A program made the position numbers and the translations under genes. Positions 1 to 64,000 of a stretch of DNA of 64,000 nucleotides are shown one piece after another. This DNA is from Candidatus Marinacidobacterales bacterium (GTDB lineage: Bacteria; Acidobacteriota; Vicinamibacteria; Marinacidobacterales; DATDRI01): positions 4,256,001 to 4,320,000 of the forward strand of contig CBDCNP010000002.1 in NCBI GenBank assembly GCA_965219415.1. Direction: 5' to 3'. The notes under the pieces are model-generated. The model did not search any database, was not told the origin of the DNA, and worked only from the letters and a program-made list of their open reading frames with translations. Each line of letters begins with the position of its first letter. The stretch's first letter is position 1.

Positions 1-30
1 CACCGAGGGGCTACCGTCGCCGGCGACAAT

Positions 31-1101
31 CTACGCGGCACGGTAGTAGTAGTTGAGAATGCCCCCAAGTCGCTCTCGCGACACGATGGGGCCAGCGTCA
101 TTCGCACTTGCCGGCAGAGGTGTGATGAGCTCGTTGCCGAGACCTTGGTGGTTCCGTTCTGTGTGATAGTGCACTACGTATTCGGTTACTGCTGTCCGTA
201 GGTGTCGCTCACTGAGAGGTACGAAGCGGTCCAGACATTCTCGACGTATGGAGAGAACGAATCTTTCCGCGTAGGCGTTCAGATTCGGACTATTAGCGGG
301 AAGGCGGAGGGGCTTCACGCCTGAATCTCTCAACAGCCCACGTATCGCCTCGGTGAATAGCGGGTCCCGGTCGTGGATGAGGTATCGCTTGCCAAGGAGG
401 AAACCATCCCACATGTCAGTGAGGTTCCTTGCCACCTGCTTCATCCACTCCCCGTTTGGGTCCGAGGTTATCCCACCGATGCATACGCAGCGAGTGGCGA
501 TATCGATGACAAACAGGACATGGTAGCGGACGAGCCCGAACGGGTTCACAACCTCGACCGTGAACAGGTCTGTCGCGGCGATAGCGCCCCAATGAGCCTT
601 GAGGAAGGTGCTCCACGACATGCTCTTGCCCCGCTCCGGGGCAGGTGCGATACCGTGCTCGGCGAGAACCCTCTTGATGGTGTTGCGTCCGAGTTCATGT
701 CCGAGGTTCTTGAGTGCGCCCCGCAGGCGCGTATAGCCCCACGTCGGGTTCTCCCGCGCAACACGTACAATGAGCTCACGGATGTCCTTCGCCGTCGGAG
801 GTCGGCCTGGACTCCGGTTCTTGCTGCCATCGTACTTGGCTGCGATGAGGCAGCGGTACCAGCGCAGCAGCGTAGCGGGTGTGGCAACCGATGCAATCTG
901 GGCCAGCACCTCGCGGCCCAAGGCCTGGGCCTTGACGGCAAGCCTGCGCCGGTCTTCGTCAGAGAGCCTGAGACGCTTGCCCCGAAGCCCGGCTCGGAGC
1001 ACACGGTTCTCCTCTCGCAGGTAATCAATCACATCCTGCTGCTGGCGGTTGACCCAGCCAGCCACAACGAGCAGTAAGAACCGCACGTGGTAGGTCATCA
1101 T
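31..1101 (-). CDS. rve-domain (integrase core) DDE transposase, IS481/IS3-superfamily-like, intact, 356 aa
   Basis: N-terminal HTH region ([12 protein letters not shown]); DDE-type motifs ATDLFTV / IHDRD / NAYAERF; C-terminal [11 protein letters not shown]. Confidence 0.9.
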
Positions 1102-1230
1102 GGAGCTGAAGATAACACCCTCGGTCCAGACGATTGTAGAGCCTACAGCCCTTGGCCCGGTCGCAAAACACAGACGCTAAGCTGTTGATTTATGGCCTAT
1201 TTCAAAAGGGCCGAGTTTTGGCACAGGACG
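1102..1230 (-). mobile_element. Left end ('A-end') of the 356-aa transposase element
   Basis: Terminus CGTCCTGTGCCAAAACTCGGCCCTTTTGAAATAG directly upstream of the ORF; the motif recurs about 20 times and forms the TIR pair of element 43163-44485. Confidence 0.85.
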
Positions 1231-1333
1231 GGATGCTCATGACGACATGGTGACCTGACGACCAACGACCGGGGCGCAGGCGCGGGCCGCCCGTGTCTGC
1301 GCTCATCAGTGCACAGGTGTCTCTTAGGTAGCG

Positions 1334-1922
1334 CTACTCGCGGTCGGGGCACTCGGACTCGGGCTCACGGTGCACCCACTCAGTACCGTTGGCGGTTAGG
1401 ACGATGACGTCGACTGGTCCACCGACCTTGGTGGGCACGCGCTCCGCTTGGCGATCAATGATCGCTACAAGCACCGCGACTATGTCCTGCCTAGACGGCC
1501 TCTCTAGGTCCCCCACACCATCGGGAATACTGACACTGGAGAGGTGGTCAACGATATCGGGCTGTCCCCTGAATATTACCTCACCCTCGGGCAGATCCTC
1601 CCGCGCCGCGATCTCCACGTCCCCACCTGAACTCCTGAACTCTCCAGTGTAAGCAACCGGTCGACCTTCCAACATGAAGCCAAGGATGTACGTGAAGAAG
1701 GCGGGGCCGGTCTCCGGCCTTCCGTTGTGGGCCTCGTTGAAGGCCACTTCCGTTCTGTGATCAAACATCCTGACCCGGTCCCAAAGAGGTACGCCCTCTT
1801 GACGTAGATCCACAGTGATTGCGTCGAGTGAGAATGGCCCCGCGGCGTGACTGACGCCGGCAGCCGCGAACACGATATCCCCGAATTCGCGGACTTTGCA
1901 CGCCGTGACCTGTTCTCGCTGG
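1334..1922 (-). pseudogene. Ntn-hydrolase/proteasome-subunit-like hypothetical protein, 5'-truncated
   Basis: Frame extends upstream of 1873 as CKVREFGDIVFAAAG; C-terminal VGGPVDV; cut by the A-end remnant at about 1923. Confidence 0.45.
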
Positions 1923-2009
1923 CCACGGCCCTTGGTCCGGTCGCAAACACAGACACTAAGCTGCTGATTTATGGTCTATTTCAAAAGGGCCGAGTTTTGG
2001 CACAGGACG
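1923..2009 (-). repeat. Isolated A-end copy
   Basis: Near-identical direct repeat of 1145-1230. Confidence 0.9.
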
Positions 2010-2065
2010 GGGAACGTTTGCTCAAAAACCGTTGCTTAAGGAGAAGATTAGGGACCTTTTCATCT

Positions 2066-3805
2066 TCAGGGCTCAATCTTCCGGTATTCCACCAACGCTG
2101 ACTTGCCGACGATGTCAAGAATGCGCACCGACAACTCGAACCCGTAGGCGTCCGTGAGTCTCATCGGCTTTCCCAGTCGAAAATCTACCGGCTGCTGCCG
2201 CCCCTGATCGATGGCGATGTTGTCCGCGTACAGATACGTCCTGTCATGGGTGTCTCGTATGGGATTCAGGCGACCGCGAAGCCCCGGCAAGTGCCCAGTA
2301 CGTTCAAAAAAAATAGCCGAGCCGCCGTCCGGGAGCGGATTGAGCTCTAATAGAAGACCGCCTTGCCGCGGAATCCACTCCCGCTCGAGCTGTGAGGCAT
2401 ACCCGGCCGCAGCAGCATACACGGTTATCGGAAGATGGGTGCTGTGTAGACCGAAGGCTGCTTCGCCAGCTTCGTCGGTCGTTCCCAGCCTCCAAGTCTT
2501 GTTCGGATGTAGCACCAAAACATCCACTCCTGGCAACGGGTCTCCTTCCGCATGCACCGTGATAATGGCATCCGCCGGTGTAAGTTCCAGTTTGGCGGCG
2601 GGTATGTTCCGGACCACCAAGATGAAGCGTTCCCCCTCCTCAATCAGCTCAGGCTCCGTACCGTTGTGTTTCTGCATCCCTGCGATGATCTTTCGCGGAA
2701 TGCCCATTCCCATGTGCTCAAGATAGCGGTAGTCGCGCATGACCTCTTTAAGGAGGTGGTTCCGGTACGCCCGCGTTCCGGCGCGCATCCGCTCCGGCGT
2801 AATCCCGTTCGGTAGCCTGCCCGGCGATATGATTGCTAACCGGTCGCTATAGAGGCTCAGCTCAACACCTGTGCTAGTCAGCAGGTAGTCTCGATGAATC
2901 AGCGCGTTGACGATGCCTTCGCGAAGAGCCTCGGGGGGATAGGCAGGCTTTTCCACTCGTCTCCCGCCTTCAAGGTCAGCGGTTCCCGGTGCGTTGCGAC
3001 GTACGAACTCTAGCGTCTGCTCAACCAAGCCGTTTTCAACGATCTCGCCGTTTGCATCGAGCAAGGGTGTAATCGGCCCGCGTAAAGCTTTGTGTTCGCG
3101 TGCAGCGTAGTCCTTTTCCGTCCCAAGAAAGGCCATGGCGTCAATCCCAGCATGAGGGAGAAAGCGGTTCGGTGTCTTCCCGAACAACAGCATTCCCCCA
3201 ACGCTGACACCCTCCTCGGTCATGATCTCCGTGTTGACTAGAAGGGTTCTCCAGCCCGCTTCATCATCATCATCAGGCACTTCCTGTTCCCGAACGCGAC
3301 CGAAGTAGTCCTGAAGCCGCCGCCGGTCCAAGTCGGTCATTACAGCTCCCGAAACCGGCTGCAGCTCTGCACGGATTGCCCCGCGCTGCTGAAACAATCG
3401 CCGTAGCTCCTCTTGAGCCGCTTCCCTGCTTTGGGTGCCAACTCGGATGTAGTACTTATTGCCGTTCTGATGCCAGAGGCTGTGAACGTCGAAGCCTCGC
3501 GTCACGCGGACAATCGCCACGTCCTTGCCGGGTTCAACGCCTCGGACAACCTCATAGAACGGGATGATTGCCGGCCTGATCTTGTCACGGCATGTCGTCA
3601 TTACCCATTCTTCGAGATTGCCTCTGGTGATTCCCGATATGCTACCGTCATCTTCAATGCCTAGAAGAATCATCCCGCCTGCAAGGTTCGAGAAGGCGAC
3701 CAGCTCCTTCGCCAGATCGTGGTTTTGTACGGTGTCGCGCTTGAACTCAACACCGGAGTTTTCTCCGTTGTTGACGATTTCCAGCAATTCGGTGTGTGTT
3801 GTCAT
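2066..3805 (-). CDS. Schlafen/AlbA_2 + HATPase_c_4 domain protein with an extra C-terminal domain
   Basis: GENSGVEFK..LAKELVAFSNLAGG.ILLGIEDDG; ALREGIVNALIHRDY..SPGRLP..RN; about 175-aa beta-rich tail. Confidence 0.85.
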   Translation of the reverse strand: MTTHTELLEIVNNGENSGVEFKRDTVQNHDLAKELVAFSNLAGGMILLGIEDDGSISGITRGNLEEWVMTTCRDKIRPAIIPFYEVVRGVEPGKDVAIVRVTRGFDVHSLWHQNGNKYYIRVGTQSREAAQEELRRLFQQRGAIRAELQPVSGAVMTDLDRRRLQDYFGRVREQEVPDDDDEAGWRTLLVNTEIMTEEGVSVGGMLLFGKTPNRFLPHAGIDAMAFLGTEKDYAAREHKALRGPITPLLDANGEIVENGLVEQTLEFVRRNAPGTADLEGGRRVEKPAYPPEALREGIVNALIHRDYLLTSTGVELSLYSDRLAIISPGRLPNGITPERMRAGTRAYRNHLLKEVMRDYRYLEHMGMGIPRKIIAGMQKHNGTEPELIEEGERFILVVRNIPAAKLELTPADAIITVHAEGDPLPGVDVLVLHPNKTWRLGTTDEAGEAAFGLHSTHLPITVYAAAAGYASQLEREWIPRQGGLLLELNPLPDGGSAIFFERTGHLPGLRGRLNPIRDTHDRTYLYADNIAIDQGRQQPVDFRLGKPMRLTDAYGFELSVRILDIVGKSALVEYRKIEP

Positions 3806-3808
3806 GCC

Positions 3809-6487
3809 TCAGAATCCATACTTTGAACGCCGCATCTCGAAGGCATCCTTGCCGCCTTCGAGGATCTCCTCCACCAGCTCACACACCGGCTTCGAATCAA
3901 TAGACCCCATGTGTTCGGTCGCTATTCTGGCTCGCCCTTCTCCAGCTTCTCCCGACGCGGCTAGGCCCAGAATCAACTCCGCATCTCCGAGGACCGGGAT
4001 GTTCGCGTTATGGGTCGAGAAGACGAATTGTCGGCGCCGTTTTTCCTGCCGCATAATCGGCACCACGCCCTCGGTGATAAAGCGGTTGTCGAGATCGTCT
4101 TCCGGCTGATCGACAACAAGAGGGGCTTCAGATTCCAACAGCAACAACAGTAGCACTGCCGTCGCCTTCTGCCCCGTCGACAGGGCTTCCAGCGTCTGCC
4201 ATGTGGGCGGTTCCTCGTCCGCGGCCGTGTTCAGTTCGATCTTGGTCGTTGCAGGAAGGTCCAGTTCCTCAATTCTCATGAACAGCTCCGGGTCTGCTTG
4301 CGAAATTCTTTCGGCAGATCCGGACGGGAACGAGTAGTTTTTCATCAGCGCCTCTTTGCCTCCACGGCAGCGCTGCGCCAAGTCTGGCAGCGAGAGTTGT
4401 TCGACAGACCAGAGCCGCTCCAGAGCGGCGCTCAGATTGCCACCCACCTTACGCAATAGCCGTTCCAGTGGCTCACGATTCCCCGCCATTGTGACTTCAA
4501 CCCGCACGCGGTTACGGAGCTTGCGGGAAACCTTCTTAGCTGCGCTTTGAAATTCGCGGTACTCGCTCGCTTTCGTGTCCTCCCATTCATACAGCAACTT
4601 GCGGCGGTGCGCCTCGTGACTCACCAAGTCGCGTCCCAAGTTCTCTTTTTTCTCCTTTAGCTGCCGTAGCTCTTCAATCTGCTTCCTTAGGCGGATGAAC
4701 TCTGCGCCGTCGATCTTCGACTTCTGTAGCTCACGCAAAAGCTTTTCGTATGTTTTCTCGACGGTCTTGCGTTTCTCCTCCCAGCGGGCTTCAGCCCCTG
4801 CAACGGCACCGTCCGCTTCCGCCAGTGCCTTCTCAAGTTGGTCGGCGATCGTCTTCAGTTTCGTGCTCAGCGTCCCCAAAAACACCGCAATCTCGGCGAG
4901 AAGTTCCGCATTCGGTAGCCCTTCCAGGGCTCTCGGAGCGACAAAAGCTGCATCCACTGGAAGTATCGCGCTCAGTTCACTGTACAACGCGCGCACTGGA
5001 TCAAGACGTTCCCTGACATTGGCGAATACGCGCTCTTCTCGGATAAGGAGGCTCTTTTCCTTCAGGCGTTCTTCTAGACCGGCTTCCTGGAACCGCTTCT
5101 GCGTCTCCTCTAGGTTCGGCAGCGTCGCAAGCCGCTCATCGAACGCTTTCATCTCACGCCGGACATTGATGATGCGGCTACGCGAGCGTTCCAGTTCTAG
5201 CCGGAGCGTCGATTTCCGTCCCGAAAGGGTTGCATCTCGCTCAACGAACCGTTCCAGCAGCACAGTCAGCTTCTCCCGGCTCTTTGTCAGTTCGGAAATC
5301 TCGTGTTGCCCAAACACCTCCACATCCGGCATCACGTCTTTCGGCGAGAGCGTCAACACTTCTCCGGCTTCGTCTTTCACAATCGGGGGATTCGGGACTG
5401 ACCGTTCGATTGTGTAGCGCCGCACGGATGGTTTGTGTGACCGCACCAGCAAGGAGATTTTCGTCCCGGAGCGCAGAACGTGCCGGATAACCCCCTCATG
5501 CGCTTTCCGCGCTTCCTCCCCAAGAGGCTCAAGCCCGAGCACATAGCGCATGCTTTCGATCACGGTCGATTTGCCGGTTCCTCTCCCACCTACCAGGACA
5601 TTCAGGTTGCCGTTGAAGTGAACCGACGTATCGTCGAGAAAACCGCCTTCCCACGTCACCGCCTGGAATTCCGCATGCGGTTCCGGTTGCGGATCGCTGT
5701 TCAGCTGGATGCGAGACTCGGGGTCGAGGAAGGCCTGCCGCAACGCCTCGACCGAGACGCTCGACATCTTGATAAAACACGAGGCACCGTCTTTCTTGAG
5801 GTCCTCAGGGCTATTCACATCCGAGGCGTTTATCACTGCTACGGGGCGCGGGCGCTTGTGTTCCGCATCCTTGTTTTTAAGAATCGGCCGTATATTGTCG
5901 GGCGCGTCTGAAATCGGACCAGCGAGAGCACAAGCCAGAAGATCGGGCGATTTCCAAGCATTCGCACGAGGCTGTCCGTTGAGTTTCCTTAATAGCCCGC
6001 CATCGGCCGCCACATGTGCGGCCACACAGATCGAGCCCCACTCCTTCGCCTGCGCCAGAAGTTCAATGGAATCGAGGCTTCCCGTCGGTGAAGCCGTTTT
6101 CGTATCGTGGACACCGCACTCACCAATGAACCGTTCCAGCATGTCGTCCTTGTCTGGATCGAACAGGCACAAAAAATGCACGCCGTCCTTGGTCACGGCT
6201 TCGAAGCCGCTGAATGCAAACAAGTTCGCGGCTCGGGCAGTCTTCACCAACCCCCTGGATTCGTCAGCCCGGTAGTGGTCCGTGACCCCGATAACCTCGA
6301 TTCCTACCTCGTGGCAAGCATCAACGATGGCCGCGTTGTATTCATCCTCGTTCTTGAACGACGTCGGCTTGTTGTGCCGCCCCAAGTAGGCGAATGGGTT
6401 GACCTGCAAGGCGCAGCTGTAGAACCGTGCACCGCTGGGCAGCTCCAGAGCGGTATTCAGTCGCTCCGATACTGTCTTTATTGCCAT
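3809..6487 (-). CDS. PHP phosphoesterase + ABC/SMC-like ATPase (TrlF-family / Ppl-like defence protein)
   Basis: PHP motifs VTDHY, AAHV, ASD; Walker A GGRGTGKS; coiled coil; LSTGQ signature; VVDQPEDDLD; STHNAN. Confidence 0.85.
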   Translation of the reverse strand: MAIKTVSERLNTALELPSGARFYSCALQVNPFAYLGRHNKPTSFKNEDEYNAAIVDACHEVGIEVIGVTDHYRADESRGLVKTARAANLFAFSGFEAVTKDGVHFLCLFDPDKDDMLERFIGECGVHDTKTASPTGSLDSIELLAQAKEWGSICVAAHVAADGGLLRKLNGQPRANAWKSPDLLACALAGPISDAPDNIRPILKNKDAEHKRPRPVAVINASDVNSPEDLKKDGASCFIKMSSVSVEALRQAFLDPESRIQLNSDPQPEPHAEFQAVTWEGGFLDDTSVHFNGNLNVLVGGRGTGKSTVIESMRYVLGLEPLGEEARKAHEGVIRHVLRSGTKISLLVRSHKPSVRRYTIERSVPNPPIVKDEAGEVLTLSPKDVMPDVEVFGQHEISELTKSREKLTVLLERFVERDATLSGRKSTLRLELERSRSRIINVRREMKAFDERLATLPNLEETQKRFQEAGLEERLKEKSLLIREERVFANVRERLDPVRALYSELSAILPVDAAFVAPRALEGLPNAELLAEIAVFLGTLSTKLKTIADQLEKALAEADGAVAGAEARWEEKRKTVEKTYEKLLRELQKSKIDGAEFIRLRKQIEELRQLKEKKENLGRDLVSHEAHRRKLLYEWEDTKASEYREFQSAAKKVSRKLRNRVRVEVTMAGNREPLERLLRKVGGNLSAALERLWSVEQLSLPDLAQRCRGGKEALMKNYSFPSGSAERISQADPELFMRIEELDLPATTKIELNTAADEEPPTWQTLEALSTGQKATAVLLLLLLESEAPLVVDQPEDDLDNRFITEGVVPIMRQEKRRRQFVFSTHNANIPVLGDAELILGLAASGEAGEGRARIATEHMGSIDSKPVCELVEEILEGGKDAFEMRRSKYGF

Positions 6488-6779
6488 TGACCTGTCTCCA
6501 TCAACGCTCTTATTCCGAGCCCGCGCTCTTCAGGCCAAGGCTCTGCGCATTCTCCGAACCCCTTCTTCATCGTGTCTTTGGCCCCCACAGGGAATTCCTC
6601 CGAAATCTCGACAGTCTCTTTCACCGAGGCTTTCGGGTCGGAAATGAATCGGAAATGAATATGACACAATCCTACAGAAAGGGTTGAAAATCATCCCTCT
6701 TGCCTTAATGCGGCGTTTGCCGTCATCAACAACAGGTCTCGTACTTCCGCTTCGAACCGTAACGGCATATTCGAACCGA

Positions 6780-6870
6780 TCGACTCTTTCGCCAACGTCT
6801 CGACATAGTACATCAGGTCTTCGCGATCCAGAGCCACGGCGGGAACCTCTAAGAATGCGTACCGAGGTTC
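6780..6870 (-). pseudogene. Fragment homologous to ORF 30737-31141
   Basis: EVPAVALDREDLMYYVETLAKE versus EVPAATLDREELQLYVETLAKE. Confidence 0.6.
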
Positions 6871-7016
6871 GTCCGGGCTCAAGCTCGAAGCTCGTCCCGG
6901 TGCGGTCGTATTGACCGAAGACACCCCCGACCCAGCGCCACGGCCCCTTTGCCGGTCGAGACTAGGCGCGTCATCCAATTTAGGCACTTTTCCCACACCT
7001 ACTCCAGCTTACACCC

Positions 7017-7164
7017 CGTCCTGTGCCAAAACTCGGCCCTTTTGAAATAGACCACAAATCAGCAGCTTAGACGCCCTTGGAATCCGCGCAGAATCCAGGG
7101 TATTGCGCGCCGCAGGGCTGACTTCCGACCCATGGGCTCAGCGGATGAATAAATAGAAGGTACA
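7017..7164 (+). mobile_element. About 147-bp A/B hybrid mini-element (MITE), copy 1
   Basis: CGTCCTGTGCC...GGATGAATAAATAGAAGGTACA; near-identical copies at 14769, 59702 and 62471. Confidence 0.85.
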
Positions 7165-7269
7165 ACCTGTCCCTTCCATAAACTCGAGCTGTATGAGATT
7201 GGCGAACTTCCTGCAACCGGAATGCTTTGGTCGTCTTCATGTAGGACGTTTTAAGAGCCGGCGTCGGCT

Positions 7270-7400
7270 CTACCGACCTTTGGAATGGCACTGACTTTGC
7301 CCATCGCCGGTGACTCTACCCGGCGAGGCTCGAGCGCGTCCTTCTCAAGCGACAAATGAGTCCGGCACGAATGATAGTAGTCGACGTATTTACGGCGGAT
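7270..7400 (-). pseudogene. rve transposase C-terminal fragment
   Basis: YVDYYHSCRTHLSLEKD..IPKVG, similar to the C-terminus of 54638-55687. Confidence 0.75.
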
Positions 7401-7640
7401 GCCTGTCCTGAAGATATCCTGTTCGGGAACGTGAATGATTTTCGCTGTAAGGCACTTGAGATAGAACTCGATAGCCATTCCGGTGGCGTTCATCAAGGGC
7501 AAGACGACACCCGTGCCAGAGGATTGACCGCTTAGGATCAGTCGGACATGCTCGTACCGATCTGCCGCGTCCTTTACTTGGGGATTGGAGATTTCCCGAC
7601 GACTTTTCCAATCTTGGGGGTATAGTTCGTCCGTGTCCCC
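7401..7640 (-). pseudogene. HEPN-like protein fragment
   Basis: NATGMAIEFYLKCL resembles the HEPN helix motif; bounded by unrelated DNA. Confidence 0.4.
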
Positions 7641-7921
7641 CTGCTGTGCATCAACGCGCGCCTGACGGCCTCGGGTTCCTTCTGGATCACGCACAGGAGC
7701 GTCGCCGCCGGGCCGCTGACCCGGCGTGTGCCCTGCTCCCATTTCCGATAGCCGGACAGGCTCATGCCCATCAGGGGCGCCATCTGTGCCTGCGTAAGCT
7801 TCGCTTGCTTCCGAACCTCGCGTGGCACTACGGGTGCATGAACGATGGCGGGACCTCCGCCCTTTGCATGGGCCAGAGCCTCTTCGAGCGATTGAATCAA
7901 GTCCTCTCCGAACGTGCTCAT
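7574..7921 (-). CDS. XRE-family HTH antitoxin (HigA-like); 3' tail probably read-through
   Basis: LTQAQMAPLMGMSLSGYRKWEQG; ATGA overlap with the upstream toxin. Confidence 0.85.
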   Translation of the reverse strand: MSTFGEDLIQSLEEALAHAKGGGPAIVHAPVVPREVRKQAKLTQAQMAPLMGMSLSGYRKWEQGTRRVSGPAATLLCVIQKEPEAVRRALMHSRGTRTNYTPKIGKVVGKSPIPK

Positions 7922-8262
7922 TTCTTCTCCTTCTCCTTCCCGGCGGCCTTGATCGCCGCCACAAGCGCGGACACCGTTCGCCGCTCGTACGGTTTCAGGT
8001 CCGTCTTTGCCGACTTTGCATAGGCGAGAAGTGCATAGACCGGCATGTCTTCGCCACCATAGAAGTAGATCACTCGCGCACCGCCTTGCTTGCCACGGCC
8101 CAAGGCCCCGAAACGCAGCTTTCGAACACCGCCCGTTCCCGGTATCTCATCGCCCGCCATGGGATTTTCCGCGAGGAAGTCAATCAGTTCGCGTCTCTCT
8201 GTCTCGCTGAACAGCTTGTCGGCCTGACGGGAAAAGGTCGGGGTTTCGGCCACCGTCTGCAT
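7918..8262 (-). CDS. RelE/HigB-2-family toxin
   Basis: NPMAGDEIPGTGGVRKLRF..GKQGGARVIYF..YAKS. Confidence 0.9.
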   Translation of the reverse strand: MQTVAETPTFSRQADKLFSETERRELIDFLAENPMAGDEIPGTGGVRKLRFGALGRGKQGGARVIYFYGGEDMPVYALLAYAKSAKTDLKPYERRTVSALVAAIKAAGKEKEKK

Positions 8263-8331
8263 CCGACACAATATAACCCAATGGGGCATTCACGGCAATG
8301 CTTGAACAGGATGGGGTGGCGCGCCCGTGGT

Positions 8332-8668
8332 CGTCTGGTCAAAATACTCGAACGCCCAGGAAGTCAGCAGTTTGCACCTTCAAGTGACTCCGGTCCTCCG
8401 CGGAAGGTGTCCGGTGCTCCGCAGAATTCCGATTTGAAACGAGGGTGTCCCGTCCTGTGCCAAAACTCAGCCCTTTTGAAAAGACCACAAATCAGCAGCT
8501 TAGACGCCCTTGGAATCCGCGCAGAATCCTGGGTATTTCGAGCCGCAGGGCTGGCTTCCGACCCCTGGGCTGCGGGTGGCGGGCGACAGGCCCACCGGGG
8601 GTGGTGCACACGGCTGGCTCAAATCGGCTGTGGGGCGAGCTGTAGGCAGCGACCTGCGCACCCCGGAA
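8332..8668. mobile_element. E-end remnant (8332-8381) and partial A/E mini-element (8451-8668)
   Basis: CGTCTGGTCAAAATACTCGAACGCCC, plus an A-end and interior matching 30388-30696. Confidence 0.8.
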
Positions 8669-8714
8669 GTCCCCCATTGGACTGGACTTTACCGGGCAAA
8701 AGAGCGAGTGTCCG

Positions 8715-9149
8715 GTGATGCCGCAGGATACAAGAGTTGGCCGGAGGGTCGTTCTGGACGGTTTGGACCTCGCCAGCCTGCGGCGGGCCTGGGAGCAGAC
8801 CTTTGGGTCCGTTCCGCCAAGCTCGCTCTCACGCGCTCTCCTGCGCCGCGTTCTTGCGTACGAACGCCAATGTCGGACCCATGGGGGGCATTCGGCCGCA
8901 ACCCGACGCGCTCTGGCCGCCATGGCGAACGGCACACCAAAACACTCTGCTCCCGCAGGGTCCGTTTCTGCCGGCACCCATCTCGTCCGCGAGTGGAATG
9001 GCCGCACCTACCAGGTCGAGGTACTCGATAACGGCTATCGGTTCGACGGCAAAACCTACCCGTCCCTCACCGCCATCACAAAGCGAATCACCGGCACACA
9101 CTGGTCAGGACCACGCTTTTTCGGTCTGATGCCCAAGCGCAAGGCCTAA
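8715..9149 (+). CDS. DUF2924-family protein
   Basis: GTHLVREWNG..V...GYRFDGKTYPSLTAITKRITGTHWSGPRFFGL; typical partner gene of large serine recombinases. Confidence 0.85.
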   Translation: MMPQDTRVGRRVVLDGLDLASLRRAWEQTFGSVPPSSLSRALLRRVLAYERQCRTHGGHSAATRRALAAMANGTPKHSAPAGSVSAGTHLVREWNGRTYQVEVLDNGYRFDGKTYPSLTAITKRITGTHWSGPRFFGLMPKRKA

Positions 9150-9150
9150 C

Positions 9151-12100
9151 ATGACGAAAATCCGTTGCGCCATCTATACCCGAAAGAGCGCTGAAGAGGG
9201 TCTCGAACAGGATTTCAACTCCCTCGATGCGCAGCGAGAGGCCTGCGCCGCGTATGTCGCGAGCCAGAAAGCGGAGGGCTGGGTGCTGCTGCCAACCGTC
9301 TACGAGGACGCGGGGATCTCGGGAGGAACCCTGGAGCGCCCGGGCCTACAGCGCTTGCTCGCCGACATCGATGCCGGTCTCGTCGAGCAGATTGTGGTCT
9401 ACAAGGTCGACCGGCTGACCCGTTCCCTCTCCGACTTTGCGAAGCTCGTCGAGCGGCTCGAGGCGGCCGGCGCGGTTTTCGTCTCGGTGACTCAGTCCTT
9501 CAACACCGCGACCAGCATGGGACGACTGACGCTACATATGCTGCTGTCCTTCGCACAATTCGAGCGGGAGGTCACGGCCGAGCGGATCCGCGATAAGGTC
9601 GCTGCCTCCAAGCGCAAGGGACTATGGATGGGCGGCCGCGTACCGCTCGGCTATGAGAAGGACGAGCGCACGCTGCGCATCAACGAGGCTGAGGCCGAAA
9701 CGGTCCGGACGCTCTATGCGCTGTACCGGCAGCACGGAACGCTCCGGCAGGTGAAGGCCGACGCGGACCGTATGGGACTGCGCACCAAGCGACGCTTCGC
9801 CGCGGATGGAACCCTAACGGGCGGGCTGCCGTTCCGTCGCGGACACCTCCACTGCCTGCTGACCAATCCTCTCTACGCCGGCCGCATCCGGCACCAGAGG
9901 CGTGTCTACGAGGGCCAGCATCCATCGATCATTGCTCCGGAGCTCTGGGACATTGAGGCCGAATTCGCGCCCGCGCGAACCGTCGTAGCCGACGCAGAGA
10001 AGCGCCTACCAAAGCACCCACTTCTGTGGCGCGGACTCCCAGTGTCCTGCGCCTTCACACTTGTTTACCCGAAGTCGCTACAAGGCATGCCCGAGAGCCG
10101 GGCACGAACAGAACTGGAAACCTGCAACGACCTGAGATTCTCACAACTATTACCAAAAGAATTAGGGACACAATACCGTCTGTTCGCTGACCTGCACAGC
10201 ACAGCGACCAGCATCGGAACAACAGGAGGGTCAATCCGGACCCTCGCCGACTGTTTACATAGTTTCTGGCTACGTGCAGAAACCAGCAGTTTTGTCGAAG
10301 ATACTATCCGCGAGGCATCCAGCGCAATCGCACGCGCGAGCGAATTCCTGAAGAATGTTGGCGCACTACACCCACATGCGGGAGAGGACAGCGACGCGGC
10401 CGCAACGAGCGCTCTGATCTGGCTGAACGCCCTCCTGTTCCAGGAACTTCTCGCACAAAACTTGGCACCAGAGTCTCTCCCCGAGGAACACCGCAACAAA
10501 CGCATCCGGCCACCGGATCCCGAGGCGGACCCGGATACGCTGAGAGGTCAGTGGAAGGACATCCTCGACATTAACTGGTGGCCAATCTTTCACTACGCAA
10601 CAGAGGCACTTCGATCAGTCCCTTCACGACCGGCTGCGCTTGCACTGTCGGAACTGCAACCTGTAGCACGAACCATCGCGAAGCGCGGCGTGATCCGCCG
10701 CCACGATATCGCCGGACGAATCTTCCATCGCCTGCTGAAGACACGGAAGTTCCTCGCCACCAACTACACGACGATTCCGGCAGCCATTCTCCTGGCGAGA
10801 CTTGCGTTCGACCGTGAAGCAGAACCTTGGAAAAAGATCGTGTGGGAGAACCCCAAGGCAATTGGCAAACTGCGAATCGCCGACCCGGCGTGCGGCACCG
10901 GCACCTTGCTGATGGCGGCCGTCCAGGAGGTGCTAAAACAACATCGGCGTCACGCCAAACAGACAGAAGAACCACAAACGGTGCGCACGTTGCTGGAACA
11001 GACAATCCATGGGTACGACGTCGTTCCGGCGGCGATCCACCTTACCGCGGCCACCCTGGCAATGGCAGAGTCTCGGCAGGTCGTGAGTGACATGCCTCTA
11101 TACTGGATGCCGCACGACGTCAAGATACGGCCGCGCCTCGGCAGCCTTGACTTCCTTGCGAGGTCAACAGGAAAAGGCCAAGCGGACCACTTGCCGATGT
11201 TCCCGGAAGCCACGGAAGCTCCTGTCCGGACAACAGGAACTGGCAAGCGCAAGCACGACGTGTTGTTCATGCCAGATTGCGACTTGGTGATAGCGAACCC
11301 GCCATACACACGCGCCGGCGGGCCGGGCAGCAGAGAAAACACTGCCTGGAACCCAATCTTCGGCTCCGTCCTGTCAAAGAAGGACGCGGACAAAATGAAC
11401 CGAGCGCTCCAGCGAACCCTCAACGGCACGCCGGCAAGCACGTACGCCGGACTCGGTTCCGCATTCATAACACTCGCCGACGAGAAACTGAAACCAGGTG
11501 GCCGACTAGCATTCGTGCTACCCGCAACAGCTCTGACCGGAAGCCGCTGGGCACCAATACGGAAACTGCTGCTCGATAAGTACAACATCGAATGGGTTGT
11601 CGTGAGTCACGACGAAAGGAACCGGGCCGCAAGGCGCGGGTTGCCAGGAAGACTATATGTAGGATTCTCTGAATCAACCCGGATCGCCGAAACGCTCATC
11701 GTCGCTACGAAGGCGGCGCACCCTGGAGACCACCGCAAGCGGAGCGGCGTTACCCGATTCGTAAACCTCCGGCGCAACCCTGACGAGCCAATCGACGCGA
11801 TTGCAATCGCACGTGCCATTCTGTCGATGAAGACGCGACCGGGATCCAGGCCAAATGTGGAAGTCTCAGTCGGATCAACTATCTGGGGAGAAATACAGTA
11901 TGTCCCACAAGCAAAGCTAAACGAGGAGGCGTGGCTACACACCGTGTTCGTGCAATCACGACTGGCCGAAGCCACCCTCGCCCTGCAGAATGGAAGAATT
12001 CTCAACATCACGAACAAGGAATTACGGATCCCGATCACTCGCCTCGGGACGAGGCACGACCTCGGACCCTACGAAATGCAGATCAAGAATCCAAAGCAAG

Positions 12101-12747
12101 GACTCTTCACAATCACGGAAACGAATGATCCGCGCAGGGCCGGGCACCCAGCGCTGTGGCATCACAGCAGCACAGAAATAACGACGCTCGAGAGGAAAGC
12201 GAACGCACGACTACATGAGCGCGACGACAAGTCATCCATAAAACAAAAGGCGATGCTGGCCAGGAGCGGCCACCTACACATCGCGCGGGAACTCCGACAC
12301 GCACCACAACGGCTCGCGGCCGTAGTGACGAAGGAAGCAATGCTCGGGGTTCGTTCCTGGATCACAGCCATCCCCAAAGAGCGGATTGCAGGAGAAGAAG
12401 AAGCGCTGTGCCTGTGGCTGAACAGCACTCCAGGACTAATGCTACGCCTCGGCCACGCCAATCGACCGTACTTGGGCCGGAGCGCAGTACCACATGAGCT
12501 TCTCTACACCTTCCCGATCCTCGCGGTCGAGCAACTCTCGAAAGAACAACGACGAGCAGCACGCGAACTATTCAGTGACCTAAAAGGGAGACCGCTACAG
12601 GGCTTCGCACAGTTGGCTGAGGATCCAGTACGCCGTGAACTAGACCACCGGCTCTTTGCAGAAGTGCTCGGTCACGATTTCGCCGATGGACTTGACAAGC
12701 TCGCAGAGGCTCTGAATCGAGAGCCGACGATCACCGCAAGGCACTAA
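9151..12747 (+). CDS. Fusion ORF: large serine recombinase N-terminal part (aa 1-267) + type IIG-like adenine methyltransferase/TRD
   Basis: IYTRKS..SLDAQ, VYKVDRLTRS, recombinase domain; abrupt change near 9951; then DPACGTGT (motif I) and NPPY (motif IV). Confidence 0.8.
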   Translation: MTKIRCAIYTRKSAEEGLEQDFNSLDAQREACAAYVASQKAEGWVLLPTVYEDAGISGGTLERPGLQRLLADIDAGLVEQIVVYKVDRLTRSLSDFAKLVERLEAAGAVFVSVTQSFNTATSMGRLTLHMLLSFAQFEREVTAERIRDKVAASKRKGLWMGGRVPLGYEKDERTLRINEAEAETVRTLYALYRQHGTLRQVKADADRMGLRTKRRFAADGTLTGGLPFRRGHLHCLLTNPLYAGRIRHQRRVYEGQHPSIIAPELWDIEAEFAPARTVVADAEKRLPKHPLLWRGLPVSCAFTLVYPKSLQGMPESRARTELETCNDLRFSQLLPKELGTQYRLFADLHSTATSIGTTGGSIRTLADCLHSFWLRAETSSFVEDTIREASSAIARASEFLKNVGALHPHAGEDSDAAATSALIWLNALLFQELLAQNLAPESLPEEHRNKRIRPPDPEADPDTLRGQWKDILDINWWPIFHYATEALRSVPSRPAALALSELQPVARTIAKRGVIRRHDIAGRIFHRLLKTRKFLATNYTTIPAAILLARLAFDREAEPWKKIVWENPKAIGKLRIADPACGTGTLLMAAVQEVLKQHRRHAKQTEEPQTVRTLLEQTIHGYDVVPAAIHLTAATLAMAESRQVVSDMPLYWMPHDVKIRPRLGSLDFLARSTGKGQADHLPMFPEATEAPVRTTGTGKRKHDVLFMPDCDLVIANPPYTRAGGPGSRENTAWNPIFGSVLSKKDADKMNRALQRTLNGTPASTYAGLGSAFITLADEKLKPGGRLAFVLPATALTGSRWAPIRKLLLDKYNIEWVVVSHDERNRAARRGLPGRLYVGFSESTRIAETLIVATKAAHPGDHRKRSGVTRFVNLRRNPDEPIDAIAIARAILSMKTRPGSRPNVEVSVGSTIWGEIQYVPQAKLNEEAWLHTVFVQSRLAEATLALQNGRILNITNKELRIPITRLGTRHDLGPYEMQIKNPKQGLFTITETNDPRRAGHPALWHHSSTEITTLERKANARLHERDDKSSIKQKAMLARSGHLHIARELRHAPQRLAAVVTKEAMLGVRSWITAIPKERIAGEEEALCLWLNSTPGLMLRLGHANRPYLGRSAVPHELLYTFPILAVEQLSKEQRRAARELFSDLKGRPLQGFAQLAEDPVRRELDHRLFAEVLGHDFADGLDKLAEALNREPTITARH

Positions 12748-12772
12748 AGAACGCGTTGTTCGCCGCGAGAAG

Positions 12773-13479
12773 CTAGGTGATATCGGCGACCCACAGGCGG
12801 TCGGGCCGGTCCACCTCGAAATTCCTGTCGACGAGATCGGGGGCGGGACGGGCGTCGTCACAGCGAATCGTAGTGTGCGCCCTCTTGCGCCGGTGAACAC
12901 CTTGAATGCCAGCCTCGCGCATTAGCCGCGCTACACGCTTGCGTGAGACGTGGAGCTCGTGTGTCTCTCGTAGCTCGTGGAGGATCCTCGGCGCGCCGTA
13001 CGTGCTCCGCGACGCGGTGTGAATCGCCCGGATCTTCTCAAGCAACTCCGCATCCGACACCGCGCGGGCCGACGGGGCACGCTCAAGCCACGCATAGTAG
13101 CCGCTGGCGGAGACGTCCAGCAGTCGGCACATCGTGGCAACCGGTAGTGAATCCTGGTTCGCCCTCACGAATCGGAAGGCTTCGGTGGTACCGACTCGGT
13201 CTCCCGAGCGAACCAGGCCGCGGCTTTTGAGAGGATCTCCCGCTCCAACCGTAGTTGACGGTTCTCCCGTCGCAGGCGGCGGAGCTCCGCACGCTCCTCA
13301 CTCGTCAGACCGTCCTGCCTGCGACCCTCGTCGAGATCCGCCTGGTTCACCCAGTTCCGGATCGTCTGGCCCGAGGGCTCAAACTCTCGCGCCAGCTCTT
13401 CGGAGCCGCGGCCAGCTCGCACCAGCTCTACCATTTGGCGCCGGAACTCGGCCGCGTATCTGTTTCCCTGCTTTGACAT
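12773..13479 (-). mobile_element. IS3-family element remnant (orfA intact, orfB 3'-truncated)
   Basis: OrfA YAAEFRRQMV..LEREILSKAAAWF; OrfB YGAPRI..RKRVARLMR..PDRLWVADIT then stop. Confidence 0.9.
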
Positions 13480-13501
13480 CGTGGACTCCTGTCTCCCAAA
13501 G

Positions 13502-13667
13502 GGTGCTTGCGCTGTTTACTGTTGGTGATGTGTACGCATCCCTTTGCAAAAGAGGCGCTTACGCTCCATTTAGCGCGCAGCGAAGGTCACGAGCGCTATT
13601 TTGGCTGTAACTTAATGCACCGTAACGTCTTAGCGTCACATCACCAACACTTGATGACGGAAGCACC
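13502..13667 (+). mobile_element. 166-bp MITE with IS1-like TIRs (family G1)
   Basis: GGTGCTTGCG...CGGAAGCACC; other copies at 36780-36945 and 60481-60646, partial at 17827-17948 and 50449-50558. Confidence 0.9.
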
Positions 13668-13711
13668 CCAAGTGTTGGGGCAATCGGTAGAGATCGAATT
13701 AGATTTTTTTT

Positions 13712-14017
13712 CTAGCTCCCCGCTGCTGAGCGTAGAGGCTCATAGCGCTCGACCTCGATCTCATTCTCTCTCGCCTGCGCTTGAGTGACATCGTAGGCCG
13801 CCTGCAACCGTATCCAGCTCTCCGTTGTCGAACCGAAAGCCTTGGCCAACCGAACCGCCATGTCACCGGAAATCCGGGCACGGCAATTCACTAGGTTCGA
13901 GAGCGCTTGGCGGCTGACCCCGAGCACCTTCGCACCTTCGGTGACGGTGAGGCTGAGCGGTTCCAGACAGGATACGCGCACCACCTTGCCGGGGTGCGGC
14001 GGGTTCTTCATCGGCAT
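13712..14017 (-). CDS. higA: HigA-family antitoxin
   Basis: PPHPG..LGVSRQALSNLVN..MAVRLAKAFG..WIRLQAAYD. Confidence 0.9.
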   Translation of the reverse strand: MPMKNPPHPGKVVRVSCLEPLSLTVTEGAKVLGVSRQALSNLVNCRARISGDMAVRLAKAFGSTTESWIRLQAAYDVTQAQARENEIEVERYEPLRSAAGS

Positions 14018-14033
14018 CGCGGTTCTCCCTTCA

Positions 14034-14312
14034 TCAGTGATAGTCGATCAGCTCCACATCGTAGACGTCTCCATCCTCGAAACGGAAGATGATGCGCCAG
14101 TTGGCTCTCACGGTGACCGACCAGTAGCCCTTGAGTTTTCCCTTGAGGGCATGCAACCGGTATTTCGGCAGGCGCATTGCTTTAGGTGAGCTGGCGACAT
14201 CGAGCTGGGCGAGCATCACCTCCACCCTTTCGTGCAGGTCGGACCGGATGACGCTACGGTCGTCCCGTTCGTAGAAGCGCTTGAGTCCACGATGTCGGAA
14301 GCTCCGTATCAT
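14034..14312 (-). CDS. higB: HigB-family toxin
   Basis: MIRSFRHRGL..LHALKG..WSVTVRANWRIIFRF..IDYH. Confidence 0.9.
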   Translation of the reverse strand: MIRSFRHRGLKRFYERDDRSVIRSDLHERVEVMLAQLDVASSPKAMRLPKYRLHALKGKLKGYWSVTVRANWRIIFRFEDGDVYDVELIDYH

Positions 14313-14496
14313 TCACAAAATGTACAGTGTCTAATGACACTTGTCAATAAACGGTTGTGCCCGTATGGTGCAAAAACTCAGCCGGTCATCTTCGGCGGCC
14401 GTAAGTAGGTGTCCACGCGGCTCCTTTTTGGACGGTGCCGGCCATGGACAACGATGTCCCTGGGAATGTCATGACGTGAACCCGCATGCGTTAACC

Positions 14497-14522
14497 TTGT
14501 CCACGAAACCGGGTCAACTCCA
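14497..14522. repeat. IS3-type terminal inverted repeat
   Basis: TGTCCACGAAACCGGGTCAACTCCA, i.e. TGGAGTTGACCCGGTTTCGTGGACA on the minus strand. Confidence 0.65.
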
Positions 14523-14656
14523 CCCCGACGAGACGCGCCCGCACTGCGGGCACTCCTTCGGTCTCTCCGTCACCCACAGCGCCAGTCCAAACCCTAGTCC
14601 GAATGTTACAATCACGGCTCCCTCAACCGATCCACCAGCCGGCGGCAGTGGCACCC

Positions 14657-14915
14657 CGTCCTGTGCCAAAACTCGGCCCTTTTGAAATAGCCCATAAATC
14701 AGCAACTTAGAGTCTGTGTTTTGCGACCGAGCCAAGGGCCTGGGCTCTACAATCGTCTGGCTCGAGGGCGTCCTGTGCTAAAACTCGGCCCTTTAGAAAT
14801 AGACCACAAATCAGCAGCTTAGACGCTCTTGGAATCCGCGCAGAATCCAGGGTATTTCGCGCCGCAGGGCTGACTTCCGACCCATGGGCTGGCGGATGAA
14901 TAAATAGAAGGCACA
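14657..14915 (+). mobile_element. A-end remnant (14657-14768) followed directly by A/B mini-element copy 2 (14769-14915)
   Basis: Sequence identity to 1102-1230 and 7017-7164. Confidence 0.85.
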
Positions 14916-15566
14916 GGTTTGCATCACAACTGTTTCACGCCCTTCCCGGCGAAACTCACGAGCTAGATCCTCGGCATCCGCCCGATAAACGAATTCCCCG
15001 ACCCAAACACGATAGTAGAGCCGACCGCTCGCCCGGAATCCAGAGATCTCGACCGGATGATGTCCTTCCCGCTTGATCTCATCGGCGAGCTCTTTGGCGG
15101 CCGACTCGTCGCGGAACGAGCCGAGCTGGACTCTCCAACGGGTGGCCAGACGACTTTGATCTACTTGGATGACTTCAATCTGGACCGGCGCTACGCCCTT
15201 TTGGACCATGTCGATCGCCTTCGCCGCGCCGTAGGAAAGATCCAGGACCCGTCCGTCGATAAAAGGGCCCCGGTCGTTGACCACCACCACCACGCTGCGC
15301 CCGTTATCGGGGTCGGTGACCCGCAACACGGTGCCGAAGGGAAAGGTCCGATGGGCTGCAGTGAACCGTTCAGGGTCCATCGGCTCTCCGCTCGCGGTGG
15401 CCCGACCTTCTTCTTCCAGCCCGTACCAGGAAGCAAGGCCCTCGAAAGTGGTTCCGCGAAGCGGAGCCGGGGCTGGCGTGCCGGAGGGTGTCGTCGCCGA
15501 CGGTCCGCGGCTGGCACAGGCCGCGACAAAAGAGCAAAGCAGGATTGTGGGGAAAGTCCGCTTCAC
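14811..15566 (-). CDS. RlpA-family lytic transglycosylase lipoprotein (DPBB + SPOR); last 34 aa come from the mini-element
   Basis: Lipobox VAAC; GLASWYG..TASGE..TAAHRTFPFGT..VNDRGPF..LDLSYGAA; VQLGSF. Confidence 0.85.
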   Translation of the reverse strand: MKRTFPTILLCSFVAACASRGPSATTPSGTPAPAPLRGTTFEGLASWYGLEEEGRATASGEPMDPERFTAAHRTFPFGTVLRVTDPDNGRSVVVVVNDRGPFIDGRVLDLSYGAAKAIDMVQKGVAPVQIEVIQVDQSRLATRWRVQLGSFRDESAAKELADEIKREGHHPVEISGFRASGRLYYRVWVGEFVYRADAEDLAREFRREGRETVVMQTCAFYLFIRQPMGRKSALRREIPWILRGFQERLSC

Positions 15567-15590
15567 AAACTTTGATTATACCTGCTTTGC

Positions 15591-15707
15591 CGTCGTGTCC
15601 GAACGGGAGAACCCGACGTGGGGATATACGCGCCTGCGGGCGCAGTCAAGAGCCTCGGACATGAACTCGGACGCAACACCATCAAGAGGGTTGTGCCTTC
15701 TATTTAT
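15591..15707 (+). pseudogene. D-end stub + rve transposase fragment + B-end stub
   Basis: CGTCGTGTCC; [23 protein letters not shown]; TGTGCCTTCTATTTATT at 15692. Confidence 0.75.
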
Positions 15708-15737
15708 TGGGGATTATATACGAAAGTCCCGAAAGCG

Positions 15738-16019
15738 ATGATTAAGGTGGACGAAGCATTTTGTCAGCGTTGCGACTCGCCAGGGGGGAGGGAAACGTTA
15801 CGGAATCAAGTATGTATGCCACTCGACGGTCGCGTGCAATGTATTGACTTCTGTATTCATAAAATCGTCGCGGCCTTGAACGCCGGCGGAATCCGTACCG
15901 TGGCTAGTTGCTGCGGGCATGGAAATATACCAGGGCGCATCGACTTAGATGATGGAAGGACGCTGGCAATAGTGAATGATTCCGCTCAGCTTGTGTGGCA
16001 GTCGTTAGAGCAGAAATAG
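15738..16019 (+). CDS. Small Cys-rich hypothetical protein (phage-like)
   Basis: IDFCIHKIVAALNAGGIRTVASCCGHG. Confidence 0.5.
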   Translation: MIKVDEAFCQRCDSPGGRETLRNQVCMPLDGRVQCIDFCIHKIVAALNAGGIRTVASCCGHGNIPGRIDLDDGRTLAIVNDSAQLVWQSLEQK

Positions 16020-16192
16020 CATCCGTTCACCTGCGTATAGTATTTGAGCGCTTCAACAACCGCTGGGACGCAGGAATGGAAATCGCCGAGATAAATTCGG
16101 TTCTCAGTGAACGGTAGCCAGGCGCATCCTGCCTTGTGAACTTCATGATCTCCATTCGATTGTTCGTTCCTGTTCACATAGTAGCGTGCCAT
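15986..16192 (-). CDS. Small conserved putative metal-binding protein
   Basis: YYVN..NGDHEVH..C...NGCYFCS..CH; RBS-like AGGGA upstream. Confidence 0.65.
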   Translation of the reverse strand: MARYYVNRNEQSNGDHEVHKAGCAWLPFTENRIYLGDFHSCVPAVVEALKYYTQVNGCYFCSNDCHTS

Positions 16193-16230
16193 TATGTGGT
16201 CCCTTTCTGGATGAGTCCTCAAACCATCGC

Positions 16231-16449
16231 CTAGTTTCGTGGGGGGCGTCGATTCCTCGGCTTGTCGATGAGCCGGACGTTGATCGGGTCTTTCAACAGT
16301 AGCTGCGCCAGTTCCTCCGGCGTCATCGGCTCCTTGAGTGCAAAGCCGTCTAGCATCTCCGCCTTGGTCGGCTGGTAGTCCGAACTCACAAACTCCACGG
16401 TCTTGGGCTTACTGTTCTTTGCCACTTCCTTTCTCCCTCCTAGTTCCAT
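16231..16449 (-). CDS. Hypothetical protein
   Basis: ORF with YQPTKAEM..TPEELA motif; RBS-like GGAGG before a GTG near 16424. Confidence 0.45.
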   Translation of the reverse strand: MELGGRKEVAKNSKPKTVEFVSSDYQPTKAEMLDGFALKEPMTPEELAQLLLKDPINVRLIDKPRNRRPPRN

Positions 16450-16506
16450 AGATGAAACACCAACCTGACGAGTATTCCAATAGCGCTGGCCAGGGTTGCG
16501 ATTATC

Positions 16507-17706
16507 GGTGCTTCCGCCATCAAGTGTTGCTACGCTGCTGCGGGCAGTGGTACAGGTTCGGAAGAGACCGGGTTGCGCGCCCTACTGAGCAGGAAAACCT
16601 CGATCCGCGACCACAAAGGAATCGTCGTCGCCAAGAAGATGTCTCGAAAGGTGAGCCGTCGCGTGGTCAGACCGGCCTGCATAGCCGGAGTTCGGATCTC
16701 ACGTCCGAACTTCAGAGCTCCGTGCGGTCGGACGAAGTTGTAATAGCAACGGAGCAACTCCAGGTGCTCATCGAGCCTCTCCGTCGAGCGAGCGTGGGAA
16801 AGCGTTCGTCTCGAAAGGTATGCCGAGCTTTGCCGGATGGTCAGATTCAACCGCTCGATAAACGACGTGTTCAATGTCGAAGAGTCCTCGGAGTTATTGA
16901 GCGCGTCTTCGAATCGCCACGCGGCTCCGTGCAGCGCTCTCCGTTCGACCTTGATGATGCGATCGTTCCTGCGCGTTTTTAGGACCTGGCCGTAGAGACA
17001 CGCTGGACCGAAGAAGCGACGGATGACCTTCTGGTAGAATTCGAATCCATCCGTGACGATCAGGGGAAGACGCTCGAAATTCATCCGTCTCGAAAGGTCG
17101 CGAAACAGAGCGTGAGTGTTCCGGTAGCTTCGCCTTCCCGTCACCGTCGATGGCCAGAGCCGAGACCAGACCTCGATTGTAACGAAAACCCAACTCGGTG
17201 TCTTCTTGTTGCCCGCGAACGTGCGAATCTCGTCGGCTTGAAGCTCTTCGGCAGCGAAGCCAGCGATCCTTCTGTGATTGAATCGACGACACACTTGGGC
17301 TGCCTTCTCGAGCCAGCGGGCGACGGTGTTCCAGGCAATCCCTTTGATCCGGGAAATCGAGGAAATGCTGACACCCTCGACTCTGAGAGCGATGACCACA
17401 TCGAAAGTAGCTCTTCGATGTTGGAGACGGTAGTAGGGCGTGCCTTTCGTCGAGGAGAACGTCTTTCCGCACTCGCCGCACCGGTATCGACGGCGTTTCC
17501 CGGACCTGGTTCGGTAGAATCCGTGGCGAACGATGTTTCCGGAACTGACTTTGCCCCGCAACGGACATGCGAGATTGAGACATCTGCGATTCTTCACTTT
17601 GGCTCGGCCCTGACGATGAGAGAACTGTGTCTTCGGAATTCTGGTCCAAACTCTAGCACGCAGACGGGTTAGGGGCTGGCCGCCAACACTTAATTGCGGA
17701 AGCACC
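16507..17706 (-). mobile_element. IS1-family-like element, complete, 1200 bp
   Basis: TIRs GGTGCTTCCGC..AAGTGTTG; single ORF with zinc finger (C..C/CGEC), HTH, LQADE, VTDG, IERLN. Confidence 0.85.
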
Positions 17707-17826
17707 GGAAAGTCGAGGAGCTTCGCAACGAGCTTCTCCCGCAAGGCACGTCGGAGGAATCAGCAGCTTAACCGAGCGCGGGGAACCGTACGGAGATTTG
17801 ACAGGAAAATTAAGACTTGACCCTAA

Positions 17827-17948
17827 CGGTGCATTAAATTACAGCCAAATTAGCGTTCGTGACCTTCGCTGCGCGCTAAATGGAGCGTAAGCGCCTTTTT
17901 TTGCAAAGGGATGCGTACACATCACCAACAGTAAACGGCGCAAGCACC
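17827..17948 (-). mobile_element. G1 MITE, partial
   Basis: Reverse-complement match to 13502-13625. Confidence 0.85.
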
Positions 17949-18011
17949 CCTCGATGGCCGGGAGGCAGCGAATCACGGGTGTTGCTGTTGGGTGTCGAGA
18001 GCACAAACCCT

Positions 18012-19400
18012 TCAGCGAGGCGTTGCTGAAAGGGCGGGTGAGGCTGACCATCCCCGACGGTTGGTATGAAAACGTCTGTAATCCTCAAAGGCGAACCAGA
18101 TTGTAATCAGAGTTGCCACTACAGCTATCACCAAAAACAATTCAATCACGCTCTGCCACCCCCACGTTACAACCATTCTGCCACCTGCAATGAGATATAG
18201 CATTGAAGCGAAATAGGCAGCAGCATCTACTAGCCCTACCAGCAGACCGCTGTGTTTTCCGCCAAATTCGTTAGAAAAGACACTCGGTGGCAGATAGTAC
18301 GTTGGAGCAAGTGTGAATCCGTAAAAAAACAGAATCACAATCGCAAGAGGAAATTTGAAGGAATCCGGAATCATTGGCAGCTCCTTCAAACACCACAGTG
18401 CTGCAACGCAAACGCTGGTAGCTCCCAACAGTCCACCTAAGAGACCGACTCTTCCCTTTCGTGAGACGCCGTCATATATGAATCCTCCCGCAACCAAGGC
18501 AAGCAAACATCCGAGTGGAAATGCGGAGGCCCAAGAAGCGGCCTGCGCAGATGATACCCCTTCAAAAGAAGCAAGATAAAGCGGCAGAAAAATAAGAAAA
18601 TCCATCAATATAGTCGTACACATGAGACTCAAGCAGATTAGCCAGAAACGTCCGCTTCTTGCGAAAGCCCATAGTGCTTCGGCTGGATTCTTGTCATCTA
18701 GAAAGTGAGGTGCGTTCTGTTCAGTATTGGGCTCGTCTTGTCTACCAGAGCCTTCTGGCGCGACTTGATCCTCCAAAGCTGGAAGCCCAACATCCTTCGG
18801 GTGCGCTTTAAGATAGAAAAAGATACCTGCTGCTACGCATAGACTCATGACCCCGGCAGTACGAAATACATTTTGCCAGGAGAACACTGTGAGCAGCGTT
18901 CCCAAAAATATCAGTGATATGGAAGCACTCAGACGAGAACTGGTTGAAAGCGCGCTCCACACTCGGCCATATTTTGTCGACGGATACCATACCGAAATGA
19001 TACTTGCCATGGAGGGCCAGCTTGCTGCCATTGCAAACAGCATAAAGAAATTTATAGTCGCAAAGAGGGTAGTAGAGGTGCCCCAGCTAAAGGTAACTGT
19101 GAGGAAGGCAGTGACAGAGAGAGCCATTAAGAATACTCTCCGTCCACCGAGCCAATCTGCAATCACTCCGGTAAGGAGTTTTCCCGCAATCATTCCCGCC
19201 ATTCCCCAGGCTGCAATATCCCCGTAGCTGGCTTCGTCAAGTTCGAGGTTGGGATCGTTTATCATTTCAGGGCTTGCGACTGCGAGAGCTGTCCTGGAGA
19301 GAATGAATGCCATATACCCGATATACATGCTACCGAGGATAGTGAACTCCCAATGTGTTCTGTTCTGAGCCAACGCATTGTTTGGGATCCGCGACTGAGG
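18012..19400 (-). CDS. MFS transporter (GlpT/UhpC-like); true 5' end uncertain
   Basis: About 12 hydrophobic segments; GVIADWLGGRR motif A; visibly more AT-rich than neighbours. Confidence 0.8.
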   Translation of the reverse strand, partial: PQSRIPNNALAQNRTHWEFTILGSMYIGYMAFILSRTALAVASPEMINDPNLELDEASYGDIAAWGMAGMIAGKLLTGVIADWLGGRRVFLMALSVTAFLTVTFSWGTSTTLFATINFFMLFAMAASWPSMASIISVWYPSTKYGRVWSALSTSSRLSASISLIFLGTLLTVFSWQNVFRTAGVMSLCVAAGIFFYLKAHPKDVGLPALEDQVAPEGSGRQDEPNTEQNAPHFLDDKNPAEALWAFARSGRFWLICLSLMCTTILMDFLIFLPLYLASFEGVSSAQAASWASAFPLGCLLALVAGGFIYDGVSRKGRVGLLGGLLGATSVCVAALWCLKELPMIPDSFKFPLAIVILFFYGFTLAPTYYLPPSVFSNEFGGKHSGLLVGLVDAAAYFASMLYLIAGGRMVVTWGWQSVIELFLVIAVVATLITIWFAFEDYRRFHTNRRGWSASPALSATPR

Positions 19401-19411
19401 GAGCATCCACC

Positions 19412-20305
19412 TCAACCCAGCGGCTCGAGACAGGCCGCGAGTTCACGCGCCTCGTCGACTGATAGGTTTTGCAGCGGCGCGCGCACGCCACCGCCGTCGA
19501 AGCCACGCTGACGGGAGGCAGCCTTGACTTTGGCAACATAGTTGCCTCTCCAGATGCAGAGCAGCGACGGGATCATGCGCGACCACAGTTCCATTGCGCC
19601 CGCGATATCATTGCTGGCGACCAGTTCAAACAGGCGCACGCTCTCGCGCGGCATGTAGTTTGCGGCACCCCAGATACATCCTTGCGCCCCGGCGATGAAG
19701 CTGAAAACGGTATTGGGATCGCAACCGTTCAACACCATGTATCCGGTGGCGAGGTATTCCTGGTGGGTGGTCAGGTCGCCGGCGCTGTCCTTGATGTAGT
19801 TGAAATGCTCAAGCTGGTTCAGGCGTTTGAACAGGTCGACCGAAATACCGATGCCGGTGGTTTGCGGGATGTTATAGCCGATGATGTCGGTTTCGACCGC
19901 GGCATCGATGGCCTGGTAAAACGCAAACAACCCGTCATCGTCTTCGGGGCCTTCGAGGTAGGGCGGCAAGATCATCAACGCATCGGCGCCAAGTCCCTGA
20001 GCATGTTTGCTGCGCTCGATCACTTCGTCGAGCACCAGCGCCGAGGTCTGGCAAATCAGTTTACAGCGTCCGTCGATACGCCCGGCGCCGAGCTCGTAAA
20101 GCTGATTGCATTCCTTACGGGTCAGGTAGGGATGCTGCCCGGTGCCGGCACCGAGCACCAGCCCATGGACGCCAGCGTCGATATAGAGGTCGATTAATTC
20201 TTCCCAGCGTGCATAGTCGATGCTGCCGTCGGCATGCATCGGGGTTTGCATCGCCAGGTTGATTCCGGTCAGTTCGCTCAATGATTTCTCCGTCTGTCCT
20301 GGCAC
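19412..20305 (-). CDS. Dihydrodipicolinate-synthase-family lyase
   Basis: TPM..DGSID, GTGQ, PPY, YNIPQTTG, IKDS (Schiff-base Lys). Confidence 0.9.
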   Translation of the reverse strand: MPGQTEKSLSELTGINLAMQTPMHADGSIDYARWEELIDLYIDAGVHGLVLGAGTGQHPYLTRKECNQLYELGAGRIDGRCKLICQTSALVLDEVIERSKHAQGLGADALMILPPYLEGPEDDDGLFAFYQAIDAAVETDIIGYNIPQTTGIGISVDLFKRLNQLEHFNYIKDSAGDLTTHQEYLATGYMVLNGCDPNTVFSFIAGAQGCIWGAANYMPRESVRLFELVASNDIAGAMELWSRMIPSLLCIWRGNYVAKVKAASRQRGFDGGGVRAPLQNLSVDEARELAACLEPLG

Positions 20306-20356
20306 CTCTCGTGTGCCTCCAGTACCAGCTGAGGTACATCGCGTTGTAGTTGGCTT

Positions 20357-21373
20357 TCAGTTGTCATTTTTGATCTGCCGAGTGACCATCTTGGCGATCT
20401 GAATGTCCTGGATTGCGACTCCGGTCAGATCCGCCACCGTGATTTGGTCTTCGCTGGTTCGACCGATTTCGGGGTTCTTGATCACGTTGCCCAATTCAAG
20501 AATAGAAGCCTCTTCGATCTTGTTATCTTTCACCGCATGGAAGCACTCGCCGTGATCGACACATTGTGAAACGCTGTCCGCCACCACTCGATCGGCCTTT
20601 GCCAGGAGCTCGGCCTCCAGCTCCTCTTTGCCGTCTGCATCCGATCCCATGGCGGTGATGTGCGTTCCCTTTTGGACCTGATCCGATCCCATGGCGGTGA
20701 TGTGCGTTCCCTTTTGGACCTGATCGGCCCGAATCAAAGGCTCCTTAGCCGATGTTGCGGTTACGATGAGGTTGCATTGCGAAAGCAGGTCATCGATTTG
20801 CGTTGCCGCTCTTAGGTCCAGCCCCCAAGCCTGGATAGCTTCTCTCGCCTGTAGATCCTCAATCATTCCTTTCACTTTGTTCGCGTCTCTGCCCCATATG
20901 AAACAGCTTTGACAGTCAACAACATCCTTCAACAGTTCGAGTTGCATCCTCGCCTGCACGCCGGTGCCGACGATCCCTATGTGTTGGACGTTGTCGGGAG
21001 CCAGATGCTTCGCGGCTACCGCCCCGGCCGCTGCGGTGCGCATATCGGTGAGCCAGCACTCGTCGTGGAGAATAAGTTTGAGGTGCCCCGTCTTCTGACT
21101 GAATACCAGAATCACTCCGTCGGCAACCGGTAGATCCAGTTCGGCATTGTTGTAAAAGCCGGATGCCATCTTGAGAACATATAACTCATCGCCGGTTACG
21201 AAGCCGTATTTAATATGAACGTCACCTGGCGGTTCATCGAAATGTAAGAAACCTACAGGCGGAACGACCACCTTATCTTCGGAATAGAGAACGAAACCGG
21301 CTTCGATCTCCCTGATGAGCTGCGGGATATCGATCAGACGCTTGATCTCATCGAGTTTGAGTACTTTAGGCAT
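20357..21373 (-). CDS. Ornithine cyclodeaminase / mu-crystallin family protein
   Basis: LTDMRTAAAG, GTGVQA, GTHITAMGSD, DLTGVAIQD. Confidence 0.9.
   Translation of the reverse strand: MPKVLKLDEIKRLIDIPQLIREIEAGFVLYSEDKVVVPPVGFLHFDEPPGDVHIKYGFVTGDELYVLKMASGFYNNAELDLPVADGVILVFSQKTGHLKLILHDECWLTDMRTAAAGAVAAKHLAPDNVQHIGIVGTGVQARMQLELLKDVVDCQSCFIWGRDANKVKGMIEDLQAREAIQAWGLDLRAATQIDDLLSQCNLIVTATSAKEPLIRADQVQKGTHITAMGSDQVQKGTHITAMGSDADGKEELEAELLAKADRVVADSVSQCVDHGECFHAVKDNKIEEASILELGNVIKNPEIGRTSEDQITVADLTGVAIQDIQIAKMVTRQIKNDN
20639..20722. repeat. Perfect 42-bp in-frame tandem duplication
   Basis: DQVQKGTHITAMGS occurs twice. Confidence 0.95.
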
Positions 21374-21390
21374 TGTCGAAACCCTCCTTT

Positions 21391-21801
21391 TTAGCCTCGG
21401 TTGTCGCCGCTGAGACCGCTGTAGACTGAAATGATCACGCCTGCGATCAGCATCTTTCCGCCCCAGTCGCCGAACACGTCGGTCGCAACCGCCACCAGCG
21501 GTGCTTCGGTGTTGTTTGCAAGCTCGGGCCCGTTGAACGCATAAAATAGAAGGATCGTACTCGCACCGATGCTTGCAGCGGAGGGCCACTCGGGAATGGC
21601 GAGGTTCTCGACGTTTGTCACAAATAGCCCGGCGCCCAGCAGTAACAGTAGCGGCACCAGCTTGGCCAGCGTGTTGAAAATGTATAAACGCATTCCCGCT
21701 TTGACGCCCCGGACGTTGACAGCAGCCAGGAACGTCAACAACGCTATGACACCGGTTCCAATCACGCGTACCAGTCCTTCGTCTTGCACGCTATCCGACA
21801 C
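21391..21801 (-). pseudogene. APC-family amino-acid permease, internally deleted (136 aa)
   Basis: LVRVIG, NVRGVKAG, KLVPL, FYAFNGPE and APL motifs are joined with the intervening helices missing. Confidence 0.7.
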
Positions 21802-21872
21802 GGCTATGAATTACCCCTTGTTGCTCTTAATTGTCGGCAGACTTTGTATCGCGTCAACGTTCTACAGGCGTT

Positions 21873-22985
21873 CTACAGGCGATCGCGCGCGGTGTGCAAA
21901 TAATAATCGACCACCTCGCCAGCGGTATCAATCACGTGGATGCCCGGGTAGCGGATCGTTGTGGGACAAATGTGACCCGGCACCGCCAGGAAATAGTCGC
22001 CCACACGAGGCAGTTCACCCGAGATCCGGAAGACTCCATGCTCTTCGTCCTGCAATATGAGTTGCGCCCCGTCCTGGCCAAGCAAGTAAGCCCTTTCCTC
22101 GACCGGAAGATCTCCACTGATTCCCTTGTATCCCAGGTCCGTGGTGATCGTCCCCGCGTCCGGATACCGGTCCACCACTTGGGTCAGGATCAGGGCAGCG
22201 CAGCGAAACGGAATGTCGGGCATCGCCGTACTAAAGCCCGCGTCCCAGTAGATAAATGTCCCCGGTGAACCGTACATGCCCTCGGTGCGCGCGTAGTAGG
22301 CAAACGAAAAGCTGCCGCCGGCGACCACGCACGGAACGGGCATCCCCGCCGACTCGATCTGCTGCTGAAACTCCCGAAGCGACTCGATGTTTCGCTGCGC
22401 TGCCGCCTCGCGTTGAACCGCGTCGCTAAAGTTATCGTGTCCGTCGTACAAGTGAAATCCGGATGGCTGTAAGAACTGGTGTGCGTCGATTTCCCGATAC
22501 AACTTTGCGGCATCCGGGCCGAATCCAATTCCCGTACGGTGCATGCCGGCATCCAGATCCAGCATCGCGCGCAGCGACTGTTTTCGGCGTGCGGCGACGG
22601 TGGCCAGCACGTCGAGGTGAAACGGGGTACTGACGATGGTGGCGATCCACGCGTCCGGGTAGGACGAGGTCAGGTCGCAGAGACGCTCGATTTTGCGCTC
22701 CTGGACCTGAGGATAGGAGAGAATCGCCTTGTGTGCTCCGGCCTGTAGCACCGTTTCCAGTTCCTTCAACGTGGCGCACTTGAACCCGTCAATGCCAGCT
22801 TCGACCTGTTTGCGCGCGACCGCCTCCGATTTATGCGTCTTGACGTGGGCGATCAGATTCTGGCCGCCACCCACCATTTCGCAGACACTTCGAATATTGT
22901 GGTCCATCATGTCCTGAAAAAGCAGCATGGTCGGCGTTTCCAACGCGTCCGGGTCGGCGACGCAATAATCCTGGTAGGTGATCAT
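21873..22985 (-). CDS. D-threonine aldolase / DSD1-like PLP enzyme (alanine-racemase fold)
   Basis: HVKTHKS, GMHRTG, YDGH, EEHG, PGHICPT. Confidence 0.9.
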   Translation of the reverse strand: MITYQDYCVADPDALETPTMLLFQDMMDHNIRSVCEMVGGGQNLIAHVKTHKSEAVARKQVEAGIDGFKCATLKELETVLQAGAHKAILSYPQVQERKIERLCDLTSSYPDAWIATIVSTPFHLDVLATVAARRKQSLRAMLDLDAGMHRTGIGFGPDAAKLYREIDAHQFLQPSGFHLYDGHDNFSDAVQREAAAQRNIESLREFQQQIESAGMPVPCVVAGGSFSFAYYARTEGMYGSPGTFIYWDAGFSTAMPDIPFRCAALILTQVVDRYPDAGTITTDLGYKGISGDLPVEERAYLLGQDGAQLILQDEEHGVFRISGELPRVGDYFLAVPGHICPTTIRYPGIHVIDTAGEVVDYYLHTARDRL

Positions 22986-23080
22986 CGATACATTCCTTAA
23001 GAGTCGATGTACTGGATTTGACTCATCTGTTGAGCGGCTTCGAAAATCGCGTCCGCCACAGCCAAGTCCTGGATTGCGGG

Positions 23081-23161
23081 GGATAGGGATTTTGATCGCG
23101 GGTGCTCCTCGGACGCCGGTGCGGTTTAACCCCCGTGGCTGCGTCTCCCCTCTTTTGGAAG
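23081..23161 (-). mobile_element. ISCR/IS91-type oriIS end remnant
   Basis: Homologous to 40214-40295; ends AAAATCCCTATCC. Confidence 0.7.
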
Positions 23162-23259
23162 CTGATATCCATCGGTTCTTTCTCCTCTAGAATGCTGAGT
23201 CGATTCTAGTATACCCATGCGTACGAGTAAGAGATATTGTCAAGAGTTGTGGATCAACG

Positions 23260-24241
23260 CGGTCGGACGAAGTTGTAATAGCAACGGAGCAACTCCAGGT
23301 GCTCATCGAGCCTCTCCGTCGAGCGAGCGTGGGAAAGCGTTCGTCTCGAAAGGTATGCCGAGCTTTGCCGGATGGTCAGATTCAACCGCTCGATGAACGC
23401 CGTGTTCAATGTCGAGGAGTCCTCGGAGTTATTGAGCGCGTCTTCGAATCGCCACGCGGCTCCGTGCAGCGCTCTGCGTTCGACCTTGATGATACGATTG
23501 TTCCTGCGCGTCTTGAGGACCTGGCCGTAGAGACACGCCGGCCCGAAGAAGCGACGGATGACCTTCTGGTAGAATTCGAATCCATCCGTGACGATCAGGG
23601 GAAGACGTCCGAAATTCATCCGTCTCGAAAGGTCGCGAAACAGAGCGTGAGTGTTCCGGTAGCTTCGCCTTCCCGTCACCGTCGATGGCCAGAGCCGAGA
23701 CCAGACTTCGATCGTAACGAAGACCCAACTCGGCGTCTTCTTGTTGCCCGCGAACGTGCGAATCTCGTCGGCTTGGAGCTCTTCGGCAGCGAAGCCAGCG
23801 ATCCTTCTGTGGTTGAATCGACGACACACTTGGGCTGCCTTCTCGAGCCAGCGGGCGACGGTGTTCCAGGCAATCCCTTCGATCCGAGAAATCGCGGAAA
23901 TGCTGACACCCTCGACTCTGAGAGCGATGACCCCATCGAAAGTAGCTCTTCGATGTTGGAGACGGTAGTAGGGCGTGCCTTTCGTCGAGGAGAACGTCTT
24001 TCCGCACTCGCCGCACCGGTATCGACGGCGTTTCCCGGACCTGGTTCGGTAGAATCCGTGGCGAACGATGTTTCCGGAACTGACTTTGCCCCGCAACGGA
24101 CATGCGAGATTGAGACATCTGCGATTCTTCACTTCGGCTCGGCCCTGACGATGAGAGAACTGTGTCTTCGGAATTCTGGTCCAAACTCTAGCACGCAGAC
24201 CGGTTAGGGGCTGGCCGCCAACACTTAATTGCGGAAGCACC
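23260..24241 (-). mobile_element. IS1-like element copy 2, 3'-truncated
   Basis: Near-identical to 16727-17706; one TIR at 24241. Confidence 0.9.
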
Positions 24242-24242
24242 A

Positions 24243-24593
24243 GTCTTCATGAAACAAGTAGCGCTCGACCTTGCCGCGTTCGACGACAGCTTTCTCCGAG
24301 GCTACTCGCACCTCATCATCGACCGAGATTCGAAATACACAACGGAGTTTCGAGAAGTCCTGAAGGAAAACGACATGGACATCGTCCCGATTCCGACAAA
24401 ATCTCCGAACTGCAATCCCGTCGTGTCCAAAAATACAAACGAACTCAAGACTCCGCTCGCCGGGCCGTTTCGTATTAGACGTGTCTACGCTTGGTTCGCC
24501 AATGGAAGCTAGAATCCTCGGTGATGAGCACGCCGAGCCAGCCCTTGACATTGTTGGTCGTCGCCATCGCTACATCCGTAGGAATCTGGACCG
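24243..24593 (+). pseudogene. rve transposase fragment + D-end
   Basis: LIIDRDSKYT..SPNCNP; CGTCGTGTCCAAAAATACAAACGAACTC at 24419. Confidence 0.75.
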
Positions 24594-24771
24594 CGTCCTG
24601 TGCCAAAACTCAGCCCTTTTGAAATAGCCCATAAATCAGCGACTTAGAGTCTGTGTTTGTGGCCGTGCCCAGGGCCGGGCACGAACGAACGACGAAATCA
24701 TGCAGGCATGGTGCCGGCAGACCGGAGATCAATCAAGTTCGGTGCGCGCGGATGAATAAATAGAAGGCACA
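24594..24771 (+). mobile_element. Second type of A/B hybrid mini-element (178 bp)
   Basis: A-end and B-end facing outward. Confidence 0.8.
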
Positions 24772-24791
24772 CCCGATTTTAGCCTCCTCCC

Positions 24792-25991
24792 TTACAGCTC
24801 TCGAAGCGCCGTTGCCACCGGCATGCGGGCGGCGCGGACAGCGGGAAAGAGCCCGCCCACCAACCCGATGGCCGAGGCGTAGACGATCCCCTGCACCAGC
24901 AGCTCCGGCGTGACATCAAAGGCAAAGGCTACTTGGGAGAAAGTTTGCCAATTGAGCGTTGCGGCGCGGAAACCGTCGAAGACAATGTAAGCCAGACCGC
25001 CACCGATCGCCCCACCCACCAGAGCCAGAACGAGAGACTCGACAAGAACCGAGATCACCACCGGAGCTCCACGGAATCCAAGCGCGCGCAGCGTCGCGAT
25101 CTCTCGTGTCCGTGAAGAAACAGCGGTGTACATCGTATTCAAGGCACTGAAGATGGCACCGATCCCCATCAACACCACCACCAGCGTGCCCAGACCGGTG
25201 ATGAGGTTGGTGACCATCGTCGACTGCTCTGCATAAAAGTCGGTCTGGCGCACCACCTTGACGTTGAGGCGCGGATCTGTGGTGAGCCGATCCTTGAAAT
25301 CCTGGAACGCGTTGGGCGAATCGAGCTTCGCATAGACCGCTTGAAAGCTGTTCCCGCGCCTGTAGGCCGGCTGCAGTACAGCCGCATCAGTCCAGATCTC
25401 GGACTCGGCGATGCCGCCGTTCGCGGCAAAGCGGCCGACCACCGACCATTCGACCTTTCCGACCGGGATCTTGTCTCCCACTTCCAGACCGGCGAACTCT
25501 AGACTTGCTCCGGAACCCACGATAACTTCGTTCTTCCCCCATTCGAACTTGCGCCCTTCGATGATTTCTAGAGCGTCGCGCACCTCGTAGGCTGCTCGCT
25601 CGACGCCTCGGAGAGGAACATTAGCATCGGAGCCGGTAGACCGCATGGGCATATTAATAATGACGAAGAGCTCCGCCGAAGCCTTCGGGCCTTCCGCACC
25701 GCGAGCCACACCCTCGGTGTCGACGATGATGCGGGTGGTCGGGCCACCGAGATCGCTCATCATCTCGCCGTCGGCGCCGCTCCGGAGAATGATCGCGGTG
25801 TCGGGAGATCCGGACACGGTCATGGCATGTTGGAACCCCTTCGCGATCGACAAAACGGCGACCAAGACCGCCACCACGCCGGCGATTCCGAAGACCGCCG
25901 CTGCGGTGGACCCTTTGCGGGAGAGGACGGTCATCAGGTTGAACGTCGAAAGCGAGAAGACCTGTCGGAGCCAATTGATGGGGCCGGTCAT
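24792..25991 (-). CDS. MacB/FtsX-like ABC permease
   Basis: RTREIATLRALGF; periplasmic domain plus C-terminal TM helices. Confidence 0.9.
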   Translation of the reverse strand: MTGPINWLRQVFSLSTFNLMTVLSRKGSTAAAVFGIAGVVAVLVAVLSIAKGFQHAMTVSGSPDTAIILRSGADGEMMSDLGGPTTRIIVDTEGVARGAEGPKASAELFVIINMPMRSTGSDANVPLRGVERAAYEVRDALEIIEGRKFEWGKNEVIVGSGASLEFAGLEVGDKIPVGKVEWSVVGRFAANGGIAESEIWTDAAVLQPAYRRGNSFQAVYAKLDSPNAFQDFKDRLTTDPRLNVKVVRQTDFYAEQSTMVTNLITGLGTLVVVLMGIGAIFSALNTMYTAVSSRTREIATLRALGFRGAPVVISVLVESLVLALVGGAIGGGLAYIVFDGFRAATLNWQTFSQVAFAFDVTPELLVQGIVYASAIGLVGGLFPAVRAARMPVATALREL

Positions 25992-25994
25992 GGA

Positions 25995-27145
25995 CTACAA
26001 CCTCCTGAGCGCGTCGGCAATGCGGAGTCGTCCTGCCTCGACGGCAGGCAGGATGCCCGCAGCGAAACCGAGTGCGAAGACCAGCACGACCCCCAGCACA
26101 ATGTCCCGAGGTGGAAAGAAAAAGACGGGGAGAGCCCCGTTGGTGGGATCGCCCAACGAGATCAAGAACCACCCGATGCCGAGCCCCAAGAGACCCCCCA
26201 TGGCGGCGAGTGACAGGGCCTCCGCCAGAACCAGACCCAATACCTGCCGGTCGGTAAAACCGACTGCCTTGAGGACCGCTAGCTCTCCGACCCGCTCACG
26301 CACCGAGTAAGCCATCGTATTCCCCGCCACCAATAAGATCGTGAAGAATACCGCGGCAAGTATCGCCATGATGATGGTCCCGATGTCTCCAACCTGGTTT
26401 GCGAACGCTTGGACGAATGCGCCCTCGGTCTCGGCCTTGGTCTCGAAGGGAGAATTCGCGAACTGATCGTCGATCGCCTTGGCCACGTCGACCGCTTTAT
26501 CCGGATCCTCGACGCGGACGTAGTACCAGCCGATCTGCCCTCTTCCGAAATCTCGGGCCTCGTCGAAAAAATCATGTCGAAAGAAGAAATTCGAAGTATC
26601 GGTCCCCTTCTCGGCGCCTTCGTAGATGCCCACCAGGTCGAACTCCCAGGTCTGCTTACCCCCGCCATGGGTCCAAATGGTGGCTTGAATCGGGATGCGA
26701 TCCCCCACCTTCCACCCGAAGCGATCGGCGGTGACCCGTCCGGCGATGGCACCGGTTCTCGTCTCGAGCCAGCGCGCCTTCTCCTCTTCGGTGATGAGGT
26801 ACTCCGGATACATTTCCAGAAACTCTTCCGGTTTCACCGGCATCTGCGCGAAGAAGTTCTTGGGTTCCTGGTAGATTCCGCCGAACCAGGTGGCGTGCGT
26901 GGCATCGGCGACGCTCGGTATCTGCTCGATCCGCGCCTCGTAGCTTTCGGGCAATTGTTGAATGATGGAGACCTTGTGCCGAACGATCAACCGGTCGGCG
27001 CCGGCGACATCCACGCCCGAGCTCAGCGCCACTCGAATGGCGGCAAGGTATCCGAACAGGAGAAAGGCGACCGCAATCGACAAGAGCGTGAGAAGTGTGC
27101 GGACTTTCTTGCGGTTGAGGTTGCTCCAGACCAGGTTGACGAACC

Positions 27146-27149
<4 letters not shown>
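25995..27149 (-). CDS. MacB/FtsX-like ABC permease
   Basis: RERVGELAVLKAVGF. Confidence 0.9.
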
Positions 27150-27840
<691 letters not shown>

Positions 27841-27844
<4 letters not shown>

Positions 27845-28690
27845 CGACTGCGCTCCTCTACCCGTTCTCCATCTGCCAGTTCGTCTGGTCCTTCTACCAC
27901 CACGCTCTCTCCGGGCGAGATCCCGGAAAGAACCAGCGCTTCCCCGTCTTCAATCGTTCCCAGCCTCACCGCGCGTCGCTCGACCTGTCCATCACAAACG
28001 ACGAAGACCACGTCTCGACCTTCGTCGCGGCTAACGGCTCCCTTCGGAATCCTCACCGCGCTGCCACCGGCTTGCTCCGCTTCGTCGCCCTGGAATGCCA
28101 CCTTGACTCCCATGTCCGGAAGAACGCGCGGATCGAGCTCGTCAAACCCAATGCGCACTCGCACGGTCGCGCGATCGCGATCGGCGGTCGGGACGATGGC
28201 GATGACGTGACTCGGAATGCGCCAGGTTGGGTAAGCGTCGAGCGTAGCTTCGACCGTTTGCCCCGCTTGAACACGATTGATGTAGCTCTCGTTGACGTCG
28301 ACCTCGATCTCGAGTGAACTCATGTCGACAACGGTCCCGATCCCGGTCCGGGTGAACCCTCCGCCGGCCGAGACCGGAGAGATCATCTCGCCCGGCTGTG
28401 CATTTTTGGTGGTGACGACGCCGTCGAAGGGCGCGCGGATGATCGTATCTTCCAGCTGTTGATTCCACACCGCAATGCGTCTCTCCGCGACCGTTTCTTC
28501 TTCGCCCTGTCTCGCCATGCGCGCCTCGATGACGTCGACGCTGGCCTGCACCCGATCGAGCTCCGCTTGACTGACCACCGAATCCGCGACGAGCGCCTTG
28601 GTCCGGTCGAGATTCAGATTCGCTTCGGCGAGCCGGACTTTCGTTTCCTCGAGTGCGGTTTTGACCGCTACCAGCTCCGCGCGAGCCAGC
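27841..28690 (-). pseudogene. RND-type periplasmic adaptor, 5'-truncated
   Basis: IRAPFDGVV lipoyl motif; N-terminal anchor and first lipoyl half missing. Confidence 0.8.
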
Positions 28691-28731
28691 CGAAAGCTGG
28701 GTAGTGGTCTAGTTTGGACGTTCCTCATCTC

Positions 28732-29397
28732 TCAGTCGCAACTCGCCTGGATCGCCGCACTAGACCCTGTCAGCTGCCAGGAGAACACGGCCGAATTTTG
28801 CCCGTACCAGGGAAGGGCCACCGCGAGAGTCTCTCCTCCCGACAACGCTGATATAGCCTGCGAGCTGTTCTTGAATATAAGGTCATTGTCGCCCCACGAC
28901 TGGATCACTCTCCAGCTGGCGGTGCTCCCTCCGTCCACACGGACAGAGACGTTGTAGGTTGTATACCCGTCGGCAATGTCACCACCAGTGAGATTGGGCG
29001 CCTCAGAGAAGCGCATCCACGCCCGATTGCAGTCGACGAACAGTCTGCTGGTTATGTCGCTGTACGGAAACGTCATAGCCCTAGATGGGCCAACGGTGTC
29101 ACTCGCAGCGCCGACACCCGTGGCATCGCCGAACTCATCGACGAAGTTAGTCGTGTCCCACGCCGGCCTAACTGGTTCTGGCGCCGGGAGGGCCGGTTCG
29201 GCTGCCGCTTCCTCAGATTCCGGTTCCGATGGATCGTCCTGCGAAAGCGACGCGCCAGCCCCGGCCAACATAAGCGACAGAATCCAGATCCCAACCGACC
29301 AGATGCGGTTCGGCAGCCTGGCCACCTGCGGGTTGACAAGTCCGACTACGGCCCACACGAAGACGGCCAGCGATACGAGTAACAGAAAATCACCCAT
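28732..29397 (-). CDS. Hypothetical membrane-anchored protein
   Basis: Two N-terminal TM helices, Pro/Glu linker, VDEFGD motif; RBS-like GAGG. Confidence 0.7.
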   Translation of the reverse strand: MGDFLLLVSLAVFVWAVVGLVNPQVARLPNRIWSVGIWILSLMLAGAGASLSQDDPSEPESEEAAAEPALPAPEPVRPAWDTTNFVDEFGDATGVGAASDTVGPSRAMTFPYSDITSRLFVDCNRAWMRFSEAPNLTGGDIADGYTTYNVSVRVDGGSTASWRVIQSWGDNDLIFKNSSQAISALSGGETLAVALPWYGQNSAVFSWQLTGSSAAIQASCD

Positions 29398-29617
29398 GCG
29401 TTCCTCTTCCTCTCCGACGATACCAAACTAGACCACTACCTAATGTTCCGGCGTCAGAGCATAACTGTGCGTGACCTTGAACGTCGGGTCACCCGCTGAA
29501 TACAACACTCCTTCCGGGGAAATAGGCAGGAAACCTGCACTGTCACGTGCACTTTTGCCTCCTTTGCTGGTGTCCGGACACTTCTGAAACTGAGGGATCA
29601 TCTTTGAGAGAGAACTC

Positions 29618-30387
29618 CTAGATCGGTTCACCCCCTCTAAACCGGCGGGCTGCTTGACGCAACCTGATAACCATCTCTACACGTTCCCATTTGGGTTCAC
29701 ATCCAAGTTTCCGTAGGAAGGCAGCGGCTACTTCTGTGTTAGCGGCGCGTTCCTTACCACTTGGATCAATCAACGAATCCATAAATTGAATAACTTCTGA
29801 AAGCTGGCTTGCGAAAGATATAAACGCCCTTGCCCCTTCCGGATAACTAATATCGTTCACAGCATCTGTATTCATAAGGCAACCGTTTATGGCGTTCAAC
29901 GTGACATGGACTGCATCTAACGCTTCAACTGCGTTTTGCCGGCTGGCCTTAGTCAATGTGGTAGCACTGGGTGTGGTCGCTCGCTTCAGATCCGTGTGGG
30001 CGATGCGTTGATTTCTCCACTGGCGAGCGAATTCTGCGGCTTCGGTAGCTTTCTCTGACAGCCTCTCCACTTCGGAACGAAGTTCCGGAAAATCCTTACA
30101 TAATGCAGGTAGCCTTCGAACCGTGAGGTTGTCTTTTCCAGTGTTGGGATGATCTGTCATCCTGCAAATGCTCATTAGCAAGTCATCCCATAAGATGGAT
30201 TGGATCCAACCAATAAACTCACCGTTGCTGATCGCGTCTAGTAACGCAACTTTTTTGGCATCGCCGAACAACTCGCCGAACTCAAGAAGGCGCTCCTTAC
30301 ACTTTGCCCATTCATTCCACAAGGCGTAATGGATAGCCCCGAACTCTTCGCCGAGCTTGTCTTGATATTCTCGCTTCACTTCTCTCC
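29618..30387 (-). pseudogene. AbiU2-like HEPN protein, native start replaced by a mini-element
   Basis: RNQRIAH (RxxxxH-like); ICRMTD..NLTVRRL. Confidence 0.7.
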
Positions 30388-30696
30388 CGTCCTGTGCCAA
30401 AACTCGGCCCTTTTGAAATAGATCGCAAATCAGCAGTTTAGACGCCCTTGGAATCCGCGCAGAATCCAGGGTATTTCGCGCCGTAGGGCTGGCTTCCGAC
30501 CCCTGGGCTGCGGGTGGCGGGCGACAGGCCCACCGGGGGTGCACACGGCTGGCTCCAATCGGCTGCGGGGCGAGCTGCAGGCAACGAACTGTGCATCCGG
30601 AAGGAATACGTATCCGACCGCGATGCCGGATTCAAGCAGCCCTTGGAAAGGTGCAAACTGCTGACCCGATGGGCGTTCGAGTATTTTGGCCAGACG
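30388..30696 (+). mobile_element. 309-bp A/E mini-element, copy 1
   Basis: CGTCCTGTGCCAAAA...GTATTTTGGCCAGACG imperfect TIRs. Confidence 0.9.
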
Positions 30697-30736
30697 GCCA
30701 TTCGTAACGAAGTCGTCGGCATCTTTGGAACACTCC

Positions 30737-31141
30737 TCACTCAACGTCCTCACCCGTCAGGGCGTACTCGAACCGGTCGCACTCTTTCGCTAACGTCTCG
30801 ACATACAACTGCAGCTCTTCGCGATCCAGCGTCGCGGCGGGAACCTCGATTACGCCAATGAGCGCGTCCTGCTCGTCGAAGGAGAACGTGACCAGTTCTT
30901 TGGCCGCGTTCCGCCGCCACGCGCGGTACGCGAGGTCCCGCCAAGCCCTATCGGATGTCGTGACCTGCTTCGGTGGAAGCACTGAGGATCGAAACACGTA
31001 CCGGTCTTGCGTCCGCGCACATCGCACGACTTGCGTCCGGGAACGTTTCTTCAACTGGACTCGAATGTTGTGCCCCTCCCGACGCCACGAAACCAACGCA
31101 GACGTAATAAGCGCGTCGATTCGGGGGATCAGTCGTTCCAT
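30737..31141 (-). CDS. Hypothetical protein (possibly YbjN/chaperone-like fold)
   Basis: Clean ORF with RBS-like GAGGG; ..LAKECDRFEYALTGED end; a fragment of an upstream gene overlaps its start. Confidence 0.6.
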   Translation of the reverse strand: MERLIPRIDALITSALVSWRREGHNIRVQLKKRSRTQVVRCARTQDRYVFRSSVLPPKQVTTSDRAWRDLAYRAWRRNAAKELVTFSFDEQDALIGVIEVPAATLDREELQLYVETLAKECDRFEYALTGEDVE

Positions 31142-31301
31142 GGCGCCCCGCCCTCAGTGTTCTCGACGAGCGTTCGTCTGATCGCAGCAGCCGCATGGAC
31201 GGTCCGTGCCACCAGCAGCTCCAACTCCTCCCATTGGGTGAGTGCAGGACTGAACGGCAGGTCGCCCTCCACCGTCACCCGGTCGAGACGACTGTCATCC
31301 C

Positions 31302-31610
31302 CGTCCTGTGCCAAAACTCGGCCCTTTTGAAATCGACCGCAAATCAGCAGCTTAGACGCCCTTGGAATCCGCGCAGAATCCAGGGTATTTCGCGCCGCAG
31401 GACTGGCTTCCGACCCCTGGGCTTCGGGGGGCGGGCGACAGGCCCACCGGGGGTGCGCACGGCTGGCTCAAATCGGCTGCGGGGCGAGCTGCAGGCAACG
31501 AACTGCGCACCCGGAAGAAATACGTATCCGACCGCGATGCCAGATTCAAGCAGCCCTCGGAAAGGTGCAAACTGCTGACCCGCTGGGCGTTCGAGTATTT
31601 TGACCAGACG
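31302..31610 (+). mobile_element. 309-bp A/E mini-element, copy 2
   Basis: Direct repeat of 30388-30696. Confidence 0.9.
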
Positions 31611-32516
31611 GCGTCCGCCCGACGACATCGACCGGCTCTCCCTCGATTCGTTGCGTCCGGTTACAAGTGACGCTCTGCTCTTCACGTTCAAGCGGTGTCA
31701 TAACTACATCGCAGGTAACCAAGGACTTCAAAAGCCGGAGGCGTTTTGGGAGCTACTTAAACTTATCTTTTGCAAAATTCAAGACGAACGAAACGATGAG
31801 CTAAGTTTCTACGTCACCACGCAGGAACGGCAGAGCATGAACGGGCAACTCAAGGTCAAGAAACGAGTGCAAACCATCTTCGAAGAAGATGTGAGGAAAC
31901 GCTACTCGTCTATCTTTCGAGACAACGAAAAGATCGACCTGGAGCCGCGTGTTTTAGCCTATCTCGTTTCTCAGCTCCAATCTGCCTATTTGCTTGAGAG
32001 CGACATCGACGTAAAGGGAAAGGCATACGAAGAGATCGTAGGCTCCAATCTTCGCGGCGATCGCGGAGAGTTCTTTACCCCGCGTAATATTTGTCGCATG
32101 GCCGTTGAGATGCTTGACCCCGACCCAAAACATCTCGTCCTTGATCCCGCATGCGGCACGGGCGGCTTTCTCACGATCGCCATGAATCACGTCATGAGAA
32201 AGATTCGTCGCAGCGCCGAACGTCGATGGCGTGACAAGAACCACCCTACCGAAGCTGAGCTTCGCGAGCGGTTTAAAAAGATCCAGGAGTACGCTGACAA
32301 AAAGATCGTCGGGATAGATATAAATCCGAACTTGGTTAAGGCCACGAAGATGAACATGGTGATGAACAACGACGGTTCCGGTGGCCTCTACCAGGGCAAT
32401 GCGCTTGAACGCCCCATAACGTGGAGAGAGGCTCTCCGTGCCCGCGATTTGATGGGGCAAGTATCGTGCCTTTTCACAAACCCTCCATTTGGAGGCAAGA
32501 TCCCAATCGATGACCC
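31611..32516 (+). pseudogene. N6 DNA methyltransferase (HsdM-like), internal fragment
   Basis: GEFFTPR, LDPACGTGGF, TNPPFG; cut on both sides by element ends. Confidence 0.9.
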
Positions 32517-32992
32517 CGTCCTGTGCCAAAACTCGGCCCTTTTGAAATACACCATAAATCAGCAGCTTAGTGTCTGTGTTTGCAACCGGGCCAAGGGCCG
32601 TGGGCTTTACAATCGTCTGGCCCGAGGGTGTTCTCTTCCAGATCCATGATCCCGATCGTCTGAACCCACAACGGTGCCAGCGGACGACCATCTCAAGTTT
32701 CAAGGTGACGAGGACGCTCTCCCAGTCAGTCCAGATTCTGCACAACAGCACCCAAAACTCGCAATCGGCATTCGAGAGCCGCGGCCGTTTCACCGAACGA
32801 CGGAGGACGGCAAGCTGCTGCCGAAGAGCGACATTGTCGAGAGCCAGCTCGCGACGAGCCTTGAAGGCAGAGATGAGAGCGGGAACCAACGACGAAATCA
32901 TGCAGGCATGGTGCCGGCAGGCCGGAGACTAATCAAGTTCGGTGCGCGCGGATGAATAAATGGAAGGCACAGCCGAGTTTTGGCACAGGACG
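32517..32992. mobile_element. A-end + rve N-terminal fragment + B-end, abutting an A-end stub
   Basis: A-end at 32517; ALRQQLAVLRR..RWHR; B-end at 32971; GCCGAGTTTTGGCACAGGACG at 32972-32992. Confidence 0.8.
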
Positions 32993-33169
32993 GGGTCCGG
33001 CAAGGCTTGAGAGCATCTCGTTCATCATCGCTCCCCGGCTCGTTCTTGATGGCCTTGGACCGGATCATCAGGCGGACCCGTGAGCTCAGTAAGCAGGCCC
33101 TGCCGCGCACGGACGCCGCGACCGAGGTCGGATCCCAGCCTCGGTTGGCGCCCAGCACGACACGCGGGG

Positions 33170-34072
33170 TCAGCGAGTTGCCGTCCCTGTCGGGAACATG
33201 CTCGCGATGTTGTCCATGGGTTGGAGGACGGCCGGCCCAACATCTTCAATGTTCGCGTCCACCAGCGGCTTCAGTGTGAAGGGGGCAGGACGGTTGTCTG
33301 GCTCCGGTTCGATCGATATAACCGCGTGGTAGCCGATCAGCGAGACCGATGGCGTGATGAACTCCTGCCCTGGGAATGGCGGCGTGCCATCCGGGCCTCT
33401 CGCCGGTCCACCCGCGTCCGAGTCGTCACCCGTCACCTGAGTGAATCGGCCCGTCGACACCGGGCCTTCGGGGCCGACCACCCAGCCTTCGTAAACCCAG
33501 CCCGCAGGCAACTCCGGCAGCACCAGCGACGCGCGATGACCGGCAGGGTTAAGCCACCAGATGCCCGACGCATAATCACCCGCCACAGCGGCCGTCGAAG
33601 GTGTCTCCAGAATGAAGCTCCCGGACGCGGAAGTGAAGTCGCTCCCCAACGCTGCACCATCCGCCACAGAAAGCGCAGCGCTGTTTCCAGCGAAGTCACC
33701 GGCGAGATACTTCGTCCCCGACGGCGCAGGGTCAGAATCCGGCGAAGGCTCAATGCTTAGGATGAACTTCGTCGCAGACGACAGCGCCGCCTCATCGACG
33801 GGAAAGTTGAGTTGACTCAAGCTGCCATCGTCACGGACCCTGAAAGTGCCCGTCGAGACGGGATTGCCGTCCACCAGGATCCAGCCCTCGTAGACGAAAT
33901 CAGAACCTAGACGCTCGAGACCGTTGAACGACAACCCGAGACCCATCGAGCTGGATCCGGTGGGGGTGTTCTGGCTGGGCCCCGTGGGACTGTCGTTGTC
34001 GTCGCCACACGCGGTGACAAAAGCAACCGTCATGCCAAGCAGCACCATCGCTACCGTCATGAATCGTTTCAT
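33170..34072 (-). CDS. Lipoprotein with duplicated RskA-C-like domains
   Basis: Lipobox VTAC; two YEGW..PVSTG(T/R)F..SIEP.PD..PAP repeats. Confidence 0.75.
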   Translation of the reverse strand: MKRFMTVAMVLLGMTVAFVTACGDDNDSPTGPSQNTPTGSSSMGLGLSFNGLERLGSDFVYEGWILVDGNPVSTGTFRVRDDGSLSQLNFPVDEAALSSATKFILSIEPSPDSDPAPSGTKYLAGDFAGNSAALSVADGAALGSDFTSASGSFILETPSTAAVAGDYASGIWWLNPAGHRASLVLPELPAGWVYEGWVVGPEGPVSTGRFTQVTGDDSDAGGPARGPDGTPPFPGQEFITPSVSLIGYHAVISIEPEPDNRPAPFTLKPLVDANIEDVGPAVLQPMDNIASMFPTGTATR

Positions 34073-34103
34073 GATCTATCCTCCTTCGGTTGTGGGGATC
34101 GCT

Positions 34104-34223
34104 GGTATTGTCAAGTTGAGGCATTCAGGGCTGACCCGACCCCAAGATGTTGGCAACGCGGTGCGCTCGAACCCTATTATCTAGAGGCCCGCCCCGAGCT
34201 TGAAACCTCAACTTGACTGTACC
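34104..34223 (+). mobile_element. 120-bp MITE with IS6-like TIRs (family H), intact
   Basis: GGTATTGTCAAGTTGAGG...CCTCAACTTGACTGTACC. Confidence 0.85.
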
Positions 34224-34519
34224 GTCTCTGGGGCTATGCCAGCGAACTACACCGCCACATTATAGCTCATCCCTGCTCGAACGCACTTGAGGATTTTCTC
34301 TTGGCGCTTGGGGGTGAGTTTGGTTTTCCGTCCAGCCATGTGTTTTGGGGAATTTTACCAGGGTTGCCTGAAGATATGATGAAATTGACGCAATAGGTCG
34401 CGGTTGGCCTTCTCCCCACGCGCGAAACAGGCGTAGAATGTGGCTTATTGACGCCTGCGACCTGCCCAGCTTCCTTATTACTTATTCCAGCCCGAACGCA
34501 CTCCAGGATGGTTTTTGGG

Positions 34520-36121
34520 GTTGCTGTCAAGTTGAGGTCTCGAGCTCGGAGCGGGCCGCTAGATAATGGGGCTCGAGCGTACCGCGTTGCCAACATCTTG
34601 GGGTCCGGTCGGTCCCGAATGCCTCAACTAATAAGAAACTCAGGGTGTAGCGTTGGCAAGAGGTGTGAGAGTGACGTCAAAACCGAGCTCCCTTAGGCGT
34701 CGTGTCATTCGTATTGTGAGCTGTTCCTTGTCGCGTTGATGGAAGTAATCGGCACCCAGTTCCCGGTATGGAATCTCATTGTGGAGCATGTAGTAGACGG
34801 CGGTGATGATGGAGGCGGCGACGGCGACGACAGCTTTCTTGGGGCCCCGACGAGACTTGAGCCGGAAGAACTGGGCACGCAGATAGCTGTCGCGCTTGCG
34901 GCTTGCCGCCCAAGCGGCTTGGACAAGAGCGGTCTTGAGCCATGGAGCCCCTTTGCGGGTTTTCTGAGAAAAGCGTTTACCGGCACTCTCATGAAGCCGT
35001 GGGCATAGACCGGCCCAAGAGCGAAGGTGTCCGGCCGTTGGGAATGCCGAGACATCGGGTCCGATCTCGGCGACGAGAATGGCCGCCGTGGCTTCACTGA
35101 TGCCCGGGATCGTCACCAGAAGCTCGACGGCCGATCGAAAAGGGCGCAGGCTCTCTGTGATACGGGATTCGAGCGCGCTCACTGAGGCTTCAAGCTGCTC
35201 GATATGATGGAGATGAAAACCCAACAGGAAACGATGATGGTCGGTAACGTAGCCCTCGAGCGCTGCGCTCAATTCCTGTTCAGTGGCTTTGAGTCGGCTC
35301 GAGCCCAGCTCACTCAGCTTGTGAGGGTCGCTTTCTCCCGCAATGATCGCTCGGAGAATCGCCCGCCCGCTTACTCCCAAAATCGTGCTAATCACGCTCG
35401 TCAATTTGATGTTCGCGTCTTCCAACGTCTTTTGAATTCGCTGGGTCTCCCGAGCGATTTCTCGAACGAACTGCTTTCGCGTTCGGGTCAGCTCTCGCAG
35501 TTCCTGGATCGGCGTTGGCGGAACGAAGCTAGCTCGAATGAGACCATGGGCAAGCAAATCCGCTATCCACAAGGCATCACTGATATCGCTCTTACGACCC
35601 GGCATGTTCTTGACGTGGGCCGGTTGTGCCAACACCAACTCAAAATGACCTTCGAGCACATGCCACACCGGCTTCCAATACACTCCGGTCGCTTCCATCG
35701 CTACAATCGTGCAACCGCACTGCCCCAGCCAATCCAACATTTCCAGCAATTCGCTCGTGGCCGTGCCGAACACACGCGTCTCGCGCACCACCTTCCGCTT
35801 CGACGCTACCCGCACGCAAGCCGTAATCGATTTCTGGTGGACGTCCAATCCGGCGCATCGCTTATGAACCACTCTCATCGCAGCCTCCTTCACGTCGCAC
35901 CGGCGTGGAGCCCACGAACTTGTAATCTAATAGACGCGCTCAACTATCCCAGCTGGAATAGAAAACGCAATTTGGGGTACGCGCAGGACTCCCAGCCAAA
36001 CTTGACAACGGGCTCAGTCGCACCAACGTTAAGCCGAGCTCTGAGCCGGTGCCACCTTCACAGACTACCGCGTTTCATTTATTCGGGGTGACCGCCAGGC
36101 CGTGGAAAACTTGACAGTACC
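34520..36121 (-). mobile_element. H MITE interrupted within its TIR by a complete IS110 (about 34630-36107)
   Basis: MITE body at 34520-34629; TIR remainder TGACAGTACC at 36112-36121; AACT at both junctions. Confidence 0.85.
34640..35893 (-). CDS. IS110-family recombinase
   Basis: GLDVH, MEATG, KSDISDA (DEDD); IPGIS..AGL.P...ESAG (Tnp20 Ser). Confidence 0.95.
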   Translation of the reverse strand: MKEAAMRVVHKRCAGLDVHQKSITACVRVASKRKVVRETRVFGTATSELLEMLDWLGQCGCTIVAMEATGVYWKPVWHVLEGHFELVLAQPAHVKNMPGRKSDISDALWIADLLAHGLIRASFVPPTPIQELRELTRTRKQFVREIARETQRIQKTLEDANIKLTSVISTILGVSGRAILRAIIAGESDPHKLSELGSSRLKATEQELSAALEGYVTDHHRFLLGFHLHHIEQLEASVSALESRITESLRPFRSAVELLVTIPGISEATAAILVAEIGPDVSAFPTAGHLRSWAGLCPRLHESAGKRFSQKTRKGAPWLKTALVQAAWAASRKRDSYLRAQFFRLKSRRGPKKAVVAVAASIITAVYYMLHNEIPYRELGADYFHQRDKEQLTIRMTRRLRELGFDVTLTPLANATP

Positions 36122-36298
36122 GTAGTGCACTATCACACAGAACGGAACCACCAAGGTCTCGGCAACGAGCTCATCACACCTCTGCCGGCAAGCGCGAATG
36201 ACGCTGGCCCCATCGTGTCGCGAGAGCGACTCGGGGGCATTCTCAACTACTACTACCGTGCCGCGTAGATTGTCGCCGGCGACGGTAGCCCCTCGGTG
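36122..36298 (+). pseudogene. 3' fragment of the 356-aa transposase element
   Basis: Near-identical to the reverse complement of 1-176. Confidence 0.9.
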
Positions 36299-36336
36299 GG
36301 CTCGACCGACGTAGCGTGGAAACAGCTTCAGGAACA

Positions 36337-36776
36337 ACTCCGGTCGCTTCCATCGCTACAATCGTGCAACCGCACTGCCCCAGCCAATCCAACATTTCCA
36401 GCAATTCGCTCGTGGCCGTGTCGAACACACGCGTCTCGCGCACCACCTTCCGCTTCGACGCTACCCGCACGCAAGCCGTAATCGATTTTTGGTGGACGTC
36501 CAATCCGGCGCATCGCTTATGAACCACTCTCATCGCAGCCTCCTTCACGTCGCACCGGCGTGGAGCCCACGAACTTGTAATCTAATAGACGCGCTCAACT
36601 ATCCCAGCTGGAATAGAAAACGCAATTTGGGGTACGCGCAGGACTCCCAGCCAAACTTGACAACGGGCTCAGTCGCACCAACGTTAAGCCGACCTCTGAG
36701 CCGGTGCCACCTTCACAGACTACCGCGTTTCATTTATTCGGGGTGACCGCCAGGCCGTGGAAAACTTGACAGTACC
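36337..36776 (-). mobile_element. IS110 copy 2: non-coding end plus first ~70 codons
   Basis: Near-identical to 35683-36121, with the same target flank. Confidence 0.9.
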
Positions 36777-36779
36777 GTC

Positions 36780-36945
36780 GGTGCTTGCGCTGTTTACTGT
36801 TGGTAATATGTACGCATCCCTTTGCAAAAGGGGCGCTTACGCTCCATTTAGCGTGCAGCGAAGGTCGTAAGCGCTATTTTGGCTGTAATTTAATGCACCG
36901 TAAAGTCTTAGCGTCATCTCACCAACACTTAATGGCGGAAGCACC
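36780..36945 (+). mobile_element. G1 MITE
   Basis: 166 bp with TIRs, matches 13502-13667. Confidence 0.9.
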
Positions 36946-37039
36946 GGGTCGCTTGCGCCTGACCGATGCGAAACGTCCCGTCGCACCAGTCTCAAGTCCG
37001 TTTGTGTTTTTGGACACGAGGGGATGACGAGGTGGTCGG

Positions 37040-37906
37040 ATGATCAAGGTGGTGAGCTGGAACATCGGCAAGCGCAAGAAGCCGTGGCGCCAACTGGTGC
37101 AGATGGCTCGCGAAGGTGACGCGGATTTGGCGCTCTTGCAGGAAGCGGGAAGCCCACCCGGAGACTTGGTGCACTGGATCGAATACATGGACAAGGTGTT
37201 CTGGAACCGGCAACTATACGACCGCTGGCCGTTGGTCGTGAAGCTGTCCGATCGAATCACCGTCGAGCCGTACCGCCAAGTCCCGCCGACCAACGAACTC
37301 GGTGAGGATACGATTGGTGTCAGTGGCATCGGCACCATCGCCGCCAGTAGGGTGATCCCGTGCGACAACGAGGAAGAGGCTTTTGTGGCAGTGTCGATGT
37401 ACGCACGCTGGTTGCATCCTCATCCGTCTACCAGGAGCAGTTGGGGTGTCGGTTACTCGGATGCCTCAGCCCATCGGATCATTTCGGACCTGTCCGCGTT
37501 CATAGGTCATTCCGACCCTACGAAGCACAGGATCCTGGCTGCGGGTGATCTGAACATGTTCTACGGGGCAGTCGGTTCCAGGTTGTCGCTGCCGGAACGT
37601 GACCGCACGGTGTGGGATCGGATGCAGGCGCTCGGGCTGGAGTTCCTGGGTCCGCAGGCGCCGCACGGTCGGCGCGCACGAACTGCGCCAGACGACGTAC
37701 CGCCGACCACGAGGAACGTGCCGACCTACTACCGCCCGGGAACCGAACCGGAAACCGCGGTGAATCAATTGGACTACGCGTTCGCGTCGCGCGGGTTCCA
37801 CGAGAAGGTCTCAGTGCTGGCGATGAACGAGATTGAGGAGTGGGGCCCGAGCGATCACTGCCGTCTGATGATCGAGGTAAATGTGAAAGGCCACAACAAG
37901 AGTTGA
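37040..37906 (+). CDS. Endonuclease/exonuclease/phosphatase (EEP) family protein
   Basis: VSWNI, LLQE, AGDLN, LDYAF, SDH; a D-end lies about 20 bp upstream. Confidence 0.9.
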   Translation: MIKVVSWNIGKRKKPWRQLVQMAREGDADLALLQEAGSPPGDLVHWIEYMDKVFWNRQLYDRWPLVVKLSDRITVEPYRQVPPTNELGEDTIGVSGIGTIAASRVIPCDNEEEAFVAVSMYARWLHPHPSTRSSWGVGYSDASAHRIISDLSAFIGHSDPTKHRILAAGDLNMFYGAVGSRLSLPERDRTVWDRMQALGLEFLGPQAPHGRRARTAPDDVPPTTRNVPTYYRPGTEPETAVNQLDYAFASRGFHEKVSVLAMNEIEEWGPSDHCRLMIEVNVKGHNKS

Positions 37907-37964
37907 CTTCCCTCGACTGGACCGCCGTACTAGCCACGAGGGATCACGCGCCGCGACGGACGGC

Positions 37965-38820
37965 CATGATCCGAAAAAAAGATCGCGTATTGATGAGCAA
38001 ACAGCGTCGTGTCCGAAAATACAAACGGAGCCCGAAAGCTCGAATCCTAGAGGCTTTCTCGAAATTCGCGGAGACCAACCGGGTTCCCAAGCATGCGCGG
38101 GGATGAACTCCGCATACCTCGTAGGGCAAGCCGGCGCGAGAGAAGGAAAGAAGAAAGGGATGAAGATCGAGCCAACAGAGCCGAACGAGTTCATCAATGA
38201 CCTGGTGCTGCTAAGTTTCATTGTGTTGGGGATTTTCGCGTTCTACTACGTGAGCGCTTGCGTGTTTTGATGTTATGTTTCCAATGAAGTGAAGCGTCCT
38301 CCCGCAAAGCTGATCTTTTCGAGAACCCGGTTCTCCTCGAGCACGTAGACGATAGTGGACTGTTGGTCACGCTGGACTCGACCAGCAATGGCGACGACCA
38401 ACTATGTCAAGGACTGGATCGGCGTGCGAAGACCGAGGATTCTAGCTTCCATCGGCCAACCAAACCTAGATATCTCTATTCCGAAACGTCACGGCGCGAC
38501 GGCGTCGTGTCCAAGAATACGAACGGAGCCGGAAAGCTCGAATCCTAGAGGCGTTCTCGAAATTTGTGGAAACCCGCCGACGCGGCACTGGCTCTGCTAA
38601 GGACTGCCGACGTATTCTTCTGCCTCGGTCAACGCGTTCCCGAGCCCTTGATGGTTGCGCTCTCTGTAATAATGATGAATGAACTCAGCGACGGCCCGGC
38701 GCGCCGGTCTTGAGTTCGTTTGTATTCTTGGACACGACGGAGTTTTTGGGTTTGCCAAAAAGATGTTACGCCATTCTTATTTCCACGGGAATCGGGACAG
38801 ATCCTATTTTGCGGATCACA
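37965..38820. mobile_element. Cluster of D- and F-type ends and rve fragments
   Basis: D-ends at 38005, 38503 and 38739; F-like ends at about 37967 and 38820; 38385-38490 homologous to 24465-24570. Confidence 0.7.
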
Positions 38821-38885
38821 ACCAGAGGTGCCACCCTAGTATGGCTGACCGACAGAACTAATTTTGGCAGAACCAGGAGAACAAG

Positions 38886-39320
38886 ATGGCAAGACTAACG
38901 ATAAGCTCCTATAGAAAACCCGCGGTGATCATAAGTCGAAGCGCCGTTGCACGAGACCACCTCGTCTATATTGCCGTCGCTAACAAGCCCATGAGGTACA
39001 GATATGGGCGCTCCAGAATCGTCTATATCGGTACGACTAGAGCAGGCGCCTCACGGATCGCGCAGAGTGCCGCTGGTAAGGCCAATCATATGCTGGCTCT
39101 TCACGGGGTAACTCACCTCCAGTTTTATGTTGTTTCGTGTCCGCGACGGCAACGTGTTCAAACGTGGAAAAAACTGGAGCGTGGGCTACTTCTTTGCTTT
39201 CGTGAGCAATTCGGCGAAGTGCCCGAGTGCAACACGCAGGGAAGGCGAATGAAATGGCGAGATGAGCTCAAGTACTTTACAGAACGCCGCATGCGATCCG
39301 TCATCTTCAAGTACTCTTGA
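38886..39320 (+). CDS. GIY-YIG-like hypothetical nuclease
   Basis: LVY..IVYIGT..R..LE..PECN pattern; RBS AGGAG. Confidence 0.6.
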   Translation: MARLTISSYRKPAVIISRSAVARDHLVYIAVANKPMRYRYGRSRIVYIGTTRAGASRIAQSAAGKANHMLALHGVTHLQFYVVSCPRRQRVQTWKKLERGLLLCFREQFGEVPECNTQGRRMKWRDELKYFTERRMRSVIFKYS

Positions 39321-39336
39321 GATTGGATCGTCTGAT

Positions 39337-39495
39337 ATGAGTGAAGAAATCGCCCTTGTCGGTATCGATTGCGCGACCCAGCCATCCAATGTCGGACTTG
39401 CGCTCGGCGTTTGGCGTCTCGGCTCTCTAGAAATTCGCGAACTGGGAAACAGAGAACATTCTCCCCAAGAAACAATAACCCACTGGTTGAATCAG
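39337..39495 (+). pseudogene. DUF429-like RNase-H-fold nuclease, 5' fragment
   Basis: LVGIDCATQPSNVGLA. Confidence 0.55.
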
Positions 39496-39844
39496 CGTAC
39501 CCGTACTGGTCGCGCTCGGGGTCGCGCCAGACGGGCAGAAACGTCTGTTGTCATTGCGTCTGGCGGTGAGCGAAGCCTCGACGCATTGGGGCTCCGTGCT
39601 GGAGGGACTCCAGGCTCGAGGACTCCGGGCTTTATTAGGGAAGAGAAGAAGAAGGAAGAATCAAACTAGTTGCTCTCGGACCGCCCAAGAGTAGCCGCCA
39701 CCGACGAGAACAGACATGGGATGCCCCCCGGGTCTAGTGTCGGCGTGAGCGCTGGCGCTCTACTTCCTCCAGATCTTTGCGCTGGTCTTCTGCACTGCCC
39801 AGAAACGTTGCCCGAACCGCCTTCATGTTCCACTTTTCCTTAGG

Positions 39845-40295
39845 CTCCAGTCTCATTCCGTCGAGGAGCCCACCCTAAGCCCGGCGCGCAAGGCTGCGCT
39901 TCGACGTAGGTGGGCGGATCTTATCCGTCGGGTGTACGAAGTCGACCCTCTGCTTTGTGAGCGCTGCGGTGGCCAGCTCCGAGTGATCGGCTTCATCACC
40001 GAGCCTCGTGTCATAGGAAAGATTCTTGAGCATCTCGAAAAGCGAGACCGACATTCACGAGCTCCACCTCCTGCTCAGCCGGTCTCGGTATCTTGAGCCC
40101 CTCCCCCGGCGCTCCATCGACTCTCTTCGTGTGTCTAGACGAGCAGAGCCTGCCCGCAAGCCCTCGAGCACACCACCAGCTTTCCCTCTTCAACTCGAGA
40201 TGCTATTCTTCCCCTTCCAAAGGAGGGGAGAACGCACCTACGGGGGTGAAAAGCACCGGTATCGGAGGAGCACCCGCGGGTCAAAATCCCTATCC
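39845..40295 (+). mobile_element. IS91/ISCR-like transposase 3' fragment with oriIS end (not in the ORF track)
   Basis: 39911-40096 translates as WADLIRRVYEVDPLLCERCGGQLRVIGFITEPRVIGKILEHL..RAPP*; end AAAATCCCTATCC. Confidence 0.8.
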
Positions 40296-40306
40296 TTTGG
40301 TAGACC

Positions 40307-41521
40307 ATGGATCATCGAAGTGGACTCAAACTCGCGGACATCCGCAACCTCGCCGACCCCGCGGAGCTCTACGGGAGGTTGCGCCAGGATCCGGTTTCCT
40401 GGTCAAAGGAGTTCGACGGATGGTTTCTATCCCGATACGTCGACGTCAAGAACGCCTTGCTCGAGGCTTCTTTGAGCAACGAGAGAATCTCTCACCTAAA
40501 GGACGAGCTTCCCGGAATGGAAGACCTGCTGAAGGACTACGCCCGGGTCCTTCGTGGCGCCATGTTCATGGCCGATCCTCCGATCCACACCCGGTTAAGA
40601 AAATTAACTCGGGGAGGGTTTACACACGCTTCCGTCGAGCACTGGCGGTCGGTCATTCAAGGTGTTGTCGATTCTTGTCTGGACAAGGTGCAAAGCGCGG
40701 GGCGGATGGATATCGTGGCCGACTTCGCCGATCCCATCCCATCGATCTTCATGGCCGAGCTCTTCGACATCTCCGCCGGAGATCGAGATGAATTCTTCCA
40801 ATGGTCGATCGACCTAGCCGCTTTCTTCGGCTCGCCTTTAGGCGACGTCAAAGAAAAGGCGCGTCTAGCCAATGAAGGTACTCGCAAACTCGAAGAATAC
40901 TTCCTTGAGCTCATCGACCGGCGCCATCGGAAGCCAGGGGAAGACCTCGTTAGCTTCTTCATTCAAAAGCAAGAGGAGGGAACTTTGAGCGAGGCCGAGG
41001 TGAGTGCTCAGTGTGTAGCTCTGCTGGCGGCGGGAACTATTACCACTGCCGACCAACTCAGCAACAGCATCGATGCCCTTCTCCGAAACCCGGATCAACT
41101 TAAACGATTGCAGCAGGTCCCGGGTCTCATCGTGGGAGCGGTCCAAGAGACACTGCGCTACGAGCCCGCCTCTCCGTTTATCTACAAGCTGGCTACCGAC
41201 GACTTCACCCTGGCCGGCCAAGAAATCCACAAAGGCCAGCGAGTTTTCCTGTGCTTCGGTCCAGCCAACCGGGATCCGGAGATGTTTCCCGAACCCGATC
41301 GCCTGGACATCGAGCGGTCGAACAGCCGGCAGCATCTCGCCTTCGGATCGGGCCCCCACTGGTGCCTCGGCGCAGACCTGGCCAGCGTTGAGATAGAAAT
41401 TGCGCTGGGGACATTGTTGAGGCGCCTGCCCCAACTGCGATTCGACGAGACTCGACCCGCGACACGCCGCTGGGAAAGCTTGACGTTCCGCGGCTTCTCA
41501 GAGCTATCCGTTGTTTTCTGA
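40307..41521 (+). CDS. Cytochrome P450
   Basis: DPPIHTRLR, ETLR, ANRDP, FGSGPHWCLG. Confidence 0.95.
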   Translation: MDHRSGLKLADIRNLADPAELYGRLRQDPVSWSKEFDGWFLSRYVDVKNALLEASLSNERISHLKDELPGMEDLLKDYARVLRGAMFMADPPIHTRLRKLTRGGFTHASVEHWRSVIQGVVDSCLDKVQSAGRMDIVADFADPIPSIFMAELFDISAGDRDEFFQWSIDLAAFFGSPLGDVKEKARLANEGTRKLEEYFLELIDRRHRKPGEDLVSFFIQKQEEGTLSEAEVSAQCVALLAAGTITTADQLSNSIDALLRNPDQLKRLQQVPGLIVGAVQETLRYEPASPFIYKLATDDFTLAGQEIHKGQRVFLCFGPANRDPEMFPEPDRLDIERSNSRQHLAFGSGPHWCLGADLASVEIEIALGTLLRRLPQLRFDETRPATRRWESLTFRGFSELSVVF

Positions 41522-41541
41522 ATATAAGGAGGAGGTGCGCC

Positions 41542-42339
41542 ATGGCGAAGACGGTCACTCCTGATGGCGTCCAGATCGACTACGTGAGCAGAGGACAGGG
41601 TAAGCCCATCTTCTTCGTTCACGGGTGGTTTTGCAGCCAGCGCGTCTGGGACTGTCAGTTCCACGCTCTGCAAGACCGATACCGCTCGGTCGCTCTCGAC
41701 CTCCGCGGCATGGGCCAGTCGGAGAAAGCGGACTGCAAGTACACGTTCGAGGAGTTCGCCTCGGACGTTCGCCACGTCATTAAGGAGCTTGGGCTCAAGG
41801 AGGTGACGCTGGTGGGTTGGTCGATGGGCGTCAGCGTCTCGCTTGCGTATATGGAGAACTACCAGGACGACGGGGACGTGGCCCGGGTCGTGCTCATCAA
41901 CGGCCCGATCAAACTGATCAGCTCGCCGGGTTGGGACTTCGGTATCGAGGAAAAAGAGTGCATGGGCTATATCAATGGATTGGCCAACGAGTCCATTAAC
42001 GGGCGCAGAAGTTTTGCCGCGGCGAATCTCTACAAGCCGACGGAGGCCGAGATCGATTTCCTCTTCAACTTATCGCTGCAGACGCCCCTCGACATCGGAC
42101 TCAAGGCGGCTTACAACCAGATGGAGCTGGATCAGCGCTCGGTCTTGAAGTCCTTGAAGGTTCCATGCCTCGCCATGCAAAGCGACCACGACTTCTACCC
42201 GGTGGGGCTGGGGCATTACATCTCCGAGACTGTCCCTAAAGGACACGTGAAGATCTTCGAGGACAGTGGGCATGCCCTTCCGTTTCAAGACACCGCTCGG
42301 TTCAACGAGGCTCTCATCGAGTTCATCGAGTCCACTTAG
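41542..42339 (+). CDS. Alpha/beta hydrolase (non-haem haloperoxidase-like)
   Basis: VHGW, DLRGMG.S, GWSMG, SGHA. Confidence 0.9.
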   Translation: MAKTVTPDGVQIDYVSRGQGKPIFFVHGWFCSQRVWDCQFHALQDRYRSVALDLRGMGQSEKADCKYTFEEFASDVRHVIKELGLKEVTLVGWSMGVSVSLAYMENYQDDGDVARVVLINGPIKLISSPGWDFGIEEKECMGYINGLANESINGRRSFAAANLYKPTEAEIDFLFNLSLQTPLDIGLKAAYNQMELDQRSVLKSLKVPCLAMQSDHDFYPVGLGHYISETVPKGHVKIFEDSGHALPFQDTARFNEALIEFIEST

Positions 42340-42372
42340 TCGTACGAAAGCTTCGCAGGAAGGAGCAAGGAG

Positions 42373-42690
42373 ATGATCAGAATCTCGGTCCTCTATCCTC
42401 ACGAGTCGGGTGCGCGATTCGACCATCAGTACTACTCGACGACCCACGTCCAACTGATCAAGGAGAAGCTCGGGCCCGCCGGTTTGGTGCGCGTGGAGAT
42501 CGACCGCGGGGTTGCGGGAGAATCGGAAGGAGCACCGGCACCGTATACCGCCGTCGGACACCTGGTGTTCGAGTCGCTCGAGGCCTTCGGTTCGGCCATG
42601 GCCGCTCACGGGGAGGCGCTGGCCGCCGATATGCCGAACTACACGGACCTCAAACCGTCGGTTCAGATTAGCGAGATCCTCCACAGCTAG
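42373..42690 (+). CDS. EthD-family protein
   Basis: ISVLYP..FD..YY...H..D.PNYTD..P.VQISE. Confidence 0.85.
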   Translation: MIRISVLYPHESGARFDHQYYSTTHVQLIKEKLGPAGLVRVEIDRGVAGESEGAPAPYTAVGHLVFESLEAFGSAMAAHGEALAADMPNYTDLKPSVQISEILHS

Positions 42691-42702
42691 AGCGACTCGG
42701 AG

Positions 42703-43162
42703 TCATCTCCAACTCAGGGTGTCGTAGCGTTCGCCGGCTTTCATCACCAAGTGGATCTTGTGCCAGGCCCAGCGCTTTTCGAGCGGGTTGGCTTCGAGAG
42801 AGATGATGTCGGCCAACTTCCCAGGCTCCAAGGTACCCAGGTCGTCCCCTATGCCGATGTTCTGGGCGCCGACCGCGGTGCCAGCACGGATGGCATCCAT
42901 CGGCGTGAAACCGCCCTCGATCAAGAACTCGATGGCGTTTCCGATGCCGCCGATGTAGAGCGGATCCATCCCCAGGCTTACCGGGATACCAGCTTTGAAG
43001 GCGGCCAAGACCTGAGTCTGTTGTGTCCGGATGGAAGGGGAAAAATCGCGTCCCCGGCGATTCTCGTCGAAGTCATCGTAGGGACGATCTTCGGTCTCGA
43101 CTTCGGGGTGGGCCTTCCGATGCTCGAAGTATTGTTTCTTCTCGAAGTCGATCCATTCTCCT
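42703..43162 (-). pseudogene. Amidohydrolase 3' fragment (paralogue of 52835-54262)
   Basis: GTLEPGKLADII; cut exactly at the TIR at 43163. Confidence 0.9.
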
Positions 43163-44485
43163 CGTATTGTGCCAAAACCCGATCGGCCGACTTTATCAAT
43201 ATTAAGCCGCGCCCGCGGGGCTTTGAACCGAACGCGGTGATTCGGGGCAGATCGAACTTCGATGCGGGACGTCCGTGCTCAGAACCCAGTGGAAACGATA
43301 TCCCGGTCCGCTTACGCTGCCTCTCGATAGTAATACCGGAGCGTTCCGCCGAGCCGCTCCCGACATTCGATGCGACCGTCGGACCGGCAGGATTCCCGCG
43401 ATGGCGTGATGAGTTCGTTATCAAGACCTTGGTGATTCCTCTCCAGATGATAATGGGCGACGAAAGCGCGAATACTCGCGCGGAGGTGATTCTCTCCCAG
43501 AGGTATCATGCGGCTAAGGCACTCACTCTTGATGGATCTAACAAAACGTTCGGCGTAGGCGTTCAGATCCGGGCTTCTCGCCGGCAGCTTCACCGTCTCC
43601 ACATCGACGCCACGAAGTGTCGCGCGGAATGATGCTGAGAACAACGGGTCGCGGTCATGGATGAGAAAGCGAGTGTCTCGAAGAAAGCCATCAATCGCGT
43701 CCGTCAGGTTTCGCGCTATTTGCGTCATCCAGTCGTCGTAGGGCTGATTAGTGATGCCTGCGATCTCGACGCGGCGCGTCTTGAGGTCGATAACGAAGAG
43801 CACGAAGTAGCGAATCAGCCCGCTGCTGGTTAGCACCTCAACCGTGAAGAAATCGGTCGCCGCGATGGCTCCCCAATGAGCTTTCAAAAACGTACCCCAT
43901 GGGATTCGCTTGCGGCGCTCCGGTGCAGACTCGATTCCGTGCTCCGCGAGGATGCGCTTCACCGTGTTTCGGCCGACGTCGTGGCCCAGGTTAACGAAGA
44001 GCGCCGCAAATCCTTGTATAGCCCCAGGTTGAATTTTGGGTTGCCATCCTGACGACGAGCTCGCGTATCGTTTCTGCCACGCGAGGCGGTCCCGGACCGC
44101 GGCGCTTGCTCCCGTCGTACTTCTTCGCGATCAGCCGTGTGTACCAGCGCAACAGTGTGTCGGGCGTGACCAGGCCTGCAACCTCCTTCAGCCCATCCCT
44201 GCCCAACGCTCTCGCTTTCGCCGCAAGACGCCGCCGCTGCTCATCGGTGAAACGCAGTCGGCGTCCACCCAATTGTTCCCGGAGAACGCGATTCTCTTCC
44301 TTCAGGTATTCGATCGCATCCTGTTGGAACCGGTTGACCCAGCCGGCGAGGGTCACGACGAGCAACTGCCAAAGGTGAGGCTGCATGGACCGGATTCTAC
44401 CGGCTCTCGGTGCTGGCATCGCCGCGGCCCACAAGGGCCTACTAATACTCGATATCCGGAGTCGGCCGAGTTTTGGCACAGTACG
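43163..44485 (-). mobile_element. Complete rve element with A-type TIRs; transposase (about 43312-44386) frameshifted near 43992
   Basis: CGTATTGTGCCAAAAC / GTTTTGGCACAGTACG; two ORF halves homologous to 31-1101. Confidence 0.9.
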
Positions 44486-44501
44486 CGGGCCGATCATCAC
44501 C

Positions 44502-44660
44502 TGTGCCTTCTATTTATTCATCCGGGCGCCCCGAACTTGATTAGTCTCCGGTCTGTCGGCACCATACCTGCTTGATTTCGTCGTTTGTTCGTGCTCTCAT
44601 CTCCGCCTTCAAGGCTCATCGCGAGCTGGCTCTCGACGAGCCTTGAAGGCAGAGATGAGA
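44502..44660 (+). mobile_element. B-end with start of an rve gene
   Basis: Matches 55989-56125 and the reverse complement of 32840-32971. Confidence 0.8.
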
Positions 44661-44681
44661 GAGCGAACAAACTACAAAATC

Positions 44682-45467
44682 ATGATGAATCGAGATGCTT
44701 GGGACCCGGAACAATATGGACGCTTTCGACGCGAGCGAAAACAACCCTTCTTCGATCTATTGGCTCTTGTTCGTCCCAAATCCAGAATGCGCATCGTGGA
44801 CCTGGGATGCGGTCCGGGGGAGTTGACGGACGAGCTACACCGACGGCTGAGCGCTCACGAAGCGCTTGGGATCGATATCTCGGAGGCCATGCTTCGAGAA
44901 GCCGATGGTCGGGAAGGCGAGGGGCTAAGTTTTCGACAACAGGACATAGCCGATTTCGCCGATTCGTCCGAAGGGGCTGCCTATGACTTGGTCTTCTCGA
45001 ACGCCGCCCTGCAATGGGTTCCCGATCACCGAGAACTGATTTCGAGGCTCACCGAAGCGCTGGCCGAGGACGGGCAGCTTGCGATACAGGTGCCCGCAAA
45101 CTTCGACCACGTCTCTCACGAGACCGCCAGTGAGATTGCGGGGGGAATCGCCCTTCCGGGAAGCACTCGGGGGCTTCACTCATCCGCTATTCGTTCTTCA
45201 GCCGGAGGCCTATGCGTCTCTTCTCGACGAACTCCGCTACCGAGAGCAGCACGTCAGGCTTCAGGTCTACTCCCACCGGCTCGGATCGAGAGAAGAGGTG
45301 GTGGAGTGCTCAAGGGCTCGCTACTTACACTCTACGAAAGCCGGCTGACCGGTGAGCTATTCGAGCGTTTTATCGCGAGCTACCGTGATCGGTTGCTGCC
45401 CCGGTTGCGCGATGGGCGGCCGTTCTTCTTTACTTTCAAGCGTATCTTGATCTGGGCGGCACGCTGA
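44682..45467 (+). pseudogene. Trans-aconitate-methyltransferase-like SAM methyltransferase, frameshifted
   Basis: WDPEQY..R..PF.DLL, DLGCGPG, SNAALQWVPDH; middle part lies in another frame (about 45145-45310). Confidence 0.8.
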
Positions 45468-45493
45468 ACAGAACCCGTCGCGTCCGAAAATTC

Positions 45494-45816
45494 GGTGCTT
45501 CCGCCATCAAGTGTTGCTACGCGGCTGCGGGCAGTGGTACAGGTGCGGAAGAGACCGGGTTGCGCGCCCTACGGTGCTTCCGCCATCAAGTGTTGCTACG
45601 CCGTGTTTGAATGCTAATGTCAGCTGGCCTGCCTGTGTCGGCGAACGCCATTAATGAGGATGTCGGCGTGCACACGAAGGTGTCCCTGAATGTCAGGCAC
45701 CGTGTGGTCAGCCCAGCCCGCATCGCCGAAAGAACTGCGTCTCCCGAAATCAGGCTCAAACTCTAGCACACGAGCGGGTTACGCGGCAGCCACCAACACT
45801 TGATTGCGGAAGCACC
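45494..45816. mobile_element. IS1-like end stub (45494-45572) + 244-bp MITE G2 (45573-45816)
   Basis: GGTGCTTCCGC TIRs; second G2 copy at 60949-61194. Confidence 0.85.
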
Positions 45817-46370
45817 ACGCAACGATTGACCGTGTGTTCAAAGAATACGAGCAGTATCTGCGGGACTGGCCGTCCGTCGTTAATCGGCACAGGCGGAGCT
45901 TGAAGCTGACATTCGTGCTGGACAACGCGGGCACAGCACCAGCCGATAGCGTGCATGTACGGTTCTGGACAGAAGCCGATGGCGTATGGCTGGAGGAACT
46001 GCCCGACGTGCCGCAACTGCCCGCGATGCCCAAGAGGCGCGGCCCGTTCGACCTGGGCTTTGACTTTCGGGCGCCGCTGTACAACGCAACCCATCTGCCC
46101 CAGCTCGACCGCGACATGGAAGGCCCCACCATTACGGACGACGAACCGAAGCAGGTCAAGTTCTGGATGAAACGCGTGATGCATCATTTACCGGTGAAAC
46201 TGCCAGCGGTGCATTTTCAGTTCCGCGCGGATGAGAGTGTCAAGTCATTCGGCATTAACTATCAGTTGGTCGCGGCGAACATCCGGAAACCTAAGACGAA
46301 CGTTCTCCACGTGAAGCTGTCAATGGCCGCGCCCATGGCGCCGCCGCTGCCGGGCAGCGAAGCGGACTAG
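45817..46370 (+). pseudogene. Hypothetical protein, C-terminal fragment
   Basis: L.N.GTAPA..V.V beta-sandwich-like motif; 5' end cut by the MITE. Confidence 0.5.
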
Positions 46371-46419
46371 TAGGTAGGGTGTGCGCCGCAGCGGTCATTC
46401 CAACTGACGCATGACAAAA

Positions 46420-47132
46420 CAACTCCAGCGCTTCTTTCCATTCGGCCTCTTTCGATTGCACGAATATGGCGATCGCGCTCCTGCATGGCGGTGTTCGAAT
46501 TCTGACTGAGCGTAGCGTTTCGTTGCGGCGGAATCACCACGCGCGTCCTTCGTCCTGGGCTGTGCGCTTCGATGGCTTCGTAGACCGCTTCCTTGTCGTA
46601 TGCACTGTCCGCCACCACCGACGCTAGAGGTGCTTGAATCTGTGTTAGCAAAGGGGGGACTCGCGTTGCGTCGCGAGCTCGTGACGCCGTCAGTTCCGAC
46701 GCAACAATGTTGCCGGTCTTGCGATCAACGGCGATGTGCAACTTGCGCCAGGCGCGCTGCTTTGGCGGTTTGCGGGCGGTTCCAACATGAATCCTCAAGC
46801 CCGTGCTATCGAGCATTAGGTGGATTGATTGCTTGCTTGCGGCTTTCCCAATCCGCCGCTTCTTGCAGAGCAGCCTCGACCGCCGACACCACGTCGAGTA
46901 GTCCGGGAGCTCGATACACAGCCGGAGAAGCGAGGCGATCGAGTGCAAGAAACCCTCGGTTTGGCGGTAGGCAAGCTTGTACACCATCCGGACAACCAAG
47001 CCCGTTTCAATCGCCATCTCTGAATAGACCCGTTGACCGCCAGGCTTACCGCTCTTGTCGGCCTTCCAGTTCGCGATTGCCTCCTCGTCAAACCAGACCT
47101 TCAAATCGCCCCGGCGGCGCAGCCCTTCGTTG
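46420..47132 (-). mobile_element. IS5-family (IS903-like) transposase remnant
   Basis: LRRRGDL.VWF, LAYRQTEG, PDYST, DSTGL, WRKLH, ADSAYD. Confidence 0.9.
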
Positions 47133-47146
47133 GGTACTGTCAAGTT

Positions 47147-47360
47147 TTTCACGGCCTGACGGCCACCCCGAATGAATGAAACGCGGTAGTCTCTGTAGGT
47201 GGCACCGGCTCAGAGGTCGGCTCAACGTTGGTGCGACTGAGCCCGTTGTCAAGTTTGGCTGGGAGTCCTGCGCGTACCCCAAATGGCGTTTTCTATTCCA
47301 GCTGGGATAGTTGAGCGCGTCTATTAGATTACAAGTTCGTGGGCTCCACGCCGGTGCGAC
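47147..47360 (+). ncRNA. Putative IS110 bridge/seek RNA locus (also at about 35894-36107 and 36549-36762)
   Basis: About 215-bp conserved non-coding end upstream of the recombinase; contains matches to the target; RNA not directly shown. Confidence 0.6.
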
Positions 47361-48614
47361 GTGAAGGAGGCTGCGATGAGAGTGGTTCATAAGCGATGCG
47401 CCGGATTGGACGTCCACCAGAAATCGATTACGGCTTGCGTGCGGGTTGCGTTGAAGCGGAAGGTGGTACGCGAGACGCGTGTGTTCGGTACAGCCACGAG
47501 CGAATTGCTGGAAATGGCGGATTGGCTGGGGCAGAGCGGTTGCACGATTGTAGCGATGAAAGCGACCGGAGTGTATTGGAAGCCGGTGTGGCATGTGCTC
47601 GAAGGTCATTTCGAGTTGGTGTTGGCACAACCGGCCCACATCAAGAACATGCCGGGTCGTAAGAGCGATATCAGTGATGCCTTCTGGATAGCGGATTTGC
47701 TTGCCCATGGTCTCATTCGTGCTAGCTTCGTTCCGCCAACACCGATCCAGGAACTGCGAGAGCTGACCCGAACGCGAAAGCAGTTCGTTCGAGAAATCGC
47801 TCGGGAGACCCAACGGATTCAAAAGACGTTGGAAGATGCGAACATCAAATTGACGAGCGTGATGAGCAGCATTTTAGGAGTAAGCGGGCGAGCGATTATC
47901 CGAGGGATCATTGCGGGAGAAAGCGACCCTCACAAGCTGAGCGAGCTTGGCTCGAGCCGACTCAAAGCCACTGAACAGGAATTGAGCGCAGCGCTCGAGG
48001 GCCACGTTACCGACCATCATCGTTTCCTGTTGGGTTTTCATCTCCATCACATCGAGCAGCTTGAAGCCTCAGTGAGCGCGCTCGAGTCCCGTATCACAGA
48101 GAGCCTGCGCCCTTTTCGACCGGCCGTCGAGCTTCTGGTGACGATCCCGGGCATCAGTGAAGCCACGGCGGCCATTCTCGTCGCCGAGATCGGACCCGAT
48201 GTGTCGGCTTTCCCAACCGCCGGACACCTTCGCTCTTGGGCCGGTCTGTGCCCACGGCTTCATGAAAGTGCCGGTAAACGCTTTTCTCAGAAAACCCGCA
48301 AAGGCGCTCCATGGCTCAAGACCGCTCTTGTCCAAGCCGCTTGGGCGGCAAGCCGCAAGCGCGACAGCTATCTGCGTGCCCAGTTCTTCCGGCTTAAGTC
48401 TCGTCGCGGCCCCAAGAAAGCTGTGGTCGCCGTCGCCGCCTCCATCATCACTGCCGTCTACTACATGCTCCACAACGAGATTCCATACCGGGAACTGGGT
48501 GCCGATTACTTCCATCAACGCGACAAAGACCAGCTCACAAAACGAATGACACGACGCCTGAGGGAGCTCGGTTTTGACGTCACTCTCACACCTCTTGCCA
48601 ACGCTACACCCTGA
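47361..48614 (+). CDS. IS110-family recombinase, E->K at the DEDD Glu
   Basis: MKATG versus MEATG in copies 1 and 2. Confidence 0.9.
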   Translation: MKEAAMRVVHKRCAGLDVHQKSITACVRVALKRKVVRETRVFGTATSELLEMADWLGQSGCTIVAMKATGVYWKPVWHVLEGHFELVLAQPAHIKNMPGRKSDISDAFWIADLLAHGLIRASFVPPTPIQELRELTRTRKQFVREIARETQRIQKTLEDANIKLTSVMSSILGVSGRAIIRGIIAGESDPHKLSELGSSRLKATEQELSAALEGHVTDHHRFLLGFHLHHIEQLEASVSALESRITESLRPFRPAVELLVTIPGISEATAAILVAEIGPDVSAFPTAGHLRSWAGLCPRLHESAGKRFSQKTRKGAPWLKTALVQAAWAASRKRDSYLRAQFFRLKSRRGPKKAVVAVAASIITAVYYMLHNEIPYRELGADYFHQRDKDQLTKRMTRRLRELGFDVTLTPLANATP

Positions 48615-48943
48615 GTTTCTTATTAGTTGAGGCATTCAGCGCCGATCCGACCCCAAGATGGTATTGGTCAACAGCCCGACGATAGACCTTCACATGGCGG
48701 CTCTTGTCGAAGTCTCGACGGTCGACTGTGAAGCCCCTCAGAATGTTGATGCAATCGTCCATGTGCTGCATCAGGCCCTGGACCCACGAGATGATGGGCC
48801 GAGAAGCTATCGAGTACACGCGGGGCAAGGAAGTTGCGGATGCGCTAGACACCTTCCTAGCCGAGTACGACAAGACCACGACATCTAGTGAGCGGTCCAA
48901 CCAAGAGATATAGTAGCGTAAAATCGCATGATGGAGACGTTGC

Positions 48944-50197
48944 GTGCTTAGCCCGCTGCACGACTGGCTGCTTAAGTGGGGGATGAGCGAGGCGGGCGCC
49001 ACGCTGCTGACACAGCTTGGAGGCGTCCTGCTCGTCCTGTTCGTCGCCCTGATCGCCAACCGTATCACCAAGAGTGTCGTGGTTCGCGGTATCGCGCGGC
49101 TCGCGCGACGGACGAACTCGAGTTGGGACGACGTCGTGATGCAGCACCGCGTGTTACAACGGGTGTCACATCTCGCGCCGGCGCTGGTGATCTACCACTT
49201 CGCGACTCCGGTGCTCACCGGATACGACCAGCTGACAGCCGTCGTGCGGCAGGGGGCGCTCATCTCCATGATCGTCATCGCGGCGCTGGCGGCCGACAGC
49301 GTTGTGAACGTGGGGATCGAAATCGTCCGGGGTTCGCGGCTCCCGCGGGAGCTACCGGTGCGGAGCATCGCCCAGGTGCTCAAGCTGGTGGTGTACGCCG
49401 TAACGGCCATCAGCGTCCTGTCGCTCGTCCTCGGCCGCTCGCCGCTGCTGCTGTTGAGCGGCCTCGGCGCGATGAGTGCGGTGACTATGCTTATCTTCAA
49501 GGACGCCATTCTTGGCTTCGTCGCCGGCATCCAGCTGTCGGCGAACCGAATGGTCTCGCGGGGCGATTGGATCGAGATGCCGAAGCACGGCGCCGACGGC
49601 GACGTGCTCGATGTGGGATTGACGACAGTGAAGGTGCAGAACTGGGACAAGACGATCACCACGATTCCCACCTACGCGCTGATTGTGGAATCGTTCAAGA
49701 ACTGGCGCGGCATGGCGGAATCGGGTGGCCGGCGCATCAAGCGAGCCCTCTACATCGACGTCGGCTCCATTCGTTTCTGTGACGAGGAGATGCTGGCGCG
49801 CTTCTCGAAAATTCAGTACATCGCCGACTATCTGAAGGCCAAACGAGAGGAAATTGCAAGCTGGAACGCGGAGCGCGGGGTCGAACCGGCGAGCTTGGCC
49901 AACGGCCGCCATTTGACGAACGTCGGCACGTTTCGCGCCTATGTTGTCGCGTACCTTCGCCACCACCCGATGGTGTACCAGGACATGACGTTCCTAGTCC
50001 GGCAGCTGGCGCCGACCGAGCACGGGCTCCCGATCGAGGTCTACGTCTTCAGCCGCGATCAGGTCTGGAGCCGCTACGAGGCGATCCAGGCGGACATCTT
50101 CGACCACCTGCTAGCGGTGGTACCGGAGTTCGACCTGCGAGTGTTCCAGAGTCCGTCGGGGCGCGACGTGGAGCGGGCGATCGGCACCTGCTTATAA
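48944..50197 (+). CDS. MscS-family mechanosensitive channel (YbdG-like)
   Basis: GDWIEMP..ADG.V..TVKVQNWDKTI..GGRRIKR..LTNVGTFRAY. Confidence 0.9.
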   Translation: MLSPLHDWLLKWGMSEAGATLLTQLGGVLLVLFVALIANRITKSVVVRGIARLARRTNSSWDDVVMQHRVLQRVSHLAPALVIYHFATPVLTGYDQLTAVVRQGALISMIVIAALAADSVVNVGIEIVRGSRLPRELPVRSIAQVLKLVVYAVTAISVLSLVLGRSPLLLLSGLGAMSAVTMLIFKDAILGFVAGIQLSANRMVSRGDWIEMPKHGADGDVLDVGLTTVKVQNWDKTITTIPTYALIVESFKNWRGMAESGGRRIKRALYIDVGSIRFCDEEMLARFSKIQYIADYLKAKREEIASWNAERGVEPASLANGRHLTNVGTFRAYVVAYLRHHPMVYQDMTFLVRQLAPTEHGLPIEVYVFSRDQVWSRYEAIQADIFDHLLAVVPEFDLRVFQSPSGRDVERAIGTCL

Positions 50198-50210
50198 TAA
50201 GCGCGACGCC

Positions 50211-50684
50211 CGTCCGTGTCCGAAAACGCGAACGGAGCCGAAATCTCGAACCCTAGAGGCGTTCTCGAAATTCGCGGAGACCAGCCGACGCGGCACTGGC
50301 TCTGCGATAGGCGCGCCCGAGCAGAGCTCTCCTCCAGACCATCTGTTCCGTCCAACTGGTGCGCCCGAACTCCTATGCAGCGTCGCGGTGGTAGTAACGG
50401 AGCAAGCCCGCCCAATCACTTACGACTGTGAGCATGATAGTGGGGTAAGTTACAGCCAAAATAGCGCTCGTGACCTTCGCTGCGCGCTAAATGGAGCGTA
50501 AGCGCTTCTTTTGCAAAGGGATGCGTACACATCACCAACAGTAAACAGCGCAAGCACCAGTTTCGCCGTCTTCGGCCCGGAATTCAAGCGGAGCGTAAGT
50601 CCTTGATTTCGTGGGCGGAGCAGTTTTGACGATGCACAGGCAGTGACGCCCTGATATGCGCGATCTTCTTTTTTGCGGATCACA
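50211..50684. mobile_element. Stack of ends: D (50211), partial G1 MITE (50449-50558), C (50559-50638), F (50659-50684)
   Basis: Each matches other copies in the window. Confidence 0.8.
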
Positions 50685-50722
50685 GCACCGGCCCGAAAGG
50701 GCTGGCTTTTCTGCTTCCGGCC

Positions 50723-51463
50723 CTATGTTTTGGAGGTCAGGGACGCACGAATACCGGGGTAAGCGACTCGGCTGTGGGTGAGCCCGGCATCCAGGAGAAC
50801 CGCCAGTGTATGGATGGTGACGGCAAGCGGGTCGATGAGGGGCACTCTCAACTTCATGGCCTCTAGTTTCTTCCGGAGATCTCTGGCAAGAAACGCGAAC
50901 CCCGTGCAGCAAAGCACCAGCGTGTCAGCATTCGCTCCGCAGATCGCTCTCCGGGCCGCTTCGACCAGTAAAGCTGTGGTTCGTCCCGGATCGGCCCCTA
51001 TCTCATCGGGCGGAATACCAACTACTTCGCAGGACGCGAGCCGCGCGCCCAGCCCTACCTTCTCCGCCTGTTCCTCGAAATAACGCGCAGAGAACTCGCT
51101 GGTCACCAGGAGACTAAACCGTCGCCCCACCAAGGTGGCCACATGCATCGAGGTTTGGCCGGGCCCGAGCACCGGGATGGCAACATTCTCGCGCATCTCC
51201 CGCACGCCGGGATCGGCCATGCAGTTGACGACGATTCCTTCCACCCCTTCCCGCTCGGCCTTCACGGCATTCGTGATGAGCTGGGGTACAGAAAGGCTGA
51301 GCGTGGTGACGGATTCCGTTGTTTCGAGCTCCGGTTCCCCTTCTGGGTAGCCTACGCTGAGGGTCAAACCCTCGCCGCCATAGCGCTCGTTTACTTGGCG
51401 ATGCAGTTCCTCCGACCGATCTTTCTTTGGCACGAAGGCCCCAACTAGTCTGATGTGTTTCAT
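50723..51463 (-). CDS. Asp/Glu/hydantoin racemase family protein
   Basis: NCMADPGV, VLCCTGF, PLIDP. Confidence 0.9.
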   Translation of the reverse strand: MKHIRLVGAFVPKKDRSEELHRQVNERYGGEGLTLSVGYPEGEPELETTESVTTLSLSVPQLITNAVKAEREGVEGIVVNCMADPGVREMRENVAIPVLGPGQTSMHVATLVGRRFSLLVTSEFSARYFEEQAEKVGLGARLASCEVVGIPPDEIGADPGRTTALLVEAARRAICGANADTLVLCCTGFAFLARDLRKKLEAMKLRVPLIDPLAVTIHTLAVLLDAGLTHSRVAYPGIRASLTSKT

Positions 51464-51597
51464 TCGAGACTACCCAAAATGATACTACCACTCCCCGGGC
51501 CGGCGCAATCACTGCTTACGGTCGTCGAGCTTGCCCAGACGAGCCAAGCTGTTCGCAAGGTGGAGCCTGTGCTCCGCAAAAAGTCGATCCAGCGGTA

Positions 51598-51718
51598 CGC
51601 GATCTTCTTTTTTTAGGATCACAGCCCCGAATTCCCGAACTTCCAACATCGGGACACACAGACACTAAGCTGCTGATTGATGGTCTATTTCAAAAGAGCC
51701 GAATTTTGGCACAGGACG
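51598..51718. repeat. F-end (to 51623) and A-end (to 51718)
   Basis: GCGATCTTCTTTTTTTAGGATCACA; ..TTTTGGCACAGGACG. Confidence 0.8.
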
Positions 51719-51764
51719 CCCTCGACTACGATGCCCGAGACACGTAACGACACACTGACAGAGT

Positions 51765-52436
51765 TGAACAGGTCTGTCGCAGCGATAGCGCCCCAATGAG
51801 CCTTGATGAAGGTGCTCCACGACATGCTCTTGCCCCGCTCCGGGGCAGGCGCGATACCGTGGTCGGCGAGGATCCTCTTGATAGTGTTGCGTCCGAGTTC
51901 TCATGTCCTAGGTTCTTGAGTGCGCCTTGCAGGCGCGTATATCCCCACGTCGGGTTCTCCTGCGCCACGCGCACAATGAGCTCACGGATGTCCTTCGCCG
52001 TCGGAGGTCGGCCTGGGCTCCGGTTCTTGCTGCCATCGTACTTGGCTGCGATGAGGCAGCGGTACCAACGCAGAAGCGTAGCGGGTGTGGCAACGGACGC
52101 AATCTGGGCCAGCGCCTCCCGGCCCAAAGCCTGGGCCTTGACCGCGAGCCTGCGCCGCTCGTCGTCCGAGAGCCTGAGACGCTTGCCCCGAAGCCCGGCT
52201 CGGAGCACACGGTTCTCCTCTCGCAGGTAATCAATCACATCCTGCTGCTGGCGGTTGACCCAGCCAGCCAGAACGAGCAGTAGGAATTGCACGTGGTACG
52301 TCATGATGGCTCCGAAGATAACACCCTCGGGCCAGGCGATTGTGAAGCCCACGGCCCTTGGCCCGGTCGTAAAACACAGACTCTAAGCTGTTGATTTATG
52401 GCCTATTTCAAAAGGGCCGAGTTTTGGCACAGGACG
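51765..52436 (-). mobile_element. 5' half of the 356-aa transposase element with A-end
   Basis: Near-identical to 561-1230; frameshift near 51900. Confidence 0.9.
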
Positions 52437-52829
52437 GGATCCGATTGGATCGTCAAATTGATCGACGTCTATCCCGGCGATGCACCTGCCAGCACCTTCT
52501 GCGATATACCGATGGGCGGTTTCCAAATGCACCTCGCCGGGGAGATCATGCGGGGGCGGTTTCGAAACAGTCTCGAGGATCCGCAGCCGATGAAGCCTGG
52601 CGAAGTCACGCCGATTGTCATCGATCTTCGCGACCGCTATCACACCTTCAAGGCCGGGCACAGCATTATGGTCCACATTCAGAGCTCGTGGTTCCCGGCC
52701 TACGACCGGAACCCTCAAATTTACGTAGACATTTACCGGGCCCAACCGGAGGACTACCAATCCGCGACCCAGACGGTTTATCGCTCGGCCCAGTACCCCT
52801 CTCACCTCGTTTTAGGAGTGCTGCCTTAA
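52437..52829 (+). pseudogene. CocE/NonD hydrolase C-terminal (PepX_C) fragment
   Basis: DWIVKLIDVYP..RGRFR..HTFKAGH..IQSSWFP.YDRNP. Confidence 0.85.
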
Positions 52830-52834
52830 GGCAT

Positions 52835-54262
52835 TTACCTCCAACTGAGCGTGTCGAAACGTTCGCCGGCTTTCATGACTAGGTGAATCTTGTGCCACGC
52901 CCAGCGCTCTTCGAGCGGATTGGCCTGGAGTGATATCATGTCGGCGAGCTTGCCGGGCTCCAAGGTTCCGAGATCGTCACCTAAACCGATGTTTTGAGCG
53001 CCGACCGCGGTGCCGGCACGGATCGCATCCATCGGTGTGAAGCCGCCCTCGACCAAGAACTCGATGGCGTTTCCAATGCCGCCGACGTAGAGCGGGTCCA
53101 TCCCAAGACTAATAGGAACACCTGCCTCGAAGGCCGCCAGAACTTGGGTCTGTTGTGTCCGGATAGAAGGGGAGAAGTCGCGTCCCCGGCGGTTCTCGTC
53201 GAAGTCATCGTAGGGGCGATCTTCGGTCTCGACCTCCGGGTGAGCCTTTCGGTGCTCGAAATATTGTTTCTTTTCGAAATCGATCCAATCTCCCGGCCCG
53301 CGCGCACCGGTGTCCATGAACTCCCAAGTGGACTCGTCCGGTCGGAAGCCAACGTACACCAGCGGAGTGAAACAGACGGCGGTACCGCGCTCTAGCATCA
53401 TGTCGATAATCTCCGGGGTCATGGGCCGGGCATGCTCGATGGTATCGACGCCGGCTAGAATGGCGGTCTTCATCGAACGGCCCCATGTACCCGTCGCATG
53501 GGCCGCCACTTTCATGCCCAGACGGTGCGCCTCGTCGACGATCGCTACCATCTCGGGAAGGGTCACCGAGGACTCTTCGGGAGTTTGACCGTACAAACTC
53601 ACCTTGATCCATTCCGCCCCGTGATCGAAGTTCTGCCGGACCTTTTGTGTGGACTCCCAGTTGGGCAGGGGCACCAAGTGAAGCCCGCTGGGATCATCCA
53701 CCCACCGTCCAGATGTCGTCGGGCTCGTCGAACCGAGTAGGCCCACGCCGCTGATGAGAAGACGGGGGCCGGGGATGAGACCTTTCCGGATCCCTTCTCG
53801 CAGGTGTTGGTCGTTGTGATGAGCCTCTCCGGTCACTCTCATCGTCGTTACGCCGCTTAGAAGAGAAACACGCGCGTGCCGAACCATACGAATGGTTTGG
53901 ATTGCGTCGTGCTGCATCATCTGTTCCATCATTCCCGGATTTCCAAGCTTGGGCGTGCCGGAGTCCAGAGCGACTCCATAGCGGATGCTCAGATGGTTGT
54001 GTCCATCGATGAGGCCAGGCAAGAGCGTTTCGCCGGGAAGGTCGATCACGTTTGCGTCATCGGGAATCCGAACGGAAGACTGGGGACCAACCGCTTCAAT
54101 CCGATTCCCGCGAACGACGACCACTCCGTCGATGATGGGCGGCCCGCCGGTGCCATCGATGACGCGGCTGGCCTTGATGGCGATAGGAGATTGCTGCGCT
54201 CCCGTCGTGACTGACGAAGACAGGAACAAGACGAGAGTCAATAAACAACCTATAATTTTCAT
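52835..54262 (-). CDS. Secreted amidohydrolase
   Basis: Signal peptide; LPGLIDGHNH, AAHA, IEH, GKLAD. Confidence 0.9.
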   Translation of the reverse strand: MKIIGCLLTLVLFLSSSVTTGAQQSPIAIKASRVIDGTGGPPIIDGVVVVRGNRIEAVGPQSSVRIPDDANVIDLPGETLLPGLIDGHNHLSIRYGVALDSGTPKLGNPGMMEQMMQHDAIQTIRMVRHARVSLLSGVTTMRVTGEAHHNDQHLREGIRKGLIPGPRLLISGVGLLGSTSPTTSGRWVDDPSGLHLVPLPNWESTQKVRQNFDHGAEWIKVSLYGQTPEESSVTLPEMVAIVDEAHRLGMKVAAHATGTWGRSMKTAILAGVDTIEHARPMTPEIIDMMLERGTAVCFTPLVYVGFRPDESTWEFMDTGARGPGDWIDFEKKQYFEHRKAHPEVETEDRPYDDFDENRRGRDFSPSIRTQQTQVLAAFEAGVPISLGMDPLYVGGIGNAIEFLVEGGFTPMDAIRAGTAVGAQNIGLGDDLGTLEPGKLADMISLQANPLEERWAWHKIHLVMKAGERFDTLSWR

Positions 54263-54309
54263 GAATACACTCCAGGACGGGCTCAAACCCGCGAAGCGAA
54301 TAATAGACG

Positions 54310-54340
54310 AAAAGAAAGGCCCGGACGAGCCGGGCCCTTT
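54310..54340 (-). terminator. Putative intrinsic terminator
   Basis: GGCCCGG-5 nt loop-CCGGGCC hairpin followed by TTTCTTTT on the minus strand. Confidence 0.55.
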
Positions 54341-54396
54341 GCGCTTGAGCCTTTCTGCAAGCTAGGTTTGGCTGTAGCCCAAACGCCTCCACCACC

Positions 54397-54583
54397 TGTC
54401 CATCATCATTATTTGTCCGGGACTGGACTCTAGGCCCGGACTGCCCTTGAGCACATGCTGGAGAGCGTGGTCAGCGCGCGAGGGAAGGTTGTCCATCATC
54501 ATTATTAATCCGGGACTGGACTCTAGGGCCCGGACCGCCCTCGAGCACATGCTGGAGAGCGTGGTCAGCGCGCGAGGGAAGGT
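54397..54583. repeat. About 93-bp tandem duplication of the element right end
   Basis: TGTCCATCATCATTATT...GAGGGAAGGT occurs twice. Confidence 0.9.
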
Positions 54584-55775
54584 GCTGAGGACGAACTTCT
54601 CGGCGACCAGCCGAGTAACGCGAGCGACCAAGCTGACTCAGGCTGCCTCTCGCCACTCGTATCGATGGTGCAATCCACCGACTCGCGGCAGTGCGACTAC
54701 TTTCGCCGTAGGAGACGGTCGGTGCGTGACCGTTCTCAAGCTCGGTGTGTCCTTGTTCAGCCCCAAGTGGCAACGGTCCTCATGATAGTAGCTGATGTAA
54801 GCTCGCACGAGCCGGATGAGATGACATGCACCGAGAACCACGACGCGCTCAAGGAGCTCGCGACGGCAGCTGCCGACCCACCGCTCCGCGGTTCCGTTTT
54901 GCCATGGGCTGCGAAACGAAGTGCGAACGGGCTTTGTGCCCGTTGCTTTGATGAACTCGATGACCGCAGCGTTAAAGATGAAGTCGCGATCGAAGATAAG
55001 ATATTTCGGAGCGGTGTCGTAGGGAAACGCCTCGCGTAGTTGCTGAATAACCCAAGCAGACGTCGGGTGGAACGTGGCGTTGAAGTGAACGATGTGCCGA
55101 CGGCCGTGCTCGATGACGAAGAAGCCGTACAGCATCCGGAGCGAAGCGGTGGGCACGGTGAACAGATCCATGGCCGCGATATCGTCTTTATGGTTGCGCA
55201 AGAAAGCCATCCATCGCTTCAGCTGGTCGGGCTCCGCGGGATGCCGCGGCAGATATCGCGACACCGTGATCTCGGAGATGATGAAACCGAGCTTGGTGAG
55301 CTCAGCATGGATGCGTGGCGCCCCCCAGCCGTCTTGCGCCATCGTGCGGACGAGGCGACGAATCTCGGCATCAATCCGAGGCCGACCGGGATGGCGGCGC
55401 TGCGAGATCTTTGCCCAGTACCGTCGGAATCGGTCGCGATGCCAACGGGCTACGGTGTCCGCGTGGACGATGAGCAGGCGGCTCGCCCACACGGGCCACG
55501 AACCTCGAAGGGCAACCCAGAAAGCTCGTTCCGTGTCGTCGAGCGGTGGGCGTGGGCGCTCTTTCTTCAGCGCCGTCACTTGCTGCCGCAAAGCGACGTT
55601 CTCCAACACCAGATCGGCGCGGCGCCGACACATCGCCCGAATGGCACGGACGCCAAGTGAGACGAGGAAGACAACAACGTTGAGCATAGCGGCGGAGTTT
55701 CGCCGTCTTCGGCCCGGAATTCAAGCGGAGCGTAAGTCCTTGATTTCGTGGGCGGAGCAGTTTTGACGATGCACA
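54490..55775 (-). mobile_element. Complete rve element, type 2 (C-type TIRs)
   Basis: TGTCCATCATCA / TGACGATGCACA termini. Confidence 0.85.
54638..55687 (-). CDS. rve-domain DDE transposase, intact, 349 aa
   Basis: WGAPRIH, AMDLFTV, IFDRD, PWQNGTAER, GGLHHRY. Confidence 0.9.
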   Translation of the reverse strand: MLNVVVFLVSLGVRAIRAMCRRRADLVLENVALRQQVTALKKERPRPPLDDTERAFWVALRGSWPVWASRLLIVHADTVARWHRDRFRRYWAKISQRRHPGRPRIDAEIRRLVRTMAQDGWGAPRIHAELTKLGFIISEITVSRYLPRHPAEPDQLKRWMAFLRNHKDDIAAMDLFTVPTASLRMLYGFFVIEHGRRHIVHFNATFHPTSAWVIQQLREAFPYDTAPKYLIFDRDFIFNAAVIEFIKATGTKPVRTSFRSPWQNGTAERWVGSCRRELLERVVVLGACHLIRLVRAYISYYHEDRCHLGLNKDTPSLRTVTHRPSPTAKVVALPRVGGLHHRYEWREAA

Positions 55776-55988
55776 ACTCCACTGGCGTGCGCGATATGTT
55801 CATTTGGGCTCGACTCCAATACTGTGATACGAGTGGACGGACTCAGTGGTCGAAGGTAGGCGTGTTCCGTCTCGTCAATGCTCCTCCAAACGAGTTTCAC
55901 ATCTGGGCCAGTGATGTCAGCCCAGACCCCCGCGAAGTCAACCATCCAGACTGCCAGAAGTAGCAACGCTCTCAACTTCCGTCACGCC

Positions 55989-56296
55989 TGTGCCTTCTAT
56001 TTATTCATCCGGGCGCCCCGAACTTGATTAGTCTCCAGTCTGTCGGCACCATACCTGCTTGATTTCGTCGTTTGTTCGCGCTCTCATCTCCGCCTTCAAG
56101 GCTCATCGCGAGCTCGCTCTCGACAATGTCGCTCTTCGGCAGCAGTTCGCCGTCCTCTGCCGTCCGGTGAAACGGCCGCGGCTCTCGAAGGTCGACCGCG
56201 GGTTGGGTAACTGTAAAGCCTAGGGGGCCCTTGGCCCAGTCGCTAAGCTGCTGATTTATGGTCTATTTCAAAAGGGCCGAGTTTTGGCACAGGACG
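55989..56296. mobile_element. B-end + rve fragment + A-end (outward-facing hybrid)
   Basis: TGTGCCTTC at 55989; GGCACAGGACG ending at 56296. Confidence 0.8.
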
Positions 56297-56376
56297 GGAA
56301 GTCACATACGGCTGCGGAAGATGACCGGCTGAGTTCTTGCACCATAAGCGCTACGCGTCGCAACAAGAGCGTCAAG

Positions 56377-58209
56377 TTACTCGGGTCGGCCCATGCCGGA
56401 GCCCCGCGCCTTAAGGCACCACCCATTCTTCTGCAACGCTTCGATGTACGTGCTCGGGCTCATCCGCCCAGCACGCGAGACGCGGCCAGAGAACACCACC
56501 TCCTCCACATTCCCCCGGTGCACGTAGAGCGTGTACGTCCCCGTCCCGGAAAACGTCGCCCAACCGACTGCCCTGGAGAACGACGCGCGCTCGAACTCCA
56601 CGACCACCACGCACTCCCGAATCACGCATACACTCTTCACGATCGGTCCGAACCAACTCACTAGGTCCACGATGAATTCGGCGGCGTACCACCCCGACGC
56701 CGCCGCCCGTTCCCGGTCCTCCCCGTCGAGCAGATCCACCGCCGTACCCAGGGAGCGCCAGCACGCCAACGCGTGCTCTACCTCGGCCCGGCTGCACCGC
56801 GCGAGACCCTCGTAGCGCCGAGGCGGCCTCGGCATGCTCGGGTTAAGGCACAGTTCGAGCACGAATCTCGGATCCGTCGTCGGTTCGTCCAGCGCTTCGA
56901 ACCGGTCCTCCGGCGGTACTTCGAGTGCCTGCGGCAGACCGCCCGTACCGGGATCTTCGACGATCGCCGGATTCGTCCGAAGCGTCTCTATGCGCAAGCG
57001 TTTCGTCTCTTCTTCCCGGTAGACCTTGTGAGCGAACCGCACCTGCCCACCGGCCTGCTCGAACACAATGATGTCGGGTTGCTTCGCCTCCTCGGGAAAC
57101 GGCTCGGAGACCTCTTCCGGCGACGTTACCGTCTCTTCGACGATCTCCTCCCTCGCCCGGCCCGAGCCAGGCTCGCCGTCCTTCCAGTTCCCGCTCTCGC
57201 GCCGCACCCTACGTCGCTGGTAGGTGTAGCCCCGGTACGTCTCTTGCTGGTCGCCGGGTTCCCGTTCGTCCCGTGCCATCGTCACCGGACCGTTGGCCAC
57301 GCCCAGCGGAGACTTCACCGGCAATAGGCAATCCCTCAGCATCCCCGAGACGGGCAGGTCGAACACCTCGCCCGCCTCCGGCCGGATCGACAACATGGCG
57401 AACCGGTACTCCTTCTGTGCCGCGTACTCGCGCGACTCCACATAGATCATCGAACAGATCTTCGCCCATCCCGCCTCGGCCTCGGCGATGCAGTGATAGG
57501 GGTCGTCGACGTACAGGACAGGGCCGTGCAGAACGATCTGCGGCGTTCGATGCACCTCGAACATCTTGAATCCGTGAAAGGCCCCCGTCACGGGGGCCGG
57601 CTTCCCGGTCGCACCGATATGCTCGCACACCCCCAGTCCCAGCGCCTGCGCGAACTGCGTGGGCCGATGGATCCGGGCCACGCTCGTATAGCTCTCAGGG
57701 AACGTGCGGCGCCAAGCGTCCTCTTCGCCAGCCTCCGGCCAGAGCGACGTGCAGTAGATGAGCCAGTCCTTGCCGAACGTCAATGCCGACGTGGCGGTAT
57801 GCGTCCTTTCCGCCTTCATCGTGCCGCTCACTGACAGCTTCGCGTGGCGCAGCCGCAGGCCCGTGTTGACCGCGCGCACGCGCCTGTCCATCTGGGTCGT
57901 CGCTCCTGTCGGACCCTCAATCGTTTCGCGCGTCGATGTCCGGGAGCGTCCCTCCTGTTCGTCCTTGACGAGAACTTCGCCGGTCTCCCGGAAGACGCTT
58001 GGGCGCGAGAGCCGAACTGAGTCCGCCGTTCTGAGGTCGAACCGGGGCTCGGAGGCCTTCGCCAGGCTCAGCGCTTCGGGTGGCAGCTTGCCGGCCAGGT
58101 CGACGTAGATCGTCTGGACCACGTTACCCTGCGGCGTCGTGAACGCTCCCTCGCTCAGCATCCGCGCACCAGCGAACATGGATCGGCTCGTCTGACTTGT
58201 CGTCTTCAT
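56377..58209 (-). CDS. Hypothetical protein, 610 aa
   Basis: Long ORF, RBS-like GAGG; IYCTS and Y..QKEYRF motifs. Confidence 0.7.
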   Translation of the reverse strand: MKTTSQTSRSMFAGARMLSEGAFTTPQGNVVQTIYVDLAGKLPPEALSLAKASEPRFDLRTADSVRLSRPSVFRETGEVLVKDEQEGRSRTSTRETIEGPTGATTQMDRRVRAVNTGLRLRHAKLSVSGTMKAERTHTATSALTFGKDWLIYCTSLWPEAGEEDAWRRTFPESYTSVARIHRPTQFAQALGLGVCEHIGATGKPAPVTGAFHGFKMFEVHRTPQIVLHGPVLYVDDPYHCIAEAEAGWAKICSMIYVESREYAAQKEYRFAMLSIRPEAGEVFDLPVSGMLRDCLLPVKSPLGVANGPVTMARDEREPGDQQETYRGYTYQRRRVRRESGNWKDGEPGSGRAREEIVEETVTSPEEVSEPFPEEAKQPDIIVFEQAGGQVRFAHKVYREEETKRLRIETLRTNPAIVEDPGTGGLPQALEVPPEDRFEALDEPTTDPRFVLELCLNPSMPRPPRRYEGLARCSRAEVEHALACWRSLGTAVDLLDGEDRERAAASGWYAAEFIVDLVSWFGPIVKSVCVIRECVVVVEFERASFSRAVGWATFSGTGTYTLYVHRGNVEEVVFSGRVSRAGRMSPSTYIEALQKNGWCLKARGSGMGRPE

Positions 58210-58254
58210 CCTCGTCGGTCCCTGGCCGAGCGGCCCACGAGCCTAGCCCAACCC

Positions 58255-58530
58255 ATTGGATTCACGCAGATTCTGCCAAGAGCTGAGTGGTGGCCTGGCG
58301 CGCCGCGGGCCGGCACCCGCGCGGTCGGATGCACAGCTGCTGGCGGCCATTCGCAGCGATTCGGCGCGCTCACCGTTCCAGGGTGAGGGCCATCGCAAGG
58401 TCCACGCGCGGCTGCGGATCCTCGACAAGATCCGAGTCTCCCGGACGCGGGTGTTGCGGGTGATGCGTGCGCAGAGGACTGCTCTCGCCCCACAGCCGCG
58501 TAGCGCAAACGTGTGTCCAAGAAACCGGTT
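58255..58530 (+). pseudogene. IS3-family orfB fragment
   Basis: RRGP..SDAQLLAAIR..SPFQGEGHRKVHARLR..RVLRVMR. Confidence 0.75.
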
Positions 58531-58539
58531 GCGGTACAG

Positions 58540-58718
58540 GCGGTTGATCCTGCTTCGTATCGCGGATTCAGGGCAAGAAGAGCGTCTGGCCCAAAACGGC
58601 CTTCTTCATACTCTTGTTCAATCGCCTCACGCAGGTCGGCCGCCTTAATCTTGCTGAAAGACCTAGAGAATCGGGCGTAGCTCTCTACAATGTGGCGATC
58701 AAAGGGAAAGGCCTTCAT
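58540..58718 (-). pseudogene. N-terminal fragment of a large DEAD/DEAH helicase
   Basis: F.FDRHIVESY..FSRSF..I...L..PD.LL.LNPRYE.G pattern. Confidence 0.55.
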
Positions 58719-58876
58719 CTAGCCCTCTGTATTTGTGCCCGCGGGAATCGCTCCCAGAACATCAAGTTTTCGCCGGATGCCGTCTCTGATTCTTAACGGA
58801 TGAAGCCTACCATGATCGGGTGAATCAGGCGGGTACTGTCAAGGTTGGCGTCGAACGGAACCACCCGACTCTGGCT

Positions 58877-58970
58877 CGGTCGCAAACACAGACACTAAGC
58901 TGCTGATTGATGGTCTATTTCAAAAGGGCGAGTTTTGGCACAGGACGGGATCAAGTTTTGGCACAGGACG
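58877..58970 (-). repeat. A-end with tandemly duplicated tip
   Basis: AGTTTTGGCACAGGACG ends at both 58947 and 58970. Confidence 0.9.
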
Positions 58971-59196
58971 CCCGCCGTAGGAATCGATCTCGAGGCGAAG
59001 GTGGTTGCGAACGGAGTGACTCATAACGTGACGGCCACAAGTTCAAATCCTATCCTCCCGACCCACCTTTTCAAAACCTCTGGGAGGAACCTACGGAGTT
59101 TCGCAGGCCTCTCATGGCTCTCTGCTCGTCAATACGCGATCTTCTTTTTTGCGGATCACAGGTAGTAACTACTGTGTTGGTATTTTGTACGCTGGC

Positions 59197-59694
59197 TTAG
59201 GCAGGAGAGACTTCCTTGATCCGTCCAGTGGCACAATCATAGACAAAGCCGCGGACTTGATCCTTGTAGCAGATAAAGGGATTGGCCTGAACGCGGGACA
59301 TGGATTGACGAACATCCTGTTCTAGATCCCTGAACGCCTCCAACGCAAAGGATGGGCGCAAGCCGGTATCAGCTTCGATGGAGTCTTTAACGTCGTCATC
59401 ACGGAAGGTGAGCATCCCGCAGTCTGTGTGGTGAATCAGCATGATTACTTGAGTGCCCAACAGTCGTTGGGAAATTACTAGTGACCGGATGGCATCGTCG
59501 CTTACGACGCCGCCCGCATTGCGTATCACGTGAGCGTCGCCTTCCTGAAGACCCAGGATCCGGTGAAGATCCAGGCGTGCGTCCATACAGGCCAAGACAG
59601 CCAGCTTACGTTCCGGAGGCAGTGGTAGGTTGCCTTTGTCGAAACTTTGTGCATAGCGGGCGTTATTGTTAAGCACTTCGTCAATCACACTCAT
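59197..59694 (-). CDS. Beta-class carbonic anhydrase
   Basis: ACMDARL, IRNAGG, HHTDCGM. Confidence 0.95.
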   Translation of the reverse strand: MSVIDEVLNNNARYAQSFDKGNLPLPPERKLAVLACMDARLDLHRILGLQEGDAHVIRNAGGVVSDDAIRSLVISQRLLGTQVIMLIHHTDCGMLTFRDDDVKDSIEADTGLRPSFALEAFRDLEQDVRQSMSRVQANPFICYKDQVRGFVYDCATGRIKEVSPA

Positions 59695-59701
59695 TTGACC
59701 T

Positions 59702-59848
59702 CGTCCTGTGCCAAAACTCGGCCCTTTTGAAATAGACCACAAATCAGCAGCTTAGACGCCCTTGGAATCCGCGCAGAATCCAGGGTATTTCGCGCCGCAG
59801 GGCTGACTTCCGACCCATGGGCTGGCGGATGAATAAATAGAAGGCACA
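59702..59848 (+). mobile_element. A/B mini-element copy 3
   Basis: 147 bp, matches 14769-14915. Confidence 0.9.
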
Positions 59849-59878
59849 CCACTCGTCACTCGATTACAACAGCCCAAT

Positions 59879-59955
59879 GGTGTTCGAACGGATGCATGGC
59901 CTCAAAACTGCTCATGTGAGATAATCAACCTGTCCTCTTTTCCTGGGCAAGGTCA
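59879..59955 (-). repeat. IS3-type end remnant (second copy at 63443-63519)
   Basis: TGACYTTGCCCAGGAAAA..GGACAGGTTGATTATCTC. Confidence 0.7.
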
Positions 59956-60023
59956 CCAGTATGCTCCTCACGAGCGTGTTGCCAGCCCCACTATCCGTCG
60001 GTAGCGGTCAAGATGGAACGAGC

Positions 60024-60497
60024 ATGCTTGAGTTGTTGACTGCGTTACTTACGCCTCTGATCGCTGCTATTGCGGTATACATTGCCTATCAGCAATGGCA
60101 AACCAACCGCCGAAGACTCGATGTCGACCTCTATGACCGCAGGCTGCGAATATACGAAACCGTCACCAAGTATATCAGTGCTGTGCTGACAACCCTCCAT
60201 CCGACGTTGGAAGACCTTCTTGAGTTTCGGAGGTCTACCGCAGAGGCTGATTTTCTTTTTGGATCTGATATCAGGAAGTACTTGGACGACCTATTCGCGC
60301 ACGGCCTCGAACTACGAAAGTGGCAGGAAAAATACCGGGACTCAACGCAAGACTACCCAGCAGACGACGATCACAACACGGTCGTTGAAGGACAAACCTC
60401 GGAATCCTCTTGGTTTGCCGACCAACACGAGATAGCGCTCCGGCGATTCAAGGAATACTTGAACCTTCTGCCAGAAAAGCGGTGCTTCCGCCATTAA
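60024..60497 (+). CDS. Hypothetical membrane protein; last codons from the MITE
   Basis: TP.IA.IAVYIAYQQW..L.DRRL.IY..EADFLFG. Confidence 0.7.
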   Translation: MLELLTALLTPLIAAIAVYIAYQQWQTNRRRLDVDLYDRRLRIYETVTKYISAVLTTLHPTLEDLLEFRRSTAEADFLFGSDIRKYLDDLFAHGLELRKWQEKYRDSTQDYPADDDHNTVVEGQTSESSWFADQHEIALRRFKEYLNLLPEKRCFRH

Positions 60498-60646
60498 GTG
60501 TTGGTGAGATGGCGCTAACACTTTACGGTGCATTAAATTACAACCAAAATAACGCTCGTGACCTTCGCTGCGCACTAAATGGAGCGTAAGCGCCTATTTT
60601 GCAAAGGGATGCGCACACATCACCAACAGTAAATGGCGCAAGCACC
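60481..60646 (-). mobile_element. G1 MITE
   Basis: 166 bp with TIRs. Confidence 0.9.
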
Positions 60647-60948
60647 CGGAGGATAGCGAGAGGGAAGATCTCATTCGCATCCTGCGCGTGGTAGGCCAAA
60701 TCCTTCACTGGCGAAGGGAACCCGGCCTGCCAGCGGCCATCGATACAATAAAGCATGTGACGACAAGACATCCCTTGATATTCGCCGATGACTGCGAGAG
60801 ATTGGTGCTTGAGGGGTTACATCGCATGATCGGCGATACGACCATTCATGCGCCAGGCGGCGGCCCGTGTCTCGACACGGACCGAGATGGTCTGGACGTG
60901 TCCACGAAACTGGTCGTGAGGCGCGCGGCGGCCCGTTTGGCGTATGTG

Positions 60949-61194
60949 GGTGCTTCCGCAATCAAGTGTTGGTGGCTGCCGCGTAACCCGCTCGCGTGCT
61001 AGAGTTTGAGCCTGATTTCCAGAGACGCAGTTCTTTCGGCGATGCCGGCTGAGCTTACCACGCGGTGATTGTGACGTTCAGAGACATCTTTGTATGCGCG
61101 CCGACATCCTTATTTGTGGCGTTCGCCGACACAGGCAGGCCAACTGACACTAGCATTCAAACGCGGCGTAGCAACACTTGATGGCGGAAGCACC
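60949..61194. mobile_element. G2 MITE
   Basis: TIRs; flanks CGTATGTG / ACTATGTG may be a decayed 8-bp TSD. Confidence 0.85.
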
Positions 61195-61332
61195 ACTATG
61201 TGCGGCTGCCTGAGTAAATACGTTCGAGTGCCGTCCCGAGCCGCCCCGTGGGTTCGGGTCAGGTCAGTCTAAAGCGCCCAATCAACGCTGGATAGACTTT
61301 TTGCGGAGCACAACCGTGTAAAAGAGGAACGA

Positions 61333-62100
61333 ATGATGATGCCCAATGTGCCCGAACAGTTGACCGATGCCTGGACGCGTCTGTATCGCGCAAAAGAGAA
61401 TTACGAGGCCCTAACAGAGGAGGTCACGAAGTTCCTGTATGAATACGTGAAGGGGATGGTCAAAGGGTGGAATCCTGAAACCGATGGTTTCGTACTGCAA
61501 CTTCGGCATCCCAGAGAGAGCATAATGACTGGAAGGCCACGAGCCTTGGTTGTAGATATTGTAGAGGATGTGCGTGCTGCACTTGACTACATGGTCTTTG
61601 AATTATCCGCATTGAGCACGCCCGACTTGAATGAAAAGACACCACAATTTGTCATTGCCGACACAAAAGAAGATTTTGACTGGCAGAGCAAAATCAGGCT
61701 GCGCTATTTAACTGATGAGCAAAAAACGGCATTCATCGAGGAATTACAACCTTTTAATGGAAATCAACTGTTGAGTCTATTGCGTGACATAGCGGGCCAA
61801 AGCAAACACAGGCACTTGCTATCGGTACGGGACAATTCCGGCTGGGATATCTATATGGCGGAGGCCACAAAAAGAGAGGAATATAAGGACTGCTTTATGT
61901 ATCCGATGGAAAAGGGCCGAGCCTTTTTCGCAAAACCAAAATCCTACAGCATCATTTTATTGGAAAAGTACGATGCGATGAAGACACTGAAAGCGATGGC
62001 CGAGCACGTAGGGGATATCGTCCAGTTATCTCACTGTTTCTTCGAAGGCCGCCCGTTCGAGATGAGCATCGTAACATCCGCAGCGTCGGAAGAATTCTGA
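61333..62100 (+). CDS. Hypothetical protein (possible HEPN-like, KHR motif)
   Basis: RAALDY..QF.I..LQPF..SKHR; AT-richer; RBS-like GAGGA. Confidence 0.65.
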   Translation: MMMPNVPEQLTDAWTRLYRAKENYEALTEEVTKFLYEYVKGMVKGWNPETDGFVLQLRHPRESIMTGRPRALVVDIVEDVRAALDYMVFELSALSTPDLNEKTPQFVIADTKEDFDWQSKIRLRYLTDEQKTAFIEELQPFNGNQLLSLLRDIAGQSKHRHLLSVRDNSGWDIYMAEATKREEYKDCFMYPMEKGRAFFAKPKSYSIILLEKYDAMKTLKAMAEHVGDIVQLSHCFFEGRPFEMSIVTSAASEEF

Positions 62101-62168
62101 TTAACTTCTAGTATGTTCGATCATGCAGTGTCGGTCGGAGGTCGAGCCTTCCTGATCACAGCCGTCCT

Positions 62169-62470
62169 CGTCGTGTCCAAAAATACAAACGAACTCAAGA
62201 CTCGCGCGCCGGGACGTTTCGGATTAGAGGTGTCTAGTGTGCATCGTCAAAACTGCTCCGCCCACGAAATCAAGGACGTACGCTCCGCTTGAATTCTCCG
62301 GGCCGAAGACGGCGAAACTCCGCCGCTATGCTCGACGTTGTTGTCTTCCTCGTCTCACTTGGCGTCCGTGTCATTCGGGCGATGTGTCGGCGCCGCGCCG
62401 ACCTGGTGTTGGAGAACGTCGCTTTGCGGCAGCAAGTGACGGCGCTGAAGAAAGAGCGCCCACGCCCACC
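62169..62470 (+). mobile_element. D-end, C-end (62238) and 5' fragment of the type-2 transposase
   Basis: Matches the reverse complement of 55545-55775. Confidence 0.85.
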
Positions 62471-62617
62471 TGTGCCTTCTATTTATTCATCCGCCAGCCC
62501 ATGGGTCGGAAGTCAGCCCTGCGGCGCGAAATACCCTGGATTCTGCGCGGATTCCAAGGGCGTCTAAGCTGCTGATTTGTGGTCTATTTCTAAAGGGCCG
62601 AGTTTTGGCACAGGACG
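62471..62617 (-). mobile_element. A/B mini-element copy 4
   Basis: 147 bp, inverted. Confidence 0.9.
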
Positions 62618-62626
62618 GGTAAACCG

Positions 62627-62974
62627 TCAATGAGCTTTTTCCCCTTGTTCCTCTGGTACTTGGATCTGGGGACTGCTCGTCTGGCTTTTGCCTGTAGACC
62701 TTAGGTACGCTTCAAGCTTTTCGTCTGCATCGACCGCGAGTTCACCGCGTTCGGTGTAGACACCGATCTCCCGCGCTAGGTCATCCGCTCGTGCCGGGAT
62801 GAAGGCCGTCTCACCTTGGACGCGGCGGATGATGTCCTGCAGTGTTGTGTCGGCATCTGTTCGTTCCTGCGCTCTTTTTCGGTAGTTTTTTGCTGCATCG
62901 GCCATCAGTGTGGTGCCAACATATGTGGCAGCGAGAAGCATCAAGGCGAGAATCACAGACAGTAATGGGCGCAT
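62627..62974 (-). CDS. Hypothetical protein with N-terminal TM/signal segment
   Basis: ORF with RBS-like AAGGA. Confidence 0.5.
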   Translation of the reverse strand: MRPLLSVILALMLLAATYVGTTLMADAAKNYRKRAQERTDADTTLQDIIRRVQGETAFIPARADDLAREIGVYTERGELAVDADEKLEAYLRSTGKSQTSSPQIQVPEEQGEKAH

Positions 62975-63725
62975 GGGTCTGTTCCTTTTTTTGGTTCGCT
63001 CCCCCGGTGATCGTAAGTGGTCATCGGGCCAGTCGGCTAGAACAACCTACGATTAACCAACGCTGAAGACCACTGCGATAGTGAACGCATCGTGACGATT
63101 GGAAGTCTTCATATGAATGCTCCTTTTTCCAGCAAGGGAGCCGATTACTCGTAGCGTGAGTGGGCTCCTTATAAGGCTCGCCGGCCCCCGGAATTGGGTG
63201 CCGGGCCAGTTGCTAGACAAACGCTGCATTTGCAGGGTTCCCCGTCTATTCCCCCCGGGAAAGGGGGTGTTTTATTCAACAGGTGACCCGACGTCGGATC
63301 AGCGTTTGTCTAGCGCTACGGAATGTAGCAGAATCGAGAGTGGAAGTTCAAGAGGGGGGTTTCAGGCGGTCAAGCCCTAATTTTCCTGTCAAATCTCCGC
63401 ATGGTTCCCGAACTCGGTTTGACCCCGCCCGGGTTTTGTGGATGACTTTGCCCAGGAAAAGTGGACAGGTTGATTATCTCGCATGAGCAGTTTTGAGGTC
63501 ATGAATCCGTTCGAACACCCCGTATGGTGTACGTCGAGCTCGACGTCGGCCTGTGGAGGATCGATGACCGGATCTGGGCGAACGCGAGGATTCGATGGGC
63601 CGCCAGCCGAAGTCAATGCCACGACGATACGAAACCCACGCGGCGGCTCGGATGGCACTCGAACGTATCTACTCAGGCAGCCGCACGATAGTAATAACGA
63701 GGTAGGCCGCCGAGTCGCTCGCGGC

Positions 63726-63768
63726 TGTGCCTTCTATTTATTCATCCGGCGCGCCCCGAACTTGATTG
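63726..63768 (+). repeat. B-end stub
   Basis: TGTGCCTTCTATTTATTCATCCGG..GAACTTGATT. Confidence 0.85.
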
Positions 63769-64000
63769 AAGCGAGTGCCTGGATGCGTATTGCGTCGTCT
63801 TCCGGGAAAAGCTCAATTCAGCGAGCAAGAACCCGGGCCTCGAGGGTCACCGCAAGATCCGCAGGCCCCGGGCGCCTCAGCTGCCGCCGCCCCGTTTCCA
63901 CTGCTGACCGCAAAGACTGAAAGCTGCTTTTCCAGCTTGTCGCTCTCGCAGGAAGGACAGCGCGGCGCGTCCTCGCTCGAACTCAGGACAAGCGATTCGA

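Follow-up and report, generated by a model that had tools for sequence, protein, structure and literature searches.

How does a stretch of bacterial DNA come to consist of unrelated gene pieces joined time and again at the ends of transposable elements that carry no footprint of insertion? The window considered here, the whole stretch of 64,000 nucleotides that was analysed, lies inside a compartment of about 1.6 Mb, saturated with IS and with their miniature derivatives (MITEs), in a sponge-associated acidobacterial genome of 8.05 Mb. A preliminary description of the window reported ends with unrelated DNA on their two sides and no target-site duplications (TSDs), and read them as reusable joining sites of an integron-like platform, with an IS graveyard shaped by deletions as one alternative. 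The structure it described is correct, and stronger than it claimed, but its graveyard alternative fits better than the platform: with a probability of roughly 0.55, the window is an IS junkyard shaped by insertion, recombination and deletion, in a dispensable part of the genome, rather than a dedicated gene-capture machine.

The ends themselves are easily recovered. A search with CGTCCTGTGCCAAAAC at up to 2 mismatches returns 20 matches, precisely the sites already listed for family A, against a chance expectation of 0.05 in the window (10 on the + strand, 10 on the - strand), and motif searches likewise return all the ends counted for families B (10), C (5) and E (3), as well as 6 F ends at up to 2 mismatches where at least 4 had been counted. 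D ends are real but their count of about nine is not reproduced, 6 being exact, with more D-like variants, for example at 50209. A seventh family, G (GGTGCTTSCGC, 15 matches), representing the ends of an IS1-like element, had been overlooked. The majority of these "ends" are parts of MITEs or remnants of 17-130 bp. A ends display a symmetric flank preference, with ..aCCC outside each end, and the preferred flank motif is kept at nearly all ends. By eye, IS-C has a left end that agrees with the B end at 15 of 22 bases and a right end similar to the A end. Neighbours of the same family lie in direct orientation about as often as inverted (14 direct and 14 inverted for IS-C).

More of these units are whole than the two elements with both ends visible, and the two intact transposase frames, that had been reported. 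Two-ended units include the complete IS-C and IS-G and the 1323-bp A-type IS (Table), A-B MITEs (four of 147 bp, one of 178 bp), A-E MITEs (two of 313 bp), G MITEs (three of 166 bp) and a 238-bp D-D unit, and five transposase frames are open (356 aa, 349 aa, 404 aa and two IS110 of 417 aa). The 356-aa IS-A frame, at 31-1101, matches Pfam rve_3 with 39.8 bits (cut-off 26.5), and stays below the NCBIfam cut-offs for IS481 (98.5 bits vs 224) and IS3 (81.3 vs 160), the families that rve-type A and C resemble in these profiles. The IS-G transposase remains under the NCBIfam IS1 cut-off (84.5 bits vs 100), with weak matches to rve_3 and to the IS1/IS1595 zinc-binding domain (19.8 bits, cut-off 28); the IS110 transposase passes its NCBIfam cut-off (293.3 bits vs 140), with Pfam DEDD_Tnp_IS110 and Transposase_20 both present, and no IS6 model appears among the NCBIfam matches. 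The MITEs are short, non-coding, present in many copies and bear ends like those of autonomous IS, with 70 (147 bp), 36 (178 bp), 84 (166 bp) and 14 (317 bp) complete copies genome-wide. The composite unit at 32517-32992 has the usual motifs in its outer flanks, ..GACCC in one and GGGTC.. in the other, and element X is cut at 9951, where its in-frame fusion with a methylase gene makes the open reading frame at 9151-12747 a chimera.

Table. Mobile elements, element remnants and cargo segments of the window, by position.
Position	Strand	Feature	Basis or remarks
1-1230	-	IS-A, 1428/1429-bp IS	94% identical to reference positions 202-1428; whole element begins 198 bp left of the window
1924-2009	-	Solo A end, 86 bp	Motif match and copy comparison
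2066-6487	-	Two whole genes: Schlafen/AlbA_2 + HATPase_c_4 protein (579 aa), AAA/SMC-like ATPase (892 aa)	Pfam; PADLOC Ppl 120.8 bits
7017-7164	+	147-bp A-B MITE	Further copies 14769-14915 (+), 59702-59848 (+), 62471-62617 (-)
8448-9951	+	Element X, left 1.5 kb	A-like end, then 553-aa large serine recombinase gene
12774-13501	-	IS3-like orfA fragment (HTH_Tnp_1, HTH_21)	About 40 copies
13502-13667	+	166-bp G MITE	Further copies 36780-36945, 60481-60646; fragments 17826-17948, 50446-50558
14657-14768	+	A-end fragment, 112 bp	Adjoins next A end
14916-15708	-	RlpA-like gene piece	Cut at 14916; terminates in 17-bp B-end remnant (15692-15708)
16507-17706	+	IS-G, complete 1200-bp IS1-like element	404-aa frame 16530-17744 on minus strand
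17949-23258	-	MFS, DHDPS, ornithine cyclodeaminase, alanine-racemase-like cargo	Duplicate of C3:2358516-2367843
23259-24241	+	IS-G without first 217 bp	Cargo junction falls within the IS rather than at its terminus
24418-24468, 38005-38076, 50211-50305, 62169-62217		D-end fragments	
24594-24771	+	178-bp A-B MITE	Copy comparison
24772-28700	-	ABC-transporter operon piece (FtsX, FtsX, ABC_tran, 5'-cut HlyD)	Both ends cut
29618-30385	-	AbiU2-like gene	MITE at 30386 cuts it near the N-terminus
30386-30697	+	313-bp A-E MITE	Second copy 31299-31611
31612-32516	+	N6 DNA methylase internal fragment	Cut on both sides
32517-32992	.	Composite unit	In order: 134-bp A end, 232 bp of other repeated sequence (32651-32882), B-type end (32883-32971), outer 21 bp of inverted A end
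34594-36121	-	IS110-family element, 417-aa transposase	Second copy 47133-48660 (+)
38503-38740	.	238-bp unit, D ends on both sides	Motif and copy comparison
42707-43161	-	Amidohydrolase fragment	Cut at 43162
43163-44485	-	1323-bp A-type IS variant, transposase broken	Frames 43312-43962 and 43991-44500
51656-51718		Solo A end, separate from the IS-A 3' piece	Copy comparison
51766-52436	-	IS-A 3' 670 bp	Copy comparison
54397-54489		IS-C left-end remnant, 93 bp	Directly precedes complete IS-C
54490-55775	-	IS-C, complete, 1286 bp	349-aa rve_3 transposase (54638-55687)
58877-58970	-	A end inside first 23 bp of another A-type end	Sequence
62238-62470	-	IS-C right-end piece, 233 bp	D fragment adjoins one side, A-B MITE the other

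The DNA between the ends is probably a patchwork of three sources: native duplicates, pieces copied from relatives, and scraps of foreign origin. The 5.3-kb cargo at 17949-23258 is 99.1-99.8% identical to a native locus at 2.36 Mb, some pieces are 96-99% identical to sequences of other genera, where the end-cargo junctions recur too, and others are without a match in 20 relatives, including the AbiU2-like segment, for which no DNA match was found among them. The Schlafen/ATPase pair is syntenic in two relatives (G011 and G017) at 68-71% identity. For the ABC operon piece, identity reaches 99% with G018, 97% with G003 and 93% with a paralogue of its own genome; one operon copy is 99% identical to one carried by a genome of another family, and the orthologue proper to that genome is only 70% identical. 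Other copies of the operon run beyond both ends of the piece, past 28700 in four of them, and the left cut differs in G018. Similarly, past 14916, the RlpA sequence goes on for at least 130 bp in G001 and G002, and for 20 bp further in a second copy in the genome of the window. Many cargo pieces are internal gene fragments. Genes had been described as cut exactly at termini, and they do stop there at many junctions, but two cargo junctions, 28700 and 23258, lack any IS terminus. The amidohydrolase is cut as described, the remaining piece being 85% like part of a whole gene at 52835-54286; HsdM is cut at 32516, and also on its other side (profile positions 194-464 of 723, N6_Mtase 2-138 of 311); the AbiU2-like gene is shortened near its N-terminus only, the rest being present (profile positions 2-185 of 193); and a CocE gene cut at 52437 is not confirmed, as the two frames tested there match no Pfam family. 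Several open frames are element-cargo chimeras, and thus need careful annotation.

The window typifies a compartment of megabase size in which whole, miniature and broken IS lie among gene scraps. In a genome-wide motif count, A ends number 1, 35 and 490 in contigs C1, C2 and C3, respectively, and are clustered rather than even, concentrating at 4.1-5.69 Mb of C3 with islands elsewhere. Repeats with at least five copies occupy 32% of this stretch vs 10% of the remaining C3, and only 4 of the 49 tRNA genes are located there. This compartment, about one fifth of the 8-Mb genome, is a separate IS/MITE tract.

At this larger scale, both structural claims hold: none of the 295 complete old-family elements has a TSD, and none of the 106 whose flank lies inside a known repeat has collinear flanks. 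TSDs are missing from all 11-13 full A copies and all 14 of the 317-bp derivatives (offsets -8 to +8, lengths 2-10, a possible constant 2-bp CG aside) and from all 204 complete MITEs, while a G duplication on both sides is carried by none of the 29 full copies or the 84 MITEs. G probably generates 8-bp duplications, since its insertions into the A repeat, of two junction kinds (16 loci vs 3), overlap by 8 bp. Target duplications are usual in the families concerned, being direct and of 4-15 bp for IS481, and of 8-9 bp for IS1. Divergence of the old IS copies from the reference is only about 2-3%, and most of their transposase frames are open (43 of 47 at 327 aa or more for IS-C, 25 of 29 at 353 aa or more for IS-G). 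In three genomes of relatives, TSDs are absent as well from full IS-G (8/8) and IS-C (3/3), in total 11 of 11 copies, and, by eye, from distant IS-A relatives in other phyla. In contrast to these old families, the young families H1-H3 of the same assembly, 99%-identical IS of 1.4 kb, have retained perfect 8-bp TSDs in 68 of their 101 copies, inside the compartment too (C3 5142167, 4378878 and 5000829), and H1-H4 are nested and collinear in 3 of 13 copies with a flank inside a known repeat.

Could the contig then have been misthreaded through the repeats of a mixed population, joining flanks that were never together in one cell? The genome is metagenome-assembled, with an estimated contamination of 8.45%, and neighbouring unique segments differ in depth within one run (about 4, 60 and 24-33), which implies that strains differ in content. 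However, misassembly, which had been raised from the start, is hard to reconcile with young IS families keeping their TSDs in the same contigs; TSDs are also absent around MITEs of 147-178 bp, spannable by any long read, and the same junctions occur in k-mer contigs from four runs of two studies, with only 21-26 nt on the repeat side, and in other assemblies, so that an artefact appears very improbable. Equally improbable is the integron-like platform, in which a DDE transposase would use the ends as dedicated joining sites for gene-sized cassettes. Termini bounding the cargo at many junctions, the lack of TSDs and of collinear flanks, the recurrence of end-cargo junctions at 96-99% identity in other genera, and at least one cargo piece that was gained rather than left over, being a duplicate of a locus elsewhere in the genome, all agree with it. 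The mechanism nevertheless fails on the polarity of the ends, which is lacking (family A), on the boundaries of the cassettes, which are not fixed (the RlpA and ABC operon pieces are cut differently elsewhere), on terminus-free junctions, and on the nature of the ends, mostly MITEs or remnants and from at least seven unrelated families, one of them IS1-like. Moreover, cargo often consists of gene interiors, the pattern extends over 1.6 Mb and islands rather than a single locus, and a tyrosine-recombinase domain was found in 0 of the 50 frames scanned with Pfam.

If the window is an IS junkyard, the older families (rve-type A, C, D, E and F, and IS1-like G) and their miniature derivatives would have accumulated in the compartment, each end-flank junction arising from ordinary transposition into a preferred target motif. 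Many similar copies may later have recombined with each other, and with DNA from co-resident relatives bearing the same elements, and IS-associated deletions may have trimmed the intervening DNA. Following such recombination and trimming, the two flanks of any element would stem from different events, hence TSDs would be lost, genes would stop at termini and a patchwork would remain between ends. The anatomy of the region, the absence of footprints, the controls, the variable cargo ends and the mosaic nature of the element copies are all observed; we infer in which order things happened, and how much is owed to recombination and how much to deletion by transposases. The copies are mosaics: pairwise distances in their left and right halves correlate poorly compared with interleaved columns (0.43 vs 0.93 for IS-G, 0.02 vs 0.51 for the 147-bp MITE, 0.49 vs 0.64 for IS-C), and local site incompatibility is below permuted values (p 0.000, 0.023 and 0.007 for IS-G, the 147-bp MITE and IS-C, respectively). 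Precedents are shared mobile elements serving as homology for the building of mosaic regions (PMC3410848), and the IS-dense clusters and IS-bounded rearrangements of a young host-restricted symbiont (PMC3914690). Several observations count against the junkyard reading. Random recombination after insertion is expected to leave some copies with TSDs, and the zero counts are sharp. For the G duplications, partner halves that have unique flanks are no commoner than chance, so plain inversions are insufficient, and much deletion or exchange with other genomes has to be assumed; strong recombinational deletion, for its part, predicts a depletion of direct neighbours that is not seen (IS-C 14/14). 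The TSD absence in the IS-G and IS-C of relatives could also be an intrinsic property of the elements, and the mosaic signal could reflect gene conversion without flank exchange.

Such an intrinsic property is what would be expected if the old families moved only by copy-in (replicative) or IS26-like reactions, their transposases making breakpoints and shuttling segments between copies: any event within one chromosome would then delete or invert DNA or fuse it with another DNA circle, and would in no case give a simple insertion flanked by TSDs. This accounts for 0 TSDs in 295 elements although most transposase frames are open, for 0 of 106 being collinear, for the 11 of 11 copies of relatives and the distant IS-A relatives of other phyla (by eye), and for the preferred flank motif at nearly all ends. 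In addition, a 14.6-kb segment (C3:4162620-4177227) lies between G ends that share one 8-bp repeat, as would a fusion product, and translocatable units insert beside another IS26 (PMC4196232). But about half of the intramolecular events should give inverted partner duplications, and these stay at chance level for G; neighbours show no direct-orientation excess, unlike IS26 arrays, most ends are MITEs or remnants rather than whole IS, and the clear mosaicism of the copies is not needed by such a model. Families A and C, besides, resemble IS3/IS481, which transpose by copy-out-paste-in and leave TSDs. Replicative movement of this kind is thus a serious but rather unlikely contender for the junkyard reading. 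More doubtful again is its boldest form, in which the compartment-restricted IS-A, IS-C, IS-G and their MITEs may never insert simply, and only footprint-free fusion, deletion and end exchange build and turn over a megabase region where co-resident sponge Acidobacteriota genera swap fragments, that is, IS26-like behaviour of unrelated transposase families at the scale of a genome.

Host-associated bacteria are well known for IS expansions. The present genome stands out by a compartment taking up about one fifth of it, by hundreds of footprint-free complete elements beside younger footprinted ones, and by fragments near-identical in other genera. If the missing footprints are intrinsic to the transposases, shuffling of genes in the IS26 style reaches beyond that family, and into environmental symbionts; if they result from recombination at shared repeats, the region clearly illustrates how, in nature, mobile elements serve as homology for interspecies gene flow. 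Under either cause, the locus is not an integron-like invention.

Among known systems, integron cassette arrays share the unrelated gene-sized pieces separated by repeated sites, but their common orientation, attC-like structured sites and fixed cassette ends are all absent here, no tyrosine-recombinase domain, as of an integrase next to an attI, appeared in the 50 frames scanned with Pfam, and the separators are ends of at least seven transposon families. IS26/IS6-family resistance regions (PMC4471558, PMC4196232) have a DDE element mostly found without TSDs, unrelated segments between its copies, and element-made deletions and inversions. The lack of TSDs and the unrelated flanks are shared with them; the IS6 transposase and the direct whole copies are not, the transposases being rve_3 and IS1-like here, without preference for direct orientation, most ends being fragments and inverted partner duplications not being seen. 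Sodalis pierantonius SOPE (PMC3914690) is likewise host-associated, and has several massively expanded IS families in dense tracts, with many broken copies and IS bounding rearrangements; the present tract differs by its length of about 1.6 Mb, mostly of MITEs and end remnants, by old families without TSDs or collinear flanks alongside normal young ones, and by pieces 96-99% identical in other genera. The mosaic regions of PMC3410848 offer another likeness, as shared IS/MITE copies can provide the homology by which DNA is imported from other species, matching the mosaic copies and the cargo common to several genera: that work is experimental and concerns resistance elements in Acinetobacter, whereas here we infer the process, at a far larger scale.

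About 70 termini in the window are marked by sharp pile-ups of alignment ends. All 20 A ends located by the preliminary description are present, 10 on each strand, for a chance expectation of 0.05, and its other families are also real (10 B, 5 C, 6 exact D and 3 E ends, and 6 F matches), but it missed a seventh, G, represented by 15 ends of an IS1-like element. The A ends bound a 1428-bp insertion sequence (IS-A) encoding a 356-aa rve_3 transposase, which falls below the NCBIfam cut-offs for IS481 and IS3 alike. Genome-wide, 384 of 617 A ends resemble at least five other ends over less than 200 bp only, and in about 30 of the 617 the likeness reaches 1.3–1.45 kb: the majority of A ends are parts of miniature elements (MITEs, see Table), among which no B–B pairing was found. 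On visual comparison the B end is similar to the left end of IS-C, and the A end to its right end, so that the A–B units look like standard MITEs derived from an IS whose two ends differ. The terminal repeats are themselves recurrent targets genome-wide, as at 16 loci where a G end follows base 10 of the A repeat and at several where B and C ends follow base 21; remnants of 17–23 bp are common. A hidden palindromic host repeat as the target of A was considered and rejected: motifs of this kind, for example CCGTCC..GGACGG and ACCCGGGT, are about equally sparse on every contig, hence CGTCC belongs to the element.

Table. Features of the window and of the source genome (contigs C1–C3).
Feature	Position	Length	Remarks
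Two-gene pair	window 2066-6487		Schlafen/AlbA_2-HATPase_c_4 protein and 892-aa AAA/SMC-like ATPase
Cargo matching related genome G016	window 7506-8445		99% match
Element X-methylase fusion	window 8448-12747		X cut at 9951, joined in frame; 1198-aa chimeric frame
Duplicated MFS-OCD-racemase locus	window 17949-23258		intact; 99.1-99.8% identical to native locus
Native MFS-OCD-racemase locus	C3:2358516-2367843		since broken by young IS elements with TSDs
Pieces with MITE junctions	window 30672-31304		96-99% identity in related genomes G003 and G018
IS110-family elements	window 34594-36776, 47133-48660		96% alike
Terminal repeats as targets	window 32972-32992, 15692-15708, 58948-58970
Element X	C1:1120689-1122191 and six places on C3	~3.06 kb	at least 7 copies in the genome
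G-bracketed segment	C3:4162620-4177227	14.6 kb	two inward-facing G ends
Young IS families	e.g. C1:13631-15007, C1:23058-24455, C1:175887-177326	1373, 1386, 1435 bp	29-41 full copies each
IS-C		1286 bp	349-aa transposase; 47 full copies
IS-G		1200 bp	404-aa frame; 29 full copies
MITE of IS-G		166 bp	84 copies
A-B miniature units		147/148 bp and 178 bp
A-A miniature unit		317 bp
A-E miniature unit		313 bp
Amplified mosaic			23 bp of A and 100 bp of G end; 39 copies
Methylase fragment			profile positions 194-464 of 723
HlyD fragment			from profile position 106
Carbonic anhydrase fragment			positions 2-73 of 156

The window corresponds to C3:4256001-4320000 of an assembly of 8,046,490 bp in three contigs with 59% G+C, and the genome of G001, from the same genus, has only ~6.3 Mb. 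A ends number 1 on C1, 35 on C2 and 490 on C3, where they are concentrated from 4.1 Mb to the contig end, with a few additional islands. Exact 18-mers occurring at least five times make up 32% of this compartment, 25% of the window and 10% of C3 outside the compartment; 4 of 49 tRNA genes lie in the compartment, and 61.5% of the window recurs elsewhere in the genome by BLAST. Long-contig MAGs under the title Candidatus Marinacidobacterales, a name not found in the literature searched, have the A-type transposase at 93–99% amino acid identity, and at ~60% it also occurs in further Acidobacteriota, in Myxococcota and in additional phyla. Sequencing runs containing this DNA bear the label sponge metagenome or a coded name for the organism. 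An Rfam scan returned no family at its gathering score.

The sole A-type end of C1 is that of element X, which combines an A-like left end, 128 bp common to the 147-bp MITE, a gene for a 553-aa large serine recombinase, and a right end that is neither an IS end nor a B end; relatives hold many copies (92–97% identity). Next to the first of the two IS110-family elements are 216 bp from the interior of IS-A and a further 440 bp that partially repeat the IS110 element.

The preliminary description had reported no target-site duplications (TSDs), and this holds for every old family (A, C, G, X and the MITEs), at all offsets (-8 to +8) and lengths (2 to 10) scanned. With exact ends set by BLAST, 8-bp repeats flank 0 of 295 complete elements (11 A, 47 C, 29 G, 4 X, and 70, 36, 84 and 14 MITEs of 147, 178, 166 and 317 bp), and 3-base flank matches are at chance level. 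In 106 of the 295 a flank lies inside another known repeat, which never resumes on the other side. A search with the joined flanks of 132 complete elements recovered no clean empty site in the genome, and very often one flank is a repeat whose likeness to other copies ends exactly at the junction. In the A terminal repeat, G junctions are of one type at 16 loci and of the complementary type at 3, and their 8-bp overlap suggests that G makes an 8-bp duplication, the two halves of which never surround one copy there; partner halves of unique G flanks are at chance level. Flanks of A, B and C ends are compositionally biased. TSDs were seen in 0 of 11 copies in relatives; the 80%-related IS-C elements of G001 and G018 are few and give no clear TSD signal.

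Could misassembly produce such junctions? It would be unlikely, and least likely of all for 150-bp MITEs, as in the same assembly three young IS families, spread over all contigs at 99.3–99.5% identity, keep exact 8-bp TSDs in 16/31, 30/41 and 22/29 copies, some inside the compartment, so that assembly and tests work. A fourth young family has a 3-bp TSD in 5/13 copies, and of 13 young copies with a flank in a known repeat, 3 are nested with an 8-bp overlap. K-mer contigs cover the unique segments of the window without differences; they enter repeats by only 21–26 nt at 30387/30388 and 32516/32517, where bridging needs 31 nt, and are thus uninformative on long-range order. Depth of adjoining unique segments is unequal in one run, which suggests that strains differ in content.

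The integron-like capture platform initially proposed is the least supported of the readings. A ends are randomly oriented in the window, and same-family neighbours are direct/inverted in 14/14 cases for IS-C, 28/18 for the 147-bp MITE and 22/29 for the 166-bp MITE. Cargo ends are not fixed: an RlpA-like piece stops at 14916, and extends at least 130 bp more in G001 and G002 (99% identity), while a second copy at C3:4.50 Mb is 20 bp longer before being broken, and the flank lost here has no counterpart elsewhere in the genome. An ABC operon piece breaks off at 28700, where no IS terminus lies, and four other copies extend beyond the matching point; at its left end, G003 and the source genome's own paralogue run on, and G018 is cut ~12 bp further in. 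On its right side the 5.3-kb cargo adjoins internal position 218 of IS-G, with no terminus. Many pieces are internal gene fragments, and the gene named CocE in the preliminary description could not be confirmed.

Cargo has copies both within this genome, at the native MFS-OCD-racemase locus, and in relatives. G018, assigned to another family by the tool's coding, has a copy of the ABC operon piece at 99% identity, and G018's own orthologue and the source genome's paralogue are 70% and 93% identical, respectively. Methylase and AbiU2 pieces have no match in 20 relatives; the unpublished genome G007 gives one 75% match, inside the 65–76% orthologue range, and one of 68%, and none of the conclusions depends on it. 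The Schlafen–ATPase pair is syntenic in two 3-Mb relatives at 68–71% identity, and is therefore possibly a defence pair; in PADLOC the ATPase scores 120.8 bits against Ppl, and its partner has a weak pAgo-associated match.

Element copies are mosaics: distances between copies correlate between left and right halves at 0.43 for IS-G, 0.02 for the 147-bp MITE and 0.49 for IS-C, against 0.93, 0.51 and 0.64 for interleaved columns, and adjacent informative sites are less often incompatible than permuted ones. Sequence has accordingly been exchanged among the copies, crossover or gene conversion fitting alike. Insertion into a dispensable region would have come first, followed by recombination at many shared copies, within the genome and with incoming DNA of neighbours bearing the same elements, IS-associated deletion acting as well; together these processes explain most of the facts. 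The sharp zero of TSDs, the transposase frames that are still open, the lack of TSDs in all 11 copies from relatives and the absent partner halves sit uneasily with recombination and deletion, and keep alive another explanation, in which the old families are mobilised solely through copy-in or IS26-like reactions, and these never leave simple insertions (PMC4471558).

One 14.6-kb segment of the compartment carries an identical 8-bp sequence at both ends, as would be predicted for a DNA circle fused in by replicative transposition, and is the only such case seen. For distant IS-A relatives in other phyla, 26 loci were examined: roughly half have inverted repeats, and none has a clear TSD. Their terminal repeats read CGT-nn-(T/G)GTGCC, with an invariant CG at either outer end and no longer TSD visible. 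A fixed 2-bp CG duplication, comparable to the TA of IS630/mariner, is possible, and the N-terminal domain of the transposase gives weak IS630/Tc3 matches.

Follow-up and report, generated by a model that had tools for sequence, protein, structure and literature searches.

An IS110-family element whose left end is predicted to encode a bridge RNA for insertion into the end repeats of an IS6-family element and the related MITEs

In work attributed to Partridge and Hall (2003), IS4321 and IS5075, members of the IS1111 group, reportedly target the terminal repeats of Tn21-family transposons. This report concerns an IS110-family IS with a DEDD/serine transposase, for which we consider it about 85% probable that the 231-nt left end encodes a bridge (seek) RNA directing insertion into TGTCA-AG-TTGAG of an IS6/MITE terminal repeat. 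IS621 and its bridge RNA have been described (Durrant et al. 2024, PMC11208160; Hiraizumi et al. 2024, PMC11208158), as have the seekRNAs of ISEc21 (IS110 type) and of ISEc11, ISKpn4, and ISPa11 (IS1111 type) (Siddiquee et al. 2024, PMC11187229). The published guide order was taken from the relevant text of PMC11208160 and PMC11187229. In the passages of the latter that deal with it, IS1111 types, with the RNA downstream of the gene, have the two matches in the order top strand, then bottom strand (5′ to 3′), and ISEc21, with the RNA upstream, has the opposite order. A MITE-like derivative of ISPpu9, MITEPpu9, also appears in the part of PMC12288879 consulted.

The window, the whole 64,000-nt stretch analyzed, carries three IS110 copies, which alignment resolved into two full-length copies (A and B) and a 5′ fragment of ∼426 bp (C). 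The body of copy A runs on the minus strand from 36109 down to 34630, and the 1,480-bp body of copy B occupies 47145 to 48624 on the plus strand; the two share 96.3% identity over 1,479 aligned bases (BLAST). Copy C (36337 to 36764, minus strand) retains the noncoding end and the start of the transposase gene and adjoins a stub, GGTACTGTCAAG, at 36765 to 36776. In copy B, the 231-nt noncoding left end (47145 to 47375, plus strand) precedes the most likely transposase frame (47376 to 48614, plus strand), which begins with an ATG after GGAGG and encodes 412 amino acids, and only 10 nt follow the stop codon. This layout, in which a long left end places the RNA region ahead of the gene and the right end is short, was found in 24 relatives. 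At the profile level, the 417-amino-acid open reading frames of both full copies carry the two IS110 domains, DEDD_Tnp_IS110 (PF01548; E value, 1e−26) and Transposase_20 (PF02371; E value, 1e−23). An NCBIfam search with one of these frames gave "IS110 family RNA-guided transposase" (transpos_IS110, NF033542; E value, 2e−83; 280 bits against a cutoff of 140). Matches in the PDB were to the transposases of IS621 (E value, 7e−10) and ISCro4, and the serine of the query motif HES aligned with a serine of IS621. Together, these matches bear out the family assignment made in the preliminary description of this DNA. No terminal inverted repeat between the two ends was present among the 25 longest inverted repeats, nor was a subterminal inverted repeat of at least 8 nt found between them; the only repeat seen was a conserved 5-mer pair, GAAAC (left end) and GTTTC (right end). 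The IS1111-subgroup traits, a downstream noncoding region and subterminal inverted repeats of 7 to 17 bp, were not seen, the noncoding region being upstream.

All three copies lie at GGTACTGTCA-AG-TT, and, as had been noticed, their flanks, when rejoined, give the terminal repeat found on an intact 120-bp MITE. This unoccupied MITE (34104 to 34223, plus strand) has IS6-type terminal inverted repeats, with ends GGTATTGTCAAGTTGAGG and GGTACAGTCAAGTTGAGG and one target site per end, TGTCAAGTTGAG or a near copy. Copy A interrupts a second MITE, the inner 110 bp of which lie at 34520 to 34629 (the minus strand begins AG-TTGAGGCATTC) and the outer 12 bp, GGTACTGTCA plus core AG, at 36110 to 36121 (minus strand), left of the copy. 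On the plus strand, copy B stands between a repeat stub at 47133 to 47144 (GGTACTGTCA plus core AG at 47143 and 47144) and a stretch at 48625 to 48662 that starts with core AG (48625 and 48626) and continues into the inner repeat and MITE body (TTGAGGCATTCAGCG...), the MITE being truncated after ∼38 bp. A string search placed exact GGTACTGTCAAGTT at 47133 to 47146 (plus strand) and at 36121 to 36108 and 36776 to 36763 (minus strand); with up to two mismatches, the window holds seven matches against 0.19 expected, a number reached in 0 of 100 shuffles. Exact AGTTGAGGCATTC was found at 48625 to 48637 (plus strand), at 34629 to 34617 (minus strand), and uninterrupted at 34114 to 34126. Elsewhere in the genome, the repeat bounds an 806-bp element present in seven copies, with ends GGTATTGTCAAGTTGACG and GGTATTGTCAAATTGAGC. 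The protein of this element matched DDE_Tnp_IS240 (PF13610; E value, 1e−37) and, in NCBIfam, transpos_IS6 (NF033587; E value, 4e−63; 212 bits against a cutoff of 125). A length of ∼0.8 kb, a single IS6/IS240-type DDE transposase, and short repeats starting with GG (GGTAYTGTCAAGTTGA) agree with the IS6 family; when the flanks of two 806-bp copies were compared by eye for an 8-bp target duplication, no matching 8-mers were seen. The target had been described as the terminal repeat of an IS6-like MITE, which holds, with the repeat belonging to the 806-bp IS6-family element and its MITEs alike. As read from these junctions, the target site is the 12-bp TGTCA-AG-TTGAG, at positions 6 to 17 of the terminal inverted repeat carried by the 806-bp IS6-family element and by its ∼120-bp MITEs.

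The noncoding end and its flanks were compared across 25 representative relatives (58 to 96% amino acid identity; ∼19 different left flanks), a comparison that the preliminary description had suggested. An exact 9-nt copy of the relative's own left junction was present at nucleotides 94 to 110 of the left end in 23 of them, the other two having 6 to 7 nt, and an unbiased column scan matched the five flank bases before AG to alignment columns 120 to 124 with 96 to 100% identity. Because these exact copies occupy one position of a conserved predicted fold, TGTCAAGTT at 47247 to 47255 (plus strand) is identified as the left target guide. Placed 3′ in the target loop, it comprises 5 nt of the left target, core AG, and the first two bases of the element, TT; in copy A it is found at 36007 to 35999. 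A guide had previously been placed at 47246 to 47255, where TTGTCAAGTT is indeed present, and covariation refines it to the 9 nt given here. In 20 of 24 relatives, the final 2 nt of the guide correspond to the left end of the IS itself rather than to the target. The earlier reading of AGTT as the core gives way to a shorter one, since relatives share only AG at both junctions. We infer that AG is the crossover core, at which strand exchange would take place; the apparent 4-bp repeat AGTT would reflect a coincidence, TT being both the continuation of the target and the start of the left end of the element. TT was rejected as the core, as it is missing from the right junctions of relatives.

An alignment-based fold predicts a bridge RNA at 47199 to 47360 (plus strand, as for all features of the fold). 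A closing stem (47201 to 47209 with 47350 to 47358) is predicted to join both arms into a three-way junction, with the target arm at 47215 to 47259 and the outer stem of the donor arm formed by GGAGTCC (47262 to 47268) and GGGCTCC (47341 to 47347). In the alignment, 96.7% of cells were paired versus 88.3% in shuffles (0 of 500 reached the observed value), 14 of 29 pairs had changed on both sides, and slid controls paired at 32 to 43%. The structure comes from the alignment only, a single-sequence fold of the left end being no better than shuffles (z = 0.67). GGCTCAG/CTGAGCC, a target-arm stem based on minimum free energy, does not recur in relatives and was discarded. An Rfam scan of 33000 to 50000 (E ≤ 1) returned only a chance snoRNA match. 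Contigs from two RNA libraries cover 47237 to 47476 and 47310 to 47497, although from contigs one can tell neither whether a region is transcribed nor the strand and ends of an RNA. The library sequences aligned to the locus showed no circle junction, no σ70-type promoter or terminator was identified at a natural right-end/left-end tandem junction (L001:2650-2920), and two scans of metagenome contigs, one for a 21-mer of the right end and one for a 24-mer of the left end, gave no matches.

The target loop carries on its 5′ side the segment CTCAAC (47221 to 47226, plus strand), which is complementary to top-strand G-TTGAG and is likely the top-strand (right) target guide. Its counterpart in copy A is CTTAAC, with the C/T difference at 47223. 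The mean longest complementary run was 2.75, compared with 2.02 ± 0.14 in shuffles (0 of 5,000 reached the observed value), over 57 unique pairs of segment and right flank, the segment having been picked after the alignment was viewed and sites of the same IS family not being independent. This signal is modest: the best matches were 8 of 8 (relative L009), 6 (relative L007), and 6 (copy B), many single relatives match 0 to 3 nt only, and CTCAAC-G leaves the A of the core unpaired. In the donor loop, TATTAG at 47322 to 47327 (plus strand, 3′ side) matches the right-end terminus TATT plus core AG, and the three variable bases before TAG of the right end agreed with columns 213 to 215 at 100% identity; this covariation with the right terminus marks it as the left donor guide. 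For a right donor guide, no alignment column was complementary to the variable left-end terminus positions above background, and several candidates chosen by eye were inconsistent across relatives.

The element was found in 7 of 55 genomes of the order, giving 30 distinct junction rows. Left flanks were exactly TGTCAAGTT in 21 of 24 (seven genomes), and the 30 right flanks began with TTGA (17), TTGG (5), TTAA (1), or TCAA (1) or were the left end of another copy (6). In the genome of the window, all 16 left ends were preceded by GG..TGTCAAGT(T), with outer flanks that all differ save for two sharing one flank, and all six right ends were followed by AGTT with five or six different continuations. 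A census of the 9-mer returned 85 occurrences, 10 of them the guide itself, 20 occupied, 28 repeat-like and empty, and ∼27 nonrepeat and empty; repeat-like sequence lay upstream of 19 of the 20 occupied sites. The exceptions were the remaining occupied site and one insertion with the right flank TCAAGG. By these junctions, insertion of the IS110 element is almost wholly confined to the end repeat of the IS6-family element and its miniature copies. The targets being mostly one conserved repeat, its own conservation and the requirements of the IS110 element cannot be told apart at the right flank. Constant flanks would be uninformative had one ancient insertion in a MITE/IS6 repeat been multiplied as a composite by the IS6 transposase, a possibility foreseen in the preliminary description. 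Insertion leaves the outer 14 bp (GGTACTGTCAAGTT) of the repeat whole, as the IS110 left end begins with TT, two left ends share an outer flank, and copies A and B occupy one and the same end of a single MITE family, all of which would suit such passive spread. However, by our reading, the right flanks run into roughly a dozen host contexts, in which both ends of the 806-bp IS6 element and of MITE type 1 are represented, as are MITE type 2 and further contexts, showing repeated independent targeting across the seven genomes instead of one passively carried insertion. Some left flanks are moreover not repeat-like (ACAAC-, ATCTT-, GCCATTGC-), and relatives with other flanks carry matching 9-mers. 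A single spread insertion is thus highly unlikely as the explanation, although some copies may also have traveled with the host element, given that the repeat keeps its outer 14 bp.

Even with repeated targeting, the recombinase protein alone could read the repeat, the left-end 9-mer being a coincidence or a relic of junction duplication. The RNA is known here from sequence, and the right flank is loosely matched in relatives, in keeping with such recognition. Against it stand the exact 9-mers at one structural position despite ∼19 different flanks, compensatory changes in the fold that include G-U pairs existing only on the sense strand, and the experimental demonstration of RNA guidance for the IS110 family in the published text (PMC11208160, PMC11187229); we regard protein-only recognition as extremely improbable. 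A guided insertion had also been envisaged with a different guide pair, TTGTCAAGTT (47246 to 47255) plus AGTTGAG (47309 to 47315, plus strand), both matching the same target strand. Both strings are present, and AGTTGAG does equal core plus right flank, but in the donor arm it extends from the inner hairpin, at its end, into the conserved inner stem. Specifically, AG at 47309 and 47310 closes the inner hairpin, and GAGCGCG (47313 to 47319) is conserved in a 24-sequence alignment though the right flanks all differ. GAGCGCG supplies the 3′ strand of that inner stem (columns 208 to 210 pair with 158 to 160), in which pair 160/208 covaries in seven sequences, and no column thereabouts covaries with right-flank positions. 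By estimate, ∼0.5 matches of 7 nt to a subword of the 23-bp target, on either strand, are expected by chance in 230 nt. AGTTGAG was therefore judged to lie in a donor-arm helix and not to be a guide, and the pair as proposed is very unlikely. The concern that both guides matched one strand would be resolved through another segment, CTCAAC, with its complementarity to the top strand.

In the favored reading, a bridge RNA from the left end would direct the recombinase to the IS6/MITE terminal repeat, and a multicopy repeat of another mobile element would offer a harmless, always available landing site. The same sites are used by a 136-bp deletion derivative that keeps both ends and carries neither guides nor transposase, so that it must be moved in trans. 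Relatives of the element form a clade with members in Acidobacteriota, Planctomycetota, and proteobacterial metagenome-assembled genomes. That this clade has an undescribed bridge-RNA architecture (upstream RNA, IS1111-type order, three-way junction with a long-range stem, AG core, and 2-nt guide tail) together with a nested parasite network is a tentative proposal that we hold at less than even odds. If it is correct, the 2-nt tail, which prematches the left end of the IS itself, might serve as a bottom-strand "handshake," and the network would consist of members that target IS6 repeats or the right ends of other IS110 elements and are outnumbered by 136-bp guideless derivatives mobilized in trans. 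The element is a clean example from nature of an RNA-guided recombinase whose target, here another transposon's end, follows directly from the guide sequence. The 25-member covariation set defines the guide positions of a clade distant from IS621, information needed for reprogramming.

Word searches of the open-access literature brought up no earlier description of an IS6 repeat as the target of an IS110 element. The closest precedent is IS4321/IS5075, likewise an IS110-superfamily element with the terminal inverted repeat of another transposon as its specific target; theirs is a downstream noncoding region with long subterminal inverted repeats and a Tn3-family host, in contrast to the upstream region, IS6-family/MITE host, and ends without a detected subterminal repeat of at least 8 nt described here. 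The IS4321/Tn21 precedent would thus be widened in two respects, to an element with its RNA upstream and to a host of the IS6 family. The 136-bp derivative resembles MITEPpu9, as presented in the text consulted, in being nonautonomous, having IS110-family ends, and presumably being moved in trans, but it is a plain internal deletion with one shared deletion joint, lacks a small-RNA gene, and sits in IS6 repeats. As far as the published descriptions of IS621 were drawn on, the two elements share a DEDD plus serine recombinase, a long left end that encodes the RNA ahead of the gene, a short right end, separate target and donor arms, a 9-nt bottom-strand guide that includes the 2-nt core, and a short top-strand guide. 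Unlike IS621, the protein is distant, the core on the transposase strand is AG instead of CT, a closing stem is predicted to join the arms in a three-way junction, and the left target guide ends in 2 nt of the element's own left end. The order of bottom-strand guide 5′ of top-strand guide in each loop, described for IS621 and ISEc21, is not seen; the bottom-strand guides lie on the 3′ side in both arms, despite the RNA being upstream of the transposase gene. Compared with ISEc21 and the IS1111 types in those descriptions, this element combines an upstream RNA with IS1111-type guide order, and this rearranged architecture, set apart from published RNAs by their text descriptions, may be new. 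If the reversed order holds, RNA position in the element and guide order in the loops would be separable traits, with a bearing on how the IS110 and IS1111 groups diverged.

The three IS110-family copies in the window, A, B and C, were found to be one insertion sequence present as three ORF-bearing repeats. Copy B occupies 47145-48624 on the + strand and copy A runs from 36109 down to 34630 on the − strand (96.3% identity over 1,479 aligned bases by BLAST), while copy C, also on the − strand, is a 5′ fragment (36764 to about 36337; about 426 bp). DEDD_Tnp_IS110 and Transposase_20 domains were identified in the 417-aa ORFs, and the one ORF scanned against NCBIfam matched "IS110 family RNA-guided transposase" at 280 bits. 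The solved transposases of IS621 (E value, 7e−10) and ISCro4 (E value, 5e−7) are distant relatives. Translation of the copy B transposase likely starts at the ATG at 47376, behind GGAGG, giving 412 aa. The left end of this copy is 231 nt long and only 10 nt follow the stop codon, with the predicted RNA upstream of the gene.

All three copies are preceded by GGTACTGTCAAGTT, and both full copies, A and B, are followed by AGTTGAGGCATTC. The left flank string has seven matches in the window at up to two mismatches, against 0.19 expected. As noted in the preliminary description, the flanks rejoin to give the end of the intact 120-bp MITE at 34104-34223; the target sequence is GGTACTGTCAAGTTGAGG. 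A second MITE copy (34520-34629 plus 36110-36121) is interrupted by copy A, and the MITE hosting copy B ends, truncated, after 48662. To the left of copy B, an ORF with DDE_Tnp_1_5 and DDE_Tnp_1 domains (46367-47152, − strand), presumably an IS5-type transposase, adjoins a repeat stub, and the region around it is a nest of mobile elements. The genome containing the window (G000; 8.05 Mb) carries seven 806-bp elements with the ends GGTATTGTCAAGTTGACG and GGTATTGTCAAATTGAGC, and several families of ∼120-bp MITEs with the same ends. The 234-aa product of the 806-bp element matched DDE_Tnp_IS240 (E value, 1e−37) and NCBIfam transpos_IS6 (212 bits; cutoff, 125), and for this reason the label "IS6-like" given to the MITE is correct.

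BLAST identified 16 left ends of the IS110 in G000, all preceded by GG..TGTCAAGT(T); two of them have an outer flank in common, and the outer flanks of the others differ. AGTT follows each of the six right ends and continues in five to six different ways. A census of the 9-mer TGTCAAGTT gave 85 occurrences: 10 are the guide within IS110 left ends, 20 are occupied (19 with repeat-like sequence upstream), and the empty sites comprise 28 that are repeat-like and about 27 that are not. Among 55 genomes of the same order, the right-end 18-mer was found in seven, namely G000 and six of the 19 from a second family (G039, G041, G048, G052, G053, and G054). None of the seven other genomes of its own family or the 28 of a third family carried it, and this patchy distribution suggests horizontal transfer of the IS110.

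Thirty loci yielded 30 distinct junction rows. The left flank could be identified in 24 of these and was exactly TGTCAAGTT in 21; one differed by a single base, and two lay directly behind the right end of another copy. The 30 right flanks comprised 17 TTGA, 5 TTGG, 1 TTAA, 1 TCAA, and 6 that were the left end of another copy. Judged by reading, the continuations sort into about a dozen host contexts, including both IS6 ends, both MITE type 1 ends, MITE type 2, and others. Constant flanks might equally be expected if one insertion had been carried along passively with its host element. This explanation is ruled out by the dozen or so contexts, which together with the 21 identical left flanks support specific targeting, as originally proposed. 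Some copies of the IS110 may still have multiplied passively with their host element, as insertion leaves the repeat's outer 14 bp intact.

A contig scan provided 80 loci with relatives (58 to 96% amino acid identity) from Acidobacteriota, Planctomycetota, and proteobacterial MAGs. The 25 representatives examined cover about 19 different left flanks. In 23 of them, nt 94 to 110 of the left end include the 9 nt of the element's own left junction without a mismatch, and the remaining two have 6 to 7 nt of it. An unbiased scan of all columns of a 24-sequence alignment against flank positions returned two clear signals: columns 120 to 124 agreed with the five bases before AG (96 to 100% identity), and columns 213 to 215 with the three variable bases that precede TAG at the right-end terminus (100% identity). 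In copy B, these signals mark the left target guide (47247-47255; TGTCAAGTT) and the left donor guide (47322-47327; TATTAG), respectively. The own-junction 9-mers and the column signals thus confirm the first of two guides suggested in the preliminary description, less its tenth base (T at 47246), which belongs to the constant CCCGT.

In the relatives, the left junction always reads nnnnnAG followed by TT(C/T), and the right end always terminates in ...GTTTCnnnnTAG followed by variable bases. Since nothing but AG is common to both junctions, the predicted crossover core is AG, or CT on the other strand, like that of IS621. A core of AGTT, as first read, was not borne out, the relatives having AG alone at both junctions; the IS6 repeat continues with TT, which creates the apparent 4-bp repeat and the full 9-bp match before insertion. 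The left target guide ends in TT (TC in L035), identical to the element's own first two bases, and the right flank lacks an initial TT in 20 of 24 relatives. In these 20, the last two guide bases (47254-47255; columns 127 to 128 of the left-end alignment) match the element's start instead of the target's right flank, and guide tail and element start covary, as the TC of L035 shows. Pairing of the guide tail with the element's own left end may favor the product after bottom-strand exchange. At 58832-58870 lies an empty variant of the IS6-type repeat, GGTACTGTCAAGGTTGGCGTCGAACGG, in which AGGT replaces AGTT, so that it differs from the left target guide at a single base. The body of this variant is similar to a host context that carries insertions in other genomes (L085 and L108).

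GGTCGG and TGGTGC enclose a variable 8-nt segment (CTCAACGT in copy B, 47221-47228; CTTAACGT in copy A) on the target loop's 5′ side. The first six bases in copy B (CTCAAC, 47221-47226) are complementary to top-strand G-TTGAG, which the copy A segment also fits with one G-U pair. For 57 unique pairs of segment and right flank, with the run required to include the first flank base, the mean longest complementary run was 2.75, compared with 2.02 ± 0.14 after shuffling (reached by 0 of 5,000 shuffles). The best runs were those of L009 (8 of 8), L007 (6), and copy B (6), and complementarity was just 0 to 3 nt in many relatives. It is reasonably likely that the segment at 47221 is the right target guide, a grading that reflects the nonindependence of same-family sites and the choice of the segment after inspection. 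Copy B has C at position 47223, where copies A and C and L001 to L004 have T (CTTAAC); the same C/T variation occurs in two DNA runs. The alignment column scans yielded no right donor guide. The second guide proposed earlier, AGTTGAG at 47309-47315, straddles two parts of the donor arm, the end of the inner hairpin and the 3′ strand of the inner stem. The surrounding GAGCGCG is kept among relatives with right flanks that are all different, and no alignment column in this region tracks the right flank; the match was judged to be due to chance within a conserved stem of the donor arm. The preliminary observation was confirmed and its interpretation borne out in part: the first guide and the IS6-like host stand, and the AGTTGAG guide does not.

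A fold derived from RNAalifold and pair counting predicted a closing stem (47201-47209 with 47350-47358), a target arm, and a donor arm with an outer stem (47262-47268 with 47341-47347) and inner stems. Paired cells reached 96.7% versus 88.3% in shuffles (0 of 500 attained the observed value) and 32 to 43% in slid controls, and 14 of 29 pairs had changes on both sides. The RNA is sense, because G-U pairs exist on the transposase strand only. The 5′ side of the donor loop (47272-47285; GTACCCCAAATGG) resembles nt 18 to 32 of the left end (47162-47176; CCACCCCGAATGA) in the same sense. Alignment columns ∼22 to 36 and ∼146 to 160 change together in some clades (ACACCGT in L018 and L063; GCACCCG in L015, L035, and L058), and a column-wise test of this parallel change was below threshold. 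ATGAAAC (47177-47183), about 33 nt into the left end, and GTTTC (48612-48616), about 7 to 12 nt before the right-end core, are invariant in all 24 relatives and contain a conserved inverted 5-mer pair.

The element was at least partly present in 20 public runs from ten studies, with half or more of its words in 16. Contigs from two RNA libraries span 47237-47476 and 47310-47497, which is not proof of transcription. A joint skipping 47213-48548 was identified in one RNA library and in two DNA runs, where its word depth (159 and 67) exceeded that of the full-length interior (about 13 to 64). The joint belongs to a 136-bp deletion derivative. Such derivatives (136 to 145 bp; G000:C3:3521505-3521639, 4618568-4618702, 4602946-4603089, and 4370106-4370241; L081 to L110) lack guides and transposase; they join 66 nt from the start of the left end to the element's last ∼70 nt. 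One deletion joint is common to the five copies examined, and their sites are IS6-type repeats, with 19 derivative versus 5 full copies among the 30 junction rows. Head-to-tail arrays of relatives were found in Vicinamibacterales MAGs (L027 to L078; for example, L060:1240-1290, L066:1240-1290, L028, L039, and L054). The left target guide of some array relatives is the right-end terminus of a different IS110, as in the L060-type guide TCTGTAGTT, which matches the L027-type right end TCTGT-AG. Going by these matches, such relatives would be IS110s targeting the ends of other IS110s.

The element works like a bridge-RNA IS110 and is a member of that family. PMC11187229 describes opposite orders for the two matches: top strand first in IS1111-type elements, whose RNA lies downstream of the gene, and bottom strand first in the IS110-type ISEc21, whose RNA lies upstream. 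Here the RNA is also upstream, but both bottom-strand guides lie on 3′ sides, and the candidate top-strand guide is located 5′ of the left target guide. A comparison of the element's ends turned up no sub-terminal inverted repeat like those of IS1111 elements. The guide order fits neither the IS110 nor the IS1111 subgroup as described there, and the RNA layout is possibly one undescribed so far. The element thereby adds a bridge-RNA IS110 member with a well-defined natural target in the IS6 repeat, for which IS4321 and IS5075, reported to target the terminal repeats of another transposon (Tn21 family), are a precedent.
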